The notes under the pieces were generated by a model. It was not told the DNA's origin and made no database searches. It saw only the letters and a list, made by a program, of their open reading frames with translations. From Haliotis rufescens (taxonomy: Eukaryota), in contig NW_025963835.1 in assembly GCF_023055435.1 (NCBI RefSeq), positions 4,464,001 through 4,528,000 on the forward strand: a stretch of 64,000 bases of DNA. Direction: 5' to 3'. Below, one piece after another: positions 1-64,000 of the stretch; within the stretch, counting starts at the first letter, position 1, and each line of letters begins with the position of its first letter. Made by a program: the position numbers and the translations under genes.

Positions 1-258
1 TATTTCATATCATGGTATACTGTTGAAAGATTTCACATATTCAGCCAATCAGATGGCCTGTTACTTGCATGTTTGAAAAACACTTGCCCAATGCCGTCAA
101 TAACAAAAGGACTCTTTCTTTATCATGCTCATGCCTTCACTAAATTAAAAAAATTAATTGCAATTCTGTATGTTCTTGTGTGAGGATGTCCGAAAACACA
201 AAAATACTCCATGTTTCTGTACAAGACGATGATTCAATGCTGTAACAAAGCACCTTAC

Positions 259-2232
259 CCCGGACAAGAGCATCAGGGGCCAAGTCGGAGCCAACTCCTT
301 GGGTGAGGATCTTCTTCATCACACCCCCATCTCCGGTCACGTCGTGCATGTTTCTGCCCATCCGGACAAACAATGATTCAGACTCATCCGAATCAAATTC
401 CCCTTCAGGAAAGACATTTTGTAACACATCCTCAGGATCAAAGTAATCATTGTCTAATAGGAGGTCTTGATTTCTTTCTGAAAGAAAATAAGAGTGTGTA
501 AACAAATACGTGATACTTAAAACAACACTGACTTTCAAATACTTTCACCATATATTGTATGAAAGACATGCAACTGAAAGCAAAAGTTAACAAGGCAATT
601 ATTTACCTAAATAAATGGTACCGTATTCAACGTAATAAGTGCACTCTAATAAGCGCCCATGGCGATATTTGCTAAGATATTGGCTAGTGAACAATCCCAA
701 TTAGCAACCCTTCCGATTGATCAATGTACACAAGACTTATTTATTCGTGTATAATACACACCCATGTGTTATATGCACCCTTAATTACAGGCAATTAAAT
801 TCTGTAAAATACATCTGTCATATATAAACATTTCAGGCTGTCAGCATAAACCACAACATTCACAATCTGTCAACTCTGTTTTTTTTCCACCAAAATAATA
901 TTCTAATAGTACCAACAGCCCCCTATTCATAATTTTTGAGAGCGCCCTAGGCACTTATTACGTGGAATATGGTATATCACGAACTGTTCCGTCTGAAGTA
1001 ATGACAGTCCTTCCACATGTAAATAAGTAGCTATCGCCTTCTGTCACAGCAATCGACTGTTCTACCACAAACCATGGCAATCAAGACTCTGCATACATAC
1101 ATGTACAGGTCAGTCTCAGTGAATGAGGTTAAAGGGTTAAAATTTAACGTCGCATGGGCATTGCATCAGCAATAAAGTAACTCGTGTGATTGAGTGCACT
1201 GAAACAAAATGGTGTCACATAATCATGGCAATATATCTCTCAATTTCCATTCCAAGACACTTAGGCCATCCTTGGCAGAAGCTCCTATCTGTACCATAAC
1301 TCCAGAAATAAAGATATCTTAAACCCCCCCCCCCCCCCCCAAAAAAAAACAACAACAAAAATACAAACAACATGATGCATAATTTATCTTAAACATGTTG
1401 ACTGACTGACTGAGTTCGGTTTAACGCCGCTTTTAACATTATTCCAGTTATATCACGGCGTGACAGCTAAATGTGGGAGGAAAGCCCGAAGTCATGCAGG
1501 TCTAAGAGGTTTACCACTTCGGTGAAACCCACGAGCACAAACCTAGAAACATAATTGGGGCGAACCGGGATTCGAACCCACAATCATAGGTTTCTGGAGT
1601 GCCCAAGCACAGCAAGCACAGCAAATCGCGGCGCCTTAGACGACTGGGCCACCCGTGCCCCCTTAAACATGTTGAAGTTAGTGAGTCAGTTGGTTAACTC
1701 CACTTTGAACAGTATTTCGGTTCTCACCAGCTCATGGCATGTCAGCTTCATGTTTCAGGAAAGCCAAAGTGATGCTTTGTTTGTCTGTCATTTAATAGTG
1801 CAATCAGCAATATCCCAGCTATATGAAGGCAGTCTGTAAATACACATGTCTGGACAAGACAATCCAGTGATTGATGACTTAAGCGTGAGTCCCAAAATAA
1901 TTTGGTTCATTTAGTAGTCTGAGCTTATCATAGTATACACAAGAACACTACAATCTACTGGTGTGAGATGGGTGTAGTGCTGACAAACCACACATTATAA
2001 CCTGGGCCAGTCTGGGATGCTAGCATGCCTAAGGGACGCAACTCTGCACAGCGTATTGCCTTAGATGACAAATATCAACCATGCCCCCACATTAGCATGA
2101 TTAGCTATGAACTGCTGATAAACAACAAGGATGGTTCATACCTTGTTCCTGGTCCTCAGCCAAGGAAAGGATTACTTCTTTACTTTGTCGGAGGTCATTC
2201 AGGTCGATACCTTCTTCCAGACGAACCGCCAT
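259..2232 (-). CDS. FKBP6: FKBP6/shutdown-like inactive PPIase, first two coding exons (2232-2142, 477-259); gene continues beyond the left edge
   Basis: Exon 2241-2142 (ttttgttcag|...CAAG|gtatga) encodes MAVRLEEGIDLNDLRQSKEVILSLAEDQEQ. It joins in phase 1 to exon 477-259 (ttctttcag|...CGGG|gtaagg), encoding ERNQDLLL...SLFVRMGRNMHDVTGDGGVMKKILTQGVGSDLAPDALVR. This closely resembles the start of the FKBP6 FKBP domain as I recall it (SLYERLSQRMLDISGDRGVLKDVIREGAGDLVAPDASV). Confidence 0.82.
1402..1661 (-). mobile_element. tRNA-derived SINE, family C
   Basis: Head GGGGCACGGGTGGCCCAGTCGTCTAAGGCGCC, B box GGTTCGAATCC, shared tail; 14-bp TSD cttaaacatgttga. Confidence 0.85.
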
Positions 2233-3059
2233 GTCGTCAGCCTGAACAAAACAATGACAACAACTAAACAGACTGACGTGCCATGATCATAGCTTATGAC
2301 TCAGAAAGTTGTATCTGACGCGATCAAAGTAGAAATATAGCAACATAATTTCTCCCTTGCATCAGTCGTGATGAGGATCATTCAGTCTGTCAAGAACTTA
2401 ATTAACTGTACAATCCTATTAATATTTGAAATGGACACATCCCTTGAAAATATATGACATATCAGCTTTGTCTAATGCTGGATAACCCAGTGTCCAAAAA
2501 TAGAACAGCTTTACTGGAAAGCTCTCAGCGGCAGCCAATCAGAATGTTTTTCCATGACATAATGACCAAATTTACATTGACCGTGTTGAGAAAATCTAGC
2601 TATGATTTTAAATTTTAAAAGGAAACATCATCATGATCATAGATTTCACTAAAAACGATTCATAATACACCAAAGTGAGAGTCAACAGGCCGACCGCCTA
2701 CCACCTAAATACATGTACATCGACATTTGCAAATCAATTAATTTGTTTATTGTTGTTGATTATGTTTTGTGGATAAAATTAAAGACACATGTAAACATGG
2801 TAAAGACATGGTGATACTTTACTGTGTACAGTATCTAGTGAGCAAGTCACATGTGAAAGAGTTATAATATTATATAGGGCAATTGCTTTCATAGTCTACA
2901 TCAACCCACTAACATGACTAATAAAATAATAAATATTCGACAATACGATATAATTAGATAAAAACTGCATAGATAGTAGATAAAAACCTAAAACATGATT
3001 TAAAAGCAGGATTAACATGATTAATAGAAGAAGATAATATTGTTTGACACAGGATCAGG

Positions 3060-3567
3060 AGAGGGTTGCATCTGTTGCGAGATGAAGTTATTTGATAAAT
3101 GTTTGTTTGTTGTTTAACTCAGCAATATTCCAGCTATTAGACGGCGGTCTGTAAATAATTGAGTCTGGACCAGACTATCCAGTGATTGACATCATGAGCA
3201 TCGATCCACATGATTGGGATACGATGACATGCATCAACCAAGTCAGCGAGCCTGACCACCCGATCCTGTTAATCGCCTCTTACAACAAGGATAATCGCCT
3301 TTTATTGCAGGTATGGGTTGCTGAAGACCTATTCTACCCCGGATCTTCACGGGTCTGATAAACACCTCTTGGGTATTTATCGGACCACCTCCATGGTCTA
3401 GTGGTAGAGTCTGCCTGGAGAGAGGAATGGTTGCATCACTTGCAAGATGAAGTTAGTTGATAAACGCCTCCTGGGTATTTATCAGACTGCCTCCATGGTC
3501 TAGTGGTAGAGTCTGCCCTGAGAGTGGAATGGTTGCATCACTTGCAAGATGAAGTTAGTTGATAAAT
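3060..3567 (+). repeat. Tandem repeat, ~106-bp unit, containing a tRNA/SINE-head-like segment
   Basis: Unit ...gataaacgcctcctgggtatttatcagactgcctccatggtctagtggtagagtctgcc...ggttgcatcacttgcaagatgaagttagtt occurs twice in full plus partial copies; it resumes as gcctcct at 4776. Confidence 0.75.
3100..3355 (-). mobile_element. SINE-like retroposon, family B (no tRNA head)
   Basis: Starts GACCCGTGAAGATCC and ends in an (AAAC)n tail; TSD tgataaa; many homologous copies in the window. Confidence 0.85.
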
Positions 3568-4769
3568 GAGGGTCCTGATGGGGGGGGTCCCATAAGCAGT
3601 AAAATTTAGGGTACTTTTTCATTAAGCATTAATTTTGCTTCTTTTTCAATAAAATCGTCGCGAAAATGTTTTGGGGTCGCATATTTGTTTCACAAAAATG
3701 CCAAATGAATTTTTCAACAAATATCATGATATTATCACCAGGTTATTTTACCTACATTTTTCTACAAAATTCACCAATACCTTTGGGCAATATTTGATAT
3801 TCCTACACAAGCACATTTCATAAATAACTTTCATTTCAGGATGTTCTATTTCAGGGTGAAATTACAATATTTAGTTTATTAGATAAGGTATAATTTAACT
3901 TGCATTGTCTATTGTAACTAGTATATAGCTTAGGGCACAAATAACTGTACATTATAACAGGTTAACATACTATACACTGTAAATGTCTAATTAGCCTTAG
4001 GGATCACTGAATTATCTATTGTTTTAATTCAGCAGGTATCCCTCATTGGGGCCATTATTACAAAGGGTGGAACTAGTGTCATTGATATAGTCTAGGAAAT
4101 ATGTCAAATTTCTCTTTGTGTCCCTATTGTACCGTAGAATTTTTAATCCAAACTTTATTGGCCCGATACAATCGCACATTTCCTGCAATCCAGTGAAGGA
4201 TTGTACATGTTTCTTAAACTTATCAAAGAGTGTGTGTGCCTCGGGATCAAGAGGAAGCCTAGCCGTGCACTGTTCCAGCTTTTCACCGTCTTTGACAAAG
4301 CTCAACACACAGTTGATTATTTCCAAATTCACCTCCATTGCTGTCAATCTGTAATCCTTCAACCGCGGGAAAAGCGGTCAAGTTGAATCTTAATTTGGAA
4401 TTTTGATGCGAAACGATTCCTAAATCGACAATGGCGGGATATGGGACTTTTAATTCTGCTTTCGTTGCATCCTGACAATTCATATTTTTAATGCCGGGTA
4501 AAATCTCAAATCGCTAAACATTCTAGACTGGTCCCCTGCGTCAGTGGCGCAGCCTGCTTTCTGTGGCGAAGCATTTGGGTCTTGAAGACAGACTGTTTTT
4601 GACCATTTTAATCATTTTACGATAAGCAGTAAATTATTTATTTACGTTAAACAGTTATTTTTTGGTATTTAACGTTAAGCATTTACGATAAAAAAATAAA
4701 TGAATTTTACGTTTACGATAGTGTTTGAAGGGTGTTTTACGTTAAGCATTAAAACCCATCAGGGCCCTC
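3568..4769. mobile_element. Unclassified TIR DNA transposon, ~1.2 kb, with a degenerate internal ORF (4024-4483, minus)
   Basis: TIR GAGGGTCCTGATGGG / CCCATCAGGGCCCTC flanked by ataaat on both sides (or a 4-bp taaa TSD if the termini are TG..CA). Repeated TAAGCA(G/T)TA motifs near both ends. Confidence 0.7.
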
Positions 4770-5031
4770 ATAAATGCCTCCTAGGAATGTACAGAATGAG
4801 TGTTTTCCCTTCACAAAGGCGCCCACATGGGTACAATGTGTGAAGCCCTTTGCTGGTGTCCCCTGCCATGATACAGCTGGAATATTGCTAAAAGTGAATG
4901 TAAAACCCAACTCACTCACAAAAGAGCCTGGCCACTCTAGTAGGGACTGCATGTTACACTGAGACCCAATATTTGAAGTCACAACTTAGCCATGTTAGCA
5001 TGCTTAGAATGTTGGTAAATAGAAGACGTAC

Positions 5032-5049
5032 CTCCAATTGCAGATCAGC
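5032..5049 (-). other. Putative 18-nt 5' microexon of the FKBP6-like gene
   Basis: Minus strand reads tattctctctcttttcag|GCTGATCTGCAATTGGAG|gtacgt: strong polypyrimidine acceptor and canonical donor. Confidence 0.5.
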
Positions 5050-8000
5050 CTGAAAAGAGAGAGAATATACGATGGCAGATGTGGTATGGAAGAGTTTCAT
5101 ATGCTGAATATCATAATGAAATACATTACACAGGAGTATAAAACAGTAAGTGCAGAGTTTTACCCATACTTACAAAAGTGGGGGTCCCGGTGACCCCCAA
5201 TAATTAACTTTAACATGTTTAAGGGTCCTTGTAGGAAATATGAGGGCCCTGTTAAGTAAAGAAATGATGTAGTTTTCTGCATGTTTTGATAATTACTTTA
5301 GAGCCTGGAATGAATCACTGCTCATGTGGACAGTGGCCATGATTGTTGGATGAAATGAGACGCCCATAATTCCTCAATTGGCTGTGGAGACGCAGCATAA
5401 TATTTTTCTGTATCAATTCTCTACATTTGCATGCACTGGATGCACACTTGTGCATCGCAAAAAACCCTTTAAGCATGTTAAATGTAAGTACCTCATAAAG
5501 TTAATACATGGTAAATTACTGGGGATGACAAGTAGCAAGGCTTATCCACAATAAGTCTAAAGACAATGCGGCTTTGGAATTTCTGTGAGTTTGAGTACAA
5601 ATTTGTAGTCACATGGCTTATTTTATCACTGTTTATATTTATCCTGTTAAATCACTGTACAAGATATACTAAAACATATGCATACACACAAGAAGAACTT
5701 AGGCATGTCAAGTCCATATATCATTTGTGATTGACATTTGTCTCTAAATTTTCTTTTGAAGAGGATTTTTGTATCCTGCTGACTTAACAAACTATTACTA
5801 AAGACCTGGCAAGACAAAAACTACACAATGAATTAATTAATTCTAAACAACCACCTAAACCAAGTTTGACACTTCAGTCTTTACCGTTCATGACAACACT
5901 TAAAGGGACAGTACGTCAACAGTTCTGTGTGATCATAAATCATGTATGAAATAATTTCAGAGTGTGAGGTCACATGCCCAATTCTGTACTCAAACCAAAA
6001 CGATTGTATCATTGAGCTATGCACCATGTGCACAGTGAAGCTGACAAAGCAAGCACCGTCCAGAGTAAACTGGCTTCTGTCTTGTTTATTGAATAGAAGC
6101 AAATAGAGGAGAAAGCTTGTGTGTTTTTCTTACTGCTGAGTTACAATATACTAATTGCCAGCCTGCTTAGACTAGAACGTAAGCCAGTGTTTATAAAAAG
6201 CCTAGATTACATGACTGATCTGAAGACAGAACTCTGATTCGTCTGAAGCCGCTCAGATCTGTGCCAAAACAGGCAGGTCTTTAAACTTATTACAAAGCAT
6301 AACGACGTTAGTGAGTCAGAAATAGTGAATTATCACTTTAATACTTATGCTTTCTCCATCTTACTATTGAAATTCCCTCTTTTAAGGTATTGCATTCTAC
6401 CATGCACAGCTCATAACAAGTGCATCATAAGCAGCTAGTGTTATCAACACCAGCTGTGATGCACATGCTCACCTAATCCTGGTGTAAATCTGACTGCTTC
6501 AAATACTTATATAATGGCTTACAGGTAATGTCAGTTTTACTGCTACGATAGAGATAACTAGTAAATACAAGATATGACCGAAACATTAATTAAATATGAA
6601 ACTAACACTCATTTTGTACGACGAAATATCCAACTTTCTCTTCTCTTGAAGCAGCCGCCTTGAATAACCGGAAGCTTGGATTATTAACAAAAAGATGGAT
6701 TCCACTAGATACATCTACAACGAACCACGATTCTTTGTATGTTTTGTTGTCTCTTTTAATGGATTTGACCTACATATTCTTCAATGAGATCAAACACAAA
6801 ATTTAAAGGAGTTTACTAATAGCTTCACCCTGGTCTGCGGAGAAGGATTTTATTTTTTATCAGAGGAAAGGCATCGATTGGCATTCTCGTTTTTAAAGCA
6901 TGGTCACACACATACACAACCTATATAAACAAGGTGGAAATCTGCCGCTACACATTCCATAATAATTCTTCACATAATTTCAAGTAACATTATGTCATGT
7001 ACATGCTTTACTTCATATCCTAGTCATCACATATATAAAATGTATTTTCATGGAGCTGTGGGCTTTTTGTTAAAACAGTTCTTACGAAAAACCAGCTTCA
7101 ATTATAAATGGTATCACCCAAAACAGATATATTCATGGGCTATATATGATTAAATGATGCCAGTACGACTAGAAGGCGTTTTGTTTGTTGTTCAAACTTG
7201 AAAAATAACTGGTGATAGTGATTCATAAACACGTGCTGAAGATTTAGTCGAAATCGGAATTTCTTATGAATATGGAAAAAGGGGTTTGTCGCTTTTATTA
7301 ATAATAAGTATTACCTTACAAGGGCTAATTTTAACATTAATTACGTTACAGTTATGAAGAAACTACCGACATAGATGGGGTGTGAAAGTTTCCAGACAAG
7401 TTTTTAAATGGCATTTAGAATTAAGTGATATACATAAGAGAGAGATCTTACGAATGTCAACTTCTTATTATGAGGAACGAAACGTTATATGCTTACTGCT
7501 TCATCAGGTGAATGAATGCTTGGATGATGACAGCATATATTTGTACATGTGAGAACAACAAAAGTAATAAGATAACAAAAGTGAAAACTTAACAAGGGAA
7601 GATAACAGTTAATTAGCACTGATTGGTGATTAGCGATAGCCAGGAGTTTAATAACCAATGGATTTGGAGGATTTTGATTCTAAAAATATATTATTTTTCT
7701 TTCTTTACTTTGTCTTAATTTCTCCTAACCATCAACAACGCTTTGCCAGTTGTTTGATCGTTCTTAGTTCGATTTCCCCCCATTCCTAGCTACTTTCCCT
7801 CACGCGGGTAAAGTATGAGGGTAAAGTATTCCTTTCTAATATAGACGGGTGCATTCCTCGCTCTTTCTTTCCCTTCCAGTTTTTTTTTAACCTATCCACG
7901 TTTTCAATGCGGGCGACGGTTGTTGCGCTATGTTTAAAAAAATTAAAGGGGCAGACTTTGGCTATACGTTTTGCTAATTGTACTGATACAACACACTGTC

Positions 8001-8109
8001 GGTTCATTCCCTACACTCTGTCTTTTAGTTTCTTATTTCCTATTCAACCTAAATGTACACTATAACTATAGCCAGCAAAACACAATTTTCTAATTCGGGT
8101 AGAACTTAC

Positions 8110-8450
8110 CTTGAGATGGTTACCCGTTTGAGACAGTTGTCAGTTCCTGGGGTGCTCCAGGCTGAACTTTTCGGCTTTCCAAATTCGGGCCTCGGTTCCA
8201 GAAAACAGTGTTATGATCACCTCCGGTTGTGACCGGATTCTTTGTTTGAACTTAACCTCCACGAGAAGAGCCAGAAGGAACAAATGTCTTGGAATTCATT
8301 ACGATGACTATTTATTCAAACGGCTTCCTTGATGCAGCGAACAGATACTTCACAAACGTACTGGAAGAAATCTGGGATCACAGCGACTTTTCCGACCTTA
8401 GCTTGTAGTGACACGAAAACAGTTCTCCCCGACTTTTGTCCCCCGCTTTA
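8110..8450 (-). other. Candidate non-coding first exon / promoter region of the FKBP6-like gene
   Basis: Consensus donor AAG|gtaagt at 8110/8109 in a locally CpG-richer region. All three frames ending at the donor contain stops. The 5' boundary is a guess. Confidence 0.35.
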
Positions 8451-8854
8451 GATCTCCAATATATCCCACACCTGTGCATTTCCGTGATTCATCAACTAAA
8501 CTACTATCTAGTGACTTCTGCATGGCTCGGTTCTAGTTTCCCGCCTGGATATAATTTATCAAATCCGTGATTCATCAACTGAATTACTGTCTAGTGACGG
8601 CTATGTGGTTCGGACCTTGACCCCTTCTCTAACGCTATTTATTAAACGACATCTTTATAATCCCTCGTCAGTCAGACCAGTTGTGTTGTGTCAGGTGTGA
8701 CCTTCTATACACAGCCCCGAGATCTACCTACACACTTGCAAGTCCACTGTTTCTTGTCTCTAATTCCAGAAAACCAATTAATCCAGGGTGATTGGCTGCT
8801 ATCTGCGCCCACACTAACACACATTTGACACAGTTGTTTACATTCATTTAAATA

Positions 8855-9116
8855 GGACTGCCTCCGTGGTTTAGTGGATAGAGCGTCAGTCCGGAGTGCG
8901 GACGATCATGGGTTCGATCCCCGGTGGCGTCATACGTTAAAGATGGTACTTGTTTATACTCTGCCTGGTGCTCGGCATTAAGGGGCTAAAACAAGGACTG
9001 GTCGGCTCGGAGTTAGTATATTGTTTCTGAGTTGGGTATTCATGTTTAAACTGCAGCTTGGTATCTGAGTGGGCTAGCACTGTAAAATTGGCATTAGTCC
9101 GGCCTAGTACAAGCAG

Positions 9117-9178
<62 letters not shown>
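8855..9178 (+). mobile_element. tRNA-derived SINE, family D, with a Meta/RUDI-like body and (AC)n tail
   Basis: A box gtggtttagtgg, B box ggttcgatcc. Body gcattaaggggctaaaacaaggactggtcggctcggag...gctagcactgtaaaa resembles the MetaSINE core (from memory). About 30 AC repeats at 9119-9178. Confidence 0.65.
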
Positions 9179-9180
<2 letters not shown>

Positions 9181-9227
9181 ATCGCAGTGCAATAACTTTA
9201 CACCTCACCTCATCTCATCATATTTAA

Positions 9228-9380
9228 GGGGCGGTCGGGTAGCCTAGTGGTTAAAGCGTTCGCCCGTCACGCCGAAGACCCGGGTTCGATTCCCGACATG
9301 GGTACAATGTGTGAAGCCAATTTAAGGCGTCCCCCGCCGGAATATTGCTAAAAGCGGCGTAAAACCATACTCACTCACTC
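9228..9380 (+). mobile_element. tRNA-derived SINE, family A
   Basis: A box tagcctagtgg, B box ggttcgattcc, Asp-like GTC loop, tail ggaatattgctaaaagcggcgtaaaaccat(actc)n; near-TSD catcatatttaa/catcgtatttaa. Confidence 0.85.
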
Positions 9381-9804
9381 ATCGTATTTAACAATAGTTT
9401 AAACATACTAATATATTTCATATAGAATCAGGTCACTTTTAATTCCACTTAATTAGTACGTCCTAATTATTTACATCTAACCCGGAGTGCAACTTACACT
9501 TATTACAAAACTGGAAAGGTTGGGAGGATATGTTGTTGTAGAAATGACAAATCAATAAAAATGCGACCAGGTAGCAACTTGGAATTAATATCTTATATGA
9601 GTCATGAGAATGGAGCAAATGTCGTGTCTTCATATGGTTAAAATCAAACCTGTTTATCGAACAGTTATACAATTTGACTATTTGATGGTAAATACTTTAT
9701 TCAAACAAACAACCCAGATGTGAGTATTGAACCTTACTTATTTCTTGCATTATATTGCCACACGACCCCGAACATTTGGTGAACATTTTGTCAACTGTAC
9801 CTAA

Positions 9805-10081
9805 AGTGAGTGATTTGGGTTTAACGCCGCTTTTAACAGTATACGAGTTTTATCACGGCGTGTCAGCTTAATGTGGGAGCAAAGCCCGAAGTGATGCAGG
9901 TGTCAGACGTTTACCACTTCGGTGAAACCCACGAGCACGGGTATGGTGCTGACACACCTAGAAACATAATCGGGGCGAACCGTGATTCGAACCCACAATC
10001 CTAGGTTTCTGGCGTGCCCAAGGGACGCAACTCTGCACAGCGAATCGCGGCGCTTAAGACAACTGGGCCACCCGTGCCCCC
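9805..10081 (-). mobile_element. SINE family C
   Basis: Full-length match to the copies at 19110, 35503 and 55260. Confidence 0.85.
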
Positions 10082-11274
10082 ACCTTAAGAAAGTCATCGA
10101 GTTGTCTTGTGACAGAGAGGACAATAGACGTGATGGAGGAGACATTGAGTAATTGTATGCATTATATTGCATGACTAAATAGAGCTAGAAATAAACAAAA
10201 TGATACTCGAGATATTTACACAAATGTATTATTGCTTACTTACATGATCAAAATAAAAGTGACAAAACATTTCTATTATCATAAGACATCTCGGCAAAAA
10301 GCAGGGTCTATTGTACAATTCCGTTTTAATCACTACCAAATAGTGCTGATATCTAGTGTACCCATCTTCCCGCGGCAAGGGAGGTAACTGACTATAAAAG
10401 TCTACTTTCTGTTAACTCCCTTGCCTCGGGAAGGTTGGTGTCCGTGAAGCACTGTATTTCAAGCCTATTTCTAGCTGCAGGATTAGGTAATGGCGAGACT
10501 GGTATTGGAAATCAATGGGTACATTATATTCTTTCATTTTAGAAACTGAACCAACAAAATTCGATTGCGTTTGATCATGTTGATGTCGGCATGAAAATCA
10601 TTAGTGCTTGGTATCGGTTAATCAGGATAATGGACTAAACACATATGATGGCACCAATGCTGTTAACAGTGATGCGTGATAACAATTCCTTTCCTGTCAG
10701 GGTATGACATTGACAGCATTAGTGATCACATCTGAGCACTGTTTGCATTACTCTCATCAAGTTAGACTGATAAAATGTTAACATTTACTTGCTGTTATTT
10801 AGCGCTTTGGTTTTAGACGTAGTTTAATGATTTAACCGAGCCTCACTGGTCGCTATTGGACTCCGGATCCCGTTAATGCGTCACTCAGTCAAAAAGTAAA
10901 TTTCAATTACACATAAAATACAAATGCTTAATCATTGACATCAATGTTCGTTTGTCCAACTTCACATTTGGGTATTTACCATTGCTATGTAAGGTCTGTC
11001 TCAACAACCATCACCCAAGATATCGTAATGCTAATTTCCTGAGCAAAATCCCCGCAGTTGAAACAGGAAATGTTGTAATAATGTATTGATAATTCTAAAA
11101 CATTTTGGTTCCACGTTAAGAGGCCTTAAACCAAACCAAGATTTTAAAAGTGATTTTGATATTCAAGATTAGGATGAGCATTTCCAAAATTATTTCAGTT
11201 TTCAGTTCCATTCAGCAAAAAAAGATATTTGTGACTTAGGGATTGGGGCTTATTCTTTTTTACTTCGTCTGTCT

Positions 11275-11376
11275 GTTTGTTGTTTAACGCCGCACTCAGC
11301 AATATTCCAGCTATATGACGGCCCATGTTTTCTGTTTGAGAGAGCCATTAGTATGTTTTTGTCGACAACCGGTGTG

Positions 11377-11432
<56 letters not shown>

Positions 11433-11833
11433 TGTGTATGTGTCCGGTGAAAATATAATTCAGTTATTGTATTATCTTATGGACCAAATCGTCTCATTTC
11501 GGTAGATTCTAAATACGTATGGACAGCCACTTTGCAAAAATAATTTAGACATTCTAAGTAAAACACAAACACATATCTTAGACAATGTTTGAAGTATGTT
11601 CATGACATCATTATACACAAACTTTGCAGCCAAGCCTAGACCGCCCGCTTTCACCTTGGATTCATCGCATTCGCCTTGGATTAATTGTAAATAATCGAGT
11701 CTGGACCAGACAACCCAGTGATTGTCATCATGAGCATCGATCCACGCAATTAGGATACGATGACATGCATCAACCACGTCAGCGAGCCTGACCACCCGAT
11801 CTCGTTAGTCGCCACTTACGACAAGCATAGTCA
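11275..11833 (-). mobile_element. SINE family B split by a ~365-bp insertion (11321-11685)
   Basis: The tail portion stops at ...gacggc (11321) and the consensus resumes at tgtaaataatcgag (11686). The insert carries (TG)n(CGTG)n and two units of the 20-bp minisatellite. Confidence 0.7.
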
Positions 11834-12015
11834 CCATAAAGGAAAGTATTGACTTAGGTGTGTTCAAGCTGTTTAATACTGATACACCTTTCTTTTAAAT
11901 GTAAAACAATTAGAGACGTCTCTTAGGTGGTTTTATAGCTGAAATCTAACAAAATATTTTCTTCCATATTCACATGCCTTGCTTCATCGCATTGTGGGTT
12001 AGGTAGGACCGATCC

Positions 12016-12171
12016 TATACATAGCCACCAAAGAAGGTACCGTGTCTCGGGTTTGCATGTGCAAGTGCCTTGGTATTGTCCATGAGGTATATGTCATCAG
12101 TGTCCTCCTTGTGAATGTGCAAGAGCATGATGTTGTTAAAACGTTGCTTGGTCATGGTACTTCTTAGGTGC
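12016..12171 (-). mobile_element. hAT transposase C-terminal dimerisation-domain remnant
   Basis: Minus strand translates HLRSTMTKQRFNNIMLLHIHKEDTDDIYL...RHGTFFGGYV*, matching the hAT pattern LRSTM.Q.RLN.LM.LH.HK. Confidence 0.7.
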
Positions 12172-12550
12172 TTATTTTATGGATGAGCTGGAGACCGCGT
12201 CTTTGTGGAATAAAATCCAGGTGATCAAAATGTTCCCCCGTGATACAACTGTTCAGGATTCGAAAACACGTGCAAATCGTGAGAGAACAGTTTACACATT
12301 CAATTTTATTTCAATTTATAATGTAACTTTGTTTAAAGGGCCAGTAAACACAACATGGGAACTCAGCAGATTTAAAACTTTATGGCATGCTTAATCACAA
12401 ACGCCTGACCAAAATCAAATTGGAAAAATGGTAGCAGATGATTAAAAAAACGTCGCCCAAACGAAACTATCCGTCGCAGGGGTTAAAACAGGTTCCCGGG
12501 GTTTGTCGCGCTGCGCAATTTCAACGATCGGCCGGCGCCTAGTCTGCCCG

Positions 12551-13600
12551 CATTCCCCTTGGATTCATGGCATTCCCCTTGGATTCATGGCATTCGCCTT
12601 GGATTAATCGCATTCGCCTTGGATTCATGGCATTCGCCTTGGATTCATGGCATTCCCCTTGGATTCATGGCATTCGCCTTGGATTCATGGCATTCGCCTT
12701 GGATTCATGGTATTCGCCTTGGATAAATGGTATTCACCTTGGATTCATGGCATTCACCTTGGATTCATGGCATTCGCATTGGATTCATGTTATTCGCCTT
12801 GGATTAATGGTATTCACCTTGGATTCATGGCATTCACCTTGGATTCATGGCATTCGACTTGGATTAATCGCATTCACCTTGGATTCATGGCATTCGCCTT
12901 GGATTCATGGCATTCACCTTGGATTCATGGCATTCGCCTTGGATTCATGGTATTAGCCTTGGATTCATGGTATTCGCCTTGGATTCATGGCATTCACCTT
13001 GGATTCATGGCATTCGCCTTGGATAAATGGTATTCACCTTGGATTCATGGCATTCACCTTGGGTTCATGGCATTCGACTTGGATTAATCGCATTCGCCTT
13101 GGATTCATGGCATTCGCCTTGGATAAATGGTATTCACCTTGGATTCATGGCATTCATCTTGGATTCATGGCATTCGACTTGGATTAATCGCATTCGCCTT
13201 GGATTCATGGCATTCGCCTTGGATTCATGGTATTCGCCTTGGATTCATGGCATTCGCCTTGGACTAACGGTATTCATCTTGGATTCATGGCATTCACCTT
13301 GGATTCATGGCATTGGCCTTGGATTAATCGCAATCGCCTTGGATTCATGGCATTTGCCTTGGATTCATGGCATTCGCCTTGGATTCATGTTATTCGCCTT
13401 GGATTAATGGTATTCACCTTGGATTCATGGCATTCACCTTGGATTCATGGCATTCGACTTGGATTAATCGCATTCGTCTTGGATTCATGGCATTCGCCTT
13501 GGATTAATCGCATTCGCCTTGGATTAACCTCATTCGCCTTGGATTAATCGCATTCACTTTGGATTCATGGCATTTGCCTTGGATTATTCGCATTCGACTT
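12551..13600 (+). repeat. 20-bp minisatellite, ~52 units (cattcgccttggattcatgg and variants)
   Basis: Directly visible tandem array. Confidence 0.97.
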
Positions 13601-14321
13601 TTCTCACCCGTTTGATTACCCTGTCCACAACTTATGCTATGAATAAGTAACAATATAGATGATGCCCGCAGATGCCTCTCAATTCTCTATTCTTTATTAA
13701 CCCCTTAAATGTTAAAGTTTATCAGTGGTTTACAATAATCGTAGGGAGTAATTCCATCTCAATGAAGCAAGGGATAAACTGACTGCAAACAGGATTTTGT
13801 CCGTAGATTAGATATATTTTCAGATACAGCTGCAAAACCAGATATTTTTAAAATTAAAACTATAAGCCTGAATATTTTTTAAAGACAAACACATTGCAGC
13901 AATGTACTTTAGTCAACTCCCTCGGGGATATGAGTATATACTAATTCTTGACATAGTAGACATCGTCCTCATGATAGTGATATAAATATAAGGAGAATGA
14001 ACCGCACAATCTTATACTACACTTTTTCTTAACATGTCAGCTCTGTAGAGAATTTAACCAAGGTGACATAGATGCTTCACATTTTGAATACTAAATAATT
14101 TTACAAGCTTAAAGAAAGAAGGGTTGTTCCAAAAATATTGTTTGAATTTTTCCTACATCGGGGTAAAGTGGACACCTAAGTACAAAGTGAAATTCCACTT
14201 CAGTGTCACTGGGGACCCGTGAAGATCCGGGGTAGAATAGGTCTTCAGCAACCTATGCTTGCCGTAAAAGGCGAATGTGCTTGTCGTAAGAGGCGACTAA
14301 CGGGATCGGGTGGTCAGGCTC

Positions 14322-17300
14322 AGTCAATCTTTATTTCAAGTATTTCAAGTACTGAAAACACTATAGGCCTATAGTACATATACACATACAGTAGAAATGG
14401 GTGCAATATAAATTACATATATCGTAACTAAATATCACATCTATAATACAGAGGATCTGATATATATACATTGCAAGATATTTTGTGACTGTTTCATTTT
14501 GAGATGACATGAGGATATAAATGTTTTCTATTCTAGGATTCAGATAATATTATGTATGTATGTATTCTTTTCTGATATTTGCATACAATGGACAGACTAT
14601 CAAAAATGGTATTCACCTTCTATCTCTTGGCAAGTACAATATTTACACAATCTGTTTTCCCTTGATATCGCTGATATGTCTACCTTTTTCTATAAGAAGG
14701 TCATGAGAACTACATCTGAAACGGGATAGTGCTGTTCGGAATTTCTTAACATTTATATCCAAAAGATATTTTTCAGTAAGAATGAATGATTTAAAACAGT
14801 TGTAATGCTTTAACTTATTGTGTAAACATAGTGAAGAGTACAACTTTTGAAAATACATATCTTTTAGCCTTTGTCTTAAATTATATATATAAGAAACGAT
14901 CTGGTACTGGTACATGTTGCTCTCTCCAAATGTTATCATACCCGCAAAACTGGAGTATCTTTTTGACACCCGAGGCCCTGTTATTTTTACCTCTGCTATC
15001 GCAAAGAATCATCGTGTTATAGCAATCTGGTACTTGGCTTTTAAGGAATTCTATCCAATATTTTATAACTTTTATGTAACTAAATTATATACATTGGGTA
15101 TATCCCACATTCCCCGCAAACTATAACATTTGGAGTGTTGGAATTTACTCCTAAAATTCTTTTACACGCAAATAGATGTACCTTCTCTATTGTATCATAG
15201 TTTTCTAGACCCCATACTTCAGCACCATAGAGTAGAATAGGACTGATCTTAGTGTCGAAGATCTCAAAAAATGTTTCATAACTACTATTTCCAAGGGGTT
15301 TTAGGTTTTGTAAAATGCAAATAAAAATCTTTTTGGCTTGCAGTGCGGCTTTGTTGCAATGCAGTGACCAAGTTAGTCGATTTGTAAAATGCACCCACAA
15401 ATATTTTTAACTTCTTACAACCTCAAGTTTTTCACCTTTATAAAACCATTTTTCTCGTTTTGATAATTTCCCTCCATTTTGGAAAACTATAACCTTTGTC
15501 TTAGCGATATTGGCCTTCAATTTCCATTTGTTACAATAGTACTCAAGTTCATTTATTAACTTTTGAAGTCCAGGTACTGTGCTCGAGAATATAACTATAT
15601 CATCAGCAAAAAGGAGTAGAAAAAGTTTAACAGTTTCTGGAGGAAGTTCGATGCCCTCGTTACAATTTTCAGATATTTGTATCGAAAGTTCATTTATGAA
15701 AAACGAAAACAGAAATGGCTTTAGAATACATCCTTGTCTAACCCCAATATTACAATAGAAGGAATCAGATAAGTTGTTATTGTTTCGAACACAAACCTTC
15801 ACATTTATATATGCAATATAGTCATTTACCAGTTTTAGTACTGATACCTTGAGATTTGCAAAGGGACCACGACATATTTCTGTTAATTGAGTCAAACGCT
15901 TTAGCAAAATCAACAAACATAGCATATACTTTTTCTCCTTTTCGTGCTAAATATCTCTGTACAAGTGTCTGCAATACAAATACATTATCAATTGTAGAGT
16001 ATCCATGCCTGAAACCTGTTTGTGCTTCATCTATCTTATTAAAGGAACCGGTCCAAAATACTAAACGTTTGTGTATAATACTGGTAAAAATCTTACTGAC
16101 AACACTCAAAAGAGTTATACCCCTATAGTTGTTGGTGACATTAGTTGATCCCTGATCCCTGTTGTTCAAAGGAATTACAATCCCCAAAGTCCACTGTTCT
16201 GGAAAATTAGTCTTTTCAAGCATAACGTTAAAAGGATTTCAAGGTAGGGGAGGAGAATTTCGGACGAATATTTAAAAAATTCGGGAATCAAATTATCTTC
16301 ACCAGCTGCTTTATTACTTTTTAAGTTTGCAATGCTTTCTGAATTTTCATTTCTTGTTATAGGTGAATCAAGAATATCTGAAGTGAACTGACAAAAAGAG
16401 TTATCAAATGAATTCAATTCGTCGAAATCTTTCCTCGTTCTCTGTAGAAGTTGAAAACAGATCCCTGAAATAGTTAAACCAATCATCAATTGGAATATTG
16501 TTTTGTGTATAACGATTTGTATTTAGCCCTTTAAGAGTGGTCCAAAATTGTTTAGAATCGCGTATACAATGTTCACGTTTTTCCTGCTTCCCTTTAAAAA
16601 AAAAATCTCTTTCTTTTGTCTGCATACACTATTATATTTCAATATAATTATACTCATATAATGAATTATTATCCTTTTTCTCTCCTAAAATTGTTTAAAT
16701 ATTTACATCTTTCTTTTTTAAGTAGCTCACATTCACGGTCAAACCACTGTTGACTAGATGTCACTGTACGTTGTACTGAGTCGGATTTTGTTGAAGATGA
16801 TATTCTTGAACATTTAGAAAATGATAATTCTTCAGTGTATAGTTTTCTTTTAACATGGTACGAGCGTCAGCAGATAATGTGTTAAACAACTTTGGAAAAA
16901 GTTTGATAAATTTATGCAGTATCTTAAATATACATATCATGAATGTTGGTTGGTTGGTTGGTTGGTTTGTTGTTTAACGCCGCACTCAGCAATATTCTAG
17001 CTATATGACGGCGGTCTGTAAATAATCGAGTCTGGAGCAGACAATCCAGTGATTGACAGCATGAGCATCGATCCACGCTATTGGGATCGATGACATGTAT
17101 CAACCAAGTCAGCGAGCCTGACCACCCGATCCCGTTAGTCGCCTTTTACAACAAGCATAGTCGCCTTTTACGGCAAGTATGGGTTGCTGAAGACCAATTC
17201 TACCCCGGAATCTTCACGGGTCCATATCATGAATGGAAGATGTGGGTCAGACTCAGAAGTTGGAAACTTTACGTTTATTGGCAATCAAGGTGCTAGCGTC

Positions 17301-17665
17301 ATCGATTACATAATCTGTTCATCTGGGTTGTTTGACGTATGCTGTAATTTCAACCTTGTATCACGCACGGAATCCTGTCACCTTCCTGTCATGGCTAGCA
17401 TACATACTTCTGTGTAGATTTCACCCGTGCAAGCTCATGGTGATAAGAAGGTTTCCAAATTCGTTTGGGTCAATGATAAAGCTGACCAATTTATGTACAA
17501 CTTGTTGAGCAGTGAATGCTACTCTTTATTAGAAAAGGCTGTTGACGAAGTGCTATACAATATAGACGAAAGTGTTAGATACATGTATATGTCAGAGGCC
17601 TTGTGCACGGCAGCAAATGACAGGAAAAGAGCGTACTTTTAACACATCTAGTCAACAGTTGTTTG
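14322..17665 (-). mobile_element. Degenerate RTE-X-like LINE with 5' inversion (RT and 3' end on minus, 14322-~16766; endonuclease end on plus, ~16775-17665)
   Basis: RT motifs QTGFRHGYSTIDN, FVDFAKAFDS, GVRQGC, LLFADD; C-terminal LSRFRCSSHDLLIEKGRH followed by a Cys/His motif; AATAAA at the 3' end. Plus-strand NGRCGSDSEVGNFTF...SVIDYII...SCHLP is the end of an APE endonuclease. Multiple frameshifts. The clade call is from motif recall. Confidence 0.85.
16946..17222 (-). mobile_element. SINE family B inserted inside the LINE
   Basis: Full length; 13-bp TSD catatcatgaatg. Confidence 0.9.
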
Positions 17666-18525
17666 ACTAGATGTGTTGATGCATGTCATCGATCCCAATA
17701 GCGTGGATTGATGCTCATGATATCAATCACTGGAATGTCTGGTCCAGACTCGATTATTCACAGACCGCCGTCATATAGCTGGGATATTGCTGAGTCCGGC
17801 GTTAAACAACAAACCAACCAACCAATGTCACTGGGACAAGTTATGCATATTACCCTAGAACATTAATACGCTGGTAGTTTCCAGTTTCAAGGCCATATTG
17901 CTTGAAGAAAATGCTTTTTGTATACTGAAGGGATAGATGTCTGATATAATATTGAAAACTATAAATATCAACCACTACTTCATATAACCTTATACATTTT
18001 GAAGGACTTGTCAATTGACTTCGAATAAACTGAAGGCATGATGTATAATTCTTTGTTTAATTAAGGTTTCCGTGAATGCCTTAAACATATCATATACAGT
18101 TAAACCTATTTAATACAATCAGTATTGACATTGTTGAAGAGTAATGTCCTTTGTATATATCTTAGAACGGCAAAACTACAGGATTTGTTTCAACAGGGTT
18201 TCACTGTATTTTCGATTTAAAGCATTAGACATTAAAAACCCACCTTTTCTAAACATGATTCAATGATCCACACGGCTCTGCTTAAACTACGTAAGGCTGA
18301 AGTGTGTTTAGCAAGGCTGTAAACGATACAAGGGGTCAGATACTAATTGCTAGGCAATCAACAAGCTATTTAGATTTGAAAAAAACCCTCCGATTTGTAA
18401 TACTGACTTATTTAACATGTCATGACTTTGCCACAGTTGATGCATATGTTGTACATGTGTAACCGCAGTTTGAAAACACACCTTCACTATGTACATGTGT
18501 AAACATATTCGGCTTTCTTAATAAA

Positions 18526-18678
18526 GGGGGCGGTGGGGTAGCCTAGTGGTTAAAGCGTTTGCTCGTCACGCTGAAGACCCGGGTTTGAATCCGGTAATTG
18601 GCAATGGTGTCCCCCGCCGCGATATTGCTGGAATATTGCTAAAAGCGGCGTAACACCATACTCACTCACCCACTCACT
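18526..18678 (+). mobile_element. SINE family A
   Basis: Same head and tail as the 9228 copy, with an internal deletion. Confidence 0.8.
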
Positions 18679-19109
18679 TAATACAGCCGATAATAAAATC
18701 TTCTAAAAACAATAATGAGAAAAGCGTATGCACTTCCGGTTTAGTGATATCGCCTCCGATTTGGAAAACACATGTCTAATGGAAGACAACTTTAAAACAG
18801 AAGTTTAGGCCTCAGTCTACCTTAAAAAGGTAGTTATATGAACTTCCGGTTGATTAATATAACTTCAATTTGGGAGAACATTGATTTAACACAGAAAGTC
18901 ACATGCCTCTACGTGCATTAACAAGAAAGTTGAATATCAGATGCGTGATTATTTCCAGCTGAAACATTGGTGCTGGCTCTGACAAAATTCCCATTCAAAC
19001 ACAAACATACCGTACACAAACAAGCAGATTAACCTTAGAAATTACCATTCCAGTGACCTTGACCTTTCATGGAGATCACTCAAAAAATTACCAATTCAAT
19101 GCACCACGC

Positions 19110-19390
19110 GGGGGAACGGGTGGCCCAGTCGTCGAGGTCGCCGCGAATCGCTGTGCAGAGTTGCGTCCCTTGGGTACGCCAGAAACCTAAGATTGTGGGT
19201 TCGAATCTCGGTTCGCCCCGATTATATTTCTAGGTTTGTCAGCACCATACCCGTGCTCGTGGGTTTCACCGAAGTGGTAAACGTCTGACACCTGCATCAC
19301 TTCGGGCTTTCCTCCCACATTAAGCTGACACGCCGCGATCTACCTGGAATACTGTTAAAAGCAGCGTTAAACTAAACTCACTCACTCACT
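19110..19390 (+). mobile_element. SINE family C
   Basis: Full length; TSD caatgcaccacgc. Confidence 0.9.
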
Positions 19391-20177
19391 CAATGCACCA
19401 CGCTGACGACTATATGCACCATCCTGCTACAGTGAACACTTCTTGTGTTTTAATGAAGATAATAATGTTTTAGTGTGTGAACCTGAGCGTAAACCAAATT
19501 GGATGTCTCTGGGAAGATTTCACAATGAAACTATAGCATATGTCTCATTGAAAGTAGGTAAGTTTGAGCTGATACCATAAGATTGTCATCTCTTGTATCT
19601 CAAGTATGCAAACTATGTAGCCACTAGAATCTATACTGCTTAGCACTTGACAGAATATGTAGAAAAAGGCATTTTAGTGAAAATGGCAAACATACCTTAA
19701 AATGACCTTCATTTGACCGTGATCTTACACATAGGTCAACTCACGACTGAATCTGAGCCCCACTCCCTCTAAGGATGACAGGTACTTTTCTGTAATTGAC
19801 CTACTCTAAATGCTTCTTGAGATATACTTTTTCTACAGGATAAAACCTGAAGGATGACCTTGATTTTCTACAGGAATGGTCAATGTGTCAAACGTATTCC
19901 CCAGGGATATAAAGGACTTACACATGATACGATATCACATGACCACGCGCCACATGGTGTCAAAAACATATTAAGACAAAACCTCAAAGCCTCCCCATTA
20001 AAATGGAGCTACATTTGATTAAGTGGCAAAATCATATAACTTTGCGTTTTGACAAAACGTTAAAGTATACCATTAACATGGTTCTGGTTAACTGGCAGTT
20101 ACTGAATACAACGACATGTAACTTTCAGATATTGAAAGATTTAAGTTATGATATTATTTAATTGTCATATTCAAAAG

Positions 20178-20346
20178 TGAGTGAGTGAGTGAGTATGGTT
20201 TTACGCCGCTTTTAGCAATTTTCCAGCAATATCACGGCGGGGGACACCAGAAATGGGCTTCACACATTGTACCCATGTCGGGAATCGAACCCGGGTCTTT
20301 GGCGTGACGAGCGAACGCTTTAACCACTAGGCTACCCGACCGCCCC
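20178..20346 (-). mobile_element. SINE family A
   Basis: Full length; 12-bp TSD catattcaaaag. Confidence 0.9.
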
Positions 20347-20431
20347 CATATTCAAAAGAGGGGTCGCTCGACAACATAAAGGTTGCATGACATGTAAAAC
20401 CAAACTCTCGCACAAAATAATTTGCAGAACT

Positions 20432-20523
20432 AACAAGATACACGTTCGGGAAGGTCATCAAATCCATAATCCCTTAACTCAACTTAAAACCAACACGGAT
20501 CAAACAAGACAGTATTGATTAAA
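20432..20523 (+). promoter_or_regulatory. Conserved non-coding block upstream of every GRL copy (also ~28290-28370, ~36350-36430, ~52291-52375, ~60725-60823)
   Basis: AACAAGAT(A/T)CACG ... ACCA(A/G)CACG..(C/T)AAACAA.ACAGTA(T/G)TGATT is present 0.7-1.0 kb 5' of all five starts. A regulatory role is inferred, not shown. Confidence 0.5.
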
Positions 20524-21196
20524 GGTGGGCGTGGACGATGATAACCCGTAATGAATATGATAAGCCATAATGCGTCATTTAATTATCTATTTAGTTTGTT
20601 TGTTAATTAACACTGACAATGTTTGAAAGTGGTCTCAAGAGTCATTACAAGTTATCAAAGTATTTAGTCTTATGTTGACATTGCTTTTATGGCATACAAT
20701 TATACAGGCTGACCAAGTTCCCACTACGCACCTGCAAAACCCTTATTGTGACACACATTAACAGGGAATGAGTTTAGTAGTGCAGTGTTAGCTTCTTTGA
20801 GTGGCATTTAGAGTGGAACCGTGCAGTGTTAGCGTAAGGGAATGGAAGGGATAAGCTTGGGTGATGGAGCATATCAGCGACTGTGATCGGCAAGACAAGA
20901 AGAGTGGTTGCCATTTTGGAAATACGACAGGAGACGTTTATTCTGTGCTCAGAGAGATGAACAAAAAAGTAATTTGGACTGATGTTGTTTTCACCAAACT
21001 GTCTGAAAAACAGAAAGGGAACATACTGTACTTGATGAATCTGATGTCAAAGCATTCTCAAAGGTACAATTTGTAAAGCATAGTCTCAAGGTCTCCTCCG
21101 AGTTAAAGTACTGGAATATTACAATACGTAGTCTCAAATCAGTCAAATATTTGGAAGCAATAGTATTTTAAACCAGTCAAATAATTGTCAGCCAAA

Positions 21197-24100
21197 ATGT
21201 TTGCAAAAGTAAAGCCGTTTACCGATGAGATACCAACTCAACGTGAAGATAAGCTTTCCACCGTGTCGGCTTCAATCTTTAAATATTTGCGTATCATTTC
21301 TTGTCTCGGAGGAATCTATCGTCGTGTGAGCCCTGGAGAGAAAATGGCAAAGTGGGACAGACTAAAACTTGTGTATGTCATATTTGTTCAAATACTTTTA
21401 ATGACAAGCGTTGTCTTCTTCTTCATTGCTACCTACAACTTTGCAACTGACTCTAAACCTGTTGCACGTCTACTGGCGTTCTGTACTGTCATGTTAATAG
21501 ATTTGTACTTGTCATTTATCTACAGTATCTTTCTGTCAAAAGCATTCCAACTGTTGCATGTTCGTTTTTGCAAGTATGAGGAACGGTACGGATTCAGCGA
21601 TGAATTCAAGAAGTTGGTGAAGAAGTTGAGAGCAATCCTTATTATCGGCCTTTTATTCACGACAGTATTTGGTCCGCTAGAATACTTCATCGTGCAAAGT
21701 TATGCTGTAGTTATGGAAGACTATCCTGTAGTTATGGACGATATATACCCTACCATTTCTTTAATGGAACCTTGGAAATCAGTTGGCCTAGTTATTACGT
21801 CCATTGGATACATATTGGTAACAATTCAGTGGCTAACTAGTTTTGTTGCTATACCATTTCTTTCGCTGTTTTTGTGGCAAGAATTTAACCGTGTTGAAAC
21901 ACAATTCCAGGAACTTGCAAACAGTCAGTGTGAAGACACTGAAGCCAGGTTCAACACCTTGGTAATTCATCATGGCCATGTAACTGAAGTACTTGAGGAT
22001 ATCAACAACTATGTGCAACACTTTATTTTCACTTGTGTATTCATGACTTTGCCGTTGGCTTGTGCCATAATATATTCCATTTTATACAAGTCAGTCAATT
22101 CTGGAGAAGTGATAGTTTACAGCACAGGTTGTGTGTGGGTCCTTCTTTGTGTAGGCTTGAGACTGCTCGTTGATGCACTGGTCAGTTCAAAGGTAAGAAT
22201 TTTACTTTTTATGTCTAAAGATATAGAAGATGATTAGGATAACTTGGATAATTGTTTCATTACGTACCAGCTTAATGTGAGAGAAAAACTTAAGCATGAA
22301 GTAACATTTTTGACGAAATCCATGAGTATTGGTATGGTTTGGTATGGTACAGTAAAAGTCAATATTACTATGAAATCCTGGACTGGAACCCTCAATCTGA
22401 GGATCCTGGTAGGTGTAATGGGTGCAACTCAATAATATACTTGCAATTGGAAGGTGGTAGATGTACAGAATATCGTTACGGTTCTTGTTGCAGGCTCACG
22501 GGACTCTACAGTACGTATGGAGGCTTGATAAAGAACGTTTCTCTGGCATAGGGCTACAGAAGGTATCTGTAAAACTACTTTTACACTCATTCATTAAATG
22601 AGTTAAATGTTCATCTCCCCTGATGAATGTTTAATTCCAAGTGGCTTATGTGATGACCAATGTGTATCCGTCGTCCATCCGTCGTGTACATGTCAATATG
22701 TGTTTTTTCTTATGCCCTTATCATGGTTAAGAAAAACAAAAAGTAAGAAAAACTAAAAGTGATGCATGTTCCGACTAATGTTGGCTCCAATATTTGGAAA
22801 ATTTGTTTCCCCTACTCAGTAAAGGACAATATGATAATGAATCATCAGTTTTGAAGATTGTGAAAGGTCAATGTAATCATAAAAATAATTGTGAAAAAAC
22901 AGTTTGAATGTATTCCACATGGTCTATAACCAAGAGATGTACTAACATAAACCTTTAACTTTGGGTCAAAGTCTCAGCGTGGTTTCTTTGGCATATGAGG
23001 AAAGATACAACAAACACATAATTAGGTTCCCCCAATTTTTTTAAACGTAAACATGGACAATGTGTCACTGAAGATCAGATTGTTACATTGTGTGAACTGA
23101 CAGTTTGTTGCCAATGCTATCAAAATATAAAGTGACCATTATATAATATCTTGTTGGAAATTCTCCTTACCTGCTTACCATAATAGGAGACCCGTGAAGA
23201 TTCCGGGGTAGAATAGGTCTTCACCAACCCATGCTTGCCCATGCTTGCCGTACAAGGTGACTATGCTTGTCGTGAAAGGCGACTAACGGGATCGGGTGGT
23301 CAGGCTCGCTGACTTGGTTGATACATGTCATCGATCCCAATTGTATGGTGATATCAATCACTGGATTGTCTGGTCCAGACTCGATTATTTACAGACCGCC
23401 GTCATATAGCTGGAATATTGCTGAGTGTGGCGTTAACCAACAAACCAACCAACCAACCAACCAAAATAGGAAGTGACATAATCAGATAGGGAGTACATAT
23501 TACTTTCTTGGCAGATATAAGCGTGAGGCATACAGGTGTTAAGTTCTCATTGGCATGTGCTTCCAAAGCTTGAGTAATGACAGTAGTTACTTGAAGTGTT
23601 TGTATTTCATGTACAATATTTGTTAATGCGACTCAAGGTAGTTCATCTCCATCTGTATAATTAGGCACATGGAAATTTCGAGTAAGAATAAACCTATTTG
23701 GTAAGATATTTTACATGTATCAATGTGTTCTTATCTGTTTTCCTATGGAAATTTGATTACATGAAACTAGTGCAAACATATCTTTATAACAGACAGAAAA
23801 TAATTGCCAATTAACAGGTCGCGTCATTGCTGGATATGACGTCGACACGAAAATAAGACAATCTGGACCACACAATCTAGTGATCGATATTGTGAGCAAC
23901 AAGTCACCGAGCCCGATCACATGCTCCTTCTGGTCGCCTCTTACGACCAGCATAGGTTGCTGCGGACCCATTGTAACCCGAAGATACAGAGCATATTAAA
24001 TGGTGATGAACAAATACAATGTTTTTGATAGTTTAACTCTCGCGCTCGGTTTATCGTCACTCGGCAGACATAGGGTATTTATCTCACTTATAGATGAGGC

Positions 24101-24962
24101 TGTCTCGTGGCAATCTGATCATTAGAATGCATTTAATGTTGTTCTGTTATTTAGATGAACCTGTTTGTGTCAAGATTGACGGGAGACACTATCGGCTTCA
24201 ACATTCACGGTCTCTTTACCATCACCATGCCAACACTCCTTGGGGTGAGTCATACTATCTATTGCATAAATAGCGAGGTTCAGTAAAGACTGAAGTAAGA
24301 AATGACCACATGACAACCACATGACCCGTACCATGTTTGAAACATTGTAAATGTGTGCCTCAAAAACGAGTGGATTTATTTTCAAAGATATGAAACCGAA
24401 GTTACCTATCATCAGTATACAAGGCGAATTATTTTTAATTTTTTTTTTTGTTTGTATCGAAATACACCCAACAGAATAATAATATGTAGAAGTATTTCTA
24501 GAGTGCCTACTTAGGCCCAGCACAGTTCAAGTTTTGGGATATAATATCGCTGACTTGAGCTATTTTCAACTGGAAATCAAACATACGATAACATCAACCG
24601 AGAGGTGTAGGTTCTTTTACCCTTCAGATTAGTAACGATTTTTCATATGTCAGTTATTGTATGCTCTAGTACTATTAGTACAAGTATTAACTAGTATTGG
24701 CCTGTTCTTACCCTTCACTTAACGCACCATAATCCAGAAAACTCTGTAGTTTAACACTTGCCTGTGTTCATAGACTCTTAAAACTTAGATTGCATATTTA
24801 CAATTCAATATTGGATACACAATACTTAAAAACACTAATATCATCCATTTTCAGATTGTCGGAACACTGGTCACCTACATAATTGTGGTTGTACAGTTCA
24901 AGCCAACAGAGCCAACGTGTCAGTGTGGCGTGTTTAGGAATGTCACACAGAGTGATATGTGA
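21197..24962 (+). CDS. Gustatory receptor-like (GRL/7TMIC) copy 1, 420 aa; exons 21197-22192, 22494-22562, 24155-24244, 24855-24962
   Basis: All introns are GT-AG and phase 0. Exon 2 = AHGTLQYVWRLDKERFSGIGLQK, exon 3 = MNLFVSRLTGDTIGFNIHGLFTITMPTLLG, exon 4 = IVGTLVTYIIVVVQFKPTEPTCQCGVFRNVTQSDM*. The TY-x5-QF TM7 motif and three 3' phase-0 introns are GR/GRL hallmarks. Confidence 0.9.
23189..23462 (+). mobile_element. SINE family B in GRL1 intron 2
   Basis: TSD aatagga. The paralogous site in GRL2 (~31240, aaataggaagtgac) is empty. Confidence 0.9.
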
Positions 24963-25582
24963 TTTTGAACACGATGTGTAACAAAATGTGTAGATGTGTA
25001 AGCTTCTATAATCACTACCTTCAGTGTGTCATCCTTACTTTCTTGTCATACCTAGCCTCTTACCTTCTTGAGAGGGAATGCTAAGGAGGTGCATCAATAG
25101 CATTGTAGGGATGTCACCACCCAGTGAATTACGTGACGAAAGACACTCGTCTCGGCATATGATGAATACATACTTGTATCTCGTTATAAAGCTGGCAGCC
25201 AACTTTGACAAGAAATGTAAAGAATAAACATGTGATTCATGTTTGATTTTCATAATACTAGTATTCTCAATATTCTATGAGTAAACTAAGGTAATATCTT
25301 AATATGTTTCCCATTGCATGACTGATTTTGAATTTGTGATTGACAGTGAGATAAGTGGAATAAATTGGTAAAATGCTTGGAACTAAGGTATTGATTCTAT
25401 TCCGACTCTTCTTGTTCCAGAATGAAAACTCTTGAGCTGTGTATTCGCCAACCATTCTGATCACTTACATAAAATTTGATTTCATGTGCACATTGCATTC
25501 GTTTCAACAACTGCATCATGAATAAATGAACCGCTTAAAGAGTTGTTGATTGTGTCGTGCTTGCATCATCATAGTTGACTAA

Positions 25583-25841
25583 AGTGGTGGCCAAGTCGTC
25601 GAAGTCGCCGAAATTCACTGTGCAGACTTGGATGACGAGATCCTTTGATCGTGGGTTCGGGTCTCGATCTTCCCCCGATTATGTTTCTTGGTTTGTCAGC
25701 ACCATTCCTGTGCTCGTGGCTTTCACCAAAGTAATAATCGTCTGAAACCTGCATCACTTCGGGCTTTACTCCCATTATTAGCGGATATGATATAACTGGA
25801 ATACTGTTCAAAGCGGTATTAAACTCAACTAGCTCACTCAC
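25583..25841 (+). mobile_element. Old SINE family C downstream of GRL1; paralogous copies at ~33512-33770 and ~41862-42128
   Basis: Degenerate family C sequence at the equivalent position 3' of copies 1, 2 and 3. Confidence 0.7.
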
Positions 25842-26389
25842 TTCACTTCAATTGAAGTGGTTTTATGTGTAATGTCCATCTAGCAGCGTGTAAAATCACG
25901 GAAATATGAGTGCCATTTTTAAATCATCTATTGTGTATATTTCTTTTATTATTTGGCTCGTTTTTTGACGGTGTATAATGTAAACTATAATTCCTCATTT
26001 GCTGACAAAACTGCGTATTACAATTTCCAATCGTAATAGTAACTCTGCACTAGTCGGGAATGAGGTCATAATAGATGTATCGCAATGACGTCAGTATCAA
26101 GGGATTCGTGTAGAAGGTTGTCACAATGTCTGCAAACATTTTTAATTAATTCGATGTTGAATGTATTTGCTACCAATCATCATCTAATCCTACAATTTGC
26201 TTCTGATAAAACATCAGTGACTCTCTATGGGGTAAACAGGTCTTAGCACCTAAATATACTACCGACAGAAATAAGGGAACTGATGAAATGGCAGTGAATG
26301 TGTAATGACGATACTTGTGTGTCAAAGTAATTTCGGGTGTGTGTAGATCAATATCTGTCCTGTCCACCATGTTTGGCGATACATGCACG

Positions 26390-26890
26390 ACACCTTGATG
26401 GCATACTGTTGATTAATTAGCGTATGGTTGCCCTTGGTATTGCCTGCAATTCCGCCTGAAGAGTTACTCCAAGCTGGGTCACGTTGGCGGGTGCTCGGTC
26501 TGTGATTCTCTGCTTGGTCTCAGGGCGCCTTTTTCAAGTCTGCTGCATAATTTCAGGCGGGCTGCATAGAGCAGGTTGTTTGCGGTAGATGTTGAAATTA
26601 GCCTTCCTGTTATTGTCGGGAATGCTCTATTGGTAACAGGAGCAGATGTGAATCTATTGCGTAGTGCAATTAATGATGTGAGACGGTCTTCTCCGGTTTA
26701 CGTTTGGCCTGCCACATCCAGGTCTGATTGCAACCGCATCCATTTTGACGGTACTTGTCCCATAGTCGAGAAATTACACTATTTGATTTGGCAAACATTC
26801 GGGCAATTTGGGATATTGACGCCCCTACTCCATCATATCCACAATTCGCCATTTGGTCTCTTCATCGAGATACTGTTAGTTCCCTTGTTT
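26390..26890 (-). mobile_element. Tc1/mariner remnant (N-terminal HTH region); duplicated at ~34320-34810
   Basis: GASISQIARMFAKSNSVISRLWDKYRQNG...GRP is a Tc1 paired-like HTH. Confidence 0.65.
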
Positions 26891-27449
26891 TGTCGGTAGT
26901 ATATGTATATTTTTTGTTCGTTTTTGATTCACTTTTCCAGTTGAAAACATGGATGTTTGCTCTGACAAACACCGACGATTGGTTCCGTACACAAAGGAGC
27001 TTAGAAATGACAATTCAAGTGACCTTGTCAGTTTACTCAATTACCAAATGGCATCTCTCTACTACAGTAAACACTTCCTGAGTTATCTCAAACATAACAC
27101 ATTTGTGTATTTGACCTTGAGAATGAATCTGACCGTCAATATTTGAGACCAGCATTTCAAGCACATTCTTCAGGCCTATCCAGCATGTAAACTAAATATG
27201 TCCCTTTGTGGAGTTCACAATAGCAACGACAATGAAGCATGATTCTCATTGCAAATAGGTAACAGTTACCTACCATTGTTGCCACTGATAAGTTGTCCCA
27301 CATAAGTATGCAATCAATATAACCTCCATACTGCATTAAATTTATAAAATCAAAATATCTTCAGACGATGTTATGAAAAATCGCAAACTATATGTCTGAC
27401 GTTCCCTGTTATCTTGACCTTACACATTGCTTGACCCATGACCTGGTCT

Positions 27450-27726
27450 GGGGGACACGGTCGGCCCAGTCGTCTAAGGCTCCGCGATTCGCTGTGCAGA
27501 GTTGCGTCCCTTGGGCACGCCAGAAACCTATGATTGTGGGTTCGAATCCCGGTTCGCCCAGATTATGTTTCTAGGTTTGTCAGCACCATACCCGTGCTCG
27601 TTGGTTTCACCGAAGTGGTAAACGTCTAAGACCTTCGGGCTTTCCTCCCACATTAAGCTGACACGCCGTGATATAACTGGAATACTGTTAAAAGCGGCGT
27701 TAAACCCAACTCACTCACTCACTCAC
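27450..27726 (+). mobile_element. SINE family C (same insertion as 35503, copied by segmental duplication)
   Basis: TSD gacctggtctggg is identical at both loci. Confidence 0.9.
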
Positions 27727-29105
27727 GACCTGGTCTGGGCCCGAACCCAACGATTGCCATATACTAAATACTTTATCCACGGAGATGGCCTTCTTTTAAA
27801 GAATGTGTCAATGTGTCAAAATATATAAAAAACGTCAACGCCAGAGCATAATCAGGCTCGATTATCTATCTAAAAGATTGCATTGGGCGTAAAGGGCAAA
27901 ATAGTGCTGAAAATTGCATAAATGGATCTCTGAAAATCAGCGATAACACCATGTGTACATGAAGAGGGTAAGCATGTCCTTCCCTACTCGTAGAATCCGC
28001 CACTTACAACAATTTCCCTGCAGGGTCATAGAGGAGACGAACATGACATGAAATTACAGGGGTGTCCAAGTGCCGCAGCACTGGCGGAAGAGAAATGTAG
28101 GCAAAACGTTAAAGCATCCTGTTACTGAATACCAACATAATACAAAAACATCTAACTTGGCAAATGATGAAAGTTTGAGTTGATGATAGAACGACTTAAT
28201 TAGCATATTAAATAGAGGAGTCGCTCGACAACGTGTATGCTGAATTAAATGTAAAACCAAACTCTCGCACGAAGTACTTCGCAGAACTAACAAGATACAC
28301 GTTTGGGAATGTCCTCAATTCCATGATCGACAGAACCAGCACGGGCTAAACAATACAGTAGTGATTAAAAGTGGACGTGGACGTGGACGACAATATCCCG
28401 TAATGCATCAGATGATTGAACGTGGCACAACGTTTCTATTATGGATGAGTGTATTGGTGTCACTGCGTCACATTTATTGTGCGATCGAATACCAATAAGA
28501 CACACAGGGGGATCCTTCCGCCAATATTAGGAGAAACATTAACAGGAAAATGGTTTGGAGTTTTGTTACCAGAGGAAAATCCCCTCAAACACTGGACAGA
28601 AAAGAGTAGTGCACTGTTAGTGTCAGCACATATTTTAGAGAGAAGCAGTTTGCACTGGAATATACATTTGGTTTGTGCGCCTTGTGGAATGAAACAGATC
28701 AACGACTGTGATCAGCAAGACAGGAAGCATTGTGGTTGCCATTTTTGAAATACTACAGGAATCGTTTATTCTATGTCCGGAGATATGAACAATGAAAAAG
28801 TAATTTGAACTGATTATGTTTTCACCAACTGGAAGTGTCTGAAAAACGAAATTTCTTCTACATTCTACACAGCCGGGAATTATTGAACAAATTTATATCC
28901 TTCTAATTGGGAGAATTGAGCACTGGAACACATTACAAACGTGAAGTGGTTCCCTGCATTGGTAATCATCATCGCTTATGCTATGATTTGACATGATATG
29001 ATTGGTGTGAAGCTCATTCTTGAGGTCTCCTCGCAGTGATAGTGACGTTGCTGGAATATTGCTTCAAACAGTGTATTTATTATTTATAACTAACTGTCAG
29101 CCAAA

Positions 29106-32100
29106 ATGTTTAGAAAGGTAAAGCCATCTACAGGTGAGATTTCATCTCAACGTCCAGACGAGCTGTCCACAGTTTCAGCCTCATTCTTTAAATATTTACG
29201 TATCATTTCTTGTCTCGGAGGAATCTATCGTCGTGTGAGCCCTGGGGAGAAAATGACATGGTGCGACAGACTTAAACTTGTGTACGTCATATTTGTTCAA
29301 ATAGTTTTTATGACAAACGTTATCTTCTTCCTCATTGTTACTTACAACTATACTATAGACTCTAAACCAGTTGCACGTCTTCTGTCGTTCTGTGCTGTAA
29401 TGTTAATAGATTTGTACTTGTCTTTCGTCTACAGTATCTTTCTGTCAAAAACATTCCAACTGTTGCATGTTCGTTTTTGTAAGTATGAGGAACGGTACGG
29501 ATTCAGTGTTGGATTCAAGAAGTGGGTGAAGAAGTTGAGGGCAATCCTTATTGTCGACGTTTTATTCACGACAGTATTTGGTCAACTAAAATACTCCATG
29601 GTGCAAAACTATCCTGTAGTTATGAACGATATATACCCTACCATTTCTTTTATGGAACCTTGGAAATCTGTTGGCTTAGTTATAACGTCCATTGGATACA
29701 TATTAGTAGAAATTCTGTGGCTAACCAATTATGTTGCTATACCATTCCTTTCGCTGTTTTTGTGGCAAGAGTTTAACCGTGTTGAAACACAATTCCAGGA
29801 ACTTGCAAACAGTCAGTGTGAAGACACTGAAGCGTGGTTCAATACCTTGGTAATTCATCATGGCCATGTAACTGAAGTGCTTGAGGATATCAACAACTAT
29901 GTGCAACACTTTATTTTCACTACTGTATTCATGACTTTGCCTGTGACTTGTGCCATAATACATTCCATTTTATCCAAGTCAGTCAATTCTGAAGAAGTGA
30001 TAGTTTATAGCACAGGGTGTGTTTGGGCCCTTCTGTGTGTAGGCTTGAGACTGCTCGTTGATGCACTGGTCAGTTCAAAGGTAAGAATGTTACTTTTTAT
30101 GTCTAAAGATATAGAAGATGATTAGGATAACTTTGATAATTGTTTCATTACGTACCAGCTTAATGTGAGCGAAAAAACTTAAGCAATGAAGTAACATTTT
30201 TGACGAAATCCATGAGTATTGGTATGGTTTGGTATGGTACAGTAAAAGTCAATATTACTATGAAATCCTGATTGGAACCCTCAATCAGAGAATCCTGGTA
30301 GGTCTAATTGGTGCAACTCTATACTATACTATACTTGCAATTGGAAGGTGGTAGATGTACAGAATATCGTTACGGTTCTTGTTGCAGGCTCACGGGACTC
30401 TACAGTACGTATGGAGGCTTGATAAAGAACGTTTCTCTGGCATAGGGCTACAGAAGGTATATGTGAAACTACTTTTACACTCAAACATTAAATGAGTTAT
30501 ATGTTCATCTCCCCTGATAAATGTTTAAATCCAAGTGGCTTATGTGATGACCAATGTGTATCCGTCGTCCATCATCGTGTACATGTCCATATGTGTTCTT
30601 CCCGTTTCCAATCATTTACAAAAAACAAAGGTGTTCCCATCCTTGTTATCAAATTGAAGAAATAATACGCCATTAACACGGTTAAGAACAAATTTCTTTT
30701 AACAACAAGGTGATGCATGTGGTAAATTTGTTTCCATTTCTCAGAAAAGGAAAAAAATGATCATATTCTTTTTTATCACATCCAAAAATCTAAAGATTGT
30801 AGATCATCATGAATCATCAGTTTTGAAGATTGTGAAAGGTCAATGTAATCATCAAAATAATTGTGAAAAACCAATTTGAATGTATTCCACATGGTCCATA
30901 AGCAAGAGATGTACTAACATAAACCTTTAACTTTGGGTCAGAGCTTCAGCGTGGTTTCTTTGGCATATGAGGACAGAAACAACAAACACATAATTAGGTT
31001 CCTTCTTTTCCCTTGGGGCAACTTCCCCAAATTTGTTGAAACGTAAACGTGGACAATGTGTCATTGAAGATCAGATTGTTACATTGTGTGAACTGACAGT
31101 TTGTTGCCAATGCTATCGAAATATAAAGTGACCATTAGAACTTGACATAAGAGCATTATAAATTGATCTTTGCCAAATTTGGAGGAAGGGTAATATCTTG
31201 TTGGAAATCCTGCTTACCTCCTTACCATGCCTCTTCCAAAATAGGAAGTGACATAATCAGATAGGGAGTGCACATTACTTTCTAGGCAGATATAAGCATG
31301 AGGCATACAGGTGTTGAGGTCTCATGCAGCGGGCATGTGCTTCCAAGTTTGAGTAATCTGGTGTGATGCACGTTTTTGAAAATTCAGTGATGGAGCTGCT
31401 TCTGTGATTAGTCCATGACGTAACCATAGTTGGAACTTGATAAGTTGGCAACAGGTTTATCTTTTAATCATGACAGTAGTTACTTGGAGTGTTTGTTTTT
31501 CATGTACAATATTTGTTAATGCGACTCAAGGTAATTGATTTCCATGTATATAATTAGGTACATGGCACATTTCGAGTAAGAATAAACCTATTTGATATTT
31601 TACATGTATAAATTTGTTCTTTTCTGTTTTCCTATGGAAATTTGATTACAAGAAACTAGTGCAAACACATATCCTTATAACAGAGGGAAAAGAATTGCCA
31701 ATTAACAGGTCGCGTCATTGCTGGATATGACCCCGCACTCGGCAATATTCCAGCTATATGACGTCGACACGCAAATAAGACAATCTAGACCACACAATCT
31801 AGTGATCGATATTGTAAGCAACAAGTCACCGAGCCCGATCACATGCTCCTTCTGGTCGCCTCTTACGACCAGCATAGATTGCTGCGGACCCATTGTAACC
31901 CGAAGATACAGAGCATATTAAATGGTGATGAACAAATACAATGTTTTTGATAGTTTAACTCTCGCGCTCGGTTTATCGTCACTCGGCAGACATAGGGTAT
32001 TTATCTCACTTATAGATGAGGCTGTCTCGTGACAATCTGATCATTAGAATGCATTTAATGTTGTTCTGTTATTTAGATGAACCTGTTTGTGTCAAGATTG

Positions 32101-32889
32101 ACGGGAGACACTATCGGCTACAACATTCACGGCCTCTTTACCATCACCATGCCAACACTCCTTGGGGTGAGTCATACTATCTATTGCATGACGTGAAAAT
32201 AATGAGGTTCAATAAAGACTGAAGTAAGAAATGACCACATGACAACCTCATGACCCGTACCATGTTTGAAACATTGTAAATGTGTGCCTCAAAAACGAGT
32301 GGATTTATTTTCAAAGATATGAGACCGAAGTTACCTATCATCAGTATATAAGGCGAATTATTTTTATTTTATTTTTGTTTTTATCGAAATACACCCAACA
32401 AAATAAAAAGACGTAGAAGTATTTTAAGGGTGCCTACTAAGGCCCAGCACAGTTCAAGTTTTGGGATATAATATCGCTGACTTGAGCTATTTTCAACTGG
32501 AAATCAAACATACGATAACATCAACCGAGAGGCGTAAGTTCTTTTACCCCTCAGATTAGTAACGATTTTTAATATGTCATTTATTGTATGCTCTAGTACT
32601 ATTAGTACAAGTATTAACTAGTATTGGCCTGTTCTTACCCTTCACTTAACGCACCACAATCCAGAAAACTCTGTAGTTTAACACTTGTCTGTGTTCATAG
32701 ACTCTTAAAACTTAGATTGCATATTTACAATTCAATATTGGATACACAATACTTAAAAACACTAATATCATCCATTTTCAGATTGTCGGAACACTGGTCA
32801 CCTACATAATTGTGGTTGTACAGTTCAAGCCAACAGAGCCAACGTGTCAGTGTGGCGTGTTTAGGAATGTCACACATAGTGATATGTGA
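29106..32889 (+). CDS. GRL copy 2, 413 aa; exons 29106-30080, 30388-30456, 32077-32166, 32782-32889
   Basis: Same exon sizes (69, 90, 108 nt), GT-AG phase-0 introns, TYIIVVVQF motif, ends NVTHSDM*. Confidence 0.9.
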
Positions 32890-35502
32890 TTTTGAACACG
32901 ATGTGTAACAAAATGTGTAGATGTGTAAGCTTCTATAATCACTACCTTCAGTGTGTCATCCTTACTTTCTTGTCATACCTAGCCTCTTACCTTCTTGAGA
33001 GGGAATGCTAAGGAGGTGCATCAATAGCATTGTAGGGATGTCACCACCCAGTGAATTACGTGACGAAAGACACTCGTCTCGGCATATGATGAATACATAC
33101 TTGTATCTCGTTATAAAGCTGGCAGCCAACTTTGACAAGAAATGTAAAGAATAAACATGTGATTCATGTTTGATTTTCATAATACTAGTATTCTCAATAT
33201 TCTATGAGTAAACAAAGGTATTATCTAAATTTGTTTCCTATTGCATGACTGATTTTGAATTTGTGATTGACAGTGAGATAAGTGGAATAAATTGGTAAAA
33301 TGCTTGGAACTAAGGTATTGATTCTATTCCGACTCTTCTTGTTCCAGAATGAAAACTCTTGAGCTGTGTATTCGCCAACCATTCTGATCACTTACATAAA
33401 ATTTGATTTCATGTGCACATATGGCATTCGTTTCAACAACTGCATCATGAATAAATGAACCGCTTAAAGTGTTGTTGATTGTTTTGTGCTTGAATCATTA
33501 TAGTTGACTAAAGTGGTGGCCCAGTCCTCGAAGTCACCGAAATTCACTGTGCAGTCTTGGATGACGAGATCCTTTGATCGTGGGTTCGGGTCTCGATCTT
33601 CCCCCGATTATGTTTCTTGGTTTGTCAGCACCATTCCCGTGCTCGTGGCTTTCACCAAAGTAATAATCGTCTGAAACCTGCATCACTTCGGGCTTTACTC
33701 CTAACTTAGCGGCCAGATATAACTGGAATACTGTTCAAAGCGGTATTAAACTCAACTAGCTCACTCACTTCACATCAATTGAAGTGGTTTTATGTGTAAT
33801 GTCCATCTAGCACCGTGCAAAATCCAGGAAATATAAGTACCATTTTTAAATCATCTATTGTGTATATTTCTTTTATTATTTGGCTCGTTTTTTGACGGTG
33901 TATAATGTAAGCTATAATTCCTCATTTGCTGACAAAACTGCGTATTTCAATTTCCAATCGTAATAGTAACTCTGCACTAGTCGGAAATGAGGTCATCATA
34001 GATGTATCGCAATGACGTCAGTATCAAGGGATTCGTGTAGAAGGTTGTCACAATGTCTGCAAACATTTTTAATTAATTCGATGTTGAATGTATTTGCTAT
34101 CAATCATCATCTAATCCTACAATTTGCTTCTGATAAAACACCAGTGACACTCTGCTATGGTAAACAGACCTTAGCACCTAAATATACTACCGACAGAAAT
34201 AAGGGAACTGATGAAATGGCAGTGAATGTGTAATGACGATACTTGTGTGTCAAAGTAATTTCGGGTGTGTGTAGATCAATATCTGTCCTTTCCACCATGT
34301 TTGGCGATACATGCACCACTCCTTGATGGCATACTATTGATTAATTTGCGTGTGGTTGCCCTTGGTATTGCCTGCCATTCCGCCTGAAGAGTTACTCCAA
34401 GCTGGGTCACGTTGGCGGGTGCTCGGTCTGTGATTCTCTGCTGGGTCTCAGGGCGCTTTTTAAAGTCTGCTGCATAATTTCAGGCGGGCTGCATAGAGCA
34501 GGTTGTTTGCGGCAGATGTTGAAATTAGCCTTCCTGTTATTGTCGGGAATGCTCTATTGATAACAGGAGCAGATGTGAATCTAATGCGTGGTGCAATTAA
34601 TGATGTGAGACGGTCTTCTCCGGTTTACGTTTGGCCTGCCACATCCAGGTCTGATTGCAACCGCATCCATTTTGACGGTACTTGTCCCACAGTCGAGAAA
34701 TTACACTATTTGATTTGGCAAACATTCGGGCAATTTGGGATATTGACGCCCCTACTCCATCATATCCACAATTCGCCATTTGGTCTCTTCATCGAGATAC
34801 TGTTAGTTCCCTTTTTTTGTCGGTAGTATATGTATTTTTGTTGAAAGCGGTGATATTGTTGAATTCGTGACATCTTTCTCCGTCAACGTTTGCCTGTTCC
34901 AAACTCAGTTATTTACAGCCTGCTGTCATATAGCTTGACTATTGCTAAATGAGGGAAAACACAAACACACATCCTTTTTTGATTCACAAGGTTGAATTTT
35001 TCCAGTTGAAAACATGGATGTTTGCTCTTGCAAACACAGACGATTGGTTCCGTACACAAAGGAGCTTAGAAGTGACCTTGTCAGTTTACTCAATTACCAA
35101 ATGGAATCTCTCTACTACAGTAAACACTCCCTGAGTTATCACAAACATAACACATTTGTGTATTTGACCTTGAAATTGAATCTGACCTTCAATATTTGAG
35201 ACCAGCATTTCAAGCACATTCCTCAGGCCTATCAAGCATGTAAACTAAATATGTCCCTTTGTGGAGTTCACCATAACAACGACAATGAAGCATGTTTCTC
35301 ATTGCAAGAAGGTAACAGTTACCTACCATTGTTGCCACCAATATGTTGTCCTACATAAGTATGCAAACAATATAACCTCCATACTGCATTAAATTTACAA
35401 AATCAAAATATCTTCAGAAGATGTTAAGAAGAATCGCAAACTGTATGTCTGACGTTCCCTGTTATCTTGACCTTACACATTGCTTGACCCATGACCTGGT
35501 CT

Positions 35503-35787
35503 GGGGGGCACGGGTGGCCCAGTCGTCTAAGGCGCCGCGATTCGCTGTGTAGAGTTGCGTCCCTTGTGCACGCCAGAAACCTATGATTGTGGGTTCGAAT
35601 CCCGGTTCGCCCAGATTATGTTTCTAGGTTTGTCAGCACCATACCCGTGCTGGTGGGTTTCACCGAAGTGGTAAACGTCTGAAACCTGCATCACTTCGGG
35701 CTTTCCTCCCACATTAAGCTGACACACCGTGATATAACTGGAATACTGTTAAAAGCGGCGTTAAACCCAACTCACTCACTCACTCAC
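35503..35787 (+). mobile_element. SINE family C
   Basis: Full length, close to the family consensus. Confidence 0.9.
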
Positions 35788-37186
35788 GACCTGGTCTGGG
35801 CCCGAACCCAACGATTGCCATATACTAAATACTTTATCCACGGAGTCGGCCTTCTTTTAAAGAACTGGTCAATGTGTCAAAATATATATAAAACGCCAAC
35901 GCCAGAGCATAATCAGGCTCGATTATCTTTCTAAAAGATTGCATTGGGCGTAAAGGGCAAAATAGTGCTGAAAATTGCATAAATGGATCTCTGAAAATCA
36001 GCGATAACACCATGTGTACATGAAGAGGGTAAGCCTGTCCTTCCCTACTCGTAGAATCCGCCACTCACAACAATTTCCCTGCAGGTCCAGAGAGGAGACG
36101 AACATGACATGAAATTACAGGGGTGTCCAAGTGCCGCAGCACTGGCGGAGGAGAAATGTAGGCAAAACGTTAAAGTATCCTGTTACTGAATACCAACATA
36201 ATACAAAAACATCTAACATGGCAAATGATGAAAGTTTGAGTTGATGATAGAACGACTTAATTAGCATATTAAATAAAGGAGTCGCTCGACAACGTGTATG
36301 CTGAATTAAATGTAAAACCAAACTCTCGCACGAAGTACTTCGCAGAACTAACAAGATACACGTTTGGAAATGTCCTCAATTCCATGATCGACAGAACCAA
36401 CACGGGCTAAACAATACAGTATTGATTAAAAGTGGACGTGGACGTGGACGTGGACGTGGACGACAAAACCCGTAATGCATCAGATGATTGAACGTGGCAC
36501 AACGTTTCTATTGTTGTCTGATCTAGATCTATTGTGTAACATTTATTGTGCGATCGAATACCAATAAAAGACACAGGGGGATCCTTCCGCCAATATTAGG
36601 AGAAACATTAACAGGAAAATGGTTTGGAGTTTTGTTACCAGAGGAAAATCCCCTCAAACACTGGACAGAAAAGAGTAGGGCACTGTTGGTGTCAGCACAT
36701 ATTTTAGAGAGAAGCAGTTTGCACTGGAATATACATTTGGTTTGTGCGCCTTGTGGAATGAAACAGATCAACGACTGTGATCAGCAAGACAGGAAGCATT
36801 GTGGTTGCCATTTTGGAAATACTACAGGAATCGTTTATTCTATGTTCGGAGATATGAACAACGAAAAAGTAATTTGAACTGATGTTGTCTTCACCACCTG
36901 GTTTTGTCTGAAAAACGAAATTGTATCTGTTGTTTTCTTGTACATTCCACACAGCCGGGAATTACTGAACAAATTTATATCCTTCTAATTGGGAGAATTG
37001 AGCACCAGAACACATTACAAACGTGAAGTGCTTCCCTGCATTGGTAATCGTCATCGCTTATGCTATGATATGACATCATATGATTTGTGTGAAGCTCATT
37101 CTTGAGGTCTCCTCGCAGTGAAAGTGACGTTGCTGGAATATTGCTTAAACAGTGTATTTGTTATTGATAACTAACTGTCAGCCAAA

Positions 37187-40100
37187 ATATTTAGAAAGGT
37201 AAAGCCATCTTCAGGTGAGATTTCATCTCAACGTACAGACGAGCTGTCCACAGTTTCAGCCTCATTCTTTAAATATTTACGTATCATTTCTTGTCTCGGA
37301 GGAATCTATCGTCGTGTGAGCCCTACGGGAGAAAATGACATGGTGCGACACACTTAAACTTGTGTACGTCATATTTGTTCAAATAGTTTTTGTGACAAAC
37401 GTTGTCTTCTTCCTCATTGTTACTTACAACTATACAATTGACTCTAGACCAGTTGAACGTCTTCTGTCGTTCTGTGCTGTAATGTTGATAGATTTGTACG
37501 TGTCTTTCGTCTACAGTATCTTTCTGTCAAAAACATTACAACTGTTGCATGTTCGTTTTTGTAAGTATGAGGAACGGTACGGATTCAGTGTTGGATTCAA
37601 AAAGTGGGTCAAGAAGTTGAGACCAATCCTTATTGTCGGCCTTTTATTCACGACAGTATTTGGTCCACTCAAATACTCAATGGTGCAAAACTATCCTGTA
37701 GTTATGAACGGTATCTACCCTACCTTTTCTTTTACGGAACCTTGGAAATCAGTTGGCTTAGTTATTACGTCCATTGGATACATATTAGTAGAAATTCAGT
37801 GGCTAACCAGTTTTGTTGCTATACCATTTCTTTCGCTGTTTTTGTGGCAAGAATTTAAACGTGTTGAAACACAATTCCAGGAACTTGCAAACAGTCAGTG
37901 TGAAGACCCTGAAGCCAGGTTCAACACCTTGGTAATTCATCATGGCCATGTAACCGAAGTGCTTGAGGATATCAACAACTATGTGCAACACTTTATTTTC
38001 ACTAGTGTATTCATGACTTTGCCTGTGACTTGTACCATAATATATTCCATTTTCTCAAAGTCAGTCAATTCTGAAGAAGTGATATTTTATAGCACAGGGT
38101 GTGTTTGGGGCCTTCTGTGTGTAGGCTTGAGACTGCTTGTTGACGCACTGGTCAGTTCAAAGGTGAGAATTTTACTTTTTATGTCTAAAGATATAGAAGA
38201 TGATTAGGATATTAGAAATTGTGAGTGAGTGAGAAAGTGGGTGTGTTTTTGTATCTTTGATAATTATTTCATTACGTACCAGCTTAATGTGAGAGAAAAA
38301 AACTTAAGCAATAAAGGACCATTTTTTGACGAAATCCATGAGTATTGGTATGGTACAGTAAAAGTCAATATTACTATGAAATCCTTGATTGGAACCCTCA
38401 GTCAGAGAATCCTGGTAGGTCTAATTGGTGCAACTCTATACTACTTGCAGTTGGAAGGTGGTAGATGTACAGAATATCGTTACGGTTCTCGTTGCAGGCT
38501 CACGGGACTCTACAGTACGTATGGATGCTTGATAAAGAACGTTTCTCTGGCATAGGGCTACAGAAAGTATCTGTAAAACTACTTTTACACATTAAATGAG
38601 TTAAATGTTCATCTCCCCTGATGAATGTTTAATTCCAAGTGGCTTATGTGATGACCCATGTGTCCATCGTAACAAGTTTCTTTCATCCAAAATCGATGCA
38701 TGTTCCAACTAATGTTGGCGCCAACATTTGGGAAAACATATTTAATTACTCATTAAAGGATATATGATTATATTTAATGTAAGCATTCATTTTTGTCACA
38801 CCCAAATATTTTAAGATTGTGGATGACTATTAAGGCATAGAAGGTACGAACATAAACCATTACCTTAAGGCCAAAGCCCTAGTGTGGATTCTGGGGCATA
38901 TTCCGTAGGATACAACAAACACAAAATTAGGTTCCTTCCTTTCTTGAAGGTACTTCCCCCAAATTGTTAAAACTGATGCTAGGACACTGTATCAATGCCT
39001 ATCGGATGGTTATACGGTGCTATCTGACAGACCGCTACTAATGTTAATAAAATAAATAAAAAGTGACCATTATTCACCATTAGAACATGAACCAAAACAA
39101 ATATAAATATTCCTTATAATTAAATTTGGCAACGAAAACGTGTTAGCTGCCATAGTTACATGAAAAAATATATAAATCAAAGCGGACAAAAAATTGACAA
39201 GATTGAAAAACAACCCATTCGTTGGAATATATACGGTGAATCAGGTGATTGGTTGATGCACATATCTTGACACGCCCTCAAAATCAGTAGCCAATTAACG
39301 AAGAGTAGCATCAAACAACGTTCTTTGGACCTGTCAACCAAGGCAAGGGGCGAAAAGAACTGCAACAGTTACACTGTAACTAACCGGAACAAATATGTCA
39401 GGGAGAAGGCGGCCGTTTCAACAACCGCCAGATTCAAACATGTTCCCCGTGAACCGGGAGACACAGTGGAAATGAAACCCGAATACATGAAATTTGTGGA
39501 ACCCAGGCGAGCGAAAAAGAAACCCAGGCGAACCTCAGGCAAGCAGACCTGCACGTTTGCTTTGTCATTCCTTCTCGGACTTCGGCCTCGAAGGCTGGTT
39601 CGGAGAATGGCTATGCATTAATTGCGCTAACAGATCATGTTAATGATGTCGGTATTTCCTGACATTCCGTAGTGGCGAAAGTAGTCCGCTTCGGTGGGCC
39701 GAGGTTACATTCGTTGGGAAATAAATGAATTAACACGTGACCAATTCAGTTAATCGGAATGCCGTAATTACAATGAACACACAACGAAAATGTAAATATT
39801 TTCTATTTAACGTAACCATAGTTCTAGCTTAGGTAACAACGAGTTTATCTCTGTTAATACTGACAGCAGTTTCTTAAAGAGTTGATTTTCATGTAAAATA
39901 TTTGTTAATGAGGTTCAAGGTAGTTGATCTTTCTGTTTATAATTAGGCACATGGCAATTCAAATGACAGTTAACCTATTTTACAAGATATTGTCTATGTA
40001 TTAATGGGTTCTTATTGTTTTTCCTGCGACAATTTGATTGCATGAAACAAGTACAAATACATACCTTTACAACAGGTCGCGTCATTGCAGGATATGACGC

Positions 40101-41209
40101 CGCACTCAGCAATATTCCAGCAATATGACGTCGATATGCAAATATGAAAATCTGGATCATACCATCTAGTGATCGATATTGTGAACAACAAGTCCCCGAG
40201 CCCCATCACCTATTCCTTCTGGTCGCCTCTTTCTACAAGCATAGGTTGCTGCGCACCTATTGCAACCCGAACATACAGAGCGTATTAAGTGGTGATGAAC
40301 AAATACAATGTTTTAATAGTTTAAGTCCCGCGCTCGGTTTATCGTCACTCAGCAGACATAGGGTATTTATCTTACTGATAGATTAGGCTATCGCTTCATG
40401 ATATGAACATGGAATGCATTTAATGATTGTTCTGTTTTTTAGATGAACCTGTTTGTGTCAAGATTGACGGGAGACACTATCGGCTACAACATTCACGGCC
40501 TCTTTACAATCACCATGCCAACACTCCTTGGGGTGAGTCATACTATCTATTGCATAAATAGCGAGGTTCAGTAAAGACTGAAGTAAGAAATGACCACATG
40601 ACAACCACATGACCCGTACCATGTTTGAATAGTTGTAAATGTGTGCCGAAAAAGCAAATGGATTTATTTTCAAAGATATGAAACCGAAGTTACCTATCAT
40701 CAGAATTTGATATTTTTATATCGAATTATATCTAACAAAATAAAATTATGTAGAAGTATTTTTTGAGTGCTAACTAAGGCCCAGCACAGTTCAAGTCTTG
40801 GGATATAATATCGCTGACTTGAGCTATTTTCAATTGGAAATCAAACGTACGATTACATACGAGAGGTATAATTTATTTTACCCCTCAGTTTAGATACGAT
40901 TTTTAATATGTCATTTATTGTATGCTCTAATACTAATATTACCAGTATTAATTAGTATTGACATATTCTTACCCTTCACTTAACGCGCCATAATCCAGAC
41001 ACCTCTGAACAGCTGTCTATGGTCCTAGACTCTTACAAATTAAACTTCATATTTACAATTCAACATTGGAGACACAATACTTAAAAAACACCAATGTCAT
41101 CCATTTTCAGATAGTGGGAACACTGGTCACCTACATAATTGTGGTTGTACAGTTCAAGCCAACAGAGCCAACGTGTCAGTGCGGCGAGTTTAGGAACGTC
41201 ACACAGTGA
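37187..41209 (+). pseudogene. GRL copy 3: probable pseudogene, or a 361-aa N-truncated form from ATG 37335; exons to 38162, 38498-38566, 40443-40532, 41111-41209
   Basis: Ancestral ATG is ATA at 37187. +1 insertion near 37325 (cctacgggag vs cctggggag). A 2-nt deletion in exon 4 stops the protein 3 codons early. The rest of the frame and all GT-AG sites are intact. Confidence 0.78.
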
Positions 41210-43479
41210 TATGTGATTTGGAACACGATGTGTAGCAAAATGTGAAGATGTGTAGGCTTCTATCATCATTAACTTTAGTGTGTCATGCCGAGCCTCTTAC
41301 TATCTTGAGGGGGAATACTGAGGAGGTGCATCAATAGCTTTGTAGGGATGCAACCACCCATTGAGTTAAGTGATGAATGACACTCGTCTCGGCATATGAT
41401 GAAGACGGCATGTATCTCGTTATGAAGCTGGCAGCCAACTTTGATAAGAAATGAAAAGAATATAACAGAAACAAATTCGCTTGAACATGTGAAATTCTGG
41501 TTTGATTTTCATGATACTAATTTTACAATATTCAAAGAGTAAATTAAGGTAATATCTTATTATATAATTAATTTGCTTCTCATTGCATGAACGATTTTGA
41601 AGTTCTGATTCACAGTGAGATAAGTGGAATAAGTATAATGCTTGGAACTAGGGCATTGATTCTATTTCTTGTTCAAGAATCAAAACTCTGGAGCTGCGTA
41701 TTCGCCAACCATTCTGATCATTGCATATAATTTGATTTCAATTTCATTTGATTAACACATATGGTAATCATGAAAACAACGACATCATGAATAAATGAAC
41801 CGCTTAAGGTGTTGTTGCTTGTGTCGTGCTTGCATCATTATATTTGACATGACTTCAATTCGGGGGACGCAGGTGGCCAAGACGCCGCAGTTCGCTGTGT
41901 AGAGTTGCGTCCCTTGGCCACTCTAAAAACCTATGGTCCTGGGTTCGGATTCCAGTTCGACCCGATTATGTTTTTAGGTTTGTCAGCACCAGGACCGTGC
42001 TCGTGGGTTTCACCAACATGGTTAACAACTGAGACCTGCATCACTTCGGGCTTTCTTCCCACAATAAGTCACACCTGTGACATAACTGGAATTCTGTTCA
42101 AAGCGGTTTTAAACCCTCCCCAACTGACTTCAGTTCAAGTTGCTTTATATCTAATGTCTATCCAATATATAGTCTTATAAAAAGTTGGGGATCATGAAAT
42201 ATTAATGTTTGTACAAAGTATTGGAACCAGGAACAGTATAAGTATTAATACCAAAACGTATCCTATATTTTGCACGTACCACACGCAGTAGCACACACGA
42301 TCTATATGGACCAATCATACAATGTGCTTCTGATAATACATTAGTGACCCTCTGCTGTGGTAAATTTATATTACGCCTCATTAATGTAGTCTCACCTATC
42401 AGCATGTGAAGAGTCCGTTGGGAACCCTGTTTGGAAACACATATGTTTGTTGAATGATGTGACTTTATTGAATTTGTGCCATCTTTCTCCACCGGCGTTT
42501 GTCGGATCCAGACTCGATTATTTACAGCCCGCTTTCAAGTCGCAGGACTATTGCTCAATGTTGGAAAAAAAGAAACAGACATTTAAATGACATAACGGTG
42601 ACAATGGTATGATAAAACACAGCATGAACAATCAAGGTCTCTTCTCCAAAAGCCACACCTTAAACATAACCTCGAAAAGTGTTAACTTGGAATTACATGC
42701 AAAAACAGAACTCTCCACAACTCCACAATTTCCTAAATGCCTGAAGACCTTCCCCACCTGGAGCGTGTCTCATGAAACGTTTTCAATAAATCATATCAGG
42801 TGACAGCTTACCTCACCATAATTCAGTGAAAGTTAGCTTGTCTAATGCACTAGAAAAAATCACATGCCCAATGCAGTACATCTACAGAAAGATCCAAGCA
42901 TTTTGCTCCGTTATAAGCACCTCTGTTTACAGACACAAGACACGGTTTGGGAAAACATCTGCCCCAGTTTGTACAATTTTCAAACAACAAGTCTAATGCC
43001 TCAGGCCACCTTCATAAAAAAGTACTTTATATGTGCACTTACGTTTGAATGACTTTGACCCCAATCATATCCTTGACTATTTCCAGTTGAAAATATGGCT
43101 GAAAAGTTCTAAGCCTAGCTATGACGGACTGCGTTGAAGGTGAGTCGGTTGCAATTTCTTTTCAACATAATCCCCTCCGATGCCAACACATCTCTCCCAA
43201 CAATGTTGGAGCGCCTTAATTCACTGGTGTAGAAGGTTTCCTCCAAGTGGTGTAAAAGGTTTTCAACAACAGAACTGACGTCATCGTCATTTGACGTTGC
43301 CAACAAAGCTGAACACGAAGGATTATCAATGAGTTCAGAGCCACATAGATGCATTGCAGCCATGGCAACAACATATTTGTTGCAAGGTGTACTGCCCCGG
43401 TGGAAAAACACACGTTCATCTGTGGTATGTTAATGCAGGTGGCCTTAGCAGGAAAGCAAAAGAATTGGCCATTTATGGT

Positions 43480-45251
43480 GTGACCGTTTAGGATGTACTC
43501 TACACTATATATCTGGCAACACTGGTTTTAGAAAACTAGAAATTCCAAGCTTTCCAACCATACCAAATACATATTGCAATACCTCCGGTAGACCTATCTC
43601 CTTTATTTTGCTAGCTGTTTTGGCTGTTAGTACACGCAAACTGTGCTATACGCCCGCCGTAGTTAGGATCAGAACGTTTCCGCCACCTTCCGCCAGTCTT
43701 ACAAACATACTCAGTGCTCAAAGAAGCAGAACAACCTAACGAAGAGCCATTCCCGTTAAACCTTCTGTGAAACCAGTAGTGCCCTACTATAAGGATGATA
43801 TGTACCGAATGTCATCCTGCCAAGGTAAACTATCGAGTTAGTGTGAACATAATACATTTCTAAATATAAACTTCAGCATCAGTAACACGCATTACATGAA
43901 CACCCCAAAAGGGATGTGTGGCAAGTTATATGGGTTGGTTAAGTATTGAAATGAAACAAACGTATGTTCATCAACAATTGCTGTCTCTTTCTTAAAATAT
44001 CCTCTTTTTGTATTTTAAGGTTAGTTACTTTGAACATCAAGACAATATGTTTTTGTTAATGTGAGCCCATGTACGGATATCGCATAATCTGGCCAAAAGG
44101 GAAAATGACAAACATCTCTAAATAAGTTTAAACTTAGCCCTCACACGAAGCAATTATATGTTGATTCATTTTGTTAATTAGAATAAATAATGTATATTTT
44201 GAAACAACAGGTAGTCTGTTACACAAGGTCACGTTTACTATTGAAGTTAGAGAAAGAGTGGTTATCTTTCTCAAAGAATCTACTACTGAACAGCAACTTG
44301 GGAAGGCAATTAAAGGTAAGAATAATTGACGTTGTGGCAGTTATATACAGGTATTTATCTATAAAGCAGTACTTGAAAGACTGTGGGAGTGTGAAATTTT
44401 TTCGTTGCAACTGCTTTTTATTTGGCAATGTGAGTGACCTCATCCTGAGAGCCAACAACCAAACAAGGATCTTCCGCAGCTGTCTACATCAAAATATGTC
44501 TGCACCATCTTCTGCAGGTCAGGGTTGGAAAATGTCAGAAGCAGGGCTGAACATTAAACAGAATGCTATGCCAATAACACCTGTCAATATCCCCCAGAGC
44601 AAAAACTGAAGATGCAGCAAGAACTTTTATAACTCTACACAATGCTCATGTGAGAAGGCAGGCATTAGATCAACAGATGCTCTGAATGCGAGTATCCCAT
44701 ATCGTGGTCAGTGATTGGAGTGATAGCGGGCGTGGATTGTTGCCTTGGACAAAGGATTGGGTATTTACTTCTCTTATTCAGTTATTCAAGAAATCTTCAC
44801 CCCTTCATGTGCTAAGTATAAACTGATACAAAATATTGCTGAGAATGTGACATGTTCATGATACTTTTCTTAAAATAAAATATTGACCATATGTGACCAT
44901 ATTATGACCATAAACATTACTGTTGATACTAAATTTCATCATTTTGTTAAATTAATATTTGAAAATGTTGTGTTTTATCTATATAGAGGGAAAATGAGGT
45001 TAATGATTACATGCAGCTTCATCACGAGCATATGACAACTGAAAGGATGTCTGTCATGACATCAGTCCAAAGATCGGACCCTACATCTAAAGTCATGTTT
45101 TTCGCTAATGAGGACATATTTATAGTAGAACATTGATGTTTCCCAACAAGGGTACACTAGTGAATATTTTGATATAGTGTTCTTTTATTCACAAGTTCGT
45201 TGAGACACTTTTACATTTTAAGAGCATTTAGGGATCTGGGCCCACGGTCTA
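43480..45251 (+). mobile_element. Degenerate DNA transposon remnant, possibly Academ-like
   Basis: GQGWKM...P..P followed by a Cys-rich segment (RCSKN..TQCSCEKAGI) at ~44515-44690; right terminus gatctgggcccacggtcta. Left boundary uncertain. Confidence 0.35.
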
Positions 45252-46069
45252 AACGTCTTATATTAATTTCCAGCCAAGAATGAATGAATTATAATCAGAG
45301 TTTCACTAAATCACTGGATTGATGTTTATTTAACTTAAATGTAGTTACATGTACGTATATTCATTCCCTGAGAAAATTACGTTATAGACATATTCAGCTT
45401 CAAATAAGAAGCTTAAGTTCTAAGTATAAAAGGTAATTTCAAAAGAAAAAAAGTATTTCATGTTGCAGTTAGGTAATTTAAATAGTCAATTTAATCGCAA
45501 TTATTAGTACTATTACTATAGTTTGTTTGTTTGTTGTTCAACGCGGGGATACGATGACATGCATCATTCAAATTAGCGAGCCTTACCACCCGATCCCGTT
45601 AGTCTATTACTGTTATCTAGAACGAATATATTTACTACATTTAATCATATACTGTTTGTAGAAAGAATGTATCTCCAGTTAACATAATAGTGTATAAAAA
45701 TTGGTCTTTGGGTCTGCAATTAATATAATATAATTGAAACTGACTATTTCTTGGCATTAGAAAGTATTTGCGATCTGTAACTTTGCAACTGTTACATTAA
45801 TTCATTGCCGTTAACTTACAACTACTTTCACTCTACTTGAAAAACAAGCATGAAATACTCATATCCCCCGCAATATGACATGACCGGTTGTGTGCAATGC
45901 ATTAGTCATGTGAACTATGTTCACTGGACCTTTTTTGTAAATGGCGTAATTGCAGCACTAAAAAAGTTATCACTGGTGTTGTTGGCATATGCAGTTTATG
46001 ATATAATACGTAACTGTATTTGTAATGAGTTATGTGTTTGTGTTATTACTTAAACAATAATCAGAGAAG

Positions 46070-46945
46070 TTAGGGAGTTCTTACTTTACTTAGAGATTCA
46101 TGACAGCAGGGGTCACCATGAGGCGTACTGAGAAGTACAGCACCAATCATCTGATGATCTGAGTAGTAGACTGGAGTCTGGAATGCTACAGCACTGGCAT
46201 GATCAGCAAACAACAGGTCCAGTGTAACTCCAAGACATTGAGTTGGAGATTGAATGAGTTGAGTCATTTCCGCACGTTCAAGAATTTCTCAAGTTTCAGC
46301 TTTTCACTCAGATCACATTCGAAATTCCCAGTAACTAGGACATGTTCACATTCATGCTGCTTTGAGAGATCTTGAAGTTTCTGCATGATATGAGTATGTG
46401 AATGTGACAACCGTGTCCATGACACTTTTGGAGGAGCATGCACACAAGCAATGAAGAACTTGCCAAAAAGAAAGGAAATGTATTCAATAATGCGAGATGA
46501 CATTACATCACATAGCTGGAAAATGTTCTTGAAACTTGTTGAAACATACACAGCAATGCCATATGTAGTGTCTCCTGGATAGACTTGATATCCTGGCAGG
46601 TCTCTTTCACTGTAATCATTGATTTTTGTTTCTGTGAAACACAAAACATCAAGCACACCAACAAACATACACTGCGAGGAAGTAGGCTGGTTCGGGTGCC
46701 CCTGTTCATGATACCGGCATGCACTGCGAGGAAGTAGGCTGGTTCGGGCGACACGATTCATGTTACTGGTACCCTGGTTCAGGGTGCCCCTGTTCATGTT
46801 ACCACTACCCACTGCGAGGAAGTAGGCTGGTTCGGGTGCCCCCGGTAATGTTACCGGTACCCACTGCGAGAAGGTAGGCTGGTTCGAGTGCCACTGTTCA
46901 TGTTACCACCATGCACTGCGATGAAGTAGGCTAGTTCGGGTGCCA
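46070..46945 (-). mobile_element. AP-endonuclease (EEP) remnant, Helentron-like, abutting a ~51-bp tandem repeat (46670-46945)
   Basis: DVLCFTETK, GIAVYV, VHAPP, VTGNFECD, PT..GVTLDLLF and YYSDH are EEP motifs. The unit cactgcgaggaagtaggctggttcgggtgcc occurs 5 times. Confidence 0.6.
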
Positions 46946-47204
46946 CTTGTAAATTGTGTTTTCACAAAAATTCACCATATACCGTGACCAAGTTCCTTTG
47001 TCAAGTGGTATACATCTCAATTAGGTAATTATGGTAACGGTTCTCAGACAACTCTACGTAGATGTTTTTGTAGAATAAATAAACGGTTTCCGAGTTGTGC
47101 TCTTGCTAAGGAAACATTCGTAAAAATTCCCAAACTATCAAAAGGCACGAGTTTAGCACTAGGCCTTTTTATATGCCAAATATGGAAGATATATTGTACG
47201 GTTT

Positions 47205-47485
47205 TCAAGATCTGTGCCAAGTTTGGTTATTTTCAGTGTAAGTCAAAGTCGTTGCCATGGAAACTCGAAAAATATATATATTTTTTTTCTCCAAACTATC
47301 AATAGGCACCAGTTCACCACCAGACCTATCTATGTGCCAGGTTTGGTTAAGTTCACTCTGATGGTTTTTGTGTTCTGCTCCGGAAACGAAATGTGACGGA
47401 CGGACGGATGGACGGATGGACGGAAAGACGGACGGACGGCACCCATTCCTATATCCCCCTTCCACTTCGTGGCGGGGGATAATAA
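47205..47485 (+). mobile_element. Non-autonomous Helentron-like (HINE/DINE-type) element end
   Basis: Core repeat tgtgcca(a/g)gtttggtta twice, (GACG/GATG)n microsatellite, terminal hairpin atcccccttccacttcgtggcgggggat followed by aataa. Confidence 0.6.
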
Positions 47486-47789
47486 CCGGAAGAAAATAAC
47501 ACACACGAAGGAAACAGCGAGAGGACGAAACAGAGTTAACTCCCTCGCGAGAAAAGGGTCATCCGTTCACAAACTGTTCAACCTATCCATGCGTAAATAT
47601 GTTTAAACAGTTAACTGAAAATATGTTTAACACATAGCAGAGATCTATTAATAAAAGGTCAAGCATATATCGCAGTTTCAAGTTCCAAGATCCTGCTTAT
47701 GGGTTTCGTATCATTGTTACCTTTTACCGCACTGTTATTACAATTCACCACAGTTTATTACATTTTACGGCGTTATTACAAGTTACGTT

Positions 47790-48052
47790 GTATCACATCA
47801 ATTTTGTCATATAGCCTTGTGGATATTTTTTGTTGTTTTATGCATAGATCTAAATATGAAGAACAATTGGCGGTTTCGCTGGTCTCTGCTATTTGTAGCT
47901 TTAGTGAGTAAATAAGTGGAAAGGAATGGATTATTTGATCATTTTTGAACGATATCAGATCACTGATGTACCTGAAACTTAAGTTAAACTTATTGGCCAA
48001 ATTCCCTTGTTTTGATTTTGCCAATCCGAGCAGAAATTCTGACTCGTATGTA
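47790..48052 (-). mobile_element. Penelope-like element RT fragment
   Basis: YTYESEFL...FNLSFRYISDLISF...SYLDL...STRLYDK matches the PLE RT pattern (FRYIDD..SYLDL..LYDK). Confidence 0.7.
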
Positions 48053-48054
48053 TA

Positions 48055-49685
48055 CACAAAGAAAAATGTTAGGCACTATTTCTGAACCATGACACATGGC
48101 AAAAATCATAGCATGGGATGACTGACCACAGGAGCTGGGCGATACCAATTTCATCGGATAGAACAAACATTTGACAACAAATAAAGTAGATATTGGTGAG
48201 TTGTGATTGAAATTTACATCATGGTAACCCAGGTACTGTTTTTGACCTTATATACCTAAAAAAGGTAATGAGCTGCAGGATTGAGTAAACGAGTTACGTT
48301 TCATGTTTCATGTGAAAATGTTCCTTAAAGTCTCTACTTGACATGACACGTGAAACAGATCAGTAGCGGGTATAACCGCCACGTGCCCGGATGACACATT
48401 CCACCCTACGTCTCATGCCTCCAGTCAGACGTTGGATCTGTTGATGGGTCAACAGCAACCACTCCTGATGCAATGCTGCTTCTAGTTGGCGTAAATTTTG
48501 TACAGGAGGATCTCGTGCCCATATGCGCCGCCCGCGAATATTCCAGACATGTTCAAGGGGATTCAAATCTGGGCTCATTGCTGGCCAGGGTAGTCGTTAT
48601 TGCATTGGCCCTCATGTAATCCACGACTGCATGTGAACGATGAGGCCTGGCATTGTCATCCATGTACAGAGGTCGAGTAACAAGAGGGTGGTTGTCAAAA
48701 TGAGGAACGACGACCGGCCTCAAAACGTCCCGGTTGTACTGAGCCCCTGTTAAGTTGCCCCTTATGGTGACCAAGTCCAACCTGCAATCATGAGAGATAC
48801 AACCCCAAACCATTACCGAGTCCCCGCCGTATGCAACAGTCGGTTTAATGTTCCTGGGGGTGTAAACCGTGTTCCGGTGCCTCTAAAATCTCGTTCTTCC
48901 ATTAGTGACGTGGAGCAGAAAGCGACTTGAGTCTGACCAATGGATCCGTTCTCAGATTCAAGTTCTGTCGCGCAATACACCATGCTAAACGAGCAGCTTT
49001 GTGGCGATCTCTCAACAAGGGACGCCTTCTGACTCGACTAGCCCTCAGTCCTGCTGCTTTCAGCCGGTTTCTGGTGGTTCTGGTGCTGATGCGACGATTG
49101 GGCAACCACAGCTGTTTCAGACGAGTACTTGTTAAAAAGGGTCCTCGGCGTTTGAGACGAAGGAGGTCCCTGTCTTCGCGATGTGTTGTCACAGGAGGTC
49201 TTCCGGATCTGGGAAGGTCCTGTACATCACCGGTCTGAGCACGTTTCTCGAATAAATGGCTTACGACAGTGTGATTATACCCAAAATTCCGACCAATGGC
49301 ATTACAAGACATTCCTGGGTTATGCATGCCGATCATTTGCCATCTTGTGGCGTTTGACAATCGCCTTCGTGCCATCATCACACAAATGTCATGCAATAAC
49401 TGTTTAAAACCGAGCTGATATGGTCTGTTGATATCATGACAGTTACATGACAAAAAAGTTTTTCAATGTTTTCTAATCCTTCAATTTATGGTCTTCGGTA
49501 AAATTCCTTTCTGCTCATATTCTTTTGGAACACAAGATAAACTTGCTTTGGGACAACTTTTGCATCACATGAGGTTTACATATACGGCTTATAACAATCG
49601 TACATCGCGTTATAATAGTCATCATTAAGTGCCAAAAGTAACAGCTCACAAATATGGTGGGTGGCGCTTAACTTTTGTGCATGTG
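48055..49685 (-). mobile_element. Tc1-like transposon, near full length, frameshifted transposase (49379-48360)
   Basis: HTH plus RSGRP; VMVWGCIS; DDNARPH; SPDLNPLEHVW...GGYTRY; imperfect TIRs CACA..AAA.GTTA.GC with TA flanks. Confidence 0.9.
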
Positions 49686-50407
49686 TATATATACTCCGAA
49701 ACGTTGTGTTCCTCATAATAAAAAAGTTGACATCCATAAATTCTCTTCCTTATGTTTTCAATTGTTCAAATATTACAGCGATCGACCTGGCATTGTGTGA
49801 AGATCATACAGATTGATTGTTTGTAATATATATGTATGTAATATGTAATATTCCAGCTATGTGACGGCGGTCGTATGGCATAAGATTTGCTTAGTGTGTG
49901 GAACTGTGAAACCGTCTTTGACATATTTCAACATTATGAGGCCTTGATGTTGTACAAGTTGGATGTATTATTAGCTATAGGTGAGGTAAAATGGGGTTTA
50001 ATTAATGTTGCGTTCATGATTATATTTATTAAAGCGACGTCCATATACGCGCGCCCGCGCGTGCGTGCGTGCGTGTGAGGCTGCTTGTAGTGGTCCGGAC
50101 GTATACTCCTTGTACTATGCCGGTGTTATAACGCTTGCTTACTAGGATACTATGTCCCAGATGACTATCTCGAAAAGTTAAACAGATATCTGTGAACGCA
50201 TCTAGCGATGGCGTGCACACGCAATCTCTTCAGAACGCAATCTGACCAAGTATTGCTCCTGGCCCAACTTGTTGTACATGGGTGAAGGTGGCAGGACAAA
50301 AGCAAGGCTTGTTTTCCTAACGTCATACGACAAAAGGATAGTTTTTAGTGATACATCAACCAATACCCAACAATTTCCACTTGACATTTAACATGTTCTC
50401 ATATATA

Positions 50408-50923
50408 CTGAACAGCACTGAAAACGCACCAGCAATAAATCTTGAAATATTACAAAAACAGTAAATACAATTACGTCATCAGTGTAATGAAGACATATAG
50501 GGTTAAAATGAAAAGTCAATATCTGGTATGTCCGCCATTGACAGCAACACTGGCCATGCAGCGTCTTCTCATTGACGTAGTGTATCTTCAAGTTCTCTCA
50601 GGTTCTGTACTTGCGGACGACGTGAGAGGCGTTGACCCAGGTAATCCTATAGATGTTCAATTGGCGATAGATCGGGTGATAGGGCTGGCCATGGAAGCAG
50701 AGGCAGATTATTGTTCGCTAGGTACTGTGTTGAAACCCGTGATGTGTGCGCTCTTGCATTATCTTGCTGGAAGGTGTGCATATCCTGGTGCTGATGAAAG
50801 AATGGGATGACGTGATTTGCCAATATGTTATTCCTGTAGTAAAGGGCATTAACTCTTCCACGACAAACATGGAACTCTGTTCGATGGTTATGACTGATGC
50901 CGCCCCACACCATGACACTCCCT

Positions 50924-50954
<31 letters not shown>

Positions 50955-51496
50955 CGATCTGTCTGTACAACGCAGTCATTTTGTGGTAACGTTCTCCACG
51001 TCGACGCCACACTCGCAGTCGACGTAAATGAAAACGGGACTCATCAGAGAACAGCACACCATGCCACTGCCGCAATCTCAAATGACGATGCCTTTTGGCC
51101 CAACGCAGACGTTCATTTCGATGTCGATCAGTGAATATGGGTCCAACATATGGACGTCGAGCACGTAGCCCTGCTGAGCGGAGACGTCGACGTACGGTGT
51201 CAGCACTGATCAATTCCGTCGGCCTTGTACGGTTGCTGCAGTCCTGGTAGCCGGAAGTGTACGATTACGAAGATGCTCGTGAAACAAAACACGTTTTCCA
51301 TGATGTGCACGCAATTTGTTGCGTTTTGGCGATTTCGCTCACACAAAATTTAGGAATGTGTTTTGACGAGCTGGTCTTCTTCAAATCTTCGTCCAGAACG
51401 TCGTATATTACTCATTCACTTATATATTTTCATATGACTTAAGCCCGGATAAAAATCCATCCATTTTCATGGTGGTGCGTTTTCAATGCTGTTCAG
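50408..51496 (-). mobile_element. Tc1-like transposon, internally deleted
   Basis: TIR CTGAACAGCA(C/T)TGAAAACGCACCA with TA TSD; FSDESRF, QQDNARAH, SPDLSPIEH (DD34E-type). Confidence 0.92.
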
Positions 51497-53321
51497 TATA
51501 TGTTGCATACGAAATGCATGTGTATGGTTAAAAAAGACACAGTATTCGGAAAACAAACACGGAGGCTGTCAATAGGTTCTTCGCTTCGCTCAGGTCTGGA
51601 GTTAAAAAAACAGTACGTCTGAAACATGCAAAATGACTTTATAGCTTGGTAATATGACCTATAGTAATCAGTAGTAACATCCTCTTCGGAATGCTGCTGT
51701 AAAGGGGTTGTAGGTCGTCTATATTCGAAAGATAATATAAAAAGTCAGTACCAGAGAATATACAGTCTCGATTATCCCCCGAAACAGATAAAACTGTAAG
51801 CATTGATGTTGCTTTCTACAACTGTCATTGAAGCAACACCTTTTGCACACCTTGATCACCTGTAGCTATCAGTCTGAATTGAACAGGTCTCGCGATTTTC
51901 ATCATTACCAAGTGAATGCAATCTCTCTGGGAACTTTACACTGAAGTTGATGGTAGTCCATCATAAATCTTAGTATGTCGGATCTTTTGATACCTTCATA
52001 GAATATTAATGCGATCCGAAATTTGACAACCGATAATAATTCCCTAGAATCCCGTGCTATTTTGAGATCCACACAGCAGACGACACAACTACGTCACTGT
52101 GGCTCTCATGTGGTCAACTAAATGTTATCCTAATTTCAGGGCAATTCTTAAAGGATATTTTATGAATCCTATGAACTTGCTGTCATCCATAATGCTGTGG
52201 AGGTCTTCCGATAACCTTTGGTGGAAGACAACAAAATGTGACATAGCCTGTTTCTATGTCACCCGCAAAACTTCGTTTGGTCAGGGGTTTAACAAGATAC
52301 ACGCGCGGCAATGTCCTTAATTCCAGGATCATTTATCTCTACCAACACGAAGCAAACAAAACAGTATTGATTAAACGTAGAAGATAAACGCTATTACATT
52401 AGTTAACCTTGACAATGTTGGGGAGTGGTAACAAGAATCATTTCCAGTTGTCAAACCAATAAGTATTGTGTTTAATTTTGGATGAAATACATCAGACGAT
52501 GGAACATGGCGTTAGGTTTCCTTTACGGATGCGTGTGTTGGTGACTCGGTGTCAATTTATCGGCATGTGTGATTGAAGAGAACTAACACACGCCATGGAG
52601 AGCGTACTTTTCACCTGAAGCACCGTTATCAGGACAAGCATTACCAGAAAATTGTTTGGATTCAGAGGAAAGCGCCCTAATACACTGTTCAGGAACAATG
52701 TCTTTGGCAGTGTTCTTTCAGCGTAAGCGAACGAAAGAAAGGATAACGACTTGCAGATGACCGTTTACAGAGAAAAAAAATCCACTGGAATATTATTTGT
52801 TCTTGTACACGTAATGGAACATAGCAGAACATCGACTGTAGTCCACAAGACTTAAAGGAGAGCGCTCGACAATTTGGAAATGTAGTAGTTTGAAGCGTTC
52901 TTGTTTTCACCAACTCACCAGCTATATGAAACAAAAACAGGAATCTGCTGCCATCTTCAATATTCACACAGCGCCTGTATTGACATTACTGAACGAACGT
53001 TGATCCACCTATATACATTACGTTAGCAAGTTTGCTTGGAACTGTTTGTGATTGTCATTGTTTATTATATCAATGTATTTATACATACTAGTATTTGAGG
53101 ACATTGTTTGGTCTCGGAATGTAGGACAAACCCATTGGGTTGTTTCTGTGTTCCGTTCTTTAATTGTGATCGTTAGGATAGGTACAAATTAGTGACGTCC
53201 ATTCTTGATATCTCATCATGATATGATAGTGATGGAATATTGCTACAAGTGGTGTAAAATCGTTTTGTGAAAACCGGCGCGTCAGCATTTGGAAACAACT
53301 TATTCTTACTTATTAAATAAG

Positions 53322-56300
53322 ATGTTTACGAAAGTAAAACACTTTACGGGTGAGATACCAACCAAAAATCAAGTCGTGTTGTCCCCCGTTTCAGCTTCAT
53401 TCTTTAAATATTTGCGTGTCATTTCTTGTCTCGGAGGAATCCTTCGTCGCGTGAGCCCTGGAGAGAAAATGGCAAAGTGGGACAGACTAAAACTTGTGTA
53501 CGTCATATTTATTCAACTAGTTTTAATGACAAGCGTTGTCTTCTTCTTCATTGCTACCTACAACTTTGCGATTGACTCTAAACATGTTGCACGTCTACTG
53601 GCGTTCTGTACTGTCATGTTAATAGGTGTGTACTTGTCATTTATCTACAGTATCTTTCTGTCAAAAGCATTCCAACTGTTGCATGTTCATTTTTGCAAGT
53701 ATGAGGAACGGTACGGATTCAGCGATGGATTCAAGAAGTGGATGAGGAAGTTGAGAGCAACTGTGATTGTCGTTCCTTTATTCGCGGTAGTACTAAGTCC
53801 ACTAAAATACTTTATGACGATGGGCTATCCTGAAGTTAGGGACGATATCTATCCTACCAATACCTTTATGGAACCTTGGAAATCAGTTGGATTAGTTATC
53901 ACGTCCATTGGATACACATGTTTAGAGATTCAGTGGCAAAGCAGTTTTATTGTTGTACATTTTCTTTCGCTGTTTTTGTGGCAAGAATTTAACCGTGTTG
54001 ACACACAATTCCAGGAACTTGCAAACAGTCAGCGTGGAGACACTGAAGCCAGGTTCAATACCTTGGTAATTCATCATGTTTGGATAACTGAAGTGCTTGA
54101 GGATATCAACAACTATGTGCAACACTTTATATTCACATGTGTATTTTTTACTTTGCCTATTATTTGTACAATGGTGTATTCCATTCTATCCAATCCAGTT
54201 AATTCTGTAGAAGTGATTGCTTACAGTACAGGGTGTACGTGGACTGTCCTGAGTTTTGGTCTCGTACTGCTCGGTAATGCACTGGTCAGTTCAAAGGTAA
54301 GGATTTTGTCTTTATTTTATACTGTTTTATCTTAGGATATACATGTGTGTAATGATTATCATATCAGAAATCGTGAGTGGGTGAATCAATGTGTTTTTGC
54401 CGCTTTGAGCATTCTTTCATTGCGTGTCAGCTCAATGTGAGAATGATGCAGGTCTTAGACGTTTTTGTTGAAATTTATGAGTATTGGTATGGTTTGTTAT
54501 GGTACGGTGAAGACGCATAAGAACCAACTTGAATTTCGAACGCACAATCAGTGGATGGTAGCAGGACTAAGGAATACAACAAGGAGTACATGTAAGTGTA
54601 CAATACAATGTTATGGTTTTCATTGCAGGCTCACGGGACTCTACAGTACGTGTGGAGGCTTGACAAAGAACGTTTCTCTGGCAAAGGGCTACAGAAGGTA
54701 TCTGTGAAACTACCTTTACACTTTATTACGCCTAGACAAAATCATGTAAAATGATACCCCGGCCTTAACACCCACACTGCATAGCTGACACCGCTATATC
54801 GTTAATCGCCTCTTACGACAAGCATAGTCGCCTTTTACGACAAGCATGGGTTGCTGAATACCTATTCTACCCCGGATCTTCACGGGTCGACCTCAGTTGG
54901 AGCAAGTGGGGAGGATAGGTGACTTGGTTGATTGCATGCCATTGTACCCTGCCTGAGTATAATAAAAATCACTGGGTTGTTTGGTTCAGACTCGAGACAG
55001 TTTTTCAGTCAGTTTCACAGTGGTCTGATTTAGATCAAAACATATTTGTGCCAGTACTAAATTAAATTTAGAATCAAACGTGCAAGGTGAGGTTTTAATG
55101 TTTAATGGTAGCATAGCCCTACATTGAAAATAAGTGCGATTGTATTCTACATGTAATTCTTCCATGACGAAATTTAACACAGATCTGTTGGTGAATTAAA
55201 TACTAAAATCTGTCTGATATTTTTAGCAGTTTCAATTAATAGACATCGTTATGTATAGGTGGGGGCACGAGTGGCCCAGTCGTCTAAGGCGCCGCGATTC
55301 GCTGTGCAGAGTTGCGTCCCTTAGGCACGCCAGAAACCTATGATTGTGGCTTCGAATCACGGTTAATCGCCCAGATTATGTTTCTAGGTTTGTCAGCACC
55401 CTACCCGTGCTCGTGGGTTTCACCGAAGTGGTAAACGTCTGAGACCCGCATCACTTCGGGCTTTTCTCCCACACTTCGGGCTTTTCTCCCACATTGAGCT
55501 GACACGCTGTGATATAACTGGAATAATGTCGAAAGCGGCGTTAAAACCAACTCCCTCTCTTTGTATAGGTTATGAGAAGCATCAAAAGTGTAGGTTATTA
55601 AGTGGCACCATAAAGAAAATGAAGTGAACCTTTCCATGTGTAGTTCTACATCACATCATTATTATGACGTGTTTGCATTCTCACGCAATAAATAGTATGT
55701 CACACTTCACAGAAGAAGCGCCAATTTTATGATCTTTCGACGATAGTGTTTTATACACAAGCAAATATATATTGGTGTAATTCACAATTTTGTACCGTTT
55801 AGAGACCTACTTCGCAACAGTTTGCATGTCATACTTGGTTGGTGAAGCAGTGAGGAATACCATGTTTGTTGAAAGTAACATGCCACATTAAGATCGGACA
55901 GGAATTTCCAGAGGGTGAGAGACGCCATACCAATGACTGGGTGATACATTTTTTGCTTCTGTTAGTTCCTAAAGGAAAGGCACATTTCTTGCATTTTGCC
56001 AAAGCCTATTTAACGTTAAATTAGTTAAATGTTATGTTCCTCCCTCAGACCCAAATATTTAAAAGTTGTAAATTACATTTCGAGAGTTTCAAATATCAGC
56101 CAATTTGAAGATTGTAAAAGGTCATGGTGATCATCAAAGTAAATGTCATGACGTGCAACCGACCAAGTCACTGAGTCTTGCCACAGACCATTTGATCACC
56201 TCTTTGCATACTTTAGGTTACTGGGAACCTATTTTAAATTGGCACATAAAGAGCATGTTTAGTGGTGATTGAAAACCGCGATATCGTTATCGTTATCGTC

Positions 56301-56673
56301 ACTCAGCATTTATTTCACGGACAGATAAGGCTGCCTTGTTGCCCACCATATACTGTCATGCATGTCATGGTGTGCATGGTCATAGGCTCATTTGAAGTCT
56401 TAACCTGCTTTTGTACTTTAGATGAACCTGTTTGTGTCAAGACTGACGGGAGACAGTATCGGCTACAACATTCATGGCCTCTTCACCATCACCATGCCAA
56501 CACTCCTTGGGGTGAGTCATATTATTATTGCACGTCGTGGAAATAGCGAGGAGTCACTCAGTCATATAATTCAGTAATATGTAGAATCCAAATGAAAATT
56601 ACATAATTTGTTTACATATTTACTTATATTGATATCTATTATAACATTTTCTATGTAATTATATTATTATTAC

Positions 56674-56704
<31 letters not shown>

Positions 56705-56975
56705 GCTATTGTTTTCCATTACTGTCCTTTTATCGTTTACATACTTCTCTTATTCCGGTCATAACGAACCATAAACCAGATACTGTGTATGAACAGTTCA
56801 CTATGTTCCGTATTAGGGAGAAGGAAGACACGATACTTATTACAGCCATGTCATCCACTTTCAGATTGTAGGAACACTGGTCACCTACATAATTGTGGTT
56901 GTACAGTTCAAGCCACCGGACACTTCTTGTCAATGCAACATGTTAAGGAATCTCACGGAAGGTGATATGCATTGA
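53322..56975 (+). CDS. GRL copy 4, 414 aa; exons 53322-54296, 54629-54697, 56422-56511, 56865-56975
   Basis: GT-AG phase-0 introns; exon 4 = IVGTLVTYIIVVVQFKPPDTSCQCNMLRNLTEGDMH*. Confidence 0.9.
54798..54888 (-). mobile_element. SINE family B, 5' fragment
   Basis: Begins exactly GACCCGTGAAG on the minus strand. Confidence 0.7.
55260..55559 (+). mobile_element. SINE family C in GRL4 intron 2
   Basis: TSD tgtataggt; internal 20-bp duplication cacttcgggcttttctccca. Confidence 0.88.
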
Positions 56976-58667
56976 GGAAGACATCATGTAACATCACGTG
57001 TTGGCTCTTGTCATCACTTACTTCAGTGTGTCGTCCTAGGCTTCTCATTGTCTTGAGCGGGAATGCTGAGGAGGTGCATTGATATGACCATAGGGACGCC
57101 TATGACATGCATGACGACTGACACTCGCGTCGTCATGTGAAAATCTCTAAGAAAATGTCACCAAAATATTAGCTAGGACATGGTTTTGGTTTGAGTTACT
57201 TATTATTCACAACAATCTAAATAACTTAATATTTTCATTTGTTTCATATTGCATTGACGAATTTAATTCAGCTTGTGTAAATAAACCCAACAATCTTTAT
57301 TTAACTCAGTGGGGTCATTAGAATCAGTTTGTTTATCTGAAAGACAATAATTCCGCCGCTAAGTGATTGTAACCGGGGTATTTCTTGTTTTCCATTTTTG
57401 GTAAGCTATATGTATTCGCCAAACATTTTGATCGCTTACTTATGTCTTGATTTTCCTGTTAATCGTTTAAACAACTGCACCATTAGTAGAATTTGAAGTG
57501 TGGTTACATGTGTCGTGATTGCGTCATTACACCTGGCGTGACTTATGTTATACTTCAATTAAAGTTGCTTTATATGTTGTTCTTTCCAACACATTTCACA
57601 AACCGAACATTTTCACAAGAAACCACTGAAAGATAAAAATCCATTATATGATCATCTACTGTCTCTTGATCTCTTTTACTGTTGGCTTTTGTGTGATAAC
57701 TACCAGGAAAGCAAAAAAACTTGCATAATTACTGCGTAATATACAATCAGTTCTAATGTGAATCTGAAGAAAATAGAATGATTATTATTTCATATTTATA
57801 TCATTAAAATTGACAAATTCTCTACAATCTGTCTATTCGTCTTGTTGTGTGTTTCAACTACCTGGTTGAGAGGTACAATCATGATCACCAGACCTTGAAC
57901 ACACAACCAGTAGACCCCGACTTGTAGTTGTAAGGCTGTTCGCAAAATGGGATGTTGACGAACAGGGAACAAGCCGTCTTTAGACGATAAACACATTCCA
58001 ACTGTAATGACATAACCTTCGTTTATCCTAGTTTTTTTGTGTTTATTCAGATGGTGGTGTCCGGTATATGTAGTATTCAATGGATCGTTCTACATTTGTC
58101 TCTTGTTTGAGCCAAAGATAATTAGTTTTAAGGTTGTGCAAAAAATCAGGGCTTGATGTGGTCAATGTATCATATGTTACGTTATATACACATTGTAGCA
58201 GATGGGGGAACACATTCAAGCACGCACAATCATGCAATAATCTTCAACGTGGCGTTAAAACCCCATTTCACCTCCCCTGACCTCACCATTTCAACACTTG
58301 CATGTTTTGGACTCTTCGTCTCTTTATCGATGTATATGCCGGACTAAAATGTGACAAAAAGGCTGATTTTAGATGTCTTTGACCGAAGCTGATTTTCCTG
58401 GATAAAGACAGTACAACAATATGGTTAAATAAAAGTCAGTTGGTGAATTTGGGTGAACGCCGCTTTGCAAAGAGTTGTGCAATTGTTTCAGGTTGAATGT
58501 TGGAGGTATAGCACTGCTATCAGGGGCGGTAGGCATTCTCAGAAATGTCTTGAGAATACTCTTAACTTGCTAAAAGTTGTAATACCTCGAAGAGTAACGT
58601 TTAGGTTAGCTCAAAGTGAAACTCTGAGAGCAGCGCTTAGTTCGGACATTGGTCATAACCAGGGGGA

Positions 58668-59330
58668 AACTACTACTACTACTACAACTACAACTACAAC
58701 TACAACTACTACGACTACTACTACTACTACTACTAAAGAAAATCTGGAGCTCAGAGCGCTCGCTCAAAGCCACAAATACTTATGCTGTGCCCGTCTTTTC
58801 GTATTCTTTTGGTGTTGTTGATTGGACGAAACAAGAAATTCAGGGTGACTCTTGCACACATTTATTTGTCTGATGATCCTCTTGTGAAGCATGTCAAGAC
58901 TCATGGTGAAAGAAAGGCATTCCACAGTTTTCTAAAACGAGCCAAGGATGTGGGACATAATCTCAATGTCGGTGTTGATTTTGTTAATGTTTCTGTACTA
59001 ATGAACGACCACTGCATCGAGTTTACGTGCAGAATGTTGAGATGATCAGCAACTCCGCAGAGTCCTTTGCTTAGATGAAGTCGTCTGGCCTGAAAAGTGA
59101 AACAGAGGGCTTTCTGTTTGCCGCTCAGGACCAGTCACTTCCAACTCGAAACCGCCAATGTGTGATTTTGCATTAAATGTGAATATGAAATGTAGATTAT
59201 GTAATGAATTTAATGAGACTGTCCAACACATTGTCAGTGGATGCCAAGCCTTGGCACAAACACATAATCTTAAGGATATGATGGCATGGCTCGATCATTT
59301 TATTACCGTCTTCGTTTTGACACAGAGGAC
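58668..59330 (+). mobile_element. RLE-type (R4/Dong-like) non-LTR remnant preceded by an (ACT/ACA)n microsatellite
   Basis: ATNTYAVPVFSYSFGVVDWTKQEIQ and the CCHC knuckle KCRLCNEFNETVQHIVSGC. Confidence 0.6.
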
Positions 59331-59689
59331 CATATCCGGTTTTGCTGCCAGGAATCCAACCTTTCTGACAATTAATCTGCATAATGCAGAAGGTTGCGGT
59401 GTTCACATTCACAGAAAAAAGTTCTTGTCGGGTTGACTAGGCAGCGCTTCCAGTGAGAAGTCACATTCGCTGTCTAATTTAATTGACAGCCTAATTTAAT
59501 TGAGCTCTCATTTATATTGCGTACATTGTGCATGGGCACAGTTGAAAGAGATACATACAATCGCAGGCAACAGATAAAGCTGTTCGAGACACGTCGCAAC
59601 TCACGTTGCAATTGGCAACACTATTAATGGATGATGAACATTTTGCTGCAACTTGTTGTTTCAAGCATACAGGCCTTGTAAGATAGTTT

Positions 59690-59910
59690 GTCACGGCGAA
59701 ATTCTTTTACCACGTGAACCCGATGCACAGGTGCGTTATCGTCCTGGAATATGTAGTCATCATCGGGGTAATGACGAACAACATCAGGCCAAACTTTGTC
59801 ATTCTGAATATCAATATACTTGATGATGATAGCAAAAATGGAGCCTTCTACAACTGTCAGTGTAGCAACACTGTGATACGTGTTGGATCCCAAATCATAA
59901 GGCCACAATT
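59690..59910 (-). mobile_element. Tc1/mariner catalytic-domain remnant
   Basis: YIFQDDNAPVHR. Confidence 0.65.
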
Positions 59911-61688
59911 TTGACGATTTCTTTACACACCTTTAACTTTAACTGGTCTGTTGATTTTCATCATTGCCAAGTGAATATAATGTCTCTGGCATCCTCACGC
60001 TGAATTTCATGGTGGTCCAACAAAGATCTGATGATGTCAGAACATCTTATTCCTGCATTGAACAATAATGCGATCTGTACTTTGCCAGCAGATAATTATT
60101 CTCTAGATTCCCGTGCTATTTTTGTTTATGCTCATGCGATCCACACAGCAGACGACACACGTCCACGTGACGCTCACGTGATCAACTACTTCTTATCTTA
60201 CTTTTCAGGGCAATACTTAAACAAATATTACCGCACGCTGAAAATTTAACTGCAAACATTATGCTGTGCGGTTTTCCGAATATTTATAGTTGAACAAAAT
60301 GTGACATTGTACCAACTTTGTGATGCATCCCCAAATTATGAGGCCACAACTTCACAGTTTGTTCAGAGAAAGTTCCTTTCCTGCCTTCACAGAAAATATT
60401 AGTGGCGTCGACGATTTTGCGCACATCTTGCTCACCCGTTGCTGACAGGTTTCGGGAATTTTCATCATTACCAAGTGGGTACTTTACACTGGACTTCATG
60501 ACGACACATGGTGTCACAACTACGCCCATTTGACTCTCACGTGATCAACTACATGTTATCTTAATTTCTTAAAGAATATATTACAGCCCGCTGAAACTTT
60601 AATCGCATGAGCGTGCAGTCATACATTATGTTGTGCGGTTTTCCGAATACTTATGGCGGAAGGCAACAAGATGTAACATAGCCTGTTTCTCTATCGCCCG
60701 CAAAACTTCGTTTGCGTAGGGGTTAACAAGATTCACGCTCGGTAATGTCATCAATTACATGATCATTTGTCTCTGACACCAGAACTGTTGAACCAACACG
60801 AAGCAAACAAAACAGTATTGATTGAACGTAGATAATAATCCCAATTACATTAGTTAACATGGACAATGTTGGGGAGTGGTCACAAGACCCATTTCCAGTT
60901 GCTAAACCAATTAGTGTTGTGTTTAAATTGCTTTTAAACAGTCATAATGCATTCCATTCGGATGAAATGCATCCCATGATGGAACAGGCATGTATTGGTG
61001 TATCATGTCACTGCGATTGCAGAAAACTAACACACGCCACGAAGTGCATATTTTCACCTGCTGCGCCGTTATCAGGACAGACATAAACAGACAATGGTTT
61101 GGATTCAGATGAAAGTGTGCAGGAACAATGTTTTTGATAGTGTTCTGTTCGCGTAAGCGCACGTAAAGGAAGATGACGACTAACTGATTATCTTGTTCAG
61201 AGACTGGACAATTATTGGAACTGGAATATTATTTGTTCTTGTACACGTTATGAAATAAAGCAGATCATAGACTGTGATCCGCAAAACTTGAAGGAGAGTG
61301 CTTGATAATTTGGACATAATATAGGAAACCTTCACTGGATACTCAGCTATATGTACAGACGGAAGTAACTTGAAGCGTTGGTGTTTTCACTGACACAAGC
61401 TGTCAGAAATTGGAACAGGAATCTGCTCATCTTCTTCAATATTCACATAGCGCGGGTAACGACATCACTGAACAAAGGTATATCCTCGATTGTGAGAGAC
61501 TTTAGAACAGACAATTGGAAACGTGTACATTACAAACTTTAAGAGGCCTATTCTTGATGTCTGCTCATGATGTGATAGTCATGGAATATTGATACAAGTG
61601 GTGTAAAATCATTTTTACTCGCACATTGATTTTGTGATAATTGGCGCGTAAGTATTTGGAATCAACTTATTCTTACTTATCAAATAAA

Positions 61689-63034
61689 ATGTTCGCAAAA
61701 GTAAAACACTTTACGGGTGAGATACCAACCCAAAATCAAGTCGAGCTGTCCCCCGTTTCAGCTTCATTCTTTAAATATTTGCGTGTCATTTCTTGTCTCG
61801 GAGGAATCTTTCGTCGCGTGAACCCTGGAGAGAAAATGACAAAGTGGGACAGACTTAAACTTGTGTACGTCATATTTGTTAAAATAGTTTTAATGACAAG
61901 CGTTGTCTTCTTCTTCATTGCTACCTACAACTTTGCAATTGACTCTAAACCTGTTGCACGTCTACTGGCGTTCTGTACTGTCATGTTACTAGGTGTGTAC
62001 TTGTCATTCGTCTACAGTATCTTTCTGTCAAAAGCATTCCAACTGTTGCATGTTCGTATTTGCAAGTATGAGGAACGGTACGGATTCAGCGATGGATTCA
62101 AGAAGTGGATGAGGAAGTTGAGAGCAATGGTGATTGTCGTTCCTTTATTCGCGGTAGTACTAATTCCACTAAAATACTTTATGACGATGGGCTATCCTGA
62201 AGTTAGGGACGATATCTATCCTACCAATACCTTTATGGAACCTTGGAAATCAGTTGGATTAGTTATAACGTCCATTGGATACACATGTTTAGAGATTCAG
62301 TGGCAAAGCAGTTTTATTGTTGTACATTTTCTTTCGCTGTTTTTGTGGCAAGAATTTAACCGTGTTGACACACAATTCCAGGAACTTGCAAACAGTCAGC
62401 GTGGAGACACTGAAGCCAGGTTCAATACCTTGGTAATTCATCATGTTTGGATAACTGAAGTGCTTGAGGATATCAACAACTATGTGCAACACTTTATTTT
62501 CACATGTGTATTCATGACTTTGCCTGTGATCTGTACCATGGTATATTCCATTCTATCCAATCCAGTTAATTCTGTAGAAGTGATTGCTTACAGTACAGCG
62601 TGCGTGTGCACCCTTCTGGGTTTTGGTCTGATACTACGCGTTGGTGCACTGGTCAGTTCAAAGGTAAGGATTTCGTTTACTTTTTAATATATTTTAAGGA
62701 TGTGCCTGTAGGTAATGATTATCATATCAGAAATTGTGAGTGAGTGAGTGTCGTTTGCCAGCTTAATGTGAGAATGATGCAGATCTCAGACGTTTTTGTT
62801 TCATTGGTACTGTTTGGTATGATACGGTAAAATCTTTATTAGCACCAATCCGCGATTCGAACGCACAGTCAATGGATGGTTGTAGGGCTATGGAATACAA
62901 CTCTATAATAGACTTGAAAGGTGTACATATTGGTGTACAGTACATCGTTACGGTTCTCGTTGCAGGCTCACGGGACTCTACAGTACGTATGGAGGCTTGA
63001 CAAAGAACGTTTCTCTGGCACAGGACTACAGAAG
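61689..63034 (+). CDS. GRL copy 5, partial; exons 61689-62663 and 62966-63034; exons 3-4 presumably beyond the window
   Basis: 325-codon exon 1 ending SSK|gtaagg; exon 2 = AHGTLQYVWRLDKERFSGTGLQK|gt. Confidence 0.85.
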
Positions 63035-63399
63035 GTATATGTGAAACTACGCTTATACCTTATTACGCCAAGACAAAATCATGTAAAATGATACCGCGGC
63101 CTTATCACCCACACTGCATAGCTGAACCGCGCAGAGCACCAGTGCCGGTCATCGTCCAATAAACCATATCATAAGCACAGTTGAACACTTAGCTAAGATT
63201 GTCCTCCACTTTTGAAAACAAAGTGAGGAACAGACTTCTTTTACACTTATGAGGATCTGTATCATAGGAACAATCCCTTATTCCAACCCTTGAAATAAGA
63301 ATAGAGCTTGACATTTTTGCTTAAAATCAATAACATATCTCCCAGCAACTGGTAAGCCCATAGTTATTCCGATTTGTCTTTCATTAGCAAAACTAAAGA

Positions 63400-63680
63400 A
63401 CTCAGGCACTAATCAATTAATGTATCCGCAGGAATATCATCAATTAAGAAGTGTCTACAATATTTACAAAGTCATATTGACCGATGGATCTAAAGATGGT
63501 GACGCAGTTGCTAGCACCTCTGTCAATAGATCCAGAACCATATCATCTAGATTACCAAATGACAGTTTCACGGTTTATACAGCAGAATCAATGGCACTAT
63601 TAACAGCTCTCAAATATATAAATATTGTAAACATAATCTGGCCATAACAAATATACGCATCAATATTTATTGACACGTGA
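63400..63680 (+). mobile_element. RNase H fragment of an I-group/Nimb-like LINE
   Basis: ILTDGSKDG...RLPND.FTVYTAESMALLTALKYI is the LINE RNase H pattern (TDGS...S/T V.TAE..A...AL). Confidence 0.7.
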
Positions 63681-64000
63681 GGATCCTCCGTTTTGTAATC
63701 CCTTGTGATTGAATAATCACGGTCAATGATCATGTCCTGTCTGACTGTGTCTTAGTCATCACAAGGGATAACTATTTCACGGTTTCATACATAAAGGATC
63801 TTTTAATCAGATTTCTCATATAGTCATTGGTGTTTTTAAAAGACATATAAATAATTGTTAAATTTTGATGTACATAGTTATTTTTTTTACAAAATGGGAT
63901 TGTCTAGTTCTTAACTGAGATTGTTTGTGGCTGCGCCTTGAAAGGGGGTTGGAGTAGCATAAAATTATTTAGAGGGTATCGTAAGATCATTTCATTGAGA

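Follow-up and report, generated by a model that had tools for sequence, protein, structure and literature searches.

Within a 64-kb stretch of the red abalone (Haliotis rufescens) genome, hereafter the window, ORF analysis showed five paralogous long open reading frames arranged in tandem on the plus strand. They are the first exons of five genes, are 975–996 nt long and end in VSSK, with a GTAAG or GTGAG donor directly after the last codon. The original prediction had described five paralogous exons ending SSK|GT, and the five plus-strand donors place these ends exactly to the base; the outer limits that it had drawn, 21197–63034, are equally exact, running from the gene 1 ATG to the last base of gene 5 exon 2. 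The genes follow one another at a spacing of ~8 kb and encode products of ~410 aa. Four of them (genes 1, 2, 4 and 5) are intact, while gene 3 is damaged.

The small downstream exons were found by conservation and motif. All five genes have a 69-nt exon (AHGTLQ...LQK), and a 90-nt exon (MNLFVSRL...TLLG) lies inside the window for genes 1–4. Counting the stop codon, the final exon is 108, 108, 99 and 111 nt long in genes 1, 2, 3 and 4, respectively. For gene 5, the 90-nt and final exons are located 3.3–3.9 kb past the window end. The exons have AG...GT borders and lengths that are all multiples of three, and the introns are therefore in phase 0. Thus, the conserved exons of 69, 90 and 99–111 nt that had been proposed are all there, the last two of gene 5 beyond the window. 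The last intron is positioned 6 codons upstream of the TY of the TM7 motif, and TYIIVVVQF is found in the final exon of genes 1–4 as well as in that of gene 5. The spliced product had been predicted to end at ...VVVQF, which is wrong, as an extra tail of 17–21 residues follows. All exons are listed in Table 1.

Table 1. Exons of the five genes and transposon remnants in the array. Positions refer to the window unless given as contig positions.
Feature	Position	Strand	Remarks
Gene 1 exon 1	21197..22192	+	332 aa; N-terminus, S0, TM1–TM6; donor GTAAGA; RefSeq model has the last 160 aa only
Gene 1 exon 2	22494..22562	+	69 nt; end of TM6 and loop towards TM7a; exact RefSeq match
Gene 1 exon 3	24155..24244	+	90 nt; TM7a, beta-hairpin, start of TM7b
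Gene 1 exon 4	24855..24962	+	108 nt with stop; TM7b (TYIIVVVQF), tail with CxC and NVT sequon
Gene 2 exon 1	29106..30080	+	325 aa, intact
Gene 2 exon 2	30388..30456	+	69 nt
Gene 2 exon 3	32077..32166	+	90 nt
Gene 2 exon 4	32782..32889	+	108 nt with stop
Gene 3 exon 1	37187..38162	+	Damaged; 276 aa from internal ATG 37335, without N-terminus and S0
Gene 3 exon 2	38498..38566	+	69 nt; matches RefSeq model
Gene 3 exon 3	40443..40532	+	90 nt; matches RefSeq model
Gene 3 exon 4	41111..41209	+	99 nt with stop; 3 codons shorter than in genes 1 and 2
Gene 4 exon 1	53322..54296	+	325 aa, intact
Gene 4 exon 2	54629..54697	+	69 nt
Gene 4 exon 3	56422..56511	+	90 nt
Gene 4 exon 4	56865..56975	+	111 nt with stop
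Gene 5 exon 1	61689..62663	+	325 aa, intact; residues 1–325 of RefSeq model
Gene 5 exon 2	62966..63034	+	69 nt
Gene 5 exons 3, 4	contig positions 4531324–4531413, 4531788–4531898	+	Outside window
Transposon debris	46264..51213	-	Tc1/mariner transposase fragments 48902–49453, 50647–51213; not part of the genes

In gene 3, the ancestral ATG reads ATA at 37187–37189, and the frame is shifted by a single additional base near 37325, which leaves the exon open just from the internal ATG onwards; the RefSeq model begins there as well. RefSeq holds 'uncharacterized protein' models for genes 5, 3 and, in part, 1, with exons and junctions identical to ours, while the matches of the protein search included none for genes 2 and 4. 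The array had been called hidden; this is so for an ORF track only, and the RefSeq models do cover three of the genes, one of them partially. The truncated gene 1 and the lack of models for genes 2 and 4 among the matches may represent gaps in the public annotation. The transposon debris, which includes a weak endonuclease-like ORF on the minus strand (46264–46812), makes the interval between genes 3 and 4 about twice as long.

For full-length tests of family membership we used the RefSeq proteins, shown to be identical to the window exons. Against Pfam 7tm_7 (PF08395; gathering cut-off 26.6 bits), the spliced gene 5 protein scored 65.1 bits (E 9.5e-18), the partial gene 1 protein 59.0 bits and the gene 3 protein 42.5 bits, so the spliced products pass the profile check that had been proposed for them. 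The gene 5 protein also scored 34.2 bits on Trehalose_recp. Exon 1 alone reached only 10.8–18.9 bits on 7tm_7 in three of the five genes, below the cut-off, and gave no match in the remaining two, the reason being that exons 2–4 encode the most conserved portion of the protein. A profile built from 47 relatives matched the solved receptor Gr64a at 2e-23 over nearly its full length, and also matched the solved MhOR5, Orco, Gr43a and BmGr9. Two hallmarks of the family, the TM7 motif (T/S)Yhhhhh(Q/K/E)(F/L/M) (PMC7746228) and three phase-0 3' introns (PMC9998090), are both present in the array genes, as had been foreseen, the correspondence of the introns with those of insects being by published description. 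A GRL with ~24% identity from the same genome has the same layout of 69-nt, 90-nt and final exons and the same intron positions. A conserved CxC and an N-x-T sequon lie in the C-terminal tail, and a sequon of this kind is found in 28 of 36 relatives that have the TM7 motif. Both features would suit an extracellular position, which may hint at the inverted topology of the family, with the N-terminus inside and the C-terminus outside.

Turning to the evolution of the array, pairwise comparisons of exon 1 among the paralogues gave dS values of 0.09–0.32 and dN/dS values of 0.34–0.64, all of them below 1 and those between the two subgroups at 0.5–0.64. Variable sites cluster in TM3 (0.62), EL2 (0.53) and TM1 (0.48), while TM7a–TM7b has only 4 variable sites of 68, leaving the pore region nearly invariant. 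The genes fall into a Haliotis-only clade with lineage-specific (species-specific) duplications, in which identity is 57–97% compared with 35% for the next relative, and H. rubra, H. asinina and H. cracherodii retain orthologues. The low dS, the dN/dS below 1, the one damaged copy and the duplications in the tree bear out the earlier suggestion of a young birth-and-death array. A count of copies across the genome, also suggested, showed that the array is one of many: the genome contains at least 59 long-exon GRL loci, which form many tandem arrays on 9 contigs, and two of the loci have in-frame stops. A genome scan with the family profile returned 99 matches. The same scan with Pfam 7tm_7 found only 6 loci and is therefore too insensitive exon by exon. 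For a second GRL cluster on the same contig, the small exons were not found within the 8 kb examined.

External chemoreception appears to be the most likely role of these genes, at roughly even odds, judging from the behaviour of the family in arthropods and from the birth-and-death pattern. The family is large, tandem and expanding in a lineage-specific manner, it includes pseudogenes, and it varies in TM1, TM3 and EL2, as a receptor repertoire would. A less likely but still serious alternative is that the genes encode genuine GRL/7TMIC channels with another role, such as sensing of light or reactive oxygen in the manner of C. elegans LITE-1/GUR-3, developmental patterning in that of Nematostella Grl1, or internal/metabolic sensing. 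Members of the superfamily outside insects do serve functions other than chemosensation, and little is available on their expression (PMC7746228). Against this, the number of loci and their many tandem arrays, the lineage-specific duplications and the concentration of variation in the ligand-facing half together form the pattern of an environmental receptor repertoire, and not that of single-copy developmental or photosensor genes. It seems improbable that the array is an evolutionary relic of decaying duplicates, neither expressed nor functional. Such a relic could account for the lost ATG and frameshift of gene 3, for the partial RefSeq model of gene 1 and the lack of models for genes 2 and 4 among the matches, and for the fairly high dN/dS between the two subgroups; yet four copies retain canonical splice sites and all four exons open, every pairwise dN/dS is below 1, TM7a–TM7b is nearly invariant, and orthologues persist in three other Haliotis species.

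The fold of the encoded protein was examined with AlphaFold2, which gave a confident model (pLDDT 89.7, pTM 0.87) in which TM7 is split and a beta-hairpin is present. In a Foldseek search with this model, the top 23 matches were all insect GR, OR or Orco structures (TM 0.58–0.72, E 5e-9 to 5e-5), and beyond rank 23 the TM scores dropped to about 0.1, which is noise; no GPCR was among the significant matches. The comparison with insect Gr and Orco structures that had been put forward as a check thus came out in favour of this superfamily. We also predicted a homotetramer of residues 186–414, and obtained an ipSAE of 0.73 in three of three runs as against 0.00 for the best control, with a contact agreement of at least 71% and a partner pLDDT of at least 74. 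The predicted interface consists of TM7a (343–359) and TM7b (T385, Y386, Q392, F393). In calibration, 21 of 30 solved one-chain pairs and 0 of 23 single chains attained this mark. A pass may here stem from the model having memorised the solved tetramers of insects. A class A GPCR was considered and rejected, since Pfam gave no 7tm_1 match and Foldseek no significant GPCR match. That the products are G-protein-coupled 7TM receptors instead of ion channels is extremely improbable, given that the seven predicted helices and three very weak profile matches to GPCR constructs (E 3e-4 to 3e-3, over short N-terminal stretches) stand against Foldseek matches exclusively to GR/OR/Orco, a TM7 split by a hairpin, and a Pfam assignment to 7tm_7 and not 7tm_1.

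With the solved insect GRs (Drosophila Gr64a, 8JME/8ZE0, and Gr43a, 8JM9; Bombyx Gr9, 8VC1/8UVT), the abalone proteins have in common the Pfam domain 7tm_7, the fold (TM 0.62–0.72), the near-full-length profile match at 2e-23, the canonical TYhhhhhQF in TM7b and, by prediction, the tetramer formed via TM7a and TM7b. They differ in being only 13–16% identical in sequence, in being shorter (~410 aa versus 440–490 aa), in carrying a longer putative extracellular C-terminal tail (17–21 aa) with the CxC and N-x-T sequon, and in having a mollusc rather than an arthropod as host. ORs are an insect-only offshoot of GRs. With Orco and the ORs (Apocrypta Orco 6C70, MhOR5 7LIC, AaegOR10, AgamOR28) the 7TMIC fold is common, including S0, the long cytoplasmic extensions of TM4–TM6, TM7a, the beta-hairpin and TM7b, while the sequence match covers the C-terminal third only.

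The nearest relatives outside Haliotis are mollusc GRLs from Lottia gigantea, Patella caerulea and Mya arenaria (21–28% identity, E 1e-27 to 1e-15), to which UniProt gives the name 'Gustatory receptor'. Knowledge of GRLs in molluscs goes back to 2015, according to the citations in PMC7746228 (Robertson, 2015; Eyun, 2017). The subfamily had been thought undescribed, which is an overstatement: GRLs of molluscs are in the literature, the relatives are labelled in UniProt and three of the five genes have RefSeq models. The array genes belong to a clade confined to Haliotis, with its own recent duplications. Our literature search for gustatory receptors in Haliotis returned nothing relevant, and the 'GRL' of a Charonia paper is GRL101, an unrelated GPCR. 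Other non-arthropod members of the superfamily include the C. elegans light sensors LITE-1/GUR-3 and the developmental gene Grl1 of Nematostella (PMC7746228). Like the abalone genes these occur outside arthropods, but by description they are set apart as few-copy genes, compared with at least 59 loci in tandem arrays in abalone.

Pfam, profile, fold, motif and introns all agree with the original prediction of GRL-type 7TM ion-channel genes in a mollusc. We put the probability at about 85% that the region comprises five four-exon Haliotis rufescens genes in tandem, which encode GRL subunits of the 7TMIC superfamily, which includes insect Gr, Or and Orco. Each product would fold as S0, TM1–6 and a split TM7a/hairpin/TM7b. 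By analogy with the solved insect relatives, and consistent with the tetramer prediction, four subunits would assemble via a cytoplasmic TM5–TM7a 'anchor', and TM7b with its TYhhhhhQF motif would line the central pore. Binding of a ligand to the variable half that faces the outside of the cell (TM1–TM4, TM6) would then open a cation channel. The array itself probably arose by recent local duplication and would have evolved under purifying but relaxed selection, the ligand-facing half diversifying while the pore half was strictly conserved.

The biology suggested here is expected rather than surprising, as molluscs were known before to have the family and similar loci number in the dozens in this genome. 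To our knowledge, hardly any GRL outside arthropods has been characterised, and we know of no mollusc GRL with a known function, ligand or expression site. What the present analysis delivers is a curated set of four-exon models for the genes of a compact and young cluster, four of them intact and one damaged. To this it adds a fold modelled with confidence, a predicted interface of the tetramer and an overview of the differences between paralogues. The array is thereby a practical candidate set for testing 7TMIC chemoreception in molluscs. Red abalone is a classic model of chemically induced larval settlement, and one speculative and rather unlikely possibility is that the Haliotis-restricted clade, with its conserved, cysteine-bearing and putatively glycosylated extracellular tail, represents ionotropic receptors for algal or settlement cues in larvae or adults. 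If true, no GRL outside arthropods would have been deorphanised before these.

The window, which contains no N bases, holds five paralogous + strand ORFs of 290–350 aa in the ORF listing, and in all five the conserved protein closes with ...VSSK followed by GTAAG or GTGAG. A motif scan of the window gave four + strand occurrences of TY-x5-QF, all of them right behind a ...TTTCAG acceptor, and a 90-nt exon likewise occurs four times. When gene units were compared by BLAST, the introns proved otherwise diverged with small conserved islands, one of which is a 69-nt exon shared by all five genes. The final exons of genes 1–4 measure 108, 108, 99 and 111 nt, stop included. As every exon length is divisible by three and the borders read AG-exon-GT throughout, the three introns are phase 0. 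Thus, the original prediction, a tandem array of at least five gustatory-receptor-like (GRL) genes at 21197-63034, was correct in its exon description and coordinates. A GRL encoded on a different contig of this genome, at only ~24% identity, shares the layout of 69-nt, 90-nt and final exon. Among the genomic matches scored with a family profile, first exons mostly stop at profile position ~331–333, and the first intron is therefore family-wide.

Features of the window and of the adjacent 6-kb segment L001
Feature	Position	Strand	Description
132-aa ORF	140-538	-	acidic stretch, then ...GDGGVMKKILTQG... segment
Repeat ORFs, overlapping	12567-13407	+	unit of ~20 aa (about 60 nt), ...LDSWHSPWIHGIRLGFMAF...
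Two RVT_1 ORFs, overlapping	15407-16223	-	reverse-transcriptase matches
Gene 1 ORF	21185-22237	+	exon 1 ends at 22192 (VSSK + donor); RefSeq P0009 (LOC124135032, 248 aa): last 160 residues of exon 1 plus exons 2-4
Similar 3' halves, units 1 and 2	23834-26000 vs 31756-33927		end of intron 2, exons 3-4, 3' flank
Gene 2 ORF	29106-30125	+	exon 1 ends at 30080 (VSSK + donor)
Gene 3 ORF	37335-38207	+	exon 1 ends at 38162 (VSSK + donor); RefSeq P0003 (LOC124135033, 361 aa), read from internal ATG
Transposon debris between genes 3 and 4	46264-51213	-	two Tc1/mariner transposase fragments (HTH_Tnp_Tc3_2, DDE_3) and a weak endonuclease-like ORF
Gene 4 ORF	53289-54335	+	exon 1 ends at 54296 (VSSK + donor)
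Gene 5 ORF	61641-62687	+	exon 1 ends at 62663 (VSSK + donor); RefSeq P0001 (LOC125379978, 414 aa)
Gene 5, last two exons	L001 5324-5413 and 5788-5898		past window end; same splice signals as paralogues

With gene 1 exon 1 as query, ten proteins were returned, from Haliotis species only, three of them H. rufescens RefSeq models on the window's own contig (the window being C57:4464001-4528000). These three, P0001, P0003 and P0009, contain exactly each exon defined here for their genes, so that the predicted junctions match those from an independent gene predictor. The gene 1 frame is open from a conserved ATG at 21197, whereas P0009 begins inside exon 1, so the public model is probably truncated (21197-21703 concerned). 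In the Haliotis cracherodii model P0010, the products of the 69-nt and 90-nt exons are present twice consecutively, so this protein resembles a chimera produced by read-through between neighbouring tandem genes.

Assignment to the GRL family, as originally proposed, is secure. Exon 1 alone gave only sub-threshold matches to Pfam 7tm_7, in three of the five genes. The full-length tests were run on RefSeq database proteins, and these spliced products clearly passed, P0001 with 65.1 bits (E 9.5e-18; cut-off 26.6 bits) over profile positions 4–367 of 370; P0001 also matched Trehalose_recp at 34.2 bits. Among 1.8 billion representatives, scanned in full with HMMER, there were 147 relatives; beyond the Haliotis clade, the closest are other Haliotis GRLs and proteins of Lottia, Patella and Mya, several of which carry the labels 'Gustatory receptor' or 'gustatory receptor for sugar taste 61a-like'. 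A profile built from 47 of the 147 (A1) matched the solved Drosophila Gr64a at 2e-23 over almost the full length, and further matched MhOR5, Orco, Gr43a and Bombyx Gr9. The AlphaFold2 model from A1 was confident (pLDDT 89.7, pTM 0.87), with a short helix at the N-terminus, then six long ones and, split by a beta-hairpin, a seventh. In Foldseek against the PDB, the top 23 matches were insect GR/OR/Orco chains only (TM 0.58–0.72), after which TM fell to ~0.1, and no GPCR was among the matches. The window genes carry all the family hallmarks described in the literature, including the TM7 motif (T/S)Yhhhhh(Q/K/E)(F/L/M) (PMC7746228) and the three phase-0 3' introns (PMC9998090).

In the solved insect relatives (Orco, Grs), four subunits make a cation channel, in which TM7b lines the pore and TM5–TM7a build an anchor domain in the cytoplasm (PMC7746228). 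Prediction of four copies of P0001 residues 186–414 gave an ipSAE of 0.73 in three of three runs (best of three controls, 0.00), with contact agreement of at least 71% and partner pLDDT of at least 74. In the calibration, 21 of 30 solved one-chain pairs and 0 of 23 single chains reached the mark. The predicted interface comprises TM7a (343–359), the hairpin and TM7b, including T385, Y386, Q392 and F393. Because similar tetramers are already solved, this prediction is a likeness, not proof; four GRL subunits would form a channel with the pore lined by TM7b, as in the insect relatives. Variation among the five paralogues is concentrated in the ligand-facing half: 62% of positions vary in TM3, 53% in the TM3–TM4 loop, 48% in TM1 and 42% in TM6, and only 4 of 68 differ across exons 2–3 and the portion of exon 4 that encodes TM7b. 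This division into a ligand-facing half and a half for pore and assembly is usual in the family (PMC7746228). By analogy, we infer ligand gating and cation selectivity for the abalone GRLs. Behind TM7b lies a tail of 17–21 aa with CxC and an N-x-T sequon (24900-24962 and the paralogous tails), and among 36 mollusc relatives with the TM7 motif, 28 have a tail sequon and 23 a tail cysteine. Insect GRs usually end shortly after QF.

The proposed young expansion was borne out. Pairwise exon-1 dS is 0.09–0.32 and dN/dS 0.34–0.64; the duplicates are young and purifying selection on them is relaxed, with genes 2/3 and genes 4/5 as the youngest pairs. All window genes fall inside a Haliotis-only clade (support 94/97), and in the tree H. 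asinina has duplications separate from those in H. rufescens/H. cracherodii. Units 1 and 2 share 96.7% identity in their 3' halves over 2.2 kb, non-coding DNA included, against 90.7% in exon 1, a difference suggestive of gene conversion or of a mosaic history of duplication. Gene spacing is ~8 kb, the interval between genes 3 and 4 excepted, into which Tc1/mariner and other transposon remains have been inserted. Reading frames are open throughout in genes 1, 2, 4 and 5. Damage is confined to gene 3, where ATA takes the place of the start codon (37187-37189), an additional base near 37325 puts the sequence out of frame, an open product runs only from an internal ATG at 37335 and lacks the first ~49 residues, and the last exon has a stop three codons early. 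In gene 1, a tandem duplication of 21 nt (21704-21745), absent from the other four copies, adds seven residues (AVVMEDY beside PVVMDDI) to the predicted extracellular TM3–TM4 loop.

Elsewhere in the window, the reverse-transcriptase ORFs are probably a frameshifted LINE fragment, and the repeat ORFs look like a minisatellite, not a gene. The 132-aa ORF found no match in a Pfam search and may represent an exon belonging to an adjacent gene.

Genome-wide, the subfamily numbers exactly the five copies in the window, and the family profile gave at least 99 exon-level matches, of which at least 59 are near-full-length first exons, two with in-frame stops; these counts are a lower bound, as 100 of 220 candidates were scored. 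Tandem arrays lie on contigs C57, C605, C223, C124, C556, C604, C575, C146 and C168. A further first exon of a GRL, far more divergent (E 1e-30 against the family profile), lies on the - strand ~44 kb past the window end (G000:C57:4571873-4572799).

The description of the array as hidden and undescribed stands only in part: genes 2 and 4 have no model among the ten proteins returned for gene 1 exon 1, but GRLs in molluscs have been known since 2015 (cited in PMC7746228) and the loci are partly annotated. Our literature search found no paper connecting Haliotis with GRLs. By analogy, a chemosensory role of the array is plausible, with a probability of about one half. The main use of the array is as a curated set of candidates for what would be the first functional work on a GRL from a mollusc.
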